Source: a bacterium (GTDB lineage Bacteria > Patescibacteriota > Minisyncoccia > Phycocordibacterales > UBA10002). Taken from it: 35,161 nt of DNA. The DNA is taken from the NCBI GenBank assembly GCA_030649775.1, contig JAUSFR010000013.1, positions 1 to 35,161 on the forward strand, read 5' to 3'. Below the pieces are notes generated by a model, which was given only the letters and a program-made list of their open reading frames with translations, did no database searches and was not told the DNA's origin. This document shows positions 1 through 35,161 of this stretch, one piece after another. Position 1 is the stretch's first letter. The number at the start of each line of letters is the position of its first letter. The position numbers and the translations under genes are program-made.

Positions 1-123
1 AAGAGAAGTGGCGCTTTCTGGTTCTTGGGTACCACTCTGCTTATCATATTGTCCCTCGTTGGGTATGTTGCTATGCTTCGTCCAAAAGGGGAGATGAGCA
101 AGGCGGATGAATTACGAATTGAA
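1..123 (+). CDS. 3' end of a probable membrane protein (partial)
   Basis: Frame 1 is open to TGA at 121-123 and reads KRSGAFWFLGTTLLIILSLVGYVAMLRPK..., resembling a TM helix. Frame choice is uncertain. Confidence 0.35.
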
Positions 124-134
124 GCGGAGAAGTT

Positions 135-143
135 TGATATAAT
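135..143 (+). promoter_or_regulatory. extended -10 promoter (TGaTATAAT)
   Basis: TG-n-TATAAT consensus about 120 nt upstream of ATG 264. Confidence 0.5.
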
Positions 144-152
144 TGAATAAAA

Positions 153-256
153 CCAATCTGCGAATGTATACCAACCTGCTCATACCTGCGAATAAGATAC
201 AGCGTAGGTAAATTAGTAGGTATTCGTAGATTGGAATGAATTAGTATTATTGGTAT
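153..256. repeat. imperfect inverted repeat built from about 9-nt ATT(C/A/G)GTA units
   Basis: 171-193 matches the reverse complement of 212-234 at 17/23 positions; the right arm shares 12-14 nt exact words with the reverse complement of 24091-24127. Confidence 0.6.
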
Positions 257-263
257 CTGTACT

Positions 264-1436
264 ATGAAGATTTTGATTTTTAGCACTGCCTATCTTCCGT
301 TCGTGGGAGGCGCGGAACTTGCGATTAAAGAAATTACCGACCGTTTGCCTGATATTTCTTTTACGCTCATCACCGCGCGCTTTTCGCGTGGCGTACCCGC
401 TCGTGAACGGATAGGGAATGTGGAGGTCTACCGCGTCGGGTTTGGAACTCGGTTTGATAAATGGTTCTTGCCGTGGCTCGGGCTCCGCAAAGCAAAACAG
501 CTTGAAAGCACTGCACACTTTGATGTGCTCTGGTCTATGATGGCGAGTCAAGCGAGCCTTTCGGCTACGTGGTTTAAGGAATTACACCAGGGCAAGAAAC
601 TCGTACTTACGCTCCAAGAAGGAGATGAAGAAGCGCACCTCAAACGGTATGTGCTGGGCAATGAATTTTTGTATGAGCTTTTCATCCGTTCGTGGCACGT
701 CGCGGTCTTCAAGCAGGCAAATGTGATTACCGCTATCAGTAACTACTTGGCCGACCGCGCGCGCAGAAACAGTTCGGCGGAAGTGGAAGTGATACCCAAC
801 GGAGTTACCGTTGGGAAATTCCAAATTCCAAATTCCAAATCCCAAACAAATTCAAAATCACAAAATACCGAAGTAAGGCAAAGGCTCGGGATAAAACCCG
901 AGGACAAGGTTGTTATTACCACATCGAGATTGGTGGAGAAGAATGGGGTAGGGGATTTAATTGAGGCAATGCAGTATCTACCGGAGTATGTAAAACTGCT
1001 CATTTGTGGCACGGGACATCTGGACCGGGACTATAAGCTAAAAGCTAAAAGCTATCAGCTAGAAGGTCGTATTCGGTTTCTTGGACACGTTCCGAACGAA
1101 CAGCTTCCCGACTATCTTCAGAGTGCCGACATATTCTGCCGACCGTCACTCTCCGAGGGCTTGGGGATTTCATTTCTTGAAGCGATGGCTGCGGGAGTGC
1201 CGGTAGTCGCTACTCCGGTGGGCGGTATTCCCGACTTTTTAAGCGACGGGGGAACAGGACTCTTTTGCGAAGTGAACAATCCCAAAAGCATTGCCGAAAA
1301 GGTACAAACGCTTTTGTCGGATAGTGACCTACGCACCCGTATTGCGACAAATGCGCTTGCAATGGTTCAGGAGAAATATGGATGGGAGGGAATCGCGGAG
1401 AAGATGAAGTCGGTGTTTGTTGACAAAGTAGACTAG
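264..1436 (+). CDS. glycosyltransferase family 4 (GT-B)
   Basis: GGAE, IPNGV, SRLVEKNG and EGLGISFLEAMAAGVPVV motifs. Confidence 0.95.
   Translation: MKILIFSTAYLPFVGGAELAIKEITDRLPDISFTLITARFSRGVPARERIGNVEVYRVGFGTRFDKWFLPWLGLRKAKQLESTAHFDVLWSMMASQASLSATWFKELHQGKKLVLTLQEGDEEAHLKRYVLGNEFLYELFIRSWHVAVFKQANVITAISNYLADRARRNSSAEVEVIPNGVTVGKFQIPNSKSQTNSKSQNTEVRQRLGIKPEDKVVITTSRLVEKNGVGDLIEAMQYLPEYVKLLICGTGHLDRDYKLKAKSYQLEGRIRFLGHVPNEQLPDYLQSADIFCRPSLSEGLGISFLEAMAAGVPVVATPVGGIPDFLSDGGTGLFCEVNNPKSIAEKVQTLLSDSDLRTRIATNALAMVQEKYGWEGIAEKMKSVFVDKVD
816..868 (+). repeat. in-frame heptamer array (AAATTCC)3-AAATCCC-AAAC-AAATTCA-AAATCAC
   Basis: Directly visible; encodes KFQIPNSKSQTNSKSQN. Confidence 0.9.
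1031..1065 (+). repeat. in-frame degenerate heptamer array CTAnnAG x5
   Basis: CTATAAG CTAAAAG CTAAAAG CTATCAG CTAGAAG. Confidence 0.85.
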
Positions 1437-1447
1437 TGGTATAGCAT
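1420..1447 (+). promoter_or_regulatory. sigma70-type promoter for the leader/proB unit
   Basis: TTGACA (1420-1425), 16 nt spacer, TAGCAT (1442-1447); predicted +1 is about the A of ATG 1454. Confidence 0.6.
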
Positions 1448-1453
1448 AGACGT

Positions 1454-1504
1454 ATGCAGAAGTTTCAGACCGTAAACGTTGTCCCGCCGCAAACCGCCCT
1501 CTAA
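1454..1504 (+). CDS. putative proB leader peptide MQKFQTVNVVPPQTAL
   Basis: Short ORF directly after the promoter; tandem CCG CCG Pro codons at 1484-1489; its stop overlaps the antiterminator strand. Confidence 0.6.
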   Translation: MQKFQTVNVVPPQTAL

Positions 1505-1572
1505 TCGGGTTGGTCCTTTCTTCGTACTTTATACTTAGAAAACCGCCCCGATTATGGGGGCGGTTTTATTTT
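1491..1572 (+). promoter_or_regulatory. putative transcription attenuator (1:2, 2:3 and 3:4 alternative hairpins)
   Basis: 1493-1499 pairs with 1507-1514; TAATCGGG 1502-1509 is the exact complement of CCCGATTA 1547-1554; terminator at 1539-1572. Confidence 0.65.
1539..1572 (+). terminator. intrinsic terminator (attenuator 3:4 hairpin)
   Basis: AAAACCGCCCC-loop-GGGGCGGTTTT followed by ATTTT. Confidence 0.85.
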
Positions 1573-1708
1573 GCGCAACAAATAAAAAATGAAAGAGATG
1601 CCTGTTGTTTTGATGTCGGCGTATCACGAAAGAGTGTGGTAACCCGACTTCAGGACGAGTGTCTTGTAGAAATTGTTCTTTCTTCGGCTCTTTTACAACT
1701 AGCTACCT

Positions 1709-2473
1709 ATGACTACAGAGCAAATTATTGTTATCAAAGTCGGCACCGATGTTCTTAAAAACATCCTTGCATTCAGCATCATTGCACGGCAAATTGCCGA
1801 GCTTAAGAAAATGGGCTACGGTGTCATTCTTGTTTCTTCGGGGGGCGTGACCTCGGGGAGCGACTGTCTCGCCTTTCTTGGAGGAAACCCGGAAGATTAC
1901 CACAAGTGCATTCTTGCAAGTATCGGCGCTTCGTCGCTTCTTGAACACTGGGGGAAAGCACTGATGCTTGACCGTCTCGTTCCGGCGCAGTGCTACTTCA
2001 CCTACGGGAACCTGCGTTTCAAAGGTGAAAAAGAAAGCATTCGTTCTCGTCTGCGTCTGCTCGCCTTTGACCCGTATGCCGTGCCTCTGGTGAATGAAAA
2101 TGACATTGTGTCCGGTGTGGAAATTGAGAAGATGAAAAAAGGACTCGGCGACAATGACCGCCTCGCGCGCATCATCGCCTGTCTTGTGCAGGCACATCAC
2201 GTTCTTTTCGTGACAGAGAAGGGCGCCGTCTATACCGACAATCCCGACAAAAACAAAGAAGCTAAGCGTATCTCACGAATTGACGCAAAGAAGGGATTTC
2301 GCTTGCCTGGGCAGACATCGGGTCCATCAAAAAATGGGAGTGGGGGAATGCAGTCAAAAATCAATCAAGCCGCGATATGCGCCCGAAAAGGGATGCATGC
2401 CGGCATTATCGGCCTGCACAACCCGCTTTCTTTTATGAAGGGGGAAGATGTCGGTACACTGGTGAGTGTATAG
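1709..2473 (+). CDS. proB: glutamate 5-kinase (no C-terminal PUA domain)
   Basis: IVIKVGT, LVSSGG, PLVNENDIV, GDNDRLA, VYTDNP and GSGGMQSK motifs of the amino-acid kinase/G5K family. Confidence 0.9.
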   Translation: MTTEQIIVIKVGTDVLKNILAFSIIARQIAELKKMGYGVILVSSGGVTSGSDCLAFLGGNPEDYHKCILASIGASSLLEHWGKALMLDRLVPAQCYFTYGNLRFKGEKESIRSRLRLLAFDPYAVPLVNENDIVSGVEIEKMKKGLGDNDRLARIIACLVQAHHVLFVTEKGAVYTDNPDKNKEAKRISRIDAKKGFRLPGQTSGPSKNGSGGMQSKINQAAICARKGMHAGIIGLHNPLSFMKGEDVGTLVSV

Positions 2474-2489
2474 GGTCGTATGTGTGCAA

Positions 2490-2522
2490 AAGGGCTGTCC
2501 TAACGGATAGCCCTTATTTTTT
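2490..2522 (+). terminator. intrinsic terminator after proB
   Basis: AAGGGCTGTCC-TAAC-GGATAGCCCTT followed by ATTTTTT. Confidence 0.8.
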
Positions 2523-2538
2523 GTTGTATGATTACCGT

Positions 2539-3588
2539 ATGAAAATCCTTATAGCGACAGGCATCTACCCTCCCGATATTGGAGGCCCGGCGCAATACGC
2601 CCGTGGGGTAGAGGAGGCATGGAAAAAAGAGGGGCACCAGGTAAAGGTGCTCGCGTTTTCCGCCGTTTGTCGGACAGGAGTTTTGAACTGGAAACTCCCG
2701 ACGGGTATTCGTCACCTCTACTACTTTTTGCGAGTACTCTGCTCGCTCCCCGGCACTGACTTTGTGTTTTCTCCCGACACCTTCAGTGCGGCGTTTCCCG
2801 CGCTTCTTGCCTGCAAACTGTTCAGAAAGAAACTTATCATCCGAACCGGAGGCGACTTCCTGTGGGAGCAGTATGTGGAGCGGACAGGAGACTTGGTATT
2901 GCTCAAAGATTTTTATGTTACGCACGTCAAACGGTTCAATCGGAAAGAGAAAATTATTTTCTCGCTTCTTCGGTTTCTGTTTCGGCACGTGGCCGCCACT
3001 ATTTTTAGCACCGCGTGGCAACGGGACATTTTTGAAAAGCCCTACGGCCTGAATCTCAAGAAGTGCTTTATTGTGGAGAACCAATATGGTCAGCAAACAC
3101 CACATCTAGAACATACTGACAAACTTAAGAATGTTGGTATGTCCAAGGTGTTTGTGGGGGGAACGAGAGAACTCCGATGGAAGAATCTCGCGCGTGTGCA
3201 GGAAGCGTTTGCAAAGGTGCAGAAAAAGGGACTGCCGGTTTCGCTAGTGCTCCAGACAGGAAGTCACGGGAAGTTTTTGATGGATATTGAGGAAAGTTAT
3301 GCGGTCATTCTTGCTTCGCTTGGCGATATTTCCCCCAACACCATTCTTGACGCTATTGCCCTCGGCAAGCCGTTCATTCTCACCCGCGAGACGGGCCTCT
3401 ATGACAAGCTGAAAGATATTGGCGTCTGGGTCAATCCCGAAGATGTAAGTGACATCGCGGAGAAAATTGAGTGGCTGTCGGACGCCCGTAATTACGAGGC
3501 ACAGTACGCAAAAATCCAGGCATATAGCTTTACTCACAGCTACGAGCAAATTAGTAACGAAATCATGAATATATATGCGCGTACTTAA
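2539..3588 (+). CDS. glycosyltransferase family 4
   Basis: MKILIATGIYPPDIGGPA N-terminus and DISPNTILDAIALGKP; start moved to ATG 2539, 6 nt after TATGAT. Confidence 0.9.
   Translation: MKILIATGIYPPDIGGPAQYARGVEEAWKKEGHQVKVLAFSAVCRTGVLNWKLPTGIRHLYYFLRVLCSLPGTDFVFSPDTFSAAFPALLACKLFRKKLIIRTGGDFLWEQYVERTGDLVLLKDFYVTHVKRFNRKEKIIFSLLRFLFRHVAATIFSTAWQRDIFEKPYGLNLKKCFIVENQYGQQTPHLEHTDKLKNVGMSKVFVGGTRELRWKNLARVQEAFAKVQKKGLPVSLVLQTGSHGKFLMDIEESYAVILASLGDISPNTILDAIALGKPFILTRETGLYDKLKDIGVWVNPEDVSDIAEKIEWLSDARNYEAQYAKIQAYSFTHSYEQISNEIMNIYART
3111..3142. repeat. in-frame 32-nt palindrome
   Basis: ACATACTGACAAACTTAAGAATGTTGGTATGT; 12 Watson-Crick and 2 G-T pairs out of 16. Confidence 0.75.
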
Positions 3589-4654
3589 TCTAAGTTTGGA
3601 TAGAAGTGCTTTAGAGGCTGGCTCTGCCGTGCAGACACGGCTTTTGGCGCTCTCGGAGAAAGTCGGGGAGATGACCGTACTTGTACCAGCAGGGAAGGGT
3701 GAGGTACAAAAGCCTTCGGAACACCTTACCGTGTATGCGGTTGAGGGAAATAAACTTCTCCAATTTTTCAAACTCTGGAGTAGGGGAATGCGAATGCTGT
3801 CGCAGAGAAAGTATGACCTCATTACGGTACAGGATGCCTATTTTGTCGGCTTCCTTGCCGTACAACTTGGGAAAAAATTTTCCGTGCCGGTTGAGGTGCA
3901 AGTGCATGGATTAGAGAAGTTTTCTTCTCTGCGAGAGCGAATTGCCGGATTCGTACTAAATCGCGCAACAAGAATTCGTGTAGTTAGTCGACGGTTAGGA
4001 AAACTTCTTGATTCAAGATTCAAGATTCAAGATTCAAGAATCTATCTCTTGCCGGTGTATACGCAGGTGGATATTCCTGAAAAACTTGGAAAGCGAAAGA
4101 CCGTTCCGTATCCATTTACTTTTTTGACCGTCGGACGATTGGTACCGGTGAAGAATATCGGATTGCAAATTCGGGCGTTTGCAAAGCTTGCCAAAAAGAT
4201 ACCGCATATAAAGTTACGGATTGTGGGAGATGGAGAGGAAATGGAAAGACTAAAGTCCGAAGCTCGAAGCTCTAAGTTCGAAGATAAGATAGTTTTTGAA
4301 GGGGAGCAGAAAGAGGTGGGAAAATATTATGAAGAGGCGGACGCATTTTTGCTCACCTCCGATTATGAAGGGTGGGGGAGGGTGGTGCTTGAGGCCTCGG
4401 CGTACAAATTGCCGATTATCATGACCAACGTGGGACTTGCTCTGGAGGTCATAAAAAACGAGGAGAGTGGACTTATCATTCCCGTTGGTGATGAACAGGA
4501 GCTTGTTCGCGCTATGCAGGATTTACTGGATAAACCGGAGCTTCGCGCGAAGCTCGGCGAGGGTGCTTATAGGGCTTTCTGTAAGCTCCCCAGTAAGGAG
4601 GATCAGATAGAGAAACAAGTTACCGAGTGGCAGGTACTCATAGACAGAAAATAG
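3575..4654 (+). CDS. glycosyltransferase family 4
   Basis: VGRLVPVKN, VGDG and EGWGRVVLEA motifs. Confidence 0.95.
   Translation: MRVLNLSLDRSALEAGSAVQTRLLALSEKVGEMTVLVPAGKGEVQKPSEHLTVYAVEGNKLLQFFKLWSRGMRMLSQRKYDLITVQDAYFVGFLAVQLGKKFSVPVEVQVHGLEKFSSLRERIAGFVLNRATRIRVVSRRLGKLLDSRFKIQDSRIYLLPVYTQVDIPEKLGKRKTVPYPFTFLTVGRLVPVKNIGLQIRAFAKLAKKIPHIKLRIVGDGEEMERLKSEARSSKFEDKIVFEGEQKEVGKYYEEADAFLLTSDYEGWGRVVLEASAYKLPIIMTNVGLALEVIKNEESGLIIPVGDEQELVRAMQDLLDKPELRAKLGEGAYRAFCKLPSKEDQIEKQVTEWQVLIDRK
4010..4044 (+). repeat. in-frame perfect heptamer repeat (GATTCAA)4 plus GAATCTA
   Basis: Directly visible; encodes DSRFKIQDSRI. Confidence 0.95.
4253..4283 (+). repeat. in-frame degenerate heptamer array AAGyyyk x4
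   Basis: AAGTCCG AAGCTCG AAGCTCT AAGTTCG AAG. Confidence 0.8.
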
Positions 4655-4677
4655 ATACGATCGTATCTATTTTCTGT
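4644..4677. repeat. perfect 34-bp spacer-free palindrome overlapping the GT stop codon
   Basis: ACAGAAAATAGATACGA|TCGTATCTATTTTCTGT. Confidence 0.95.
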
Positions 4678-4689
4678 AAGTGTCATTTA

Positions 4690-4719
4690 AGCAATAGTAC
4701 ACACGTGTCCACTATTGCT
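4690..4719. repeat. 30-bp near-perfect palindrome
   Basis: AGCAATAGT-AC-ACACGTGT-CC-ACTATTGCT. Confidence 0.85.
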
Positions 4720-4795
4720 AGGTGAGAGAGGGTGGGGGCAGGACAACAAATGACGCGGTGGAGTAGTTTAAGGTAGAATGGTCCCACATACCCAC

Positions 4796-5758
4796 ATGAC
4801 AAAAATTTCCCAAAAAATAAAATCCTCCGCCACCACTCCCACCACCCCGACTCGCGGACTCGGCACCCCTCCTCAGGCAGGAGGGGAGAAGAGAAAACCT
4901 CTTATTGGGTTCATTGGACAGGGATTTATCGGCAAGAACTATGCCGATGATTTTGAGCACCGCGGATTTGAGGTCGTGCGGTACGCGATGGAGGAGCCGT
5001 ACCGACAGAACAAAGAAAAAATAAAAGAGTGTGATATCGTCTTCATTGCCGTGCCGACACCGACGACACCAAAAGGTTTTAACTTTGGCATCGTACAAAG
5101 CGTGCTTTCGCTTGTGGGGAAGGGGAAAACGGCGGTGGTTAAATCAACGCTCCTTCCCGGGACAACGGAGAAGCTTCAGGAGAAGCACCGCGATATGTTC
5201 GTGTTTCATTCGCCGGAATTTTTGCGGGAGCGAAGCGCCGCGCACGACGCGGCGCATCCGAGTCGCAACATTATCGGCATTCCCGCGGACAATCAAAAGA
5301 CGCGCGAGGCGGCAAAGCGAGTACTTGAGGTGTTACCGAGCGCTCCGTTTTCTCGAGTGATGAGTTCGCGAGAAGCGGAGATGGTGAAGTACGGGGGCAA
5401 TAATTTCTTCTATGTTAAGGTGGTCTACATCAATATGCTCTACGACCTTGCGGAAAAGCTCGGGTGCAACTTCGAGGCAATCAAAGACGCGCTTGTCGCC
5501 GACCCGCGCATCGGAGATTCACATATGGACCCCGTGCATAAGAGCGGACACTCCGAGAAATCGGGGAGAGGGGCGGGCGGACACTGCTTCATCAAGGATT
5601 TTGCCGCATTCGCGTCTTTTTACGAAAGCCTTTTGAGCGACCCTGCCAGCAAGAAGGTGCTCCACGCGCTTCAGGATAAAAACAATGAGCTTCTAAGGAA
5701 CAGCGGAAAAGATATAGATTTGCTTAGCGAAGTGTACGGACAGGAAGTCAAGAAGTAG
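4796..5758 (+). CDS. ugd: UDP-glucose/GDP-mannose dehydrogenase family protein, short form
   Basis: GFIGQGFIG, FIAVPTP, KSTLLPGTT, SPEFLRE, AEMVKY, DPRIG and GGHCFIKD motifs; start at 4796 or 4778. Confidence 0.85.
   Translation: MTKISQKIKSSATTPTTPTRGLGTPPQAGGEKRKPLIGFIGQGFIGKNYADDFEHRGFEVVRYAMEEPYRQNKEKIKECDIVFIAVPTPTTPKGFNFGIVQSVLSLVGKGKTAVVKSTLLPGTTEKLQEKHRDMFVFHSPEFLRERSAAHDAAHPSRNIIGIPADNQKTREAAKRVLEVLPSAPFSRVMSSREAEMVKYGGNNFFYVKVVYINMLYDLAEKLGCNFEAIKDALVADPRIGDSHMDPVHKSGHSEKSGRGAGGHCFIKDFAAFASFYESLLSDPASKKVLHALQDKNNELLRNSGKDIDLLSEVYGQEVKK
4841..4887 (+). repeat. in-frame double-hairpin element in the N-terminal extension
   Basis: ACCACCCCGA..TCGG-CA-CCCCTCCT-CAGGC-AGGAGGGG-A; perfect 8-bp stem at 4866-4886. 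Confidence 0.65.
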
Positions 5759-5763
5759 CTACG

Positions 5764-6261
5764 ATGATTCATTTATTCCGCAAAGGTGAGGAGGTATGCA
5801 TGGGTATCGCACAGCGGTTCTTTCCGTGGTGCGCTCCGCATATGCGCCGATACCAACGACTGCTTCGCTACCTTGTGTCGGGTGGTATCGCAGCAGCCGT
5901 GGACCTCGGACTTCTGTATGTGTTCACCGATTTTTTCCTGATTCACTATCTCACTTCCGCCATTTTCGCCTTTCTCATTACGTTCTTTATAAGCTTTACG
6001 CTCCAAAAGTTCTGGACCTTTCAGGACAGCACCACGGACAGAGTGCACGTGCAGGCCACGATATATTTTCTGGTGGCGCTCATAAATCTCGTCATCAATA
6101 CCGCGCTTATGTATCTCTTTGTGGACATTATCGGGATATGGTATATGGCGGCGCAATTTCTTGCTTCAGGACTTCTTGCGTTTGAGAGTTTTTTTATTTC
6201 TCGTTATGTCATCTTTAAAGGGGGAGGTGGCCACTCCCCATCCGCCGAAAACAACCTATGA
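5764..6261 (+). CDS. GtrA family flippase-like membrane protein
   Basis: RYLVSGGIAAAVD and SFTLQKFWTF motifs; four TM segments. Confidence 0.9.
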   Translation: MIHLFRKGEEVCMGIAQRFFPWCAPHMRRYQRLLRYLVSGGIAAAVDLGLLYVFTDFFLIHYLTSAIFAFLITFFISFTLQKFWTFQDSTTDRVHVQATIYFLVALINLVINTALMYLFVDIIGIWYMAAQFLASGLLAFESFFISRYVIFKGGGGHSPSAENNL

Positions 6262-7256
6262 AGCTTTTGATTGTCACGCAAAAAGTGGACGCGACCGACC
6301 GCAACCTCGGTTTCTTTATCGGGTGGATGAGAAAATTCTCCGAGCACGCGGAGATTGTGGTTATCGCGAATGAAGTCGGAGTGCATGACTCATTTCCCCG
6401 CGTTGAGGTGCTCTCGCTCGGAAAAGAGCATGGTGCTTCGCGCCTCGCGCGTTTCTTTCGGTATCAAAGATTGCTCTTCCGCATACTCCCTACGGTAGAC
6501 GGGGTATTCTTTCATATGTGTCCCGAGTATGTGCTTGGCGCGCATCTTCTGCCCGCGCTCTACGGAAAGAAAAGCCTTTTGTGGTACGTGCACAAGGAGG
6601 TGTCCGTGCGTCTCCGGTTTGCGTCCTTTTTCGTGAGCAAGATTTTTACCGCCTCCAAAGAAAGCTGTCGTCTGGGGGGCGACAAGATTGAGGTTGTTGG
6701 ACACGGCATTGATACGGACTTGTTCACGCCCGAGACGATACCGAGGGACAAACCACGGCTCGTCACCGTGGGGCGGATTGCGCCGGTAAAGGACCTCACG
6801 ACCATTATTCTGGGGTTTGTGGAGCTACTGAAGAAGTTCCCCGAAGCGGAGCTGTCCGTCATCGGAGAACCCATTACCGATGTCGACCGAGCGTATCAGA
6901 GCACGCTTGCCGGTCTATCTCCCAAGGTACGTTTTGGCAGTCTCCCGTATGGAGATGTTTTTACTTCTCATGCACATAACATTTTTGTACACGCAAGCCG
7001 TACGGGTAGTCTGGATAAGGCGGTGCTGGAGACACTTTCCGCGGGTCTCCCTGTGTTCACCTCGAGCGAGGCGTTCGGTGCTGGTCTTCCCGGAATAACG
7101 AAGTTCGCGGAAGGCGACCCGATAGACCTCGCTCAAAAAATCGCCGGTGCTTTTTTGCGGGGAGAAATCGTCTCTTCCGAAAAAGCGCGAGAATTTGTTC
7201 ACACGAACCATAGCTTAACGAAACTTATTCAGCGTATTATTTCTTTCTACGGGTAA
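6258..7256 (+). CDS. glycosyltransferase family 4
   Basis: GHGIDTD, VGRIAPVK and GSLDKAVLETLSAG motifs. Confidence 0.9.
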   Translation: MKLLIVTQKVDATDRNLGFFIGWMRKFSEHAEIVVIANEVGVHDSFPRVEVLSLGKEHGASRLARFFRYQRLLFRILPTVDGVFFHMCPEYVLGAHLLPALYGKKSLLWYVHKEVSVRLRFASFFVSKIFTASKESCRLGGDKIEVVGHGIDTDLFTPETIPRDKPRLVTVGRIAPVKDLTTIILGFVELLKKFPEAELSVIGEPITDVDRAYQSTLAGLSPKVRFGSLPYGDVFTSHAHNIFVHASRTGSLDKAVLETLSAGLPVFTSSEAFGAGLPGITKFAEGDPIDLAQKIAGAFLRGEIVSSEKAREFVHTNHSLTKLIQRIISFYG

Positions 7257-7268
7257 AGTACCGTCACT

Positions 7269-8351
7269 ATGACCAACGTCTATATAGAACAACAAGGACT
7301 TCCCGAACTTACTCCCTCACTCGTTTTCTGGCCAAACTATCGGTTTCCGATAAAGGAGAGCAGGCTGTTTCTGCGTGACATTATGGCACAGTACTCGGAG
7401 CCGTTTTTCAATCTGGTTGACCGAAAGGAGGAGGCCGACTTTTTTGCCGTTCCGTTTGAGTATTTTGACGTCGTAGACGGATTTGGTTCATATCTTGCGC
7501 GTGTGTATGCTTCCGCGAAAGAGGCAGGGAAAAAAGTGTTGCTTTTTGACTATACCGACTATGTGGACCGCGTTCCCACTCTTCCCAAGCATGCCGTACT
7601 CTTTCGCGTTTCCGCCTACCGGCACCACAAAAAAGAGAACGAGTTCGTGATGCCGTATTTTGTGCAGGACTTTGGTTCGCTTCCGTTTTCCACGAAGTCG
7701 CCGGAGCCGGTCATCGGTTTTTGCGGACTTTCGGGGTACGGGCGCTTCCCTCAGTCGATCAAAGCGGAAGTTAAATGGTACATGACCGCCGTCACACTGT
7801 TTCTTCAGGGCGACCGTTTGCGAGCGGTGCACCGCAAGGGAATCTACTGGAGAAAGCAGAGCCTTTCCGTGTTACGGCAAACGGCGGGCATTAAACCCGC
7901 GTTTGTGGAACGTCATGCCTACTCGCTCCACCGCGACAGTGTGGAGGGAACTCCCGAGAGGATACGCGCCGAGTACACGGAGAACCTGCGTGCCTCGCAT
8001 CTCGCGCTTGTGGTTCGCGGGGACGCCAATGCCTCGCAACGTTTCTATGAGGCTCTGTCTGCGGGGCGTATCCCACTCTTCCTTGATACCAATTGTGTCC
8101 TCCCGCTTGAAGAGCTCGTTCCCTACGATAGCGGTATGCTACGCGTGCCGTGGACGGGGCTACGTACCCTCGGAGAGGTTGCGTCAAAGCGGTATACTAT
8201 GCTTACCGATACGGCCTTTATGGAAATGGAGCGGTCGGCGCGAAGGATTTTTCAGGGTTATCTCAAACTGGACCGTTACTTCGCTATCGTGTTTGATAAG
8301 GTGCATTCGCCGTATAGGAACGTGCTCTACGGCGCGACACATCATGAGTAA
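7269..8351 (+). CDS. exostosin-like (GT47-related) protein
   Basis: EEADFFAVP and C-terminal LVVRGDANASQRFYEALSAGRIPLFL..LP match the exostosin family pattern. Confidence 0.7.
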   Translation: MTNVYIEQQGLPELTPSLVFWPNYRFPIKESRLFLRDIMAQYSEPFFNLVDRKEEADFFAVPFEYFDVVDGFGSYLARVYASAKEAGKKVLLFDYTDYVDRVPTLPKHAVLFRVSAYRHHKKENEFVMPYFVQDFGSLPFSTKSPEPVIGFCGLSGYGRFPQSIKAEVKWYMTAVTLFLQGDRLRAVHRKGIYWRKQSLSVLRQTAGIKPAFVERHAYSLHRDSVEGTPERIRAEYTENLRASHLALVVRGDANASQRFYEALSAGRIPLFLDTNCVLPLEELVPYDSGMLRVPWTGLRTLGEVASKRYTMLTDTAFMEMERSARRIFQGYLKLDRYFAIVFDKVHSPYRNVLYGATHHE

Positions 8352-9210
8352 TGCTTCACCAAAGAAAAAAGTGCTCATCACGGGAGCAATGGGTTTTACA
8401 GGGAGACACCTTGCCTCGCTTCTTTCCCGTGACCAAACACTCGTGCTTACGCTTTCGGGTCTTTCGCCAGAGGCCAACCTCTTAAACTTTTCTGAATGCG
8501 ACTTCTTAAATCCATCTTCGGTCAAAGGTCTTATCACGGAAAGTCAGCCGGACCAGATTTACCACCTTATCGGGAGCTATACGAACGAGTATGAAAGAGA
8601 TTACGCGTCAAATGTGCTCTCCACCAAACATTTGCTTGACGCGGTGCGCGAGGCAGGCACAAACAGCCGTGTGCTTCTTGTGGGAAGTTCCGCGGAGTAC
8701 GGGTTTCCCGATGACCCCACTCTTCCCGTGAGGGAGATACACCCCCTTCGCCCTGTGTCCGTCTATGGCCTCGTGAAGGTGTATCAGCATACTCTCGCGG
8801 GTACCTATAGTCGGCTCTACAATATGGATATCGTGGAAGTTCGGCCCTTCAATCTCAAAGGAAAGGGTATCTCCTCGCTTCTCTTTGTCGGAAAGATGGA
8901 GGAGGAGATACGGAGATACAAAAACGGAGAGATACAAAGCATCGTTACGGGCGATTTGTCGGTAGAGCGCGACTATATTGATATTGACGAGGCAATCAAG
9001 TACTATCGGAGGGTTCAAGAGGCAGGGAAAACGGGGGAGGTCTATAACGTGGGGAGCGGTAAGGCTTCCTCACTACGGGACGTCCTTTCGGAGATGCTCA
9101 AAGTGGAGGGTCTTACGATGGATATCGTGAAAGAAGGGAAGCACGCGGTACCCGGCAAAATGGTCGTCCCCAAGCTTTTTGCGGATATCACGAGCCTAAA
9201 AAAATTGTAA
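8344..9210 (+). CDS. NAD-dependent epimerase/dehydratase, Rmd/Gmd-like
   Basis: ITGAMGFTG, PDQIYHL, GSSAEYG, YGLVK, RPFN and RDYIDI motifs; start moved to ATG 8344. Confidence 0.85.
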   Translation: MSNASPKKKVLITGAMGFTGRHLASLLSRDQTLVLTLSGLSPEANLLNFSECDFLNPSSVKGLITESQPDQIYHLIGSYTNEYERDYASNVLSTKHLLDAVREAGTNSRVLLVGSSAEYGFPDDPTLPVREIHPLRPVSVYGLVKVYQHTLAGTYSRLYNMDIVEVRPFNLKGKGISSLLFVGKMEEEIRRYKNGEIQSIVTGDLSVERDYIDIDEAIKYYRRVQEAGKTGEVYNVGSGKASSLRDVLSEMLKVEGLTMDIVKEGKHAVPGKMVVPKLFADITSLKKL

Positions 9211-9224
9211 ATCAGGTAATTGGT

Positions 9225-10157
9225 ATGCGAACACTCACCATCATCGCTCCGGTCTATAACGAGGAGGAGGTCATCGCGGATTTTTACCGCGAGCTCAAAG
9301 TGGAACTCGGCAAGCTTTCGGGCTACAGTGCGAGTATGCTTTTTGTGGTTGGACGGGGGAGCGACCGCACGCTTCCGATTTTAAAAGAGCTCGCCTCAAA
9401 AGACAAGAGTCTTCGGGTACTCTGGCTCTCGTCACGGTTCGGACATCAGATGCAACTTCTCGCGGGTATTGACCATGCGGAGAGTGATGTTCTCATTATG
9501 ATGGACTCCGATTTACAGCATCCGCCGAGCGTTATTCCGAAGCTCCTCGCCGAGTTTGAGAAAGGGAGTGATGTGGTTTACACCATTCGCGAAAAAACCG
9601 CCGACCAGAGTTTTTACCGCAAGTGGAGTTCGGATATTTTCTACTGGTTTTTGAACCGCATATCGGATGTGCGCATTAGTGGTAATGCCGCCGATTTCAG
9701 ACTTATCTCCCGCAAGGTCGCGAAGGTACTTCAACAGGAGATTCGCGAGCGCAACTTATTTTTGAGGGGTATTATTCCCTGGCTGGGCTTTAATCAGGTG
9801 GGCGTCCACTTTGTCGCAAACCCCCGAAAGGCGGGGAAGAGCAAATATTCGCTCTCACACCTTATTACGTTCGGACTCGCTGGTGTGGTGTCCTTCAGCC
9901 GAAAACCTCTTCGGGTGGCGATTGTCGTGGGGCTTGTGGTCGCTACGTTAGGTTTCCTGTATGCACTCTTTGTCACCGTGCAGTCGTTTATGAGTAAGAG
10001 CCTCCCTGAAGGATGGGCGACCGTTATCGTGCTCCTCTCCGTCTTCGGAGGGTTACAACTCGTGTTTCTCGGCGTGCTCGGTGAATACATTGGTGCGATT
10101 TTTGACGAGGTAAAAAAACGACCGCATTATATCGTGGATGAGAAGATTAATTTCTAA
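9225..10157 (+). CDS. GT2 polyprenol-phosphate glycosyltransferase (GtrB/ArnC-like)
   Basis: PVYNEE, FGHQ, MDSDLQHPP, DFRLISR, two C-terminal TM helices and GEYIG..F.EVKKRP.Y. Confidence 0.92.
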   Translation: MRTLTIIAPVYNEEEVIADFYRELKVELGKLSGYSASMLFVVGRGSDRTLPILKELASKDKSLRVLWLSSRFGHQMQLLAGIDHAESDVLIMMDSDLQHPPSVIPKLLAEFEKGSDVVYTIREKTADQSFYRKWSSDIFYWFLNRISDVRISGNAADFRLISRKVAKVLQQEIRERNLFLRGIIPWLGFNQVGVHFVANPRKAGKSKYSLSHLITFGLAGVVSFSRKPLRVAIVVGLVVATLGFLYALFVTVQSFMSKSLPEGWATVIVLLSVFGGLQLVFLGVLGEYIGAIFDEVKKRPHYIVDEKINF

Positions 10158-10219
10158 TTTCCCCGCCTGCGCTGAAGCAATTTCCGAGGCCAGGTACTAT
10201 AGCTACTTTCAGAAAGAAC

Positions 10220-10334
10220 CAAAGCACAATGTCCAAAAAACCAAACAAAGCACAATGTTTCAAAAAATCAAACGAGCACGGTTTGTGTTTTTGAGATTTG
10301 TGTAGTTTGTTTGGTCTTTGTGTACTGTGTTTTG
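10220..10334. repeat. intergenic inverted-repeat element with A/C-rich and G/T-rich arms of about 54 nt
   Basis: Arms 10220-10273 and 10281-10334; the left arm aligns by eye at about 45/54 with the reverse complement of 25287-25339. Confidence 0.8.
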
Positions 10335-10360
10335 TAAAGTTTAAAATAGGTAATTGCATT

Positions 10361-11887
10361 ATGTCAGCAAATCTCACAAAAATCATACGCACGCACTCCT
10401 CTTTCTGGTTTTTGTTTGCCGTGCTTTTATTCGTGAATATCTATTCGCTTTCCACGCTCACGACCAAACCCGCCTACTGGTATGACGAGGCGATTAACGT
10501 GGAGCTCGCGCGTAATTTCAGCGACTTCGGAAAGCTTGACCTCGTTGTCGCACCCAATACGTTTTCGGAGCAGGGTGCAACCGTGGGTTCCACTGGGTTT
10601 CCGGTGACCGTGCCTCTCGCCGGATTTTTTAAACTCTTTGGATTCGGCCTTACCGAAGCGCGTGCCTATATGCTCATCTGGATGAGTGCGCTTATCATCG
10701 TCTTCTTTTTTATCGCGCGAGAACTGTGGGGTCCGTTTGCCTCGTATGGTGGTACGCTCCTCCTCGCCACGTTCGCGCCGTTCTACGGCAACGGGCGGAG
10801 CGTGATGGGGGAGATACCCGGGTTTCTCTTTTTTCTGTGCGCCTATTATCTCTTTGAACGGAAAAAGTGGCTCTGGGCGGGATTTCTCCTCGGCCTCGCG
10901 GTTGTGTCCAAACCTTCCGTCTATCTTTTTCTCATTCCCGCCTTCGCGCTGGTCGTACTGCTTCAAAGTGACCTCTGGAAAAGGAAACTAGTGAATCTCA
11001 TTGCCGTGGGCTTTGGCGCGGTGCTTGCACTTGTGCCTTGGTTCGCGATTTACGCGAGTGAAGTGTCGCGGGGAGGGCTTGCCCAAAATATCCTCAATCA
11101 TTTCAAAAATCCGTACGCAGAGGCGGGAGTGAGCGCGCTTACCAATATCCACACCAATCTGCCTACACTCCTTACCTCCACAACCCTCCTCTATATGTGG
11201 GTACTGCTTTTCGGTGTCATCATTGCACTGTGTATAGAGCGAGGATTACTACGAGAGCATAAAAATATCCTTATTCTTTCGCTGGTGTATATTCCTCTTT
11301 CACTTGTCCAATATTTGAAGAGCTTCGGGTACCTGCGGTATCTCATCGCCACCGAGTTTTTGATATTCCTGTTGTTTCTTCTTGCGCTTCCGGCACTCGC
11401 GCGGTTTGCCGCGAATCTTTTCGGTCTTCCCCGCCTGCCTGCGCAGGCAGGCGAAAGCGGGGACCCAGCAGGGGATGTAAAAAGAAAGAACTGGATTCCC
11501 GTTTTCACGGGAATGACTGTGGCCATTTTGGTGCTGATGCAGACCGTACACCTATTCGCGTTCTCCGACCTCTACGCTTCCGAAAAAACGCAAAAAACAA
11601 TTCTCTATCTGTATACGAACTATCCGACGGGCACTATCGGAGTCGTTAATGTACCCCAAATCGCAAGCTTCATTCCCTCATTCCAAAAATATCAATCTCT
11701 TTCCACCTATGGACTGTGGAACTTCGGCCCACGTATTCTGTATTTGTCCGGAGATAAATTGCCGAGCACGCTTGTGACCGAGTCGGGAGAGACGGGTTTT
11801 TCCGCGGAAGAAAAAGAGATTCTGAACGCGCGGTATACGCGCGACAGCGCATTCACCGAAGGCTTCTCCATCTATACGAGAAAATAG
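10361..11887 (+). CDS. GT-C-type membrane glycosyltransferase (PMT_2/ArnT-like)
   Basis: WYDE after the first TM helix, GE.P, GLAVVSKP, polytopic; start moved to ATG 10361. Confidence 0.8.
   Translation: MSANLTKIIRTHSSFWFLFAVLLFVNIYSLSTLTTKPAYWYDEAINVELARNFSDFGKLDLVVAPNTFSEQGATVGSTGFPVTVPLAGFFKLFGFGLTEARAYMLIWMSALIIVFFFIARELWGPFASYGGTLLLATFAPFYGNGRSVMGEIPGFLFFLCAYYLFERKKWLWAGFLLGLAVVSKPSVYLFLIPAFALVVLLQSDLWKRKLVNLIAVGFGAVLALVPWFAIYASEVSRGGLAQNILNHFKNPYAEAGVSALTNIHTNLPTLLTSTTLLYMWVLLFGVIIALCIERGLLREHKNILILSLVYIPLSLVQYLKSFGYLRYLIATEFLIFLLFLLALPALARFAANLFGLPRLPAQAGESGDPAGDVKRKNWIPVFTGMTVAILVLMQTVHLFAFSDLYASEKTQKTILYLYTNYPTGTIGVVNVPQIASFIPSFQKYQSLSTYGLWNFGPRILYLSGDKLPSTLVTESGETGFSAEEKEILNARYTRDSAFTEGFSIYTRK
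11424..11517. mobile_element. in-frame dRS3/REP-like inverted pair with a nested 18-bp palindrome
   Basis: GTCTTCCCCG[CCTGCCTGCGCAGGCAGG]CGAAAGCGGGGACCCAG ... CTGGATTCCCGTTTTCACGGGAATGAC. Confidence 0.8.
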
Positions 11888-11914
11888 GTGAATAAGAAAA
11901 AAGCGAACACCCGT

Positions 11915-13339
11915 TTAAGGTTGCGGGATTTCCTCCACATTTGTTACCGGCGCAAGCTCGCTTTCTTTTGACGCGGTGGAAAAATTAGCGTTTCGCCGAG
12001 TGCCATATTTTTCCGTGAGGCCGTGTATTCCATACACGGCGAAGACAAGAATGAATGCATTTACGGGAAACCGGAACCGCGCGTTCACCGAAAGGCCGAC
12101 CGCGACCGTGGTGAGGACGAAGTAGGCGATGATAAGCAGTACAAAAATTCCCTTCGCTCGCTCTTGTGGTGCCTTGAGATAGCGCAGAGTACCTATGATG
12201 AAGCACAGGGCGATACCAATCCAGAGGAGTCTACCGAGGATAACAAAAAGCAGGGGACTCAAGAGAAGCGGACGTAGGCGGGCGAGTGTTTCTAGTGGAG
12301 ACGAGAAAAACAGAGAGAACGCAGGGCGTTCAAGTCGGAGTGTTGGCTCGGCTCCCACTCGGTAGAGAATATCAAGGTATCCGTCGTGCGTGAAAAAAGT
12401 GAGTAGAGTGACCCCCGATGATTTCAGAGCCCCTACGGGGTGGAGCTTCAAAAGTTCTACCGCGCGCTGTTTATAGTAGGGGGCGTTCGTAAGGTTAATA
12501 TCTTCAAAGTTCGCGAGCTGTCCTTCTCCTGCGTAGAACTCCCGTTTCGCTTCCTCAAAACCTTGGTGCTTTTCAAACGCGATAGCCGAGGGAAGGAGGT
12601 ATCCAAACGGAACGCTCGCGTACTGCGCCGAGAGCGCGGGGTTGTGGAACAGGATGAAATTGCGGAGCATCCACGGTGAGAGGACGGCAAAAAAGATAAC
12701 GAGGAAGAGAGCGCTGTGGCGCAGTGCTCGCGCACGCTCCCTCCAGAGGAGATAGCAGATGGTTACAATAATCAGGAGCGGAAGGTACTGTGTCGTGGGT
12801 CGTGCGAGGGTCGCGAGCGCGAGAAGGAGCGACGAGCCGGCAAGGACGGAAGCACGTTTATTTTTCCAGTAGTCCAAAAAGAATGCCATGCTTCCGAGAA
12901 ACAAAACCGTAAAGAGCGTTTCGTTGCGTATCGTCGTCGTGAGCTCCACGGAAAACGGTTCAATCGCAAGAACAACCGCGACGGCAAGCGCGACCCATCT
13001 TTGCGGGATAAGTTCGCGCGCGATTTTGTAACCCAAAAGCGGAATAAGGCTACCGAGAATAATCTGCGCTATAAGCACCGCACCGTAACTTTTGAACACA
13101 TAGACCAGTCCCGCCATAAGGAGCGGGTAGAGGATGGTCCGTATGGAATCAGGGACAAACGGGGGAGCAAGGTCGCGCGAAAACCCGTTACCGTGAAGCA
13201 GATTTTCCGTGAGCTGGTAGTATCCGTCAAACGCGGGAAAGGCCGTCGTAAACGAGCCGGACTCCGTGAGCGCGACGAAGAAAAAGAGCGTTCGCGTGAA
13301 AAGAGCGAGGAAAAAAATCAGCCACAGCGTTCGAAACAT
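11915..13339 (-). CDS. GT-C-type membrane glycosyltransferase (PMT_2/ArnT-like)
   Basis: D.YY.L..NL..G.GF, R...YP, ETLF, LATLARP, PWMLRN and RFRFP motifs; polytopic. Confidence 0.85.
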   Translation of the reverse strand: MFRTLWLIFFLALFTRTLFFFVALTESGSFTTAFPAFDGYYQLTENLLHGNGFSRDLAPPFVPDSIRTILYPLLMAGLVYVFKSYGAVLIAQIILGSLIPLLGYKIARELIPQRWVALAVAVVLAIEPFSVELTTTIRNETLFTVLFLGSMAFFLDYWKNKRASVLAGSSLLLALATLARPTTQYLPLLIIVTICYLLWRERARALRHSALFLVIFFAVLSPWMLRNFILFHNPALSAQYASVPFGYLLPSAIAFEKHQGFEEAKREFYAGEGQLANFEDINLTNAPYYKQRAVELLKLHPVGALKSSGVTLLTFFTHDGYLDILYRVGAEPTLRLERPAFSLFFSSPLETLARLRPLLLSPLLFVILGRLLWIGIALCFIIGTLRYLKAPQERAKGIFVLLIIAYFVLTTVAVGLSVNARFRFPVNAFILVFAVYGIHGLTEKYGTRRNANFSTASKESELAPVTNVEEIPQP

Positions 13340-13345
13340 AGTTGT

Positions 13346-13374
13346 TTTACTTTAACTCCGAGACCATTTATAAT
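13346..13374 (+). promoter_or_regulatory. sigma70-type promoter, probably leaderless
   Basis: TTTACT-17 nt-TATAAT, 7 nt before ATG 13382. Confidence 0.65.
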
Positions 13375-13381
13375 CACCCCC

Positions 13382-14140
13382 ATGTCACTCCTAAGCGAGA
13401 AGCCGAACATCATAGGAATGATTCCGGCGTATAACTGTGCCCATCTTCTTTTGCGCGCCTTTGAGCAAGTCCCCAAACAATATTTTGATGATATCATCAT
13501 CGTTGACGACGGGTCAACCGACGACACACTCGCAGTCGCGAAAACCTTGGGTGCTAAAGTCTTTACGCATCCGCATTCAGGATATGGCGGGAACATTAAG
13601 TATGCCATCAAAAAAGCGATTGAACTCGGCGCGGACTATATGATTGAAATTCATGGGGACGGACAGTATGACCCCGAAAATATCCCCACGGCCATAGAGA
13701 AAATAAAAAACGAGCAACCCGATTTTCTGCTCGGTTCGCGCTTCACGAGTATCCTCGGGCCACTTCGGGACAAGATGCCACTTCCGCGGTATCTTGCGAA
13801 TCTCGGCATGAGCCTCATTGACCGCGCGGTGCTCCGTCTCCCGCTCACGGAGTTTCATCAGGGATTTCGCGTGTACAGCAGGCGTCTCATTGAACGCGTC
13901 GGACTTCAAGATACGAGTGACGACCATTTGTTCAGTTTTCAGATTATCGCCAAGGCCGCGTTTTTTAAAATGAAAGTAATGGAAATTCCGGTGCGGTGCG
14001 ACTATTCGGGAGAGCACACTTCCATCAGTCTCACGCGCTCATTCGTGTACGCTACGCATACGTTTGGTGTGCTCGGGCTTTACCTCTTTGCAAAACTCGG
14101 CTTCAAAACGCGTTTGTTCAAAGATGAAGGTGTCCACTAA
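13382..14140 (+). CDS. GT2 glycosyltransferase (Dpm1-like)
   Basis: IPAYN, VDDGSTD, GYGG, HGDGQY, LGSRF and GFRVY motifs; the listed 12716 start is an artefact overlapping the opposite gene. Confidence 0.9.
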   Translation: MSLLSEKPNIIGMIPAYNCAHLLLRAFEQVPKQYFDDIIIVDDGSTDDTLAVAKTLGAKVFTHPHSGYGGNIKYAIKKAIELGADYMIEIHGDGQYDPENIPTAIEKIKNEQPDFLLGSRFTSILGPLRDKMPLPRYLANLGMSLIDRAVLRLPLTEFHQGFRVYSRRLIERVGLQDTSDDHLFSFQIIAKAAFFKMKVMEIPVRCDYSGEHTSISLTRSFVYATHTFGVLGLYLFAKLGFKTRLFKDEGVH

Positions 14141-14146
14141 TTCTCT

Positions 14147-15394
14147 ATGTCAAAACTTTTAACACAAAAAAAGGCGTGTCGGATTTGTCGCGGTAAGGAG
14201 GTGGGGAAGGTTCTTTCCTTCGGCCCGACTCCGCTCGCGAACGCGTTCCTTACCGAGGGCGAACTGCGTGACGCCGAATCCTATTTTCCGCTTGACGTCT
14301 ATCTCTGCAAAAATTGCGGGCTCCTGCAACTTATGGATGTCGTCGCCCCCGAGGTGCTCTTCAAGGACTATGTGTATGTTTCGTCCACGTCTCCGGTATT
14401 CGTGGAGCACTTCAACCGATTTGCGGAGACGATGTGCGACCGCTTTTCTCTCGGGAAACATTCACTCGCGATTGACATCGGTTCAAATGACGGGATATTG
14501 CTTTTGCCGTTCGTGCGAAAAGGCGTGCGGGTTTTGGGGATTGAACCGGACAAAGCCATTGGCGCTGTCGCCAAGAAGGCCGGAGTAGAAACGGTAAGCG
14601 CATTCTTTAGCTCCGCACTCGCGAAAAAGATAGTAAAAGAATACGGGAAGGCCGACCTCATCACCGCTACCAATGTCTTCGCCCACATAGACGATATCCA
14701 CGAGGTAGCCAAAGGAGTCAAACTGCTTCTCAAAGTGGATGGTGTATTCATCATTGAAGTGCCGTACCTCGTTGATTTTCTGGAGCAGAATCTTTTTGAC
14801 ACGGTGTACCACGAGCACCTGTCGTATTTCAGCGTGACGGCACTTAACGCATTCTTTGAACGGGCGGGGATGCGCCTTACTCACGTAGAGCGGGTGGAAA
14901 CGCACGGAGGGTCACTCCGCGTTTTCGCGACGAGGAAGGATTCCTCACGCCGTAGCTCACCCGCCGTGAAATCGTTTATGCAGGCGGAGAAGAAAATGGA
15001 GCTTGGCGTAGAGAGCACCTACGCTACCTATGGGCTTCGCATTCAGGAAAACCGTGCGAAACTTATCTCACTTCTTTCGGGTTTAAAGCAGGAAGGGAAG
15101 ACGATTGCGGGGTATGGTGCTCCGGCAAAAGGGAACACACTGCTCAACTTCTTCTCTATCGGCAGTGACCTTCTAAGCTATATCGTTGATGACAGTCCCC
15201 ACAAGCAAGGGCGGTATACGCCGGGGAAACGAATACCCGTCGTGTCTCGCGACAAACTTATCACGCACCCTCCGGATTACCTCCTCATTATCGCGTGGAA
15301 TTTTGCCCCATCCATTATGGCGAAGAACGAAGAGTTTAGACGGCGGGGAGGGAAGTTTATCATTCCGGTTCCAACCCCTCGTATTATAAAATAA
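14147..15394 (+). CDS. NDP-hexose C-methyltransferase family (Zn- and SAM-dependent)
   Basis: CRIC..PLANAF..CKNCGLLQL, DIGSNDG, YHEHLSYF, HGGSLR, YGAPAKGNT and AWNF motifs. Confidence 0.92.
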   Translation: MSKLLTQKKACRICRGKEVGKVLSFGPTPLANAFLTEGELRDAESYFPLDVYLCKNCGLLQLMDVVAPEVLFKDYVYVSSTSPVFVEHFNRFAETMCDRFSLGKHSLAIDIGSNDGILLLPFVRKGVRVLGIEPDKAIGAVAKKAGVETVSAFFSSALAKKIVKEYGKADLITATNVFAHIDDIHEVAKGVKLLLKVDGVFIIEVPYLVDFLEQNLFDTVYHEHLSYFSVTALNAFFERAGMRLTHVERVETHGGSLRVFATRKDSSRRSSPAVKSFMQAEKKMELGVESTYATYGLRIQENRAKLISLLSGLKQEGKTIAGYGAPAKGNTLLNFFSIGSDLLSYIVDDSPHKQGRYTPGKRIPVVSRDKLITHPPDYLLIIAWNFAPSIMAKNEEFRRRGGKFIIPVPTPRIIK

Positions 15395-15430
15395 GCACGC
15401 ACTACCGCGTATAAGAAAGTAAAGTAGATT

Positions 15431-15458
15431 TGGTTATTGTTTCTTGGTTATTGATTAT
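15431..15458 (+). repeat. intergenic heptamer array TGnTTnT x4
   Basis: TGGTTAT TGTTTCT TGGTTAT TGATTAT, ending 8 nt before ATG 15467. Confidence 0.75.
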
Positions 15459-15466
15459 TTACCTCT

Positions 15467-16567
15467 ATGTCCACCATTGTCACCGAAGATGTTGAAACAA
15501 TTGTCGCGACGCTCCGAAAGGAAATCGGCGTCCTTGAAGGAAAGACCCTCCTCATTTCCGGCGGGTCGGGTTTTTTGGGAAGCCATTTTCTGGCCGTACT
15601 CGCGCGCCTCAACAAAACGGTATTCACGAAGCCCTGCAAGGTGATAACGCTTGATAACTACGTGACGGGCACGCGCAAAAATCCTTTGGGCGATATTACG
15701 GACGAGAACTTTACGTTTCTTAAGGGTGACATCTGCGCCCCATTACAGGTAGAAGGGCCAGTGGACTACATTATCCATATGGCCGGTATCGCCTCACCGG
15801 TGTACTACATCAAGTATCCGCTCGAAACCATTCACACCGCGACCATTGGTACGGAAAATCTCTTAAAACTCGCTCGCGAAAAAAAATCAAAGAAGTTTTT
15901 GTTCTTTAGCTCCAGTGAAATATACGGAGACCCCGCGCCCGAATCCGTGCCCACACCCGAAACCTACAAGGGCAACGTCTCCTCCATCGGCCCACGCGCG
16001 TGTTACGACGAAAGCAAACGTTTGGGCGAAACACTCTGTATGGTGTACCACTCTCTCTACAAAGTGCCTGTCGTCATCGTACGGCCCTTCAATGTGTATG
16101 GTCCTGGTATGAAGCAGGAAGATAGGCGGGTTATCCCGCAATTTCTCTCGTGCGCCTTCGCGGGCAGGCCTCTCCCGATTCACGGAAGCGGTCTTCAGAC
16201 GAGGAGCTACTGCTACATCACGGATGCGCTTGTGGGATTTTTCAAGACGCTTGTTGGAAAAACAGGCGGTGAGGTCTACAACATTGGAAGCCACGAAGGC
16301 GAAACAAGTCTCGTAAACCTCGCGAATACGATAGCGGACGTGCTTGACCGGAAACTTAAAATCGCCAAGATTCCGTATCCTGCCGAATACCCATCCGACG
16401 AGCCAAACCGAAGATGCCCCGATATCACCAAGGCGAGAAAAGAACTTCGTTATGAACCCGAAGTTGACCTTGAGACCGGTCTTCGGCGTATGATTGCGTG
16501 GTTCAAAGATACCTATAGCCCCGGCGCGGTCAAATCGGTTTCTAAAGCTTCGGCAAAGACGAAATAG
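15467..16567 (+). CDS. UDP-glucuronate decarboxylase (UXS)-like SDR
   Basis: GGSGFLG, AGIASP..Y, SSSEIYGDP, GPRACYDESKR, RPFNVYGP and QTRSYCY motifs. Confidence 0.88.
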   Translation: MSTIVTEDVETIVATLRKEIGVLEGKTLLISGGSGFLGSHFLAVLARLNKTVFTKPCKVITLDNYVTGTRKNPLGDITDENFTFLKGDICAPLQVEGPVDYIIHMAGIASPVYYIKYPLETIHTATIGTENLLKLAREKKSKKFLFFSSSEIYGDPAPESVPTPETYKGNVSSIGPRACYDESKRLGETLCMVYHSLYKVPVVIVRPFNVYGPGMKQEDRRVIPQFLSCAFAGRPLPIHGSGLQTRSYCYITDALVGFFKTLVGKTGGEVYNIGSHEGETSLVNLANTIADVLDRKLKIAKIPYPAEYPSDEPNRRCPDITKARKELRYEPEVDLETGLRRMIAWFKDTYSPGAVKSVSKASAKTK

Positions 16568-16589
16568 CCGGTAGTCGCGCGGTTCCGCT

Positions 16590-18119
16590 ATGTTTCCCTA
16601 TTTCAACAAACAAAACACTCTGCGTTTGTTGCAAAACCCACTCTGCATCATCCTGCTTGGGGTTGTCCTTCTCGGAGTAACCTCGTTTTTGAATGTACCC
16701 ATCGGGAACGATGAAGGCGGATGGGGATATATCGGACGGGCCTTCGCGAACGGGGAACTCCTTCCGTATTCAGGTATTGCGGACAACAAAACTCCGGGCA
16801 TTTTTTATCTGAACGCTTTGTCATACACGCTTTTTGGGGCGAATGTCTGGTTTCCCCGTTTGCTCGCGCTCATCGCCACCGTGCTTACGGCGCTCTTCAT
16901 ATACCGTGCTCTCAAGCACGCCGTCAACAAGCGAACCGCTCTTTTTTCGATGACAGCCTTTCTGCTTTTGATGCCTCTTCCTGCCGTGGACGGGTCATAC
17001 GCGCAAACCGAGACATTTATGAATTTGTTTGTCATTGTCTCTTTTTATTTTTTGGTTGTCGGAAGAACCTGGAAAAAATACACGCTCGCCGTCTTACTTT
17101 CCGGACTTTTTCTCGGTTTCGCTGTCGCGTTTAGACAAAGTGCGATAGTGAGCGTCTTTCCGCTCCTCGTCTTCCTGGCATTTTTTGTGGGTTATGACCA
17201 GAAGCGCTCCCTTACTGGCGCGGGCGTCTTCTTGCTTGGGGCGGGTGTCGCTACCGTACTTTCTCTACTTCCGTACGCGCTCCGTGGCGGACAGTTCATG
17301 GGTTACCTCAATGGCGCGTGGCTGTTTTTCCTCAAGGGTAATGTTGGGGTTATCACGGGTGGGCTTCTTCATAGGGTTTCGGGATTTCTTACCCACTTTT
17401 TTGTTCCCGAAATGTTTTTTCTCGCGAGTTCGGTGTTACTCTTGTGTGTCTTCTTCAAAAAGATAAAGCAGTCGGGACTACTCTTTGCGACCCCGCTTCT
17501 CGTTTGGGTCATTTCGGATTTTCTCTCATATAACCTTGAGGGAACGTATTTTCCGCATCATCTGAAGCTCCTCGTACTCTCGTGGTCCATTGCCTTTGGT
17601 GTTGTTGTGGACTTTTTCTTGAGGCGCGCTTCTTCGGAAGCAAGCGTCCCCGCGCTTACCTCCAAAGTGGATTCTGTGAAAAAAGAGGAGAGGGAAGGAT
17701 TGCACGGCGCTTTCGTGGTGGTGGCTCTTATTGTGTTCTTTGTATGCTTTCAAAATACCTATTACGGAACGGCACGAGCGTTTCTCAAAGGGAGCGTGAG
17801 ACACGATTTTCGGGACACGGGACTACTGGTAGAGCGTATGACACAGCAGGGCGACACCATCTATGTCTACGGCCTCCATACCGGCCCCATCTATTACTAT
17901 GCCCTTCGTAACAGTCCTAGCCGATACTTTGAGACGCAACAGCTCGGGATGGAGGGTGCGCTTCAAGAGCTCCAACGCAAACTTACAGAGAAACGACCGA
18001 AGATTATTGTTGTCCCTCTGGAGGAGGAGGTTCCTCCCTGGCTGTCGGCGTTTCTGGAACAAGGCTACCGTGAGGAGCCCCCGCAGTTTGGATATATGTT
18101 CTTCAAAGACACGCGCTAG
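16590..18119 (+). CDS. GT-C-type membrane glycosyltransferase (PMT_2-like)
   Basis: DEG.W.YIG, PY....DNKTPG, TETF and YFPHH motifs; polytopic with a C-terminal soluble domain. Confidence 0.8.
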   Translation: MFPYFNKQNTLRLLQNPLCIILLGVVLLGVTSFLNVPIGNDEGGWGYIGRAFANGELLPYSGIADNKTPGIFYLNALSYTLFGANVWFPRLLALIATVLTALFIYRALKHAVNKRTALFSMTAFLLLMPLPAVDGSYAQTETFMNLFVIVSFYFLVVGRTWKKYTLAVLLSGLFLGFAVAFRQSAIVSVFPLLVFLAFFVGYDQKRSLTGAGVFLLGAGVATVLSLLPYALRGGQFMGYLNGAWLFFLKGNVGVITGGLLHRVSGFLTHFFVPEMFFLASSVLLLCVFFKKIKQSGLLFATPLLVWVISDFLSYNLEGTYFPHHLKLLVLSWSIAFGVVVDFFLRRASSEASVPALTSKVDSVKKEEREGLHGAFVVVALIVFFVCFQNTYYGTARAFLKGSVRHDFRDTGLLVERMTQQGDTIYVYGLHTGPIYYYALRNSPSRYFETQQLGMEGALQELQRKLTEKRPKIIVVPLEEEVPPWLSAFLEQGYREEPPQFGYMFFKDTR

Positions 18120-18847
18120 TTCGGGATTTTCTTCGGCAACGTTTTTTTGATGAGCCAAAAGTTCTTGAGAATGTGTACGATAATCTTCGGCAATTTTTTA
18201 ACGGGGAGTCCCCGTGAGATACCAAACCTCCGAGGGAAGTGACTCACCGGCACTTCGATTACCTTAAACCCGCCATATACCGCCTTTACCGAAAGTTCTG
18301 CGTTGTTGCAGTACTGCAAGCGCCACTCCTCGGTGAGTAGGAAGGTAACGAGCTTTCGTTTCATCAGTCTGAAGCCACAGTTGCTGTCGTGAAGACGTAC
18401 CCCAAAGTACCACGCGATAAACGTGTTAAAGACGTAGGTCAGCACCAAGCGATACAGCGCGTCCTTGCGCTCTTTTTTCCACCCCACCACCATATCGGCA
18501 TCCTGAAGCTTTTCATACATCTTCCAGAAGTCGTCGGGGTCGTGCTGTCCGTCGCTGTCGCTAAAAAAGATAACCTGATTTTTTGCCGCCCGAAGACCGT
18601 CACGCATGGCGTTTGTGTAGCCACGCTTGCCCTCACGCATATCAAGCGTGAGGTGGTAGGTATCCTTGATAGCGTGCAGGATGTCCTTGGTGCCGTCGGT
18701 ACTGCCGTCTTCACAGACGATACACTCGGACCCGGGGATTTTTGAGATGACCTTCTCGTAGAATTCCTTGATAACCTCTTTGATGCTTCCCGCCTCTTGG
18801 TGGACGACAAGTACGAGCGAGATGGGTTGTAGCGGGTTTGGGGTCAT
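18116..18847 (-). CDS. GT2 glycosyltransferase (Dpm1-like)
   Basis: EDGSTDGT, DSDGQHDP, D.NCGFRL and EVPVSHFPR motifs. Confidence 0.9.
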   Translation of the reverse strand: MTPNPLQPISLVLVVHQEAGSIKEVIKEFYEKVISKIPGSECIVCEDGSTDGTKDILHAIKDTYHLTLDMREGKRGYTNAMRDGLRAAKNQVIFFSDSDGQHDPDDFWKMYEKLQDADMVVGWKKERKDALYRLVLTYVFNTFIAWYFGVRLHDSNCGFRLMKRKLVTFLLTEEWRLQYCNNAELSVKAVYGGFKVIEVPVSHFPRRFGISRGLPVKKLPKIIVHILKNFWLIKKTLPKKIPN

Positions 18848-20157
18848 AACCGATTTAATTTTTCGGCAAGCGCCATAGCATGTTCAATAACTTTGTCGGA
18901 GTTCATATACTCAAACTCGGCAAAACGTCCGCACGATTCAATTCCGTTACTGCGTAAATATGACAGGACCGAATCGGTGTCCTTGCGGTGATTGAGGGTA
19001 TACATGACGTACGCGTATTTTTCTTTTCTGATGTCGGTAAAATTGACCTCTTTCTTGGAATCAATAAAGCCAACCCGCGCCATATCGGACACACACCGTT
19101 CTATAATCTGTTTCGGGGTCATTGTGTCGTAGCGGTCGTGCTCCCTAAAGGTTACCTCAAGCATAAAAGTGGACGACCCGGGTTTGTGGTAATGTCTACC
19201 CATAAAATCGAGCTTGCTCATCCGGTGAAAGATAACATCTTTTTGGGGCACGTTAAAGGCAAAATGCTTTCCCACGTTTTCTTTTTTGACGTTTACGATG
19301 ACAATATAAATAGAATTGTAGAGTAAGCGGTTTACGGCACTCATGATGTCTTCCGGCACGGAGGGGAGTATCCGCATCAGTTCGTGGATGGGCATACAGC
19401 TTATGATACGGTCAAACAAAAACTCCCCGGTGGGCGTTTTGACGCTCCACTGACCACCTTTTTTTACCACGGCTGAAGCTCCACTCTCCGCGTAAATCTC
19501 CACTCCTTTTTTCTCTATCTTTTTCTTTACCGCGTCAATCATAGATTGATATCCGCCCTTTTTGGGGTAGTGGAAAAAGAGCTGGTGGAGATACCCCTCG
19601 GAATATTTGCCTTTGGCGGAATTGATAATGTCTTCATCGGGCGGTCTCGGGATACGGCCGACCATCTGGGTGTCCAGCATCGAGGGGTCAAATTTCCAGA
19701 TTTTTTCGTTGTAGGGCTGGAGATAGGTGCGCGTGATACCTTCACCGAATGTTTTCAGAAAAAAGGCGAGCATATTTTCCGCGGGCATGTCTTTATACGG
19801 ATTGTGCAAAAAGGAACTTAGACAGTAGGCAATTGCCTCTTTATCCTTCAGTTGACCCAAAAAGTTCTCAAACGGATACGTGATGTATTTTCCGTTAAGA
19901 AAGATGAGGTTTGAGCGCTTCATCCGATTGGTCGGGGTGATGGTGGTCATGTAGTCCAGCACTTTTTGGTTTTTGGAGAACATAATATGCGGGCCGATAT
20001 CGTAGGTTACCCCGCCCGCGCTGTAGGAACGGCAGAGTCCTCCGACTTTCTTTTCCTTTTCCAGAATGGCGATATCGGGTTCATGCAAAAAATCCGCGAG
20101 ACTAAGTCCCGCAATACCTCCGCCCAAAATCCCTATTTTCTTTCGCACGATAGCCAT
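18844..20157 (-). CDS. FAD-dependent UDP-galactopyranose-mutase-like protein
   Basis: GGGIAG, EK...GGLCRS, DIGPH, YNEKIW, YPKKGG and GRFAEFEYMNSD motifs. Confidence 0.75.
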   Translation of the reverse strand: MAIVRKKIGILGGGIAGLSLADFLHEPDIAILEKEKKVGGLCRSYSAGGVTYDIGPHIMFSKNQKVLDYMTTITPTNRMKRSNLIFLNGKYITYPFENFLGQLKDKEAIAYCLSSFLHNPYKDMPAENMLAFFLKTFGEGITRTYLQPYNEKIWKFDPSMLDTQMVGRIPRPPDEDIINSAKGKYSEGYLHQLFFHYPKKGGYQSMIDAVKKKIEKKGVEIYAESGASAVVKKGGQWSVKTPTGEFLFDRIISCMPIHELMRILPSVPEDIMSAVNRLLYNSIYIVIVNVKKENVGKHFAFNVPQKDVIFHRMSKLDFMGRHYHKPGSSTFMLEVTFREHDRYDTMTPKQIIERCVSDMARVGFIDSKKEVNFTDIRKEKYAYVMYTLNHRKDTDSVLSYLRSNGIESCGRFAEFEYMNSDKVIEHAMALAEKLNRL

Positions 20158-20164
20158 AGAGTAA

Positions 20165-20728
20165 TCAAGACGTCTTTTTAAAATGGTCGGTGATAAGATG
20201 GAACACCATCATATGGATATCTTCCACCACTCCGTAGTCGTTACTTTCGACGACGAGGCAGTCATCCACGAGTTTCTTTGCTTTTCCTCCCTCAAACCCG
20301 AACATTCCGAATGTGTCCACCCCCATCGATTGGGCAACCCGTATAGCTTCCAAGATGTTTGGCGAATTTCCGCTCGCGGAAATCGGGATAAATATATCAC
20401 CCTTTTGTGCAAAGTTCTTGAGTCCCTCGGAGAATACATAGTCGTACCCCGCGTCGTTCCCCCATGCCGTGAGGAGTGGTACATTGTCGCTTAAGCATAC
20501 GGCTCGTATTCCTTTTTTGGCTTTCCCTACAAGAATGGTTTTGCCCAAATCACACGCGATATGCGAAGCGGTGGCCGCACTCCCGCCGTTTCCGGCAAAG
20601 AAAACGCGTGTACCCCCTTTGAGCGCCTTTCCAAGTTTTTGCTCCAAGCGCGCAATCTTTTGCGCGTCAATCGTGTCCAGCGTCTTTCGTAGTCGGCTCA
20701 AGTAGTGTTGTGGATTGAATGCGCTCAT
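20165..20728 (-). CDS. gmhA: phosphoheptose isomerase (SIS domain)
   Basis: GNGGSAATASH, TAWGND, SASGNSPN and EDIH motifs. Confidence 0.92.
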   Translation of the reverse strand: MSAFNPQHYLSRLRKTLDTIDAQKIARLEQKLGKALKGGTRVFFAGNGGSAATASHIACDLGKTILVGKAKKGIRAVCLSDNVPLLTAWGNDAGYDYVFSEGLKNFAQKGDIFIPISASGNSPNILEAIRVAQSMGVDTFGMFGFEGGKAKKLVDDCLVVESNDYGVVEDIHMMVFHLITDHFKKTS

Positions 20729-21708
20729 TCGTGAATGAAGATTATTTTACTACCTTCCGGCTCAAAGCAGACCGGTACAGGTCGAAGTTTTGGAAGCGCC
20801 TTTACAATGGCCTCGTGTCTTTCGAGAGGAGCGTAGAACATTAAAAAACCTCCGCCTCCCGCGCCGAGCACCTTACCGCCGAGTGCGCCATTTTGTCGGC
20901 CTACGGTATACCACCTGTCTATGTCGGGGGAGGTGATACCCGTCGCCATCTCTTTCTTGTACATCCAACCGGTATGCAAAATGTCTCCGATACCGCCAAG
21001 CGCATTTTTTTGGAGTTCGGTATGAAAGTCGTGAGCGAGCGCGACCATTTTTTTCATCAGCGTGAAGAGCTTTTTGTTTTTGTCTAAATTCGCACTTTGC
21101 TCCGAGAGCACACCCGACGCCTTTCGGCTAATTCCCGTATAGAGGAGCAAAATGTTCTTCTCAAGGTCGCGTTTGGTATTGGGAAGGCACACCACCGGAT
21201 GGACGCTCACGCGATGGTCTTCGTGGAACAACATCTTGTTAAACCCGCCGTACGCTACGCTGTGCTGGTCCTGTCGCCCGATAGGCTCTTTCAGTATATC
21301 CATCTCAATTTCGCAGGCTTGCTTCGCGAGTGACCTCGGCGAGCTAAACTGCCGATTGTACGCCTGGAGGGCGTTTAAGAGTCCCACCGTAAAGGCGCTT
21401 GAGGAGCCAAGGCCGGTGCCCTTTGAGGGGATATCGGCAATGGAGGTGATTTCCACTCCGCCCGGGATATTTAGTTTTCGGAGCACTTCGCGGACAATCG
21501 GGTGCTTGATACGCTCGGGCCTTCTCACATTTTCTGTTTTGGAGTAGCTTAACCGAATGTCGCCATCAAATTTCTTGTTGACGGTCACGTAAATATATTT
21601 ATCAATCGTGCTCGTGATGACCGCGCCTTCGGACCGCTCATAAAAAGACGGCAAATCGCTTCCGCCACCGACAAAACTCATTCGCAGGGGTGTTTTGGAA
21701 ATAATCAT
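20725..21708 (-). CDS. hddA: D-glycero-D-manno-heptose 7-phosphate kinase (GHMP)
   Basis: TPLRMSFVGGGSD, GTGLGSSS, GRQDQ and GGKVLGAGGGGF motifs. Confidence 0.9.
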   Translation of the reverse strand: MIISKTPLRMSFVGGGSDLPSFYERSEGAVITSTIDKYIYVTVNKKFDGDIRLSYSKTENVRRPERIKHPIVREVLRKLNIPGGVEITSIADIPSKGTGLGSSSAFTVGLLNALQAYNRQFSSPRSLAKQACEIEMDILKEPIGRQDQHSVAYGGFNKMLFHEDHRVSVHPVVCLPNTKRDLEKNILLLYTGISRKASGVLSEQSANLDKNKKLFTLMKKMVALAHDFHTELQKNALGGIGDILHTGWMYKKEMATGITSPDIDRWYTVGRQNGALGGKVLGAGGGGFLMFYAPLERHEAIVKALPKLRPVPVCFEPEGSKIIFIHE

Positions 21709-21735
21709 AGTCGTAAAAACTCGTGTGTACCTAGT

Positions 21736-21765
21736 AATCTAGCACCTCGTGGCGGGAATTGACAA
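21736..21765 (-). promoter_or_regulatory. possible promoter for the hddA-gmhA operon
   Basis: Minus strand TTGTCA-18 nt-TAGATT with a TG extension; its -35 overlaps the plus-strand TTGACA. Confidence 0.45.
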
Positions 21766-21786
21766 ATCACATTAAATCAGTATAAT
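21759..21786 (+). promoter_or_regulatory. consensus sigma70 promoter
   Basis: TTGACA-16 nt-TATAAT. Confidence 0.8.
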
Positions 21787-21844
21787 CACCCGAAATGTCC
21801 TTTTGAGAGAGAGGCAGTCAAAAACCACAAAACGAAGGAGAACT

Positions 21845-22702
21845 ATGCACAATATCAGTCTGACCCTCACCGGTCAGAAGGTTACTGCGGGCGGAACACG
21901 TCAGCCGGTCACCAAACGGATGATAACGAGGCCGTGGCAGGCGCTACAGCCGGCGGGGGGAACCGTTTGTCCTTTTTGCCCACCGGAGCGCAGTGGCAAA
22001 CTGGACAAGCTGGAGGCACAGGGCGAAGTCATTGAGTGGTATCCGAGTAAGGAAAACTACAAGTTGGTTTCGCTCAAAAACATCTTCACCCCGTTCCTCT
22101 ACCACGAACTGCTGGTTCCGAAAGATGAGCACCTGTGGCCGAGTAGCGTAACCGAACTTGCGGAGGTGCTGAAAATCATTTTCCGCATTCTGCGAGAACG
22201 GGTGTTTCCAGTCAGGGGCGTAGAGAGCGCGCAATTCGGCTTCCACCATGGTCAGCATGCGGGACAAAACATGTCGCACCCGCATTGGCACATCATAGGG
22301 AGCGACTGGCCAACACACAGTGAGTGCGAGTGGTGCGAATGGCGACAAAAAGAAAGCTCCATTCTTTTTAAAAGTGAATCGTTCGTCGCTCTGCTTGATG
22401 GTGTCCGTGCGGGCGAAACCGTTATCGTCAGTCGCGTCCATCATCAGAAATGGGAGGGAAAGGAAGACGAGATAGCGGACAGGCTGGGGCAAGTGGTACG
22501 GCTGTTCCAAGAACGCTTCAACAACCCCGACTTCATCATAAGTTCCGCTCTGGAGTCAGGTGGTCACTTCTGGCTGTCCTATACCCCCATTTTGAACCAG
22601 TGGGGATGCACCGAGGTTCTCGCCACAAGAGGGCTCGGTCCGTACGCTCACCCATGTTCGCCTGAAGCGATGCTTCAGTACCTTCGCACAGGGAAGCTTT
22701 AG
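21845..22702 (+). CDS. GalT-like / HIT-superfamily nucleotidyltransferase (divergent)
   Basis: RP, CPFC, N.F.P, HE, AGQNMSHPHWH and CEWC motifs; SD sequence AAGGAG at 21835-21840 before ATG 21845. Confidence 0.7.
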   Translation: MHNISLTLTGQKVTAGGTRQPVTKRMITRPWQALQPAGGTVCPFCPPERSGKLDKLEAQGEVIEWYPSKENYKLVSLKNIFTPFLYHELLVPKDEHLWPSSVTELAEVLKIIFRILRERVFPVRGVESAQFGFHHGQHAGQNMSHPHWHIIGSDWPTHSECEWCEWRQKESSILFKSESFVALLDGVRAGETVIVSRVHHQKWEGKEDEIADRLGQVVRLFQERFNNPDFIISSALESGGHFWLSYTPILNQWGCTEVLATRGLGPYAHPCSPEAMLQYLRTGKL

Positions 22703-22722
22703 GCTTCACCACGCAAAACTTC

Positions 22723-22756
22723 TAGCCAATCTTTCCACGCGAAGATTGGCTATTTT
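22723..22756 (+). terminator. intrinsic terminator of the GalT-like gene
   Basis: TAGCCAATCTT-loop-AAGATTGGCTA-TTTT; overlaps the stop codon of the convergent gene. Confidence 0.75.
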
Positions 22757-24078
22757 CTTAGAATGAAATTGACTGCTCGTAGCAAATCTTTTTTCAGCGT
22801 GATAGGAATACGGTTTTTGGTGCTTGCGACATCAATGTCTTTACATCCGTAACCCGTTTTCACTCCCACAAACGGAACTCGGGCGTTTCCGGCCGTTTCG
22901 GCATCACGAAGACTGTCTCCCACAAAGTAGCTTTTCTTCACATCTATATTGAGTTCCTTTACCGCCCGCTCTAGCATCCCCGTTTTTGGCTTTCGACAAT
23001 CGCACGCGATTTTATATTTTTTGTTTTCTCCTTTGAACCCCTTGTCCGGATGGTGCGGGCAAAAATAAATGCCGTCCAGTTTTGCCCCCTCACGGCCGAG
23101 AAGCGTTTCCATTTTTTTATGGATGTGGAGCACGTCGTCAAATGAACACAAGCCCTTGGCCACCACCGGCTGGTTGGAAATCACCACCGCGAAGTAATCA
23201 CTCGCGTTGATGCTTTGTATAGCTTTCGCGACATCAGGCAAGAGTTCAAAGTCTTGTGGGTGGTGCAGGTTTCCCACTTCCTTATTGATGACCCCGTCAC
23301 GGTCCAAAAAGATTGCCGGTCGTTTGTGTTGAAGGCTCATTTTGCCAAATCTACCGCTACGGACATCACGGTTAACCTCGCGAAGCCTCTCTGGGGTACC
23401 GATATCTTTTATGTATTCGGGAGTGAAGTAGGCGACAAAGGAGTTTTTCTGTGTGCGTAGGGTGTTTGGAAACACATCACGTCCAAAGTCCGCGTGCGTG
23501 CCTTCCGGTATATACTCAAAAATCTTTGGGGTGAGCACGTAGAGTGGAGTGCTCACCAAATTGCGAAACCAGAGTTCGGGAGAATGAGGCTTGGTCAAGA
23601 ATGACAAGATAAGATTGTCGGAGCTCATTTCCACGAGGTTGCTGTCCATCGGGTGGTCGTTTGGATGTACCGCGAGAGTACCAACAAGCGTCTTGTGTTT
23701 CACTTTTTGACGCGCGTGAAAAGCGAGCAGACGCTTGAGGTCCACCTGCATAAGCTCATCTCCATAGAGCACCAAGAAGTCCGTGGTCAAATGCTTTTCC
23801 GCCGACTTTACGGCTCCCGCGGTACCGAGCGGTAAATCCTCCGAAAGACAACGGATGGAGAGGCCAAAACGAGACCCGTTCCCGCAGAATTTCTCTATGT
23901 GTTCTCCGAGGTGGTTCGTTAGTATAAAAACGTTCTTAAACCCGTGCGACTTGAGGAGGTTTAATTGGTATTCGAGCAGGGGTTTGCCGGCAATGGGGAG
24001 GAGGGCTTTGGGTACGCGCCTACCGCGCTCGCCCATTCGTGTTCCTTTTCCTCCCGCGATGATAACCGCCGTGTTCAT
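22750..24078 (-). CDS. fused heptose-1-phosphate nucleotidyltransferase and heptose-1,7-bisphosphate phosphatase (HddC-GmhB)
   Basis: AGGKGTR..PK, PLGTAG, YGD and DIGTPER, followed by FLDRDGVIN, SNQP, CPHHP, CDCRKP and GD. Confidence 0.9.
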   Translation of the reverse strand: MNTAVIIAGGKGTRMGERGRRVPKALLPIAGKPLLEYQLNLLKSHGFKNVFILTNHLGEHIEKFCGNGSRFGLSIRCLSEDLPLGTAGAVKSAEKHLTTDFLVLYGDELMQVDLKRLLAFHARQKVKHKTLVGTLAVHPNDHPMDSNLVEMSSDNLILSFLTKPHSPELWFRNLVSTPLYVLTPKIFEYIPEGTHADFGRDVFPNTLRTQKNSFVAYFTPEYIKDIGTPERLREVNRDVRSGRFGKMSLQHKRPAIFLDRDGVINKEVGNLHHPQDFELLPDVAKAIQSINASDYFAVVISNQPVVAKGLCSFDDVLHIHKKMETLLGREGAKLDGIYFCPHHPDKGFKGENKKYKIACDCRKPKTGMLERAVKELNIDVKKSYFVGDSLRDAETAGNARVPFVGVKTGYGCKDIDVASTKNRIPITLKKDLLRAVNFILRK

Positions 24079-24088
24079 AAGATAAACA

Positions 24089-24132
24089 TACCAATCTACG
24101 AATAATACTAATGATACGAATACCTACGAATA
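24089..24132 (-). repeat. about 9-nt periodic ATT(C/A/G)GTA array upstream of the hddC-gmhB start
   Basis: Minus strand TTATTCGTAGGTATTCGTATCATTAGTATTATTCGTAGATTGGTA; homologous to 212-256. Confidence 0.75.
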
Positions 24133-24164
24133 ACGGGGATACCTTGCGCTCCCGCACAGGATTC

Positions 24165-24209
24165 GGGGCGACAACACAGGGTGAAGCGCCCCGTGGTGTC
24201 GCACCCTAC
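24165..24209 (-). repeat. GTAG-type REP-like hairpin
   Basis: Minus strand GTAGGGTGCGACACCACGGGGCGCTTCACCCTGTGTTGTCGCCCC forms a long GC-rich stem. Confidence 0.65.
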
Positions 24210-24211
24210 AC

Positions 24212-25183
24212 TTACGAATGCTTCATTTTTAAATCCGCTAGTATATCCTTCGCACCCGCACTGAAGGCTTCAAGAGAGGTGGGGTACTTCGGTTTCCAAC
24301 CCAAGGATTTGAGTTTGGATACATCAAGGCGTACCGTGTGCACGTCTCCCGGCCACCCGCGCACTCCGCCGGCAAACCGTACTTCCACATTTTTGAGTCC
24401 CATTTCCGCGATGACGATATCCGCGATGTCGCGCACAAACACCCCGCCCGTCGTGCCCAAGTTAAACAAATTGAGAGGCTCATGCGCATGCACGAGCCCG
24501 AACAGCATTCCATCTACGCAATCGTGCACCTCAATGTACGGCTTGGATTGTTTTCCGTCTCCGAGCACGGGAAGTACGGACGGGTCTTTCTTCAATTTTT
24601 CGTAGAAATCCAAGACAACGCCGTGTGTGGGTCGCTTTCCCACGATATTACCGAAGCGATACATCCACGCCTGTATGCCGAAATTGTGAACGTACGCGGA
24701 GATGACGGCCTCGCAGGCGAGTTTACTCGCTCCATAAAAAGAAATGGGGAGAAGCGGTCCATAATTTTCGGCGGTGGGGGAGACGGTCGCCTCGCCGTAG
24801 ACGACGTTACTTGAAGTGAACACGAGTTTCCCCACACCGGTCTCGCGCATAGCCTGAAGCACGTTGTAAGTCGCTGCCGTTCCTTGCTCCAAGTCAATAT
24901 CGGGATTTTTAGAGCTCTTGATAATATTGGAGTTGGCGGCAAGGTGAAAGACAACGTCCCTGCCCTTCATCGCCTTCGTGAGTTTCCCGACTTCCAAAAG
25001 GTCGGCTTCCACAAACGCAAATTTTGGGTTTCCGAAGTGTGGGGCAATGAATTCCTTTTTCCCAAGCGAAAGATTGTCGTACACAACGACATCATTCCCT
25101 TCGGCCATCAGCCTGTCCACAAGATGGCTCCCGATAAATCCGGCTCCGCCGGTCACCAATACTTTTTTAATGTGTTTTACCAT
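24212..25183 (-). CDS. NAD-dependent epimerase (GalE-like extended SDR)
   Basis: VTGGAGFIGSH, HLAAN, YGASK, RFGNIVG and GDGKQSK motifs; start moved to ATG 25183. Confidence 0.9.
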   Translation of the reverse strand: MVKHIKKVLVTGGAGFIGSHLVDRLMAEGNDVVVYDNLSLGKKEFIAPHFGNPKFAFVEADLLEVGKLTKAMKGRDVVFHLAANSNIIKSSKNPDIDLEQGTAATYNVLQAMRETGVGKLVFTSSNVVYGEATVSPTAENYGPLLPISFYGASKLACEAVISAYVHNFGIQAWMYRFGNIVGKRPTHGVVLDFYEKLKKDPSVLPVLGDGKQSKPYIEVHDCVDGMLFGLVHAHEPLNLFNLGTTGGVFVRDIADIVIAEMGLKNVEVRFAGGVRGWPGDVHTVRLDVSKLKSLGWKPKYPTSLEAFSAGAKDILADLKMKHS

Positions 25184-25211
25184 AAAAAAGAAACTTACCA
25201 AAAAACTAAAC

Positions 25212-25346
25212 AATTTCCAAAGCACAAGAACCCAAAAATTCAAACAAAGCCCCAAACCGTCCCAAACTGTTCAAACCATCTGTCCTGTTTGTGTTTTGCA
25301 TCATTGTGTTTTGTGTGGGTTTTTGGGTATTGTGCTTTGTGCTTTT
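25212..25346. repeat. inverted-repeat element, same family as 10220-10334
   Basis: Arms 25212-25276 and 25287-25346; CAAAGCACAAT..CCAAAAA..CACAATG is shared with 10220-10273. Confidence 0.8.
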
Positions 25347-26479
25347 CCCGTTACCTGTACTTTGTTCTGCGTTAGTGCTTCTGTTAACGTCTTTGCGACA
25401 TAGCGAGCCTGCGCGTCCGTCATACCGTAAAAGATGGGGAGGCACATATGGTGCGCACAGAGAAATTCGGTTTTGGGGAGCGACAGTTTGTTTGCAAAAG
25501 GGAAGACCGGTTGCTTGTGCAGGGGAAGCTCGTACACATATCCGCTTGGCTGAATACCTTTTTCCTGAAGCGCTTTGTGCACCAAGGAGCGGTCGTGGTT
25601 CGGCAGGACCACTATATATTTATAGTAATTGTTTATGGAGCCCGCTTCGGGACGTACGATTCTGATGTCGGGACTTTCCGCGAGCAGTGCGTCATATATC
25701 TTGGCTATTTCGTTTCTCCGTTTGATGAACTTCGGCAGGGACGCGAGTTGCCGAATTCCCAAAATGGCGGAGATTTCGGGCATCCTCCAGTTGTATCCGA
25801 TGGAGGTGTGGTAATTGATGTAGATGCCGGTTTTTACCTTACCGAACTCCCGCATTGATTTCATTTTTTCCACGAACGACTGGTCGCTTGTCGTTACCAT
25901 TCCGCCTTCTCCCGTGGTCATCACCTTTGTGGAAAAGAAACTGAAACCCGACGCGACACCGAAGGCTCCGGCCTTGGTGCCGTTTAAAGACGAGCCATGC
26001 GCTTGAGCCGAGTCTTCCACCAGATGAAGTTTTCTTTCTTTACAGATTTTTTGAAGTGAGAGAATATCCTTGGAAATGAGACCTCCGATATGTACGTGAA
26101 TCACCGCCACGGTTTTCTCCGTTATTTTCTTTTTCACGTCGCTCGCGTCCATACAGAGGTTGTCGGTACAATCGGCGAACACGGGAATGCCTCCGGCGTT
26201 TAGAATCGCGTTTGCGGTCGCGATAAACGTATTTGAGGGCAGGATAACCTCTTTGCCCGCGACCCCGATGCTTCGGCAGATAAGTTCCAGCGCGGACGTT
26301 CCGCTGTTGCATCCGACGGCAAAACGAGTGCCCGAGAACTTCGCGAACTTTTTCTCAAACTCTTCGGTGTGAATGTAGCTTGAAAGAAAAGACTTTCCCT
26401 CAAGAATTTTCTTGAATTCTTTGGTGATAACGCGGATGTCCTCTTTGGAGAAATACGGTTTTGTCGCGGGTACTCTCAT
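25301..26479 (-). CDS. DegT/DnrJ/EryC1/StrS sugar aminotransferase
   Basis: NSGTSAL, EDSAQAHG, FSFFSTKVMTTGEGG and GYNWRM motifs. Confidence 0.93.
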   Translation of the reverse strand: MRVPATKPYFSKEDIRVITKEFKKILEGKSFLSSYIHTEEFEKKFAKFSGTRFAVGCNSGTSALELICRSIGVAGKEVILPSNTFIATANAILNAGGIPVFADCTDNLCMDASDVKKKITEKTVAVIHVHIGGLISKDILSLQKICKERKLHLVEDSAQAHGSSLNGTKAGAFGVASGFSFFSTKVMTTGEGGMVTTSDQSFVEKMKSMREFGKVKTGIYINYHTSIGYNWRMPEISAILGIRQLASLPKFIKRRNEIAKIYDALLAESPDIRIVRPEAGSINNYYKYIVVLPNHDRSLVHKALQEKGIQPSGYVYELPLHKQPVFPFANKLSLPKTEFLCAHHMCLPIFYGMTDAQARYVAKTLTEALTQNKVQVTGKAQSTIPKNPHKTQ

Positions 26480-27630
26480 CGTGTTTGATAATAGTTTGTA
26501 ATCTCGCTACACACATACTCAATTTCTTCTTGTTTCAGGTTTGGCGCCGAAGGAAGGCACACTCCCGTTTTGAATAGCTTCTCGGTGATGGGGAAGTGCC
26601 CCTTCTCCCCGTACGCGGGCTGGGAGTGCATCGGCATAAAGAGGGTTCGTGCTCCGATACCGCAGGTCTCAAGATGTCGGATAAGCTTTTTCGCGTTGGG
26701 AACAAACAGGATGGCTCGGTGCGGAACGGCATCCGCGAGCGAGTTGAAGGCAAATACCCGCACGCCCGAAACCCCCGATAGCTTTTTCCGATATATACCG
26801 AGAATTTCTTTTTTTCGCTTTACAAAATAGTCCGCTTTCTTGAGTTGGGCGACTCCTACCGCGCTCTGAAGCTCCGTAATTCTAAAATTATAGCCTCTCC
26901 GCTCTATTGTATCCACACCTCGCTCCCGTCTTCCGTCATGCTTGTATATGTTCGCTTCGCTCACGAGTTTTGTGTTATCGGAGAGGAGCATACCCCCTTC
27001 TCCCGTGGTGATGGTTTTGTCCGCGAAAAAAGAAAGCACGGAGAAATCGCCGTACGAGGGAATGGGTTTTCCTTTGTAGGTGCCGAACAGCGCGGGAGCG
27101 GAGTCGTTTATCAAAAACAGCTTATGCTTCTTTGCGTAGCGCGTGATGGTGTCAAGCGCTCCCGTGTTGCCGTACGCGCACACGTACAGAATCGCTTTTG
27201 TCCGCGCTGTCCGAACCACCTCAATGGTTTTTACCGAGAGGCACAAGGTTTCTTCGTCAACATCCGCGAATACGGGGGTCGCGCCTGTGGCGGAAATGGA
27301 GTTCGGGTCGGCCGAATGTGAAAGACTCGGCACGATAATTTCGTCTCCTGTCTTTAGCCCAAGACCTTTCATCCCCGAGATAAGAGCGGCGGTCGCGTTT
27401 CCGAAACAGACCGCGTATTTTCTCTCGCAGATTTCAGCGAGCTTGCTTTCAAACTCGCGCGTGTATTTGTTTTCCGAAAGCCAATTCCGTTCTATGACGT
27501 CGGTGACAAGCGCCAGCTCTTCTTTGCCGATGGACGGTGTGTAGCAGGGTATCGTTTCCTTGCCGACCCGAGCGGTGTAGGATTCGTAGGCGATAATAGC
27601 TTCACTTTTTTTCTCCTTTGGATTCTTCAT
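26476..27630 (-). CDS. DegT/DnrJ/EryC1/StrS sugar aminotransferase (PerA-like)
   Basis: DSA, SFFADKTITTGEGG, GYNFRITELQ and CLPS motifs. Confidence 0.9.
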   Translation of the reverse strand: MKNPKEKKSEAIIAYESYTARVGKETIPCYTPSIGKEELALVTDVIERNWLSENKYTREFESKLAEICERKYAVCFGNATAALISGMKGLGLKTGDEIIVPSLSHSADPNSISATGATPVFADVDEETLCLSVKTIEVVRTARTKAILYVCAYGNTGALDTITRYAKKHKLFLINDSAPALFGTYKGKPIPSYGDFSVLSFFADKTITTGEGGMLLSDNTKLVSEANIYKHDGRRERGVDTIERRGYNFRITELQSAVGVAQLKKADYFVKRKKEILGIYRKKLSGVSGVRVFAFNSLADAVPHRAILFVPNAKKLIRHLETCGIGARTLFMPMHSQPAYGEKGHFPITEKLFKTGVCLPSAPNLKQEEIEYVCSEITNYYQTR

Positions 27631-27641
27631 ACTGGTTGGTT

Positions 27642-28520
27642 TTATGCTTTTGGGCGAAGGGTGTTCAGGTATTCCGTTACCGCCATAGAAAATGGGGTAA
27701 ACACATTTTTTGCTGAAGCCTTCTTTAGTTTAGCATTGCCGAGAAATGGCAATGTCTCGCCCTCGGGTTTGTCCGTTTTAAAGACAACGGAAGCTTTATA
27801 GAAATCGGCTATCATCTGCGCGGCGTCTTTGACCGAAGAGTACTCGTCTCCTCCCAGATTATAGATTCCCGGTGGGAGGGTAAAACCCTCCCGCACGCAC
27901 CGCACCACATCGGGCAGATACACATACTGAATCTTCCGCGCTCCTGTTCCCCAGAGGGTCAGTTCTCCCTTTTCTTCGCACTCCTTTGCGAAATTAAGGA
28001 TGGTGTTCGGGTGCTTCGCCTCTCCCTCGCCGAAGACGGAGGAGAGCCTGAAAATAACGCTGTTTTTGTGGTTTCTTAAAATGAACTGCTCAAAAAAAGA
28101 TTTTGCGACTCCGAAATTATGGCTCGGCAGGAGCGGGCGGTCCTCGAACATCTTTTCGTCTTTGGGAAGCCCGCTGTACACATAGGAAGAGCTAAAATAA
28201 ATAAGCCGACACGAAGGATATGAAGCGAGCGCTTTTACGATGTTAAGAAGCGCCTGAAAATCTTCGGTGAACGAACTTACGAAATCGTCTTTGTAGGCAA
28301 GCGCGGAGTGCGTTCCCGCGTGTACAAACACATTCGGCTTAAAATCGCTTACGGCCTTCCCGGTTTTTTCGTGGTCAGCCAGATTGAGGGAGAGACCTTC
28401 CTCGCCGGACCGGTAGTCCTTATCTATCGGAAGCACGGAGAGGTTTTGTGCCTTCGCATCCTTCTGAAGCTCTGACCCGATGTACCCCAAACTACCTGTT
28501 ATAATAAGCCTCGTACTCAT
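27642..28520 (-). CDS. NAD(P)-dependent epimerase/dehydratase family protein (atypical, FxxxK)
   Basis: ITGSLGYIG, FSSSYVY, RLSSVFG and GIYNLG motifs; the YxxxK position reads FGVAK. Confidence 0.8.
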   Translation of the reverse strand: MSTRLIITGSLGYIGSELQKDAKAQNLSVLPIDKDYRSGEEGLSLNLADHEKTGKAVSDFKPNVFVHAGTHSALAYKDDFVSSFTEDFQALLNIVKALASYPSCRLIYFSSSYVYSGLPKDEKMFEDRPLLPSHNFGVAKSFFEQFILRNHKNSVIFRLSSVFGEGEAKHPNTILNFAKECEEKGELTLWGTGARKIQYVYLPDVVRCVREGFTLPPGIYNLGGDEYSSVKDAAQMIADFYKASVVFKTDKPEGETLPFLGNAKLKKASAKNVFTPFSMAVTEYLNTLRPKA

Positions 28521-28526
28521 GGCGCA

Positions 28527-28555
28527 ATTCTAAACGCTCGGTGCACTCCTTGCAA
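28527..28555 (-). promoter_or_regulatory. sigma70-type leaderless promoter
   Basis: Minus strand TTGCAA-17 nt-TAGAAT-6 nt-ATG (28520). Confidence 0.7.
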
Positions 28556-28666
28556 GACGAGGTAGTCATGGTGAAAACCTTTCGGCTGATAGGAGGGTTG
28601 TAGTAGTGCGAGAAGCAATAAATCGGTATCTAAAGGCTCAAGCATGGATGCGTAACTGTTTTCACT

Positions 28667-28728
28667 GTTTGTGCCTTTGGATAGTTTGCATTTTTGTTTG
28701 GTTTTTGTGATTTGTGTTTTGGATAATT
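28667..28728 (+). repeat. solo G/T-rich arm of the 10220/25212 element family
   Basis: GTTTGTG...TTTGTTTGGTTTTTGTGATTTGTGTTTTG aligns with 10281-10334; ends 10 nt before the asnB ATG. Confidence 0.7.
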
Positions 28729-28738
28729 TCTTCTTCGT

Positions 28739-30592
28739 ATGTGTTCAATAAATGGCTTTACCATTGGGGCTCCCGAGCTCATTCTTAACATGAATGGGAC
28801 GACAAAACACCGTGGACCCGACGGCACGGGTGTTTGGCATGGAAAGGGGGTAACCTTGGGCCACAATCGACTTTCCATTATTGACCTTTCGGAAAGGGGT
28901 GCCCAGCCGATGACCGACAGTTCCAAGAGACTTACTATTGTATTTAACGGGGAGATTTACAATTACCAAGAGCTTCGTGCAGAGCTTCAGGGAAAATACA
29001 CGTTCAAGTCGGACAGCGATACCGAAGTCATCCTTAACGCGTATCTTGAATACGGAAAAGAGTGCGTGAAAAAATTCAACGGCATTTTCGCTTTCGCGCT
29101 GTGGGATGAACGTGAACAGGAATTATTTCTCGCGCGTGACCAAAACGGGGTGAAGCCTCTCTACTATTTTTGGGATACAAAACGGTTCATTTTTTCTTCG
29201 GAGATAAAGGCTATTCTGGAACACTCGGTACCGCGTGAGGTGGATAGGGAAGCCTTCAACTTGTATATGCGCGTGGGGTATGTGCCGGAGCCGTACACAA
29301 TGTTCCGAGGCATCAAGAAACTTCCACCCGCGCACTATGCCGTACTAAAGGGAAATGAGTTTTCGCTCAAAAAATATTGGGAAATAGCGGACGTTTCAAA
29401 TCTCTCGTCACGAGAAGAGACCGTCGCGGACATACGGAAACTTTTCAAAGACTCGGTAAAGCGACAGCTCATTTCCGACAGGCCGGTCGGTATCTTTCTT
29501 AGTGGAGGTATTGATTCAACCGCGGTGCTTGGCGCGACCAAGGAAGTGAGCTCCGGAAAAGTAAAAACGTATTCCGTCGGTTTCGCGGTTGATGTCCAGC
29601 AGGAAAAGTTCAACGCCGATTTTCTGCTCGCTCGCGAAACCGCGAAAGCGTACGGCACCGACCATCACGAACTGATGATTTCGGGTAAAGATATCGGCGC
29701 GGAGCTCAAAAACATCGCCTGGCATCTTGACGAGCCGAACGCAAATCCCACCGCGGGGGCTATCTATCTCCTCTCACGACTTGCCAAAAAAGAGGTGGCG
29801 GTGGTGCTTGGTGGCGACGGGGCGGACGAACTCTTTGGCGGATACCAAAGGTACGCGCTCTCCCGCACGCTTCGCGCCGTTTCAAGATTACCTTTGAGTG
29901 TGCGAAAAGCGCTTTCTCTTTCCTTGGCGGGAATGGGGAAAAAAGAGGCCTCGGAAAAAATGCTCATCGCTGGCGGGACCTCGCTCTTCCTGTCTTTCTT
30001 GTCGCAGAAAGAAGGTGATGTGGCTTCCATTCTTAATCCGCAAGTGGCAAAGGGAGGCGTTACGCGTTCGCATTTTGAACGCTACTTTAAGAACACTAGC
30101 CTTTCGGGTGATTTTGAAAAACAATTTATGAACACCGACCGCCAAAGCTGGCTCACCGACGATTCACTCCTGCGGAGCGACAAAATGTCTATGGCGTTCG
30201 GACTGGAACAGCGCGTCCCGATTTTGGACTATCGTTTGCTGGAGCTCGCGTATCGTATTCCCACAAACTGGAAGCTCAAAGGTGGCGGACTTTCACAAAA
30301 CTCATTTCAGGGAAAACAAATCTGGAAAGAAGCGGTGCTTCCGTATCTTCCCGAGCATATTCGGCACCAGCAGAAGCGGGGATTTTTTACCCCAATGGCG
30401 AAATGGCTCCGTACCGACCTACGAGAGGAGGTTATGGAGATTCTTTCACCGGCGCATCTCAACTCCGAGTTCTTCAATGTGGAGGCAGTACAACAAATGT
30501 GGCAGGACCACCTCCAAAGCAAAAAGTACAACCTCACTCTCATTTGGTCGGTAGTGATGTGGCAGTTGTGGTACGATACATTTATAAAATAA
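28739..30592 (+). CDS. asnB: asparagine synthase (glutamine-hydrolysing) family amidotransferase
   Basis: N-terminal Cys (MCSING), HRGPD, RLSIIDLS, FNGEIYN, SGGIDS, GDGADELFGGY and E.RVP motifs. Confidence 0.93.
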   Translation: MCSINGFTIGAPELILNMNGTTKHRGPDGTGVWHGKGVTLGHNRLSIIDLSERGAQPMTDSSKRLTIVFNGEIYNYQELRAELQGKYTFKSDSDTEVILNAYLEYGKECVKKFNGIFAFALWDEREQELFLARDQNGVKPLYYFWDTKRFIFSSEIKAILEHSVPREVDREAFNLYMRVGYVPEPYTMFRGIKKLPPAHYAVLKGNEFSLKKYWEIADVSNLSSREETVADIRKLFKDSVKRQLISDRPVGIFLSGGIDSTAVLGATKEVSSGKVKTYSVGFAVDVQQEKFNADFLLARETAKAYGTDHHELMISGKDIGAELKNIAWHLDEPNANPTAGAIYLLSRLAKKEVAVVLGGDGADELFGGYQRYALSRTLRAVSRLPLSVRKALSLSLAGMGKKEASEKMLIAGGTSLFLSFLSQKEGDVASILNPQVAKGGVTRSHFERYFKNTSLSGDFEKQFMNTDRQSWLTDDSLLRSDKMSMAFGLEQRVPILDYRLLELAYRIPTNWKLKGGGLSQNSFQGKQIWKEAVLPYLPEHIRHQQKRGFFTPMAKWLRTDLREEVMEILSPAHLNSEFFNVEAVQQMWQDHLQSKKYNLTLIWSVVMWQLWYDTFIK

Positions 30593-30605
30593 AGAGTCCC
30601 GAGCT

Positions 30606-31253
30606 ATGACTACGTTCACGTTTATAAAGGAAATACTGAAAGGGAAAGACCTGTATCGCATTCTGATGAATGAGGCGTGCGAGCGATGTGAGCTTAAAGG
30701 ACAGGTGCTTGATATCGGCGGAGGCGCGGGGACTCCAAGCTATCTTCGGTTTTTCAAAATGGAAAGCGGGGCGAACGTTACCTCGGTTGACGCTCTGCTC
30801 GCAGGGAAGGCGCAGGTTAACTTTGAAACGGACGCGCTTCCAAGCGCAAATGGGAGTACCGATACCGCGCTCCTGCTCAACGTACTGGAGCACATTTACC
30901 ACTACGGGCATCTTCTTTCGGAGACCAATCGCGTTTTGCGTCCCGGAGCGCGTCTTATCGGTGTCGTGCCGTTTCTTATCAACTATCATCCCGACCCGCA
31001 CGATTATTTTCGATATACGAATGAGAGTTTGCGCGAGATACTTACTTCTGCGGGTTTCAAAGATATACACATTCAGGCGCTCGGCACCGGCCCTTTTTCC
31101 GCTTCATTCTCGCAGATTGAGTTTATGATTCCGCGAGTGCTGAAACTTTTCGTTGTTCCCCTCGCGCTTCTTTTGGACCGATGCGCGGGTGTATTCAGGA
31201 AAAATCTTCCCGACCAATTTCCGCTCGGGTACTTTTTTACCGCTACAAAATGA
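30606..31253 (+). CDS. class I SAM-dependent methyltransferase
   Basis: VLDIGGG, NVLEH, LRPG and VPF...HPDPHDYFRYT motifs. Confidence 0.88.
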   Translation: MTTFTFIKEILKGKDLYRILMNEACERCELKGQVLDIGGGAGTPSYLRFFKMESGANVTSVDALLAGKAQVNFETDALPSANGSTDTALLLNVLEHIYHYGHLLSETNRVLRPGARLIGVVPFLINYHPDPHDYFRYTNESLREILTSAGFKDIHIQALGTGPFSASFSQIEFMIPRVLKLFVVPLALLLDRCAGVFRKNLPDQFPLGYFFTATK

Positions 31254-32413
31254 AGCAAAAAATTATCTACATCGCAAACGTCAGGTTACCTACGGAAAAG
31301 GCGCACGGACTTCAAATTATGAAGATGTGTGAAGCGTTTGGCAAGTTCGAAGTTCGAAGTTCGAAGTTCGAAGAAAAAGATTCCAGAATTGAGGTGGAGC
31401 TCGTCGTGCCGAGGCGAAGAAACCCCATCACGGAAGACCCGTTTGACTATTACGGGGTGGAGCGGAACTTTACCGTTACGCGAATTCCGACACTTGATAT
31501 CGTTTCTTTCGGACGAGTGGGTTTTTGGGTGGAGCAAACGCTCTTTTTGCTTTTCGCGCGACTCTATCTCTTCGGGAAAAAGTGTTTTGTTTATACACGC
31601 GAAGAAGCTACGGGTTTCTTTTTCCGTAACAATTTTCTGGAACTGCACACGCTTCCCGCGCACGAAGGTGCGGTGCATAGGTTACTGTGGCGACGAGCCC
31701 GACATATCTTTGTACTCACTACGCTTATGAAGGAACAGTTGATGGAATGGGGAATTTCCGAGCAGAAACTCACCGTCCTTCCCGACGCGGTTGATTTCAA
31801 TGCGTTTGATATTTCCATATCAAAAGAAGACGCGCGAAAGAAACTCTTCCTCCCGCTTGATAAAAAGATAGTGCTCTACACGGGAAGTTTTTTCCGGTAT
31901 CCGTGGAAGGGGGTGGATACGCTGCTTGAGGTAGCACAAAATTATCAAAAAGAAGAAGTACTGTTTGTGCTCGTTGGGGGAAGTGAAAGGGAACTCAAAC
32001 AAGCGAAAGAAAAATATCCGGGGAAAAATATTGTGCTTCTCGGCCATGAGTCGCCACGTGCTATTCCTCTCTTTCTCAAGGCATCTGACGTCCTCGTACT
32101 TCCGAACAAAAGCGGATACGAAATGTCGGAAAAACACACGTCACCGCTTAAACTGTTTGAATATATGGCGTCGGGACGTCCCATCGTAAGCTCCGATATT
32201 CCGTCACTCCGTGAAGTGCTCACGGAAAAGGAGGCCATATTTTTCAAGCCGAATGACCCAAAGGACTTGGCGCGGGTTCTCGCGGAGCTCTTGAATAATT
32301 CGGTGCTTGCGGATAGTCTTTCCGAAAGCGCGCGAGAGAAGGCCAAAAGCTACACGTGGGACAAACGGGCGGAGCGCGCGCTCGGTGTTCTCGTGCCTAA
32401 CGTTTCCCCTTAA
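31250..32413 (+). CDS. glycosyltransferase family 4
   Basis: RLPTEKAHGLQI, KGVD and SPLKLFEYMASG motifs; start moved to ATG 31250. Confidence 0.93.
   Translation: MKQKIIYIANVRLPTEKAHGLQIMKMCEAFGKFEVRSSKFEEKDSRIEVELVVPRRRNPITEDPFDYYGVERNFTVTRIPTLDIVSFGRVGFWVEQTLFLLFARLYLFGKKCFVYTREEATGFFFRNNFLELHTLPAHEGAVHRLLWRRARHIFVLTTLMKEQLMEWGISEQKLTVLPDAVDFNAFDISISKEDARKKLFLPLDKKIVLYTGSFFRYPWKGVDTLLEVAQNYQKEEVLFVLVGGSERELKQAKEKYPGKNIVLLGHESPRAIPLFLKASDVLVLPNKSGYEMSEKHTSPLKLFEYMASGRPIVSSDIPSLREVLTEKEAIFFKPNDPKDLARVLAELLNNSVLADSLSESAREKAKSYTWDKRAERALGVLVPNVSP
31343..31373 (+). repeat. in-frame perfect heptamer repeat (AAGTTCG)4-AAG
   Basis: Directly visible; encodes KFEVRSSKFE. Confidence 0.95.
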
Positions 32414-32456
32414 AATAAGGTTTTAAGACCGCACCATAAAGCCTTTTTTGCACCCT

Positions 32457-33443
32457 ATGTCATCCCCCATCATCATCAGCCGGACACCGTTTCGCCTTTC
32501 ACTCGGAGGCGGTTCTACCGACCTGCCTTCCTACTATGAAAAGCACGGTGGATTTGTCTTTGGCGTTGCCGTCAATCTGTATATGGATGTGTTTGTGAAA
32601 GAGCCTCGCTCCGACGACCTCGTGCACGTGCACTACAAACATTTTGAATCGGTCTCACACGCGAAGGAGGTAACGCACGACATCGCGAGGCAGGCGCTGT
32701 TGATGCGAGGCCTTACCACCAAAGTCGCCATTTCGTTTAAAGCCGACACTCCGGCGGGCACGGGGCTCGGTTCATCGGGTGCGTGCGCGGTCGCGGTGCT
32801 GAAGGGTCTCGCACTCTACCAGAACAAAAAGCTCTCCAATCGCGAGGCGGCGGAGCAATCATTCCTGCTCACCAAGGCGCTCGGACTTCCCGATGGCGTG
32901 CAGGACCCGTACATCTGCGCCGAAGGAGGGTTTGTGGCACTCACGATTGAGAAAAACGGAAAAGTGAAGGTAGAGAAGCCCCGCATCGCGAAGAGTACCG
33001 TAGAGGAATTTTTCGCGAACAGCATCTTCTATTACACCGGTGTCGTGCGGGAGAGTAAACAACTTCTTGCCGAACAAGACGCGACCAAAGTACAGGAGCT
33101 GAAGCACCGCACCAAAGATATCGGTAGGGAAGTCTACAAGGCGTTTCGTTCGGGAAAGCTCCACCACTTTGGCAAGCTCATGGATGAGCATTGGCATATC
33201 AAAAAGCAGATGTCTTCCAAAATGAGCACAGACCGCTTTGACGAGATATACGCGGAGGCCATACGCGCAGGAGCACTCGGTGGGAAAATTATGGGCGCGG
33301 GAGGCGGTGGCTATTTTATGTTTTACTGTCCCACGCGGAAGGCGAAACGCGCCGTACAAAAAGCGCTCGGGAGGTTCAAGATGCGCGAGATGCACTTTGA
33401 GATTGATACCAAAGGTGCGCGTACCCACATCATCACGCCGTAA
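32457..33443 (+). CDS. second HddA-like GHMP sugar-phosphate kinase
   Basis: TPFRLSLGGGSTD, GTGLGSSG, QD and GGKIMGAGGGG motifs. Confidence 0.88.
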   Translation: MSSPIIISRTPFRLSLGGGSTDLPSYYEKHGGFVFGVAVNLYMDVFVKEPRSDDLVHVHYKHFESVSHAKEVTHDIARQALLMRGLTTKVAISFKADTPAGTGLGSSGACAVAVLKGLALYQNKKLSNREAAEQSFLLTKALGLPDGVQDPYICAEGGFVALTIEKNGKVKVEKPRIAKSTVEEFFANSIFYYTGVVRESKQLLAEQDATKVQELKHRTKDIGREVYKAFRSGKLHHFGKLMDEHWHIKKQMSSKMSTDRFDEIYAEAIRAGALGGKIMGAGGGGYFMFYCPTRKAKRAVQKALGRFKMREMHFEIDTKGARTHIITP

Positions 33444-33450
33444 GTTTTAA

Positions 33451-33993
33451 ATGTTAATGAAAACAGAAGCAAAAAAACGAGCGGTCTTTTTTGACCGCGA
33501 TGGGGTTATCTTTAAACCCATCGTGATGGATGGGCGTCCTCGGGCGCCACACAGCATTGTGGAGTACAAGACACTGTCCGGAATTATGCCTGGAGCAAAA
33601 GAAGCTGTGGAAAAAGTTAAGGCACTCGGCTTTCTCGCGATTCTGGTGACGAATCAACCGGACATCGCGTACGGTGTTATTTCAAAAAAAGAGTGGGAGT
33701 GGGTACAGAGTCAGTTAAGCAGTATCCCGTTTGACGATATTTTTATTTGCTTTCACCGTCGGGACGATAATTGTGAATGTATGAAGCCCAAACCCGGTAT
33801 GCTTCTTGAGGCGGAAAAGAAATGGAATATAAACCTTGCGAAGTCGTTTATGGTGGGGGATACGGAGAGTGATGTCCTCGTTGCAAAAGAAGCCGGATGC
33901 AAAAGTATTCTGGTGGACGCGCCCTATAATTCCAGCGTTTCTAGCGATATGCGTACTCATTCTCTTTCCGAACTTTCAAACCTCTTGTCTTAG
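33451..33993 (+). CDS. gmhB: GmhB-like HAD-IIIA sugar-bisphosphate phosphatase
   Basis: FFDRDGV, TNQPD, C.H....CECMKP and MVGD motifs. Confidence 0.85.
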   Translation: MLMKTEAKKRAVFFDRDGVIFKPIVMDGRPRAPHSIVEYKTLSGIMPGAKEAVEKVKALGFLAILVTNQPDIAYGVISKKEWEWVQSQLSSIPFDDIFICFHRRDDNCECMKPKPGMLLEAEKKWNINLAKSFMVGDTESDVLVAKEAGCKSILVDAPYNSSVSSDMRTHSLSELSNLLS

Positions 33994-34174
33994 AGCCTGT
34001 TCATAATCTAACCGCATTATAGACCTAGGACATAGCTTGCCTGCCGAAATGTTCAAAATTCTGCTACAAATCGCGTCTTTTTCGTCAGCGTACTTGGGTA
34101 CGCTTCCTCAAAATCCGCAATTTTCGCAACGAATTTTTAACATTTCATTCAGGCATTAGATTATGAACAGGCTC
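33993..34174. mobile_element. 182-bp MITE
   Basis: Perfect TIR GAGCCTGTTCATAATCTAA / TTAGATTATGAACAGGCTC flanked by TTA on both sides (33990-33992, 34175-34177); internal palindromy; no transposase. Confidence 0.9.
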
Positions 34175-34187
34175 TTAGAATATTAAA

Positions 34188-34889
34188 ATGAAAGCCATTA
34201 TTCTTGCCGCGGGTGAGGGGAAACGGATGTTACCGCTCACTCTAAAAACTCCCAAACCCCTCCTCATAGTCGGAGGGAAGACGGTGCTTGACCATATCTT
34301 TGAAGCCTTTCCCGAAGAAATTACGGAGGCGATTATTGTCGTGAAGTATTTGGAGGGAAAAATCAAAGACTATTGTGGTGATGTCTTTCATGGAAAGAAA
34401 GTCCAGTACGCAGAGGGGAGCGAAAAAGGAAACGCATTTACTTTTCTTTCTGCGAAACCCTTTGTACAAGAAAACGAACGGGTGATGGTACTCTATGCCG
34501 ATGAAATCTCGAGTCCAGCGAATATGAAAAAATGTCTTGCCCACCAGTACAGCTGGCTCTGCAAAGAAACCGCACGGCCGAAATCGGCAGGCGTGGTGAA
34601 ATTAAGAGATGACGGGACGATAGAGGAAATAGTGGAGAAATCCGAAAACCCTCCGTCAAATCTCGCGGCGATTGGTCTCATGGTGCTTTCGGGGGAAGTA
34701 TTCGGATACGAACCGGTGCAAAATGCGAACGGCGAGTATTACCTTTCATCTATGATGGGCGAGTTTTTGAAGAAAGAAAAAGTGTACGCGGTGGTAACCG
34801 AGGGAGGATGTTCGCTAACGGTCCCCAGCGATATACCGAAGGTTGAAGCGTTTCTCAAAGCAAGAAACAGTAATGAAACGGCACACTAA
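34188..34889 (+). CDS. sugar-1-phosphate nucleotidyltransferase
   Basis: ILAAGEGKRM.PLT..TPKPLL, EIVEK and GEYYL motifs. Confidence 0.9.
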   Translation: MKAIILAAGEGKRMLPLTLKTPKPLLIVGGKTVLDHIFEAFPEEITEAIIVVKYLEGKIKDYCGDVFHGKKVQYAEGSEKGNAFTFLSAKPFVQENERVMVLYADEISSPANMKKCLAHQYSWLCKETARPKSAGVVKLRDDGTIEEIVEKSENPPSNLAAIGLMVLSGEVFGYEPVQNANGEYYLSSMMGEFLKKEKVYAVVTEGGCSLTVPSDIPKVEAFLKARNSNETAH

Positions 34890-34957
34890 CGAGTTATAGT
34901 AGATACGCTTAACGAATAGCGCACACGAATGGGAACTTTATACTTGTATATAACGAT

Positions 34958-35161
34958 ATGAAGAATATAAAAGCTTTCAAAACAAGGATTTTCGCGGACG
35001 GGGCCGAGAAGGGCGCAATGCTCGCGCTCGCGAAGAACCCCCTCGTCAAAGGTTTTACGACAAACCCGACGCTTATGCGAAAGGGCGGGGTGAGTGACTA
35101 TGTCGGCTTTGCCAAAGAGATTATTTCCGTCATTGCGGACAAGCCAATTTCGTTTGAGGTA
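34958..35161 (+). CDS. tal: transaldolase, small FSA/Tal type (5' part; runs off the window)
   Basis: Not in the ORF track; translates MKNIKAFKTRIFADGA...GFTTNPTLMRK...PISFEV. Confidence 0.85.
   Translation, partial: MKNIKAFKTRIFADGAEKGAMLALAKNPLVKGFTTNPTLMRKGGVSDYVGFAKEIISVIADKPISFEV

Follow-up and report, generated by a model that had tools for sequence, protein, structure and literature searches.

Heptamer arrays and other short repeats in a glycan locus of a 917-kb CPR/Patescibacteria-type genome

Over-represented heptamer repeats have been described as GGGAATC in Xanthomonas and GGGGA(C/T)T in Nostoc (Rehm et al. 2015, PMC4692102), and the portion of that paper drawn on here also cites the STRR heptanucleotides of Calothrix. 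According to the section of PMC13001214 consulted, neuO, which encodes the capsule O-acetyltransferase of E. coli K1, carries 3-53 heptanucleotide repeats at its 5' end and is out of frame in 42 of 64 genomes.

The window analyzed here, a stretch of 35,161 nt, is one entire contig of a 917-kb CPR/Patescibacteria-type genome. As far as the consulted text of PMC4692102 goes, its repeats agree with those of Xanthomonas and Nostoc in the 7-nt unit, in a genome-wide excess at period 7 only, in a distinct bias toward four units, in frequent convergent (inverted) pairs that could form stem-loops, in their concentration in spacers near stop and start codons, and in extensive variation among close relatives. 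They differ in their host, a 0.9-Mb CPR genome, and in their units, which are not G-rich and fall into at least 61 families, so that G-quadruplex formation cannot explain the four-unit preference here.

Genome-wide distribution of heptamer arrays

Heptamer arrays are present far beyond chance: exact period-7 runs occurred 66 times in the genome but just once in a codon-block shuffle, other non-multiple periods gave 0-5, and the count of arrays was 150 at period 7 versus 0-7 at periods 5, 6 and 8-11. Their modal length was 30-31 nt, about four units, in coding and non-coding arrays alike, and 30 nt in the sister genome G013. Unlike the Xanthomonas and Nostoc heptamers, 74 of the 150 lie inside ORFs, in frame and at protein sites conserved genus-wide, with the other 76 non-coding, a split that rests on crude gene calls (any ORF of at least 80 aa). 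A stop codon was present in the sense-strand unit of 20 of the 74 coding arrays and on 124 of the 152 strands of non-coding arrays, a contrast with some circularity to it, since an array rich in stops has no place in an ORF; both strands of the unit carried one in 55 of the 76 non-coding arrays, compared to 31% per strand in random heptamers. An inverted partner within 150 nt was detected for 21 of the 76 non-coding arrays versus 0 of 150 controls, and none was found for the five arrays of the window.

A preliminary description of the window had depicted it as a densely populated glycan island, but TRF rows, arrays and inverted repeats were all at or below the genome mean. The window holds five of the 150 strong arrays (3.3% of the arrays in 3.8% of the DNA, or 14 versus 16.4 per 100 kb), 0.34 TRF rows per kb versus 0.92 genome-wide, and 1.14 inverted repeats per 10 kb versus 4.13, the second lowest density among the 22 contigs of at least 15 kb; shuffled window sequence alone yielded 0-4 inverted repeats. 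Arrays are hosted also by GyrB, PolA, KsgA, RNase H, LeuRS, amidase, TsaD, LepA and MurB, and nine of the ten other array-host ORFs tested encode housekeeping enzymes. Since the repeats pervade the whole genome, housekeeping genes included, they do not appear to serve specifically to remodel sugar enzymes, and the targeting of glycan genes that had been proposed is not borne out. The window elements may well be local members of genome-wide repeat families rather than a glycan-specific system, a reading to which we give roughly even weight.

Spacer elements of the window

The earlier count of at least 15 small elements is a fair total for the window. Those in spacers are listed below.

153-263, unstranded: hairpin of about 110 nt, built of irregular ...CGAAT... 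units; the fold ends 29 nt before the GT4a start
1539-1567, unstranded: terminator-like palindrome, GC-rich and flanked by A and T runs, after GT4a; single copy
4644-4719, unstranded: two adjoining spacer-free palindromes, 4644-4677 (17+17 nt, 100%) and 4690-4719 (15+15 nt, 87%)
10217-10336, unstranded: intergenic hairpin, A/C-rich arm then G/T-rich arm, with a 27-nt x2 direct repeat at 10220-10273 in the A/C arm
15427-15461, unstranded: G/T-rich four-heptad arm of GGTTATT type (AATAACC family), 9 nt before an epimerase start codon
24086-24209, minus strand: TACGAATA-type short repeats adjoining a strong hairpin, GC-rich and GTAG-headed, in the spacer preceding an NTP-transferase/HAD gene
25215-25345, unstranded: hairpin, each arm about 50-55 nt; its A/C arm overlaps the DegT 3' end and its G/T arm lies upstream of the epimerase ATG 25183 (minus strand)
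28680-28720, plus strand: G/T-rich tract that stops 18 nt short of the AsnB start codon
33988-34179, unstranded: MITE-like element of 192 nt with 24-nt terminal inverted repeats

Hairpins, MITE-like element and single-copy palindromes represent distinct classes of element, housed together in compact spacers. The hairpin at 153-263 belongs to a dispersed family, with copies of 83-96% identity found by BLAST in contigs C37, C17 (two), C69, C23 and C65. Partial copies of the 10217-10336 hairpin, which ends 25 nt short of ATG 10361, the probable true start of PMT_2, lie in C74, C23, C83, C39, C37 and C51; that at 25215-25345 has a 130-nt copy of 88% identity in C83 and partial copies in C37, C46 and C23. 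The arm at 15427-15461 shares an exact 28-mer with C6:17879 and C30:12418, and the tract at 28680-28720 has one 32-nt match in C74. The MITE-like element takes up the spacer between the stop codon of a GmhB-like gene and a point 8 nt short of the next start. The genome has at least 12 more copies of it (86-94% identity), several of them at contig ends. The possibility that the elements are single-copy does not hold for this element or for the heptamer cassettes, but it does for the terminator-like palindrome, for the pair at 4644-4719, directly 3' of the GT4b stop codon, and for the GTAG-headed hairpin (about 24165-24209, minus strand, dG -30.6); the 24086-24209 stretch has one partial match elsewhere (C85), confined to its repeat part.

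Most kinds of element named beforehand were thus recovered, namely the heptamer arrays, the long inverted arms (25215-25345, with a second hairpin at about 10217-10336), the spacer-free palindromes, the GTAG hairpin and the MITE, as was the tendency of G/T-rich arms and tracts to close shortly before start codons, about 9-35 nt from ATGs 10361, 15467, 28739 and 25183 (minus strand). Arrays of about 9 nt were weak, amounting to 9 nt x2.6 at 22319-22342 and irregular TACGAATA-type units, and in place of a dRS3-like pair there were one short palindrome in a PMT_2 gene (11495-11514) and two looser ones, with no repeated pair.

In-frame arrays in GT4 glycosyltransferase genes

As had been stated for elements inside genes, all five strong arrays of the window, identified by TRF and our own scan, are in frame, within three GT4 genes (GT4a, 264-1436; GT4b, 3575-4654; GT4c, 31181-32413).

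812-864, plus strand: GT4a array AAATTCC, about 4.4 units at 812-846, with an overlapping 18-nt x2 repeat; aa 185-201
1031-1065, plus strand: GT4a four/five-heptad cassette of the CTATAAG/CTAAAAG family, in frame; aa 256-268
4005-4044, plus strand: GT4b perfect array GATTCAA x4.3, in frame; aa 146-155
4258-4285, plus strand: GT4b array of the CGAAGCT family, in frame; aa 228-237
31339-31378, plus strand: GT4c perfect array AAGTTCG x4.4, in frame; aa 55-65

The first GT4a array directly follows the IPNGV motif; its site carries other heptad-periodic units or a shorter segment in orthologues, and its k-mers turn up in dozens more contigs from four groundwater runs. The second sits in the helix after the GxG motif, has one unit altered where a perfect unit would create an in-frame TAA, and occupies a site that is periodic, with varied units, in 20 equal-length genus sequences. 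At the first GT4b site the genus orthologues are of equal length with other units, except for three that lack 7 codons, and the second, whose CGAAGCT family is the commonest coding unit family of the genome, is periodic in 16 equal-length orthologues. A structural model (pLDDT 89.7) places the arrays at ordered helix ends and turns, with 4005-4044 predicted at the end of helix 139-149 and the turn before strand 155-158, and 4258-4285 at the end of helix 223-232 and the loop after it. Four of the sites are heptad-periodic in nearly all orthologues across the genus.

On the other hand, the GT4c array is a genome-specific insertion of about 12 residues in the loop after the first helix; none of the 19 genus orthologues covering this site has it (17 with the short form, 2 with other inserts). 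Insertion into a loop is thus seen for GT4c, whereas the other four add no residues and encode a helix end and the turn after it rather than an additional loop. Rickettsia palindromic elements, reportedly described by Ogata et al. in 2000, are palindromic, about 100-150 nt long, and add tens of residues. The analogy drawn with them holds in that repeat DNA is tolerated in frame in conserved protein genes and in that the GT4c array is a lineage-specific in-frame loop insertion; it does not extend to the other four arrays, which sit at ancient periodic sites, and the units here are 7-nt tandem ones, those of the window having no inverted partner.

Within arrays, unit identity at both GT4b sites and the second GT4a site was 0.67-0.71, versus 0.47-0.54 between species and 0.22-0.34 at control periods (13, 16 and 20 equal-length sequences for GT4b sites 1 and 2 and GT4a site 2, respectively). 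In the closest pair of orthologues the same two substitutions are repeated in all four array units, orthologues L011-L014 show 7-codon indels, equal to three units, and the L046 orthologue has a 30-nt palindromic insert nested within the GT4a heptamer array. Small dispersed repeats (SDR) are said to lie nested in this way in the heptamer arrays of Nostoc (Elhai and colleagues, 2008). They are reportedly very small elements with no transposase of their own, found alongside heptamer arrays and mini-transposons, as here; the window itself has no SDR-type insert, its cassettes being the heptad arrays themselves.

Copying of cassettes and alternative explanations

The units behave as copied, multi-copy cassettes, as had been suggested: 27 imperfect 28-mers recur, identical, at three or more unlinked places in the genome, 56 periodic 24-mers are common to this genome and the sister species G013, and some imperfect cassettes are shared by the two at several places, although protein identity between these species is just 50-80%. 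The dominant unit families differ genome by genome. A G013 match spans the site of 25 coding arrays genome-wide, 14 of which are periodic in G013 too; nine of these 14 show no length change, mostly with a different unit, as where a CTTCGAG array of this genome corresponds to a CTAAACG-type cassette in G013, and indels of 10-13 codons occur at three of the 25 sites, about 10 codons being the size of one cassette.

We propose that the main class of element is a four-heptad cassette of about 30 nt, which would stand in spacers singly or as hairpin-forming inverted pairs and would be tolerated in frame within genes so long as the unit is free of stops in every frame, since three units (7 nt x 3 = 21 nt) give a 7-residue repeat that may fit surface helices and turns. 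Cassettes would be kept periodic and exchanged by non-reciprocal copying at the DNA level, probably slipped-strand or template-switch repair synthesis within an array and between dispersed arrays that share a core, in a genome in which no MutS was found (no match to the MutS_V profile). Selection would then purge products that close the reading frame or disturb the fold. This copying account of the window elements as a whole is one that we hold with about half of our confidence.

The sharp four-unit preference is not obviously explained by a purely replicative mechanism, which also leaves unexplained the replacement of one family by another at constant length, with little common sequence (CTTCGAG versus the CTAAACG type), and the seeding of new sites such as that in GT4c. 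Imperfect cassettes conserved between species could instead reflect function or a master template.

A trans-acting enzyme that writes or moves four-heptad cassettes and hairpins, with coding occupancy as collateral, is a possible but doubtful explanation, for which the strongest candidate would be the genome's RAYT-like Y1 (HUH) family of single-strand DNA transposases, working as RAYTs presumably do on REP/REPIN elements. It would account for the discrete cassette length, the identical imperfect cassettes across unlinked loci and species, and the lineage-specific amplification of families. PF01797 gave two matches above cut-off, both outside the window (C27 and C74), and by reading of its sequence the C74 protein retains the HUH and Tyr motifs. 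At the order level, seven genomes without a PF01797 match have 1 array in 418 kb and nine with the family have 22 in 548 kb, an association that hints at an enzyme, against a purely replicative account; in the same genus, G007 has neither a match nor any array in 161 kb. However, exceptions run both ways within the genus, as G011 has a 53%-identical orthologue and 0 arrays in 75 kb, and G020 no match and 14 arrays in 151 kb, and the low-density genomes of the genus form the more distant GT4 subclade, so that phylogeny confounds the association. Resemblance to REP/REPIN systems with their RAYTs lies in short, hairpin-forming spacer repeats of many copies, in the Y1_Tnp-type gene family and in its order-level co-occurrence with arrays; yet instead of one REP consensus with a conserved head there are over 60 unit families here, whereas the normal partner of a RAYT is a single REP family, and both proteins score far below the NCBIfam REP_Tyr_transpos cut-off (21.8 and 28.8 bits versus 80). 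The C74 gene is bracketed by a private 21-nt palindrome with only two genome copies rather than by the abundant heptad elements. In agreement with the preliminary description, no transposase or nuclease family was found among the 32 window ORFs scanned, a set that leaves out the partial ORF 34886-35161; RVT_1, OrfB_IS605, DDE_Tnp_1 and Cas1 profiles gave no match and rve only a sub-threshold one. The writing machinery that it invoked was not identified, the Y1 family being a lead with mixed support.

Less probable still, and in our view improbable, is that selection maintains the spacer elements as functional RNA or DNA signals (intercistronic processing, stability or termination hairpins, G/U-rich leaders replacing Shine-Dalgarno sites, or three-frame stop pads) and that the in-frame arrays are a spill-over of the same sequences. 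In its favor, elements begin at stop codons or just beyond them and close shortly before start codons, particular imperfect cassettes are conserved between species, many non-coding arrays have stops on both strands or a nearby inverted partner, and the Xanthomonas heptamer repeats are mostly transcribed, according to the part of PMC4692102 used. Against it, a related strain simply lacks the spacer elements at 4631-4765 and 10154-10397, where contigs of run X3 have 11 nt (one contig) and 20 nt in their place; the many unrelated unit families argue against a single reader protein, no Rfam family matches the elements, promoter-like and terminator-like sites do not clearly exceed their number in shuffled sequence, and part of the stop-codon contrast is the circular one noted above. 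Nor do signals account for period-7 DNA that persists at fixed sites inside enzymes.

Phase variation, in which gain or loss of one unit would frameshift GT4 genes and switch surface-glycan structures on and off, is very improbable: all five window arrays are in glycosyltransferase genes, a unit of 7 nt is not divisible by 3, and the consulted text of PMC13001214 describes neuO as a glycan-modifying enzyme with a switching 5' heptanucleotide repeat, likewise a tandem repeat inside a surface-glycan enzyme's coding sequence that is translated into a 7-residue peptide repeat, but unlike neuO the arrays here are mid-gene, fixed at about four units and always in frame, they occur also in essential single-copy genes (gyrB, polA, leuS, lepA), and assembled contigs of the four runs, which cannot show minor variants, had no +/-7 variants. 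As none of about 37 same-genus GT4a and GT4b orthologues is frameshifted, on/off switching is unlikely, and the length changes seen among them are of 7 codons only.

Heptamer arrays of the window and of the genome

Earlier, the window had been described as a glycan island densely populated by short periodic elements, and the 7-nt arrays among these proved to be real. Tandem Repeats Finder (TRF) returned 12 rows for the window, 6 of them with period 7, the 9-nt arrays also described being weak in this analysis. A lag-7 scan located five strong arrays, all in frame inside three GT4 glycosyltransferase genes, the array positions within GT4a and GT4b being referred to here as site 1 and site 2:

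812-846, in GT4a (gene 264-1436)
1031-1065, in GT4a
4005-4044, in GT4b (gene 3575-4654)
4258-4285, in GT4b
31339-31378, in GT4c (gene 31181-32413)

The genome to which the window belongs (G000; 916,745 nt in 88 contigs, the 35,161 nt of the window being the complete contig C76) yielded 847 TRF rows and thus 0.92 rows per kb compared to 0.34 in the window; period 7 accounts for 339 of the genomic rows. When exact runs were counted at each period p, with a minimum length of p+12 nt, 66 period-7 runs were found in the genome (1 after codon-block shuffling), the window holding 4 of them, whereas the same count gave 0 for periods 2-6, 1, 5, 1 and 0 for periods 8, 9, 10 and 11, 21 for period 14 and 10 for period 21. 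A more lenient scan detected 150 period-7 arrays genome-wide versus 0-7 at periods 5, 6 and 8-11. Period 7 is over-represented relative to neighbouring periods, as in heptameric long SSR or STRR-type repeats.

The window does not stand out in this genome. Its share of the arrays (5/150, 3.3%) compares with 3.8% of the DNA, and inverted repeats with arms of at least 16 nt occur at 1.14 per 10 kb against 4.13 in the genome, the second lowest value among the 22 contigs of at least 15 kb. With TRF rows, arrays and inverted repeats all at or below the genome level, the label "densely populated" has to be withdrawn; in this check, set beforehand as a refuting condition, the window lies at genome background, and the background itself is extraordinary. 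Special targeting of glycan genes is equally unsupported, as a Pfam scan of ten further array-bearing ORFs on other contigs gave nine matches, all to housekeeping proteins (GyrB, PolA, a KsgA-type rRNA dimethylase, RNase H, LeuRS, an amidase, TsaD, LepA and MurB), and one ORF without a Pfam match. All five window arrays do lie inside GT4 genes, which cover about 10% of the window, a post hoc count that is largely explained by four of them being old residents of two GT4 families. Specific remodelling of surface-glycan enzymes by repeats is thus no longer a tenable idea, and the window becomes part of a genome-wide phenomenon.

In-frame arrays compared with orthologues

When GT4b was compared with 17 same-genus orthologues, both array sites proved heptad-periodic in nearly all of them, at equal position and length and with differing units, those of site 1 including GATTCAA, GAATTCA, TATTCCA, ATTTCCA, CTACACG and AAGCTCG. 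Length differences were of 7 codons only, exactly 7 codons being absent from three orthologues at site 1 and from two at site 2, and in the closest orthologue each of the four units carries the same two substitutions with respect to the window. Site 2 of GT4a is periodic in 20 genus sequences of equal length. Unit identity amounts to 0.67-0.71 within an array versus 0.47-0.54 between positionally homologous units across species, with control periods 6 and 8 at 0.22-0.34; this excess of within-array over between-species identity is, at the level of sequence comparison, a signature of concerted evolution.

The same behaviour is found beyond the window. Among the 25 coding arrays of G000 with a match across the site in the sister genome G013, 14 are periodic there also (lag-7 identity of at least 0.55), and in 9 of these 14 the length is unchanged and the unit is mostly another one; three of the 25 sites lack 10-13 codons in G013 and two have 10-18 extra. 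The replacing units often belong to the dominant CTAAACG/CTACACG families of G013, a comparison that is circular and descriptive only. Ultra-small CPR bacteria tolerate and keep periodic 7-base cassettes at fixed sites within essential enzymes, and the units turn over while protein length stays constant.

In a structure of GT4b predicted by AlphaFold2 from a 17-sequence alignment (mean pLDDT 89.7; 88-93 locally at the arrays), one array falls on the end of helix 139-149 and the turn ahead of strand 155-158, and the other on the end of helix 223-232 and the loop ahead of strand 239-243. By this predicted placement the GT4b arrays code for ordinary structural segments rather than extra loops.

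The likeness to Rickettsia palindromic elements proposed in the preliminary description does not extend to four of the five arrays, which add no length with respect to orthologues. The fifth, at 31339-31378 in GT4c, is indeed an insertion, missing from 19/19 genus orthologues covering the site (17 about 12 residues shorter, 2 with other inserts at the loop), but it consists of tandem units and has no inverted partner. On the other hand, several same-genus orthologues carry in-frame inserts of 15-60 residues, G/S/P-rich or acidic, at fixed positions where G000 has none; by analogy, these come closer to Rickettsia-style insert elements than do the heptamer arrays. The orthologues concerned, several of which have such inserts, are:

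GT4a: L044, L045, L062, L046, L047, L048, L055, L059
GT4b: L003-L008

At site 2 of L046, the GT4a orthologue of G013, a 30-nt palindromic segment (10 codons) splits the heptamer array in frame, a nesting reminiscent of the SDR elements known from Nostoc (Elhai 2008, cited in PMC5861425).

Phase-variable contingency SSRs, which are recognized by repeat numbers that differ between strains and by frequent out-of-frame alleles, are a very unlikely model, since none of the about 37 GT4a/GT4b orthologues is frameshifted at an array, in contrast to the neuO heptanucleotide switch (3-53 repeats), for which PMC13001214 gives 42/64 genomes out of frame. Variants of +/-7 nt at the arrays were absent from the assembled contigs of four DNA runs, which drop minor alleles.

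Structure of the cassettes and candidate mechanisms

Array length peaks sharply at 30-31 nt (about 4.3 units), inside ORFs and outside alike, and G013, with 107 arrays in 420 kb, has its mode at 30 nt. The 150 arrays of G000 fall into 61 canonical unit families, few of them frequent. Many arrays are imperfect in a fixed manner, and the identical imperfect cassette recurs with other flanks: 27 imperfect 28-mers are found at three or more places genome-wide, one CTATAAG-family 30-mer is found at contigs C12, C34, C54 and C72, and the window arm 15430-15461 (GGTTATT type) has an exact 28-mer in common with contigs C6 and C30. G000 and G013 have 56 periodic 24-mers in common, with one CTAAACG-type cassette at 2 places in the former and 4 in the latter, and differ in their dominant unit families. 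In the likely source run, unitigs are interrupted at the arrays. The array at about 815-858 is linked through its k-mers to dozens of contigs with unrelated flanks in four groundwater runs (X1-X4) from three studies, which indicates that this cassette is widespread in that groundwater community.

With coding arrays defined by crude gene calls as those within the longest spanning ORF of at least 80 aa, 74/150 arrays lie in ORFs and 76/150 are non-coding, a 4-fold enrichment given that about 13% of the genome is non-coding. An inverted partner within 150 nt accompanies 21/76 non-coding and 10/74 coding arrays, none of 150 controls and none of the five window arrays. The unit contains a stop codon in 124/152 strands of non-coding arrays versus 20/74 coding sense strands (31% for random heptamers), a contrast that is partly circular. 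In 55 of the 76 non-coding arrays the unit has a stop codon on both strands; a CTA/TAG or CTAG core underlies many units, so that every reading frame is closed in either direction.

The preference for about four units and the inverted pairs are as described for Xanthomonas in PMC4692102. That article cites an over-representation of heptamers among bacterial long SSRs, with polymerase-footprint slippage as a proposed cause (Mrazek 2007), and describes Xanthomonas GGGAATC repeats that prefer four units, are under-represented within ORFs, lie close to stop and start codons and form 70-75 inverted pairs, with G-quadruplexes explaining both the four-unit preference and the inverted pairing. Period 7, the four-unit preference and the pairing are common to both systems, whereas in G000 there are dozens of families, half of the arrays lie in frame inside genes and the units are not G-rich, so that the four-unit preference needs an explanation other than G-quadruplexes. 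Heptamer over-representation itself is thus already known in bacteria, and no description of in-frame heptamer cassettes in CPR was found in the literature searched. A HIP1-type genome, as with the cyanobacterial octamer, was ruled out by 0 HIP1 matches.

The preliminary description attributed the spread of the units to trans-acting machinery. A copying process that spreads or renews them finds indirect support in these data, and glycan-specific remodelling finds none. We prefer, with middling confidence, a conversion of template-switch or slippage type, acting both inside single arrays and from one array to another, the products of which would then be filtered by selection. Whatever the process, it matters for understanding how streamlined genomes create variation and live with it, and for gene annotation.

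The main rival, which we regard as less probable, is that a dedicated Y1-type enzyme acts on the cassettes. In profile searches of G000, RVT_1, MutS_V, OrfB_IS605, DDE_Tnp_1 and Cas1 had no match and the one rve match, at C45, fell below threshold; the searches detected two Y1_Tnp (PF01797) genes, at C27 and C74, with Pfam scores of 27.7 and 27.4 (cut-off 23). These proteins score 21.8 and 28.8 bits against NCBIfam REP_Tyr_transpos, far below the cut-off of 80, and therefore do not reach the RAYT threshold. No heptad elements directly flank either gene. The C74 gene (locus L042, 1234-1953, minus strand) has one 21-nt palindrome just past its stop and just before its start (L042:1218-1238 and 1961-1981), of which BLAST found only these two copies in the genome; with such a private palindrome, the REP/REPIN-RAYT layout of a RAYT flanked by an abundant REP family was rejected.

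The PF01797 family is present in 30/41 relatives, and at the order level the sampled genomes are in line with a Y1 enzyme, with 22 period-7 arrays in 548 kb for nine genomes with the family versus 1 in 418 kb for seven genomes without a match. Array densities of individual genomes within the genus fit it less well.

Density of period-7 arrays and Y1 status (densities of the relatives are sampled)
G013: 25.5 arrays per 100 kb; Y1 gene present
G000: 16.4 arrays per 100 kb; Y1 gene present
G020: 9.3 arrays per 100 kb (14 in 151 kb); no Y1 match
G004: 6.7 arrays per 100 kb; distant Y1 match
G019, G012, G018: 3.3, 2.6 and 1.0 arrays per 100 kb; distant Y1 paralogues only
G007: 0 arrays in 161 kb; no Y1 match
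G011: 0 arrays in 75 kb; 53%-identical Y1 orthologue

G011 thus has an orthologue and no arrays, G020 has arrays and no match, and phylogeny confounds the association because the low-density genomes form a more distant GT4 subclade. An argument from the missing near-perfect arrays in G020 was dropped, as only about 1-2 were expected. The link between Y1 genes and arrays is thus a lead and not a finding.

A broader proposal, which we consider doubtful, is that CPR of this order own a new DNA-level "cassette-writing" activity. Dispersed masters would serve as templates for discrete four-heptad (about 30-nt) cassettes, which would be written into spacers and, without change of length, over coding sequence, in glycan genes as well as in essential ones, perhaps via RAYT-like Y1/HUH proteins. 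If true, small elements would have a new way of moving, and protein surfaces would be supplied continuously with peptide variants.

As a separate observation, the lack of a MutS_V match in a genome that is 100% complete by marker genes suggests that canonical mismatch repair may be absent from G000.

Gene content and other repeat elements of the window

When 32 ORFs of the window were scanned with Pfam and NCBIfam models, almost exclusively glycan genes emerged, in agreement with the term "glycan island", and, as had been stated, no transposase or nuclease:

Transferases and similar: four GT4-type and three GT2 glycosyltransferases; one GT47-like protein; three PMT_2 proteins
Other genes: GtrA, UDP-glucose dehydrogenase, five epimerase/reductase, two DegT aminotransferases, C-methyltransferase, AsnB
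Further genes: two GHMP kinases, SIS, GmhB-like phosphatase, nucleotidyltransferases

The genes at 18844-24078 and 32448-34889 (SIS, two GHMP kinases, GmhB-like phosphatase, an NTP-transferase/HAD fusion, a HIT protein and a second nucleotidyltransferase) suggest a pathway for a nucleotide-activated heptose or related sugar, beside the three PMT_2-type transferases.

The G/T-rich arms or tracts said to close before start codons do so, about 9-35 nt ahead of the ATGs at 10361, 15467, 28739 and 25183 (minus strand). Since they end just before 10361 and 25183, the starts of the longest ORFs, at 10298 and 25255, probably lie too far upstream, and the true starts are likely ATG 10361 for the PMT_2 gene and 25183 (minus strand) for the epimerase. 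In the stretch 2377-2539, the longest-ORF start of a GT4-like gene is probably wrong as well; the gene likely starts near 2539, preceded by a terminator-like hairpin (2490-2515) that follows an amino-acid-kinase gene. Ignoring the repeat elements would thus misjudge three gene starts, and spacer boundaries, in the window. Rfam at gathering threshold gave 0 matches in the whole window, and the promoter and terminator consensus sites in 1-20000 (20 and 37, versus 16.5 +/- 4.0 and 25.8 +/- 6.3 in shuffles) were uninformative.

Most other elements reported for the window were recovered: the hairpins of an A/C-rich arm and a G/T-rich arm, a 27-nt repeat in two copies, two spacer-free palindromes, a terminator-like palindrome, a MITE-like element and a strong GTAG-headed hairpin at about 24209, the only one to stand out among the 76 mostly meaningless folds that a general search for such hairpins gave. 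The "dRS3-like pair" turned out to be just one short palindrome within a gene.

The MITE-like element (33988-34179, 192 nt) has 24-nt terminal inverted repeats at 96% and, by BLAST, at least 12 more copies at 86-94% identity, several at contig ends; terminal inverted repeats, small size and many dispersed copies are the features of a MITE that it shows. No ends more than about 200 nt apart, as in an autonomous partner, appeared in the BLAST table of the 88-contig assembly. Its left terminal repeat contains the TAG stop (33991-33993) of the GmhB-like gene and its right end lies 8 nt ahead of the next start codon (window 33988-34187), so that the element makes up the entire spacer and the gene end.

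BLAST divided the elements by copy number. It found one copy each in the genome of the palindromes at 4644-4719, of the terminator and of the GC hairpin at about 24209; the MITE-like element, the GGTTATT arm and the two hairpins at 153-263 and 25215-25345 are members of dispersed families. In a related strain about 85-90% identical (contigs of run X3), 11 and 20 nt stand in place of the spacers 4631-4765 and 10154-10397, respectively, each replacement being seen in one contig and indicating that the elements they contain are dispensable insertions.

What the first reader, a model, noticed from the sequence alone, without database searches (positions are those of the whole stretch)
1420..1572. 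Candidate proline-sensing ribosomal attenuator with a leaderless Pro-Pro leader peptide upstream of proB
Seen: the promoter TTGACA-16-TAGCAT puts +1 at about ATG 1454 of a 16-codon ORF, MQKFQTVNVVPPQTAL*, with CCG CCG at 1484-1489. Segment 1 (1493-1499) pairs with segment 2 (1507-1514). Segment 2 (TAATCGGG.TGGT, 1502-1514) can instead pair with segment 3 (ACCG.CCCGATTA, 1542-1554). Segments 3:4 form a strong terminator. Established: this is the geometry of trp/his-type attenuators; proBA control I know of in Firmicutes uses T-boxes, and Pro-codon leaders are known for Salmonella mgtA/mgtC. Inference: stalling at Pro-Pro (low Pro-tRNA or EF-P limitation) masks segment 1 and allows 2:3 antitermination, while a ribosome at the stop codon masks segment 2 and allows termination. 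I know of no described leader-peptide attenuator for proB, nor one in CPR bacteria.
Basis: partly seen in the sequence, partly recalled or inferred. Interest (0 to 1): 0.85.

Follow-up and report, generated by a model that had tools for sequence, protein, structure and literature searches.

The report
Proline leader-peptide attenuator in CPR bacteria
A tiny upstream gene with proline codons, followed by a hairpin that can switch between "stop" and "go", sits before a proline-pathway-type kinase gene in many ultra-small (CPR) bacteria and most likely switches that gene on when proline-charged tRNA runs short, a classic control device that I could not find described for proline genes or for this group.

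Summary
I collected 30 distinct leaders from seven families and two classes of the phylum. Each has a short ORF with at least two Pro codons (Pro-Pro in 28 of 30), a terminator hairpin with a U-tract, and a segment at the stop codon that pairs with the terminator's 5' arm.

Third-position drift (Val as GTG/GTC/GTA/GTT, Pro2 as CCG/CCA/CCC) shows the ORF is read as protein. A -35/-10 pair ends 6-7 nt before the ATG in 21-24 of 29 leaders. This genome has no Shine-Dalgarno signal and shows a genome-wide peak of -10-like hexamers at that same 6-nt spacing.

In the genus, leaders occur only at kinase or proB loci. In one congener lineage the same leader lies 52 nt before a canonical proB-proA-proC operon.

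In the window's own genome the target is a PUA-less glutamate-5-kinase-like gene, and neither proA nor proC was found. A second conserved hairpin domain lies between the terminator and the kinase start.

Verdict: a ribosome-mediated, Pro-codon transcription attenuator, a new variant of a known kind. There are no expression data.

The parts
1420..1447 (+). Promoter: -35 TTGACA (1420-1425), 16-nt spacer, -10 TAGCAT (1442-1447). The -10 ends 6 nt before the ATG, so the leader mRNA should be leaderless.
   Evidence: 10 of 12 matches. The same layout is found in 21 of 29 leaders by script and 24 of 29 by eye. Genome-wide, TAnnnT peaks at exactly 6 nt before the ATG.
1454..1504 (+). Leader ORF of 16 codons plus TAA, MQKFQTVNVVPPQTAL*. 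The regulatory Pro codons CCG CCG are at 1484-1489.
   Evidence: Conserved peptide and synonymous third-position drift.
1491..1499 (+). Segment 1 (AAACCGCCC). It pairs weakly with segment 2 (1:2, -7.8 kcal/mol). Being a copy of 1540-1548, it can also pair with segment 4.
1502..1514 (+). Segment 2. It begins with the stop codon TAA and forms the 5' arm of the antiterminator.
1542..1554 (+). Segment 3. It is the 3' arm of the antiterminator and overlaps the 5' arm of the terminator (1539-1549).
1539..1572 (+). Intrinsic terminator: 3:4 hairpin 1539-1567 (-20.5 kcal/mol) and U-tract 1564-1572.
1606..1699 (+). Second conserved 5'-UTR domain: hairpin P1 (1615-1619 with 1644-1648), hairpin P2 (1651-1666), and the conserved motifs GTTCTTT and CTCTTTTACAAC (to 1699). 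Function unknown.
   Evidence: No Rfam match.
1709..2473 (+). Regulated gene: a 254-aa amino-acid kinase, glutamate-5-kinase-like, without a PUA domain.

Best explanation
This is a ribosome-mediated transcription attenuator read out at proline codons. Every step below is inferred from anatomy and comparison.

Transcription starts at or next to A1454, so the RNA begins with the AUG of a 16-codon leader ORF, and a 70S ribosome loads without a Shine-Dalgarno site.

If Pro-tRNA(Pro) is plentiful, the ribosome runs to the TAA at 1502, which is the first triplet of segment 2. That blocks 2:3, the 3:4 hairpin forms, and RNA polymerase stops at the U-tract (about 1568-1572).

If the ribosome lingers at CCG CCG (1484-1489), it covers segment 1 but leaves segment 2 free. 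Segment 2 then pairs with segment 3 as it emerges. Segment 4 has no partner, and polymerase reads on through a second structured domain into the kinase gene.

With no ribosome at all, 1:2 plus 3:4 forms, or the long 1:4 plus 2:3 hairpin forms. Both end at the U-tract, so the default state is off.
For: Anatomy. 2:3 (-19.9) and 3:4 (-20.5 kcal/mol) are mutually exclusive and nearly isoenergetic, and the stop codon lies inside segment 2. RNAalifold on 11 leaders returns 1:2 plus 3:4 as the consensus. With the ribosome masked at the stop codon, the terminator forms in 11 of 11 leaders. With the A site on Pro1 and a 16-nt mask, 2:3 forms in 9 of 11.

Conservation. There are 30 distinct leaders. All have at least 2 Pro codons, 28 have Pro-Pro, and 9 have at least 3. 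In 28 of 30 the scripted distance from the first Pro codon to segment 2 is 18-26 nt. The outliers are L114, which reads as 18 nt by hand, and L091, where an earlier Pro in the S16 tail is counted instead of the motif's.

Translation. Across 21 type-1 leaders the Val before Pro-Pro uses all four codons while positions 1 and 2 never vary, and Pro2 is CCG, CCA or CCC.

Antiterminator. Within type 1, 94.9% of cells pair, against 27-60% when the partner is slid. A TAA to TGA change in the stop codon is matched by U to C in segment 3 in 3 sequences. In lineages with unrelated segment sequences, the cognate 2:3 duplex beats shuffles (at most 19 of 1000 as good) in 9 of 11 representatives.

Linkage. 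A kinase homologue follows the leader in 14 of 14 metagenome loci that have enough downstream DNA. In the genus, 11 of 21 genomes have a leader, always at the kinase or proB locus, and none of the 7 genomes without a kinase has one.

Link to proline. The same leader lies 52 nt before proB (294 bits), proA (501 bits) and proC (249.5 bits) in L051, and the same leader is in L017.

Leaderless start. TAnnnT ends 6 nt before the ATG in 8.4% of 857 crude ORF starts, against about 2% at other offsets. There is no Shine-Dalgarno peak.
Against: There are no expression data. No RNA run holds the stretch, so the start site, translation of the ORF and the short terminated RNA are all unverified.

Equilibrium folds depend on the assumed ribosome footprint. 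With the A site on Pro2 and a 16-nt mask, the terminator is the minimum-energy fold in 9 of 11 leaders. With short masks, the unmasked part of segment 1 can still pair with segment 4. The decision would therefore have to be kinetic, and a stall with Pro2 in the P site fits best.

Type-1 leaders have only two Pro codons. CCG is the commonest Pro codon in this genome (37%), and three tRNA-Pro anticodon types are present.

Residues other than Pro (Asn, Ile/Val, Val) are also conserved across families, which plain codon sensing does not require.

Covariation inside type 1 is thin, with one doubly changed pair in 2:3 and no signal above shuffles in 3:4. Two distant leaders (L093, L086) did not beat shuffles.

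In the window's genome, and in 5 other leader-bearing genomes, no proA or proC was found. What a proline signal achieves there is unclear.
Confidence: 0.8

Rival explanations
1. The RNA switch is the same, but the signal is not the supply of Pro-tRNA. The conserved nascent peptide (Asn-Ile/Val-Val-Pro-Pro-x-Pro) would act as an arrest peptide. Its stalling would report EF-P activity, general translation capacity or a small molecule in the exit tunnel.
For: The peptide is conserved beyond its Pro codons across seven families and two classes. The masked folds fit best when Pro2 is in the P site. As I recall, that is the position reported for EF-P-dependent Pro-Pro-X stalls (for the folds). An EF-P homologue is present. 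EF-P control of Pro-codon leaders is in print for Salmonella mgtA and mgtB (listings only).
Against: Two distant leaders keep three or four Pro codons but no consecutive pair (Pro-Ser-Pro-Ala-Pro and Pro-Ser-Pro-Thr-Pro). That fits codon supply better than a Pro-Pro-specific stall. The same leader controls a complete proB-proA-proC operon, for which proline supply is the natural signal.
Confidence: 0.12
2. The short terminated transcript, or the 16-residue peptide, is a product in its own right (a small RNA or small protein). Control of the kinase would be secondary or absent.
For: Inside the genus the leader is far better conserved at the nucleotide level than the kinase, which ranges from 28% to 90% amino-acid identity. 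Trans-acting attenuator RNAs and leader peptides are in print for Sinorhizobium trpL (listings only).
Against: The conserved loop bases are explained by the extended 2:3 hairpin. The element is single-copy and always sits directly upstream of a kinase, a proB or a gene followed by a kinase. Segment sequences turn over completely between families while the pairing is kept.
Confidence: 0.05
3. The hairpin is just the terminator of the upstream glycosyltransferase gene, the small ORF is chance, and the kinase has its own promoter in 1573-1708.
For: Within the genus a GT1-family gene often lies upstream on the same strand, so the hairpin probably does also end those transcripts.
Against: The ORF, its promoter and the 2:3 pairing are conserved in 30 leaders. 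The upstream gene is on the opposite strand in L087 and L093 and is unrelated in L085 and L091. No promoter-like site lies in 1573-1708. No -10-like hexamer sits at leaderless spacing before ATG 1709 (read). Conserved RNA hairpins abut the U-tract in L085, L087, L089, L012 and L013.
Confidence: 0.02

Closest known systems
Leader-peptide transcription attenuators of amino-acid operons (trp, his, leu, thr, ilv, pheA; features recalled from textbook knowledge)
   Same: A short leader ORF carries codons of the cognate amino acid. There are 1:2, 2:3 and 3:4 alternative hairpins, an intrinsic terminator and an off default. In one lineage the regulated genes are the biosynthetic operon for that amino acid.
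   Different: The amino acid is proline. The leader mRNA is apparently leaderless. Non-regulatory residues of the peptide are conserved across families. In type 1, segment 1 is a copy of part of segment 3, so a second terminator-like pairing (1:4) exists. No Rfam leader family matches (Phe_leader and Thr_leader score 15-19 bits against a gathering score of 55). The hosts are CPR bacteria.
Salmonella mgtP (and mgtL) proline-codon leader ORFs (PMC3641672, abstract read)
   Same: A short ORF with conserved Pro codons raises downstream transcription under conditions expected to lower charged tRNA-Pro. That leader also has tandem attenuators, which resembles the tandem type-1 and type-2 leaders in L013/L022 and L042.
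   Different: The Salmonella elements control Mg2+ transport and virulence genes, not proline-pathway genes. They are not leaderless. No sequence or Rfam relationship was detected.
Mycobacterial leaderless polycysteine short ORFs (bioRxiv 10.1101/834739, abstract read)
   Same: A leaderless sensory short ORF is the first cistron, and ribosome pausing at codons of one amino acid controls genes of that amino acid's metabolism.
   Different: According to that abstract, the stalled ribosome unmasks a sequestered ribosome-binding site, which is translational control. Here a terminator hairpin with a U-tract points to transcriptional control. The amino acid and the phylum also differ.
T-box control of proBA in Bacillus (recalled; papers pairing these terms were seen only in the listing)
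   Same: A proline biosynthetic kinase gene is controlled by the charging state of tRNA-Pro through a terminator/antiterminator switch.
   Different: A T-box binds uncharged tRNA directly and needs no translation. No T-box match was found here.

Membership tests
Ribosome-mediated leader-peptide transcription attenuator | Short leader ORF upstream of the regulated gene that carries codons of the sensed amino acid | tested here: met
   All 30 leaders have at least 2 Pro codons and 28 of 30 have Pro-Pro. Coding-type third-position drift is seen.
Ribosome-mediated leader-peptide transcription attenuator | Intrinsic terminator (GC-rich hairpin plus U-tract) between the leader ORF and the structural gene | tested here: met
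   Present in 29 of 29 leaders at -9.3 to -25.5 kcal/mol and in L114. In the window it is 1539-1572 at -20.5 kcal/mol.
Ribosome-mediated leader-peptide transcription attenuator | Antiterminator that competes for the terminator's 5' arm and is kept in evolution | tested here: met
   In the window 2:3 is -19.9 kcal/mol. Type 1 shows 94.9% pairing. Nine of 11 representatives beat shuffles despite different sequences. Covariation within type 1 alone is weak.
Ribosome-mediated leader-peptide transcription attenuator | Geometry: a ribosome at the regulatory codons frees segment 2, and a ribosome at the stop codon covers it | tested here: inconclusive
   The scripted Pro-to-segment-2 distance is 18-26 nt in 28 of 30, and the stop codon lies at or near the start of segment 2. 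Masked equilibrium folds give the read-through conformer only for some footprints.
Ribosome-mediated leader-peptide transcription attenuator | Regulated genes make the sensed amino acid | tested here: inconclusive
   Met in L051 (same leader in L017), where the operon is proB-proA-proC. In the window's genome the target is a kinase-like gene with no proA or proC found.
Ribosome-mediated leader-peptide transcription attenuator | Read-through rises on starvation for the amino acid | not testable with these tools
   No RNA run holds the stretch. This needs a reporter or an in vitro assay.
Described Rfam leader, T-box or riboswitch families | Match at the family's gathering score | tested here: not met
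   Best hits in 1300-1800 score 15-23 bits against gathering scores of 40-75. There were 0 matches at gathering score in 11 loci totalling 38 kb.
Leaderless sensory short ORFs | Start codon at the 5' end of the transcript | tested here: inconclusive
   The -10 ends 6-7 nt before the ATG in 21 of 29 leaders by script, and the genome has a peak at 6 nt. The start site has not been mapped.
Glutamate 5-kinase (ProB, TIGR01027) | Score at or above the equivalog cut-off | tested here: not met
   140.1 bits against a cut-off of 186. The model includes a PUA domain that this protein lacks. ProB is still the best family hit, and E. coli glutamate 5-kinase is the best solved relative.
Glutamate 5-kinase (ProB, TIGR01027) | Partner enzymes ProA and ProC in the same genome | tested here: not met
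   No proA, proC or aldehyde-dehydrogenase family member was found in G000, which is 100% complete by markers. None was found in 5 other leader-bearing genomes. The two PF01118 hits are sugar epimerases/dehydratases.

The most novel reading that the evidence does not exclude
Across the phylum, the conserved Asn-Ile/Val-Val-Pro-Pro-x-Pro leader defines a proline- or tRNA-Pro-responsive set of genes whose main target is not classical proline synthesis. That target is an orphan PUA-less glutamate-5-kinase paralogue, in some lineages together with a small tRNA-binding protein. It is gated by a second, undescribed structured RNA. This would point to an unknown route by which these reduced, host-dependent bacteria cope with proline or Pro-tRNA shortage. 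The peptide itself would act as a specific arrest sequence rather than a passive run of codons.
Probability: 0.3. Interest if true: 0.8.

Novelty: new variant of a known kind. Interest (0 to 1): 0.7.

Why it matters
Classical attenuation is known for several amino-acid operons. My searches found no leader-peptide attenuator for proline-pathway genes and none in CPR/Patescibacteria.

If confirmed, this adds proline to that list. It would also show that bacteria of this group, which here lack Shine-Dalgarno signals, use leaderless sensory ORFs coupled to intrinsic termination.

It gives a handle on regulation in organisms that cannot be grown alone. It also exposes a puzzle that can be tested: a proline-signalled kinase in genomes without the rest of the proline pathway, followed by an unassigned conserved RNA domain.

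Tried and rejected
- **First pattern scan.** The first genome-contig scan found nothing because I miscounted a spacer (5 N, not 6). The second pattern gave 15 hits. Seven are true leaders. Eight lie in unrelated phyla, lack the ORF and terminator, and are close to the roughly 9 chance hits I estimated by hand.
- **Order-wide model scan.** The covariance-model scan gave 30 further genomes with weak matches (22-36 bits). Of the 16 I read, 15 are ordinary terminators. One (L075, G083) is a true distant leader.
- **L016.** It has a small ORF ending in Trp-Val-Pro-Pro-Asn but no terminator, so I treated it as chance.
- **Overlapping frame.** A +1-frame ORF (Met-Leu-Tyr/Cys-Arg-Arg-Arg-Pro-Pro...) exists only where the Asn codon is AAT (7 of 21 type-1 leaders), so I rejected it.
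- **Anti-Shine-Dalgarno mimic.** I considered that the CU-rich loop mimics an anti-Shine-Dalgarno sequence or acts as a small-RNA seed. I dropped this because those bases pair within the extended 2:3 hairpin.
- **tRNA-dependent proline synthesis.** I considered a route linking the kinase with the tRNA-binding protein. I set it aside because a normal ProRS is present.
- **Stand-ins for ProA.** The PF01118 hits are sugar epimerases.
- **RNA evidence.** No RNA holder is listed for the stretch.
- **Second domain.** Automated alignments of it were noisy, and I did not build a model for it.
- **Not run.** No structure or complex prediction and no large protein-database search was run. Supplementary files of papers were not consulted.
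Full report
**What is in the window.**

- TTGACA is at 1420-1425, followed by a 16-nt spacer, TAGCAT at 1442-1447, 6 nt, and ATG 1454.
- The ORF 1454-1504 encodes MQKFQTVNVVPPQTAL*, with CCG CCG at 1484-1489.
- AAACCGCCC (1491-1499, segment 1) is repeated at 1540-1548.
- TAATCGGGTTGGT (1502-1514, segment 2) starts with the stop codon and is complementary to ACCGCCCCGATTA (1542-1554, segment 3).
- Segment 3 overlaps the 5' arm of a terminator hairpin (1539-1567), which is followed by TTTTATTTT.

Folded alone, 1:2 is -7.8, 2:3 is -19.9 and 3:4 is -20.5 kcal/mol. The minimum-energy fold of 1450-1575 is a long hairpin made of 1:4 plus 2:3 at -45.7 kcal/mol. Its z-score is -4.3, and 0 of 200 shuffles fold as well. 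The promoter-like site is the best of five in the first 6 kb, and none lies in 1573-1708. No Rfam family comes near its gathering score.

**The downstream gene.** ORF 1709-2473 (254 aa) is an amino-acid kinase (PF00696, 95 bits).

- Its best NCBIfam hit is proB at 140 bits. That is below the cut-off of 186, but the model includes a PUA domain that this protein lacks.
- Its best solved relatives are E. coli glutamate 5-kinase chains, at E-values near 1e-22.
- In the printed alignment, the stretches around the N-terminal Lys-x-Gly-Thr, Asn-Glu-Asn-Asp and Gly-Asp-Asn-Asp are kept. That these are the catalytic and glutamate-binding motifs is my recollection, not a tool result.

**Conservation.** The window is contig C76 of a 917-kb genome that is 100% complete by marker genes.

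- Kinase homologues occur in 13 of 20 other genomes of the genus and in 1 of 40 genomes from other families in the first sample.
- Reading their upstream DNA showed the same small ORF, promoter and hairpins in 10 of 12 loci. One of the other two is cut 57 nt upstream by a contig end.
- A 20-nt pattern found 7 true leaders among 15 hits in named genomes. Their record titles say Candidatus Taylorbacteria, Candidatus Nomurabacteria, Parcubacteria group, and one says Saccharibacteria. The other 8 hits are chance.
- A metagenome scan gave 18 loci. All 18 match a covariance model built from 11 leaders at 100-129 bits.

Searching by the kinase extended the range.

- In 401 genomes of the order, 18 carry the kinase.
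- Six more, very different leaders lie upstream of PUA-less kinases in five other families.
- A phylum-wide sample of 401 genomes (7 with the kinase) added one leader from another class.
- After removing duplicates there are 30 distinct leaders.

Kinases that carry a Shine-Dalgarno site (three loci of one family) have no leader. Neither do most PUA-containing proB genes, including two in the genus.

**The ORF is translated.**

- Type-1 peptides read Met-Gln-Lys-x4-Asn-Val/Ile/Leu/Ala-Val-Pro-Pro-x-Thr/Ala-Ala-Leu-stop.
- Other lineages read ...Asn-Ile-Val-Pro-Pro-Ala-Pro-Ile-Asn...Val-Val-Pro-Pro-Thr-Pro-Ser-Asn...Ile-Val-Pro-Pro-Pro-Ser-Pro-Asn-Pro...Leu-Ile-Val-Pro-Pro-Ser-Thr-Pro, and in two cases Pro-Ser-Pro-x-Pro.
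- In 21 type-1 leaders the Val before Pro-Pro is GTG, GTC, GTA or GTT with invariant first and second positions.
- Pro2 is CCG, CCA or CCC, Asn is AAC or AAT, and Leu is CTC or CTT.

This is the signature of selection on the peptide, not only on the RNA. All 30 leaders have at least 2 Pro codons, 28 have Pro-Pro, and 9 have three or more.

**The start is probably leaderless.**

- A -10-like hexamer ends 6-7 nt before the ATG, with a TTGACA- or TTGCAA-like -35 at 16-17 nt, in 21 of 29 leaders by script.
- Three more (L040, L048, L053) show the same layout by eye.
- The exceptions are L009 (weak), the two type-2 leaders that follow another gene, L086 (a 30-nt leader) and L091.
- Across the genome, TAnnnT ends exactly 6 nt before the first ATG in 8.4% of 857 crude ORF starts, against about 2% at other offsets.
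- GGAG-type words never exceed 1.8% at any offset.

This organism therefore does not seem to use Shine-Dalgarno pairing, and it has a class of leaderless genes with the spacing seen here.

**The switch is conserved.**

- All 29 leaders examined have a hairpin plus U-tract at -9.3 to -25.5 kcal/mol.
- RNAalifold on 11 leaders gives 1:2 plus 3:4 as the consensus.
- In 21 type-1 leaders, 2:3 pairs in 94.9% of cells, against 27-60% when the partner is slid.
- The one doubly changed pair is informative: TAA to TGA in the stop codon goes with U to C in segment 3 in three sequences. Only 28 of 500 shuffles reach that count.
- Otherwise the sequences are too alike to show covariation, and 3:4 shows none above shuffles.

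The stronger evidence comes from other lineages, where segments 2 and 3 have unrelated sequences but still pair. For 9 of 11 representatives, the window around the stop codon pairs with the cognate terminator arm better than all but 0-19 of 1000 shuffles. L093 and L086 do not.

The scripted distance from the first Pro codon to segment 2 is 18-26 nt in 28 of 30 leaders. The outliers are L114, which reads as 18 nt by hand, and L091, where an earlier Pro in the S16 tail is counted. The stop codon lies at or just before segment 2 in most.

**How well the geometry works.**

- With the ribosome masked at the stop codon, the terminator forms in 11 of 11 leaders.
- With the A site on Pro1 and a 16-nt mask, 2:3 forms in 9 of 11.
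- With the A site on Pro2 and the same mask, the terminator is again the minimum-energy fold in 9 of 11.
- A finer scan shows that short masks leave part of segment 1 free to pair with segment 4.

Because 2:3 and 3:4 are nearly isoenergetic, the choice must be kinetic: whichever partner of segment 3 is free when it emerges wins. In type 1 the cleanest read-through state has Pro2 in the P site, or in the A site with at least about 13 nt shielded. This is inference. It leaves open whether the signal is supply of charged tRNA-Pro or slow Pro-Pro bond formation. An EF-P homologue, ProRS and tRNA-Pro with anticodons CGG, GGG and UGG are present, and CCG is the commonest Pro codon.

**Link to the regulated gene and to proline.**

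- A kinase homologue follows the leader in 14 of 14 metagenome loci with enough downstream DNA. Five loci end too soon to tell.
- A model scan of all 21 genomes of the genus finds leaders in 11. Each has a single copy except one genome with two, and all are at the kinase or proB locus.
- The 7 genomes without a kinase have none. One kinase sits at a contig end.
- In the window's own genome the leader is unique. It is the only Pro-rich one among 8 small ORFs that have leaderless-type promoters and terminators.

The most telling case is L051, whose leader also occurs in L017 and L041. There the type-1 leader lies 52 nt before a canonical proB with a PUA domain (294 bits), proA (501 bits) and proC (249.5 bits). 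That ties the element to proline synthesis.

**A puzzle.** The window's genome has no proA, no proC and no aldehyde-dehydrogenase family member. The same holds for proA and proC in five other leader-bearing genomes from five families, each 99-100% complete. Possible stand-ins of the semialdehyde-dehydrogenase family turned out to be sugar epimerases. In most lineages, therefore, the leader controls an orphan glutamate-5-kinase-like enzyme.

**Rivals.** That the hairpin is only the upstream gene's terminator is very unlikely.

- The upstream gene is pyrF on the opposite strand in L087 and an AAA_33 gene on the opposite strand in L093.
- It is a peptidoglycan-binding protein in L085 and ribosomal protein S16 in L091.
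- The leader has its own conserved promoter.
- Conserved RNA hairpins abut the U-tract in several loci.

Within the genus a GT1 gene is usually upstream, so the hairpin probably also ends its transcripts. The arrest-peptide reading and the independent-product reading are set out under rival explanations.

**Comparison with what is known.** The logic is that of trp/his-type attenuators. Pro-codon leader ORFs are described for Salmonella mgtP (abstract). Leaderless sensory ORFs are described for mycobacterial cysteine genes, where the abstract describes control of a ribosome-binding site rather than termination. Searches pairing leader peptide with proB or glutamate 5-kinase, proline biosynthesis with attenuation, and Patescibacteria or Parcubacteria with these terms found no description of such an element. 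These searches cover open-access full text only. I file it as a new variant of a known kind.

**Verdict.** The mechanism remains inferred, and interest is fairly high because of the host group, the conserved peptide, the orphan target and the extra RNA domain.

Noticed in passing
window 1606-1699; also L085, L087, L089, L091, L093, L009, L011, L012, L013, L021, L042: A second conserved 5'-UTR domain lies between the attenuator terminator and the kinase start. It has a long hairpin P1, a hairpin P2 (often CCAGAAC...GTTCTGG), a hairpin P3 in many lineages, and then a conserved GTTCTTT / CTTTGAAAAC-like motif 7-25 nt before the ATG. The stems differ in sequence between lineages but keep their pairing. 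The domain is absent before the canonical proB of L017. There is no Rfam match. It may be an unassigned cis-regulatory RNA.
   Followed up: partly
whole genome G000 and handles G001, G297, G277, G083, G171: The leader-controlled PUA-less glutamate-5-kinase-like gene is an orphan. No proA or proC was found in 6 of 6 leader-bearing genomes tested (99-100% complete). G000 also has no aldehyde-dehydrogenase family member.
   Followed up: partly
L013/L022, L042, L044, L085: A 111-aa tRNA-binding-domain protein (PF01588) travels with the system. It directly follows a type-1 leader in three loci, where a second, type-2 Pro leader and the kinase come after it. In another family (L085) it directly follows the kinase. 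None was found in G000 by tblastn.
   Followed up: partly
L091 (G083): The Pro motif (...Glu-Ala-Ser-Val-Pro-Pro-Thr-Pro-Ala-Asn-stop) is the in-frame C-terminal tail of a ribosomal protein S16 ORF (PF00886). The attenuator and kinase sit between rpsP and a KH-domain gene, as if inserted into that operon.
   Followed up: partly
window 2539-3588 and genus loci L006, L008, L009, L010, L011, L013, L015, L040, L054: A divergent GT4-type glycosyltransferase-like ORF (309-397 aa) follows the kinase on the same strand in 9 of 9 genus loci tested and in the window. A GT1 gene usually precedes the leader. A terminator-like hairpin at 2490-2515 separates the kinase from this ORF in the window.
   Followed up: partly
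whole genome G000: There is no Shine-Dalgarno signal before ORF starts (GGAG-type words at most 1.8% at any offset). There is a sharp peak of TAnnnT ending 6 nt before the ATG, which suggests widespread non-Shine-Dalgarno and leaderless initiation.
   Followed up: partly
L049: A type-1 leader is followed after 33 nt by only the C-terminal half of a kinase homologue (aligned to residues 125-252). It looks like a truncated or decaying copy.
   Followed up: no
L010 (and its duplicate L038), between the terminator and the second domain: About 300 nt of extra DNA rich in long inverted repeats is inserted between the attenuator terminator and the conserved second domain.
   Followed up: no
L042, oriented 998-2083: A 361-aa ORF upstream of the leader contains a Tyr-Ala-Asp-Asp motif and looks like a reverse transcriptase. 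This was not checked against Pfam. The tRNA-binding gene in the same locus appears frameshifted.
   Followed up: no
window about 817-870: A short run of imperfect tandem repeats (aaattcc/aaatccc-like) lies inside the upstream GT1 ORF.
   Followed up: no
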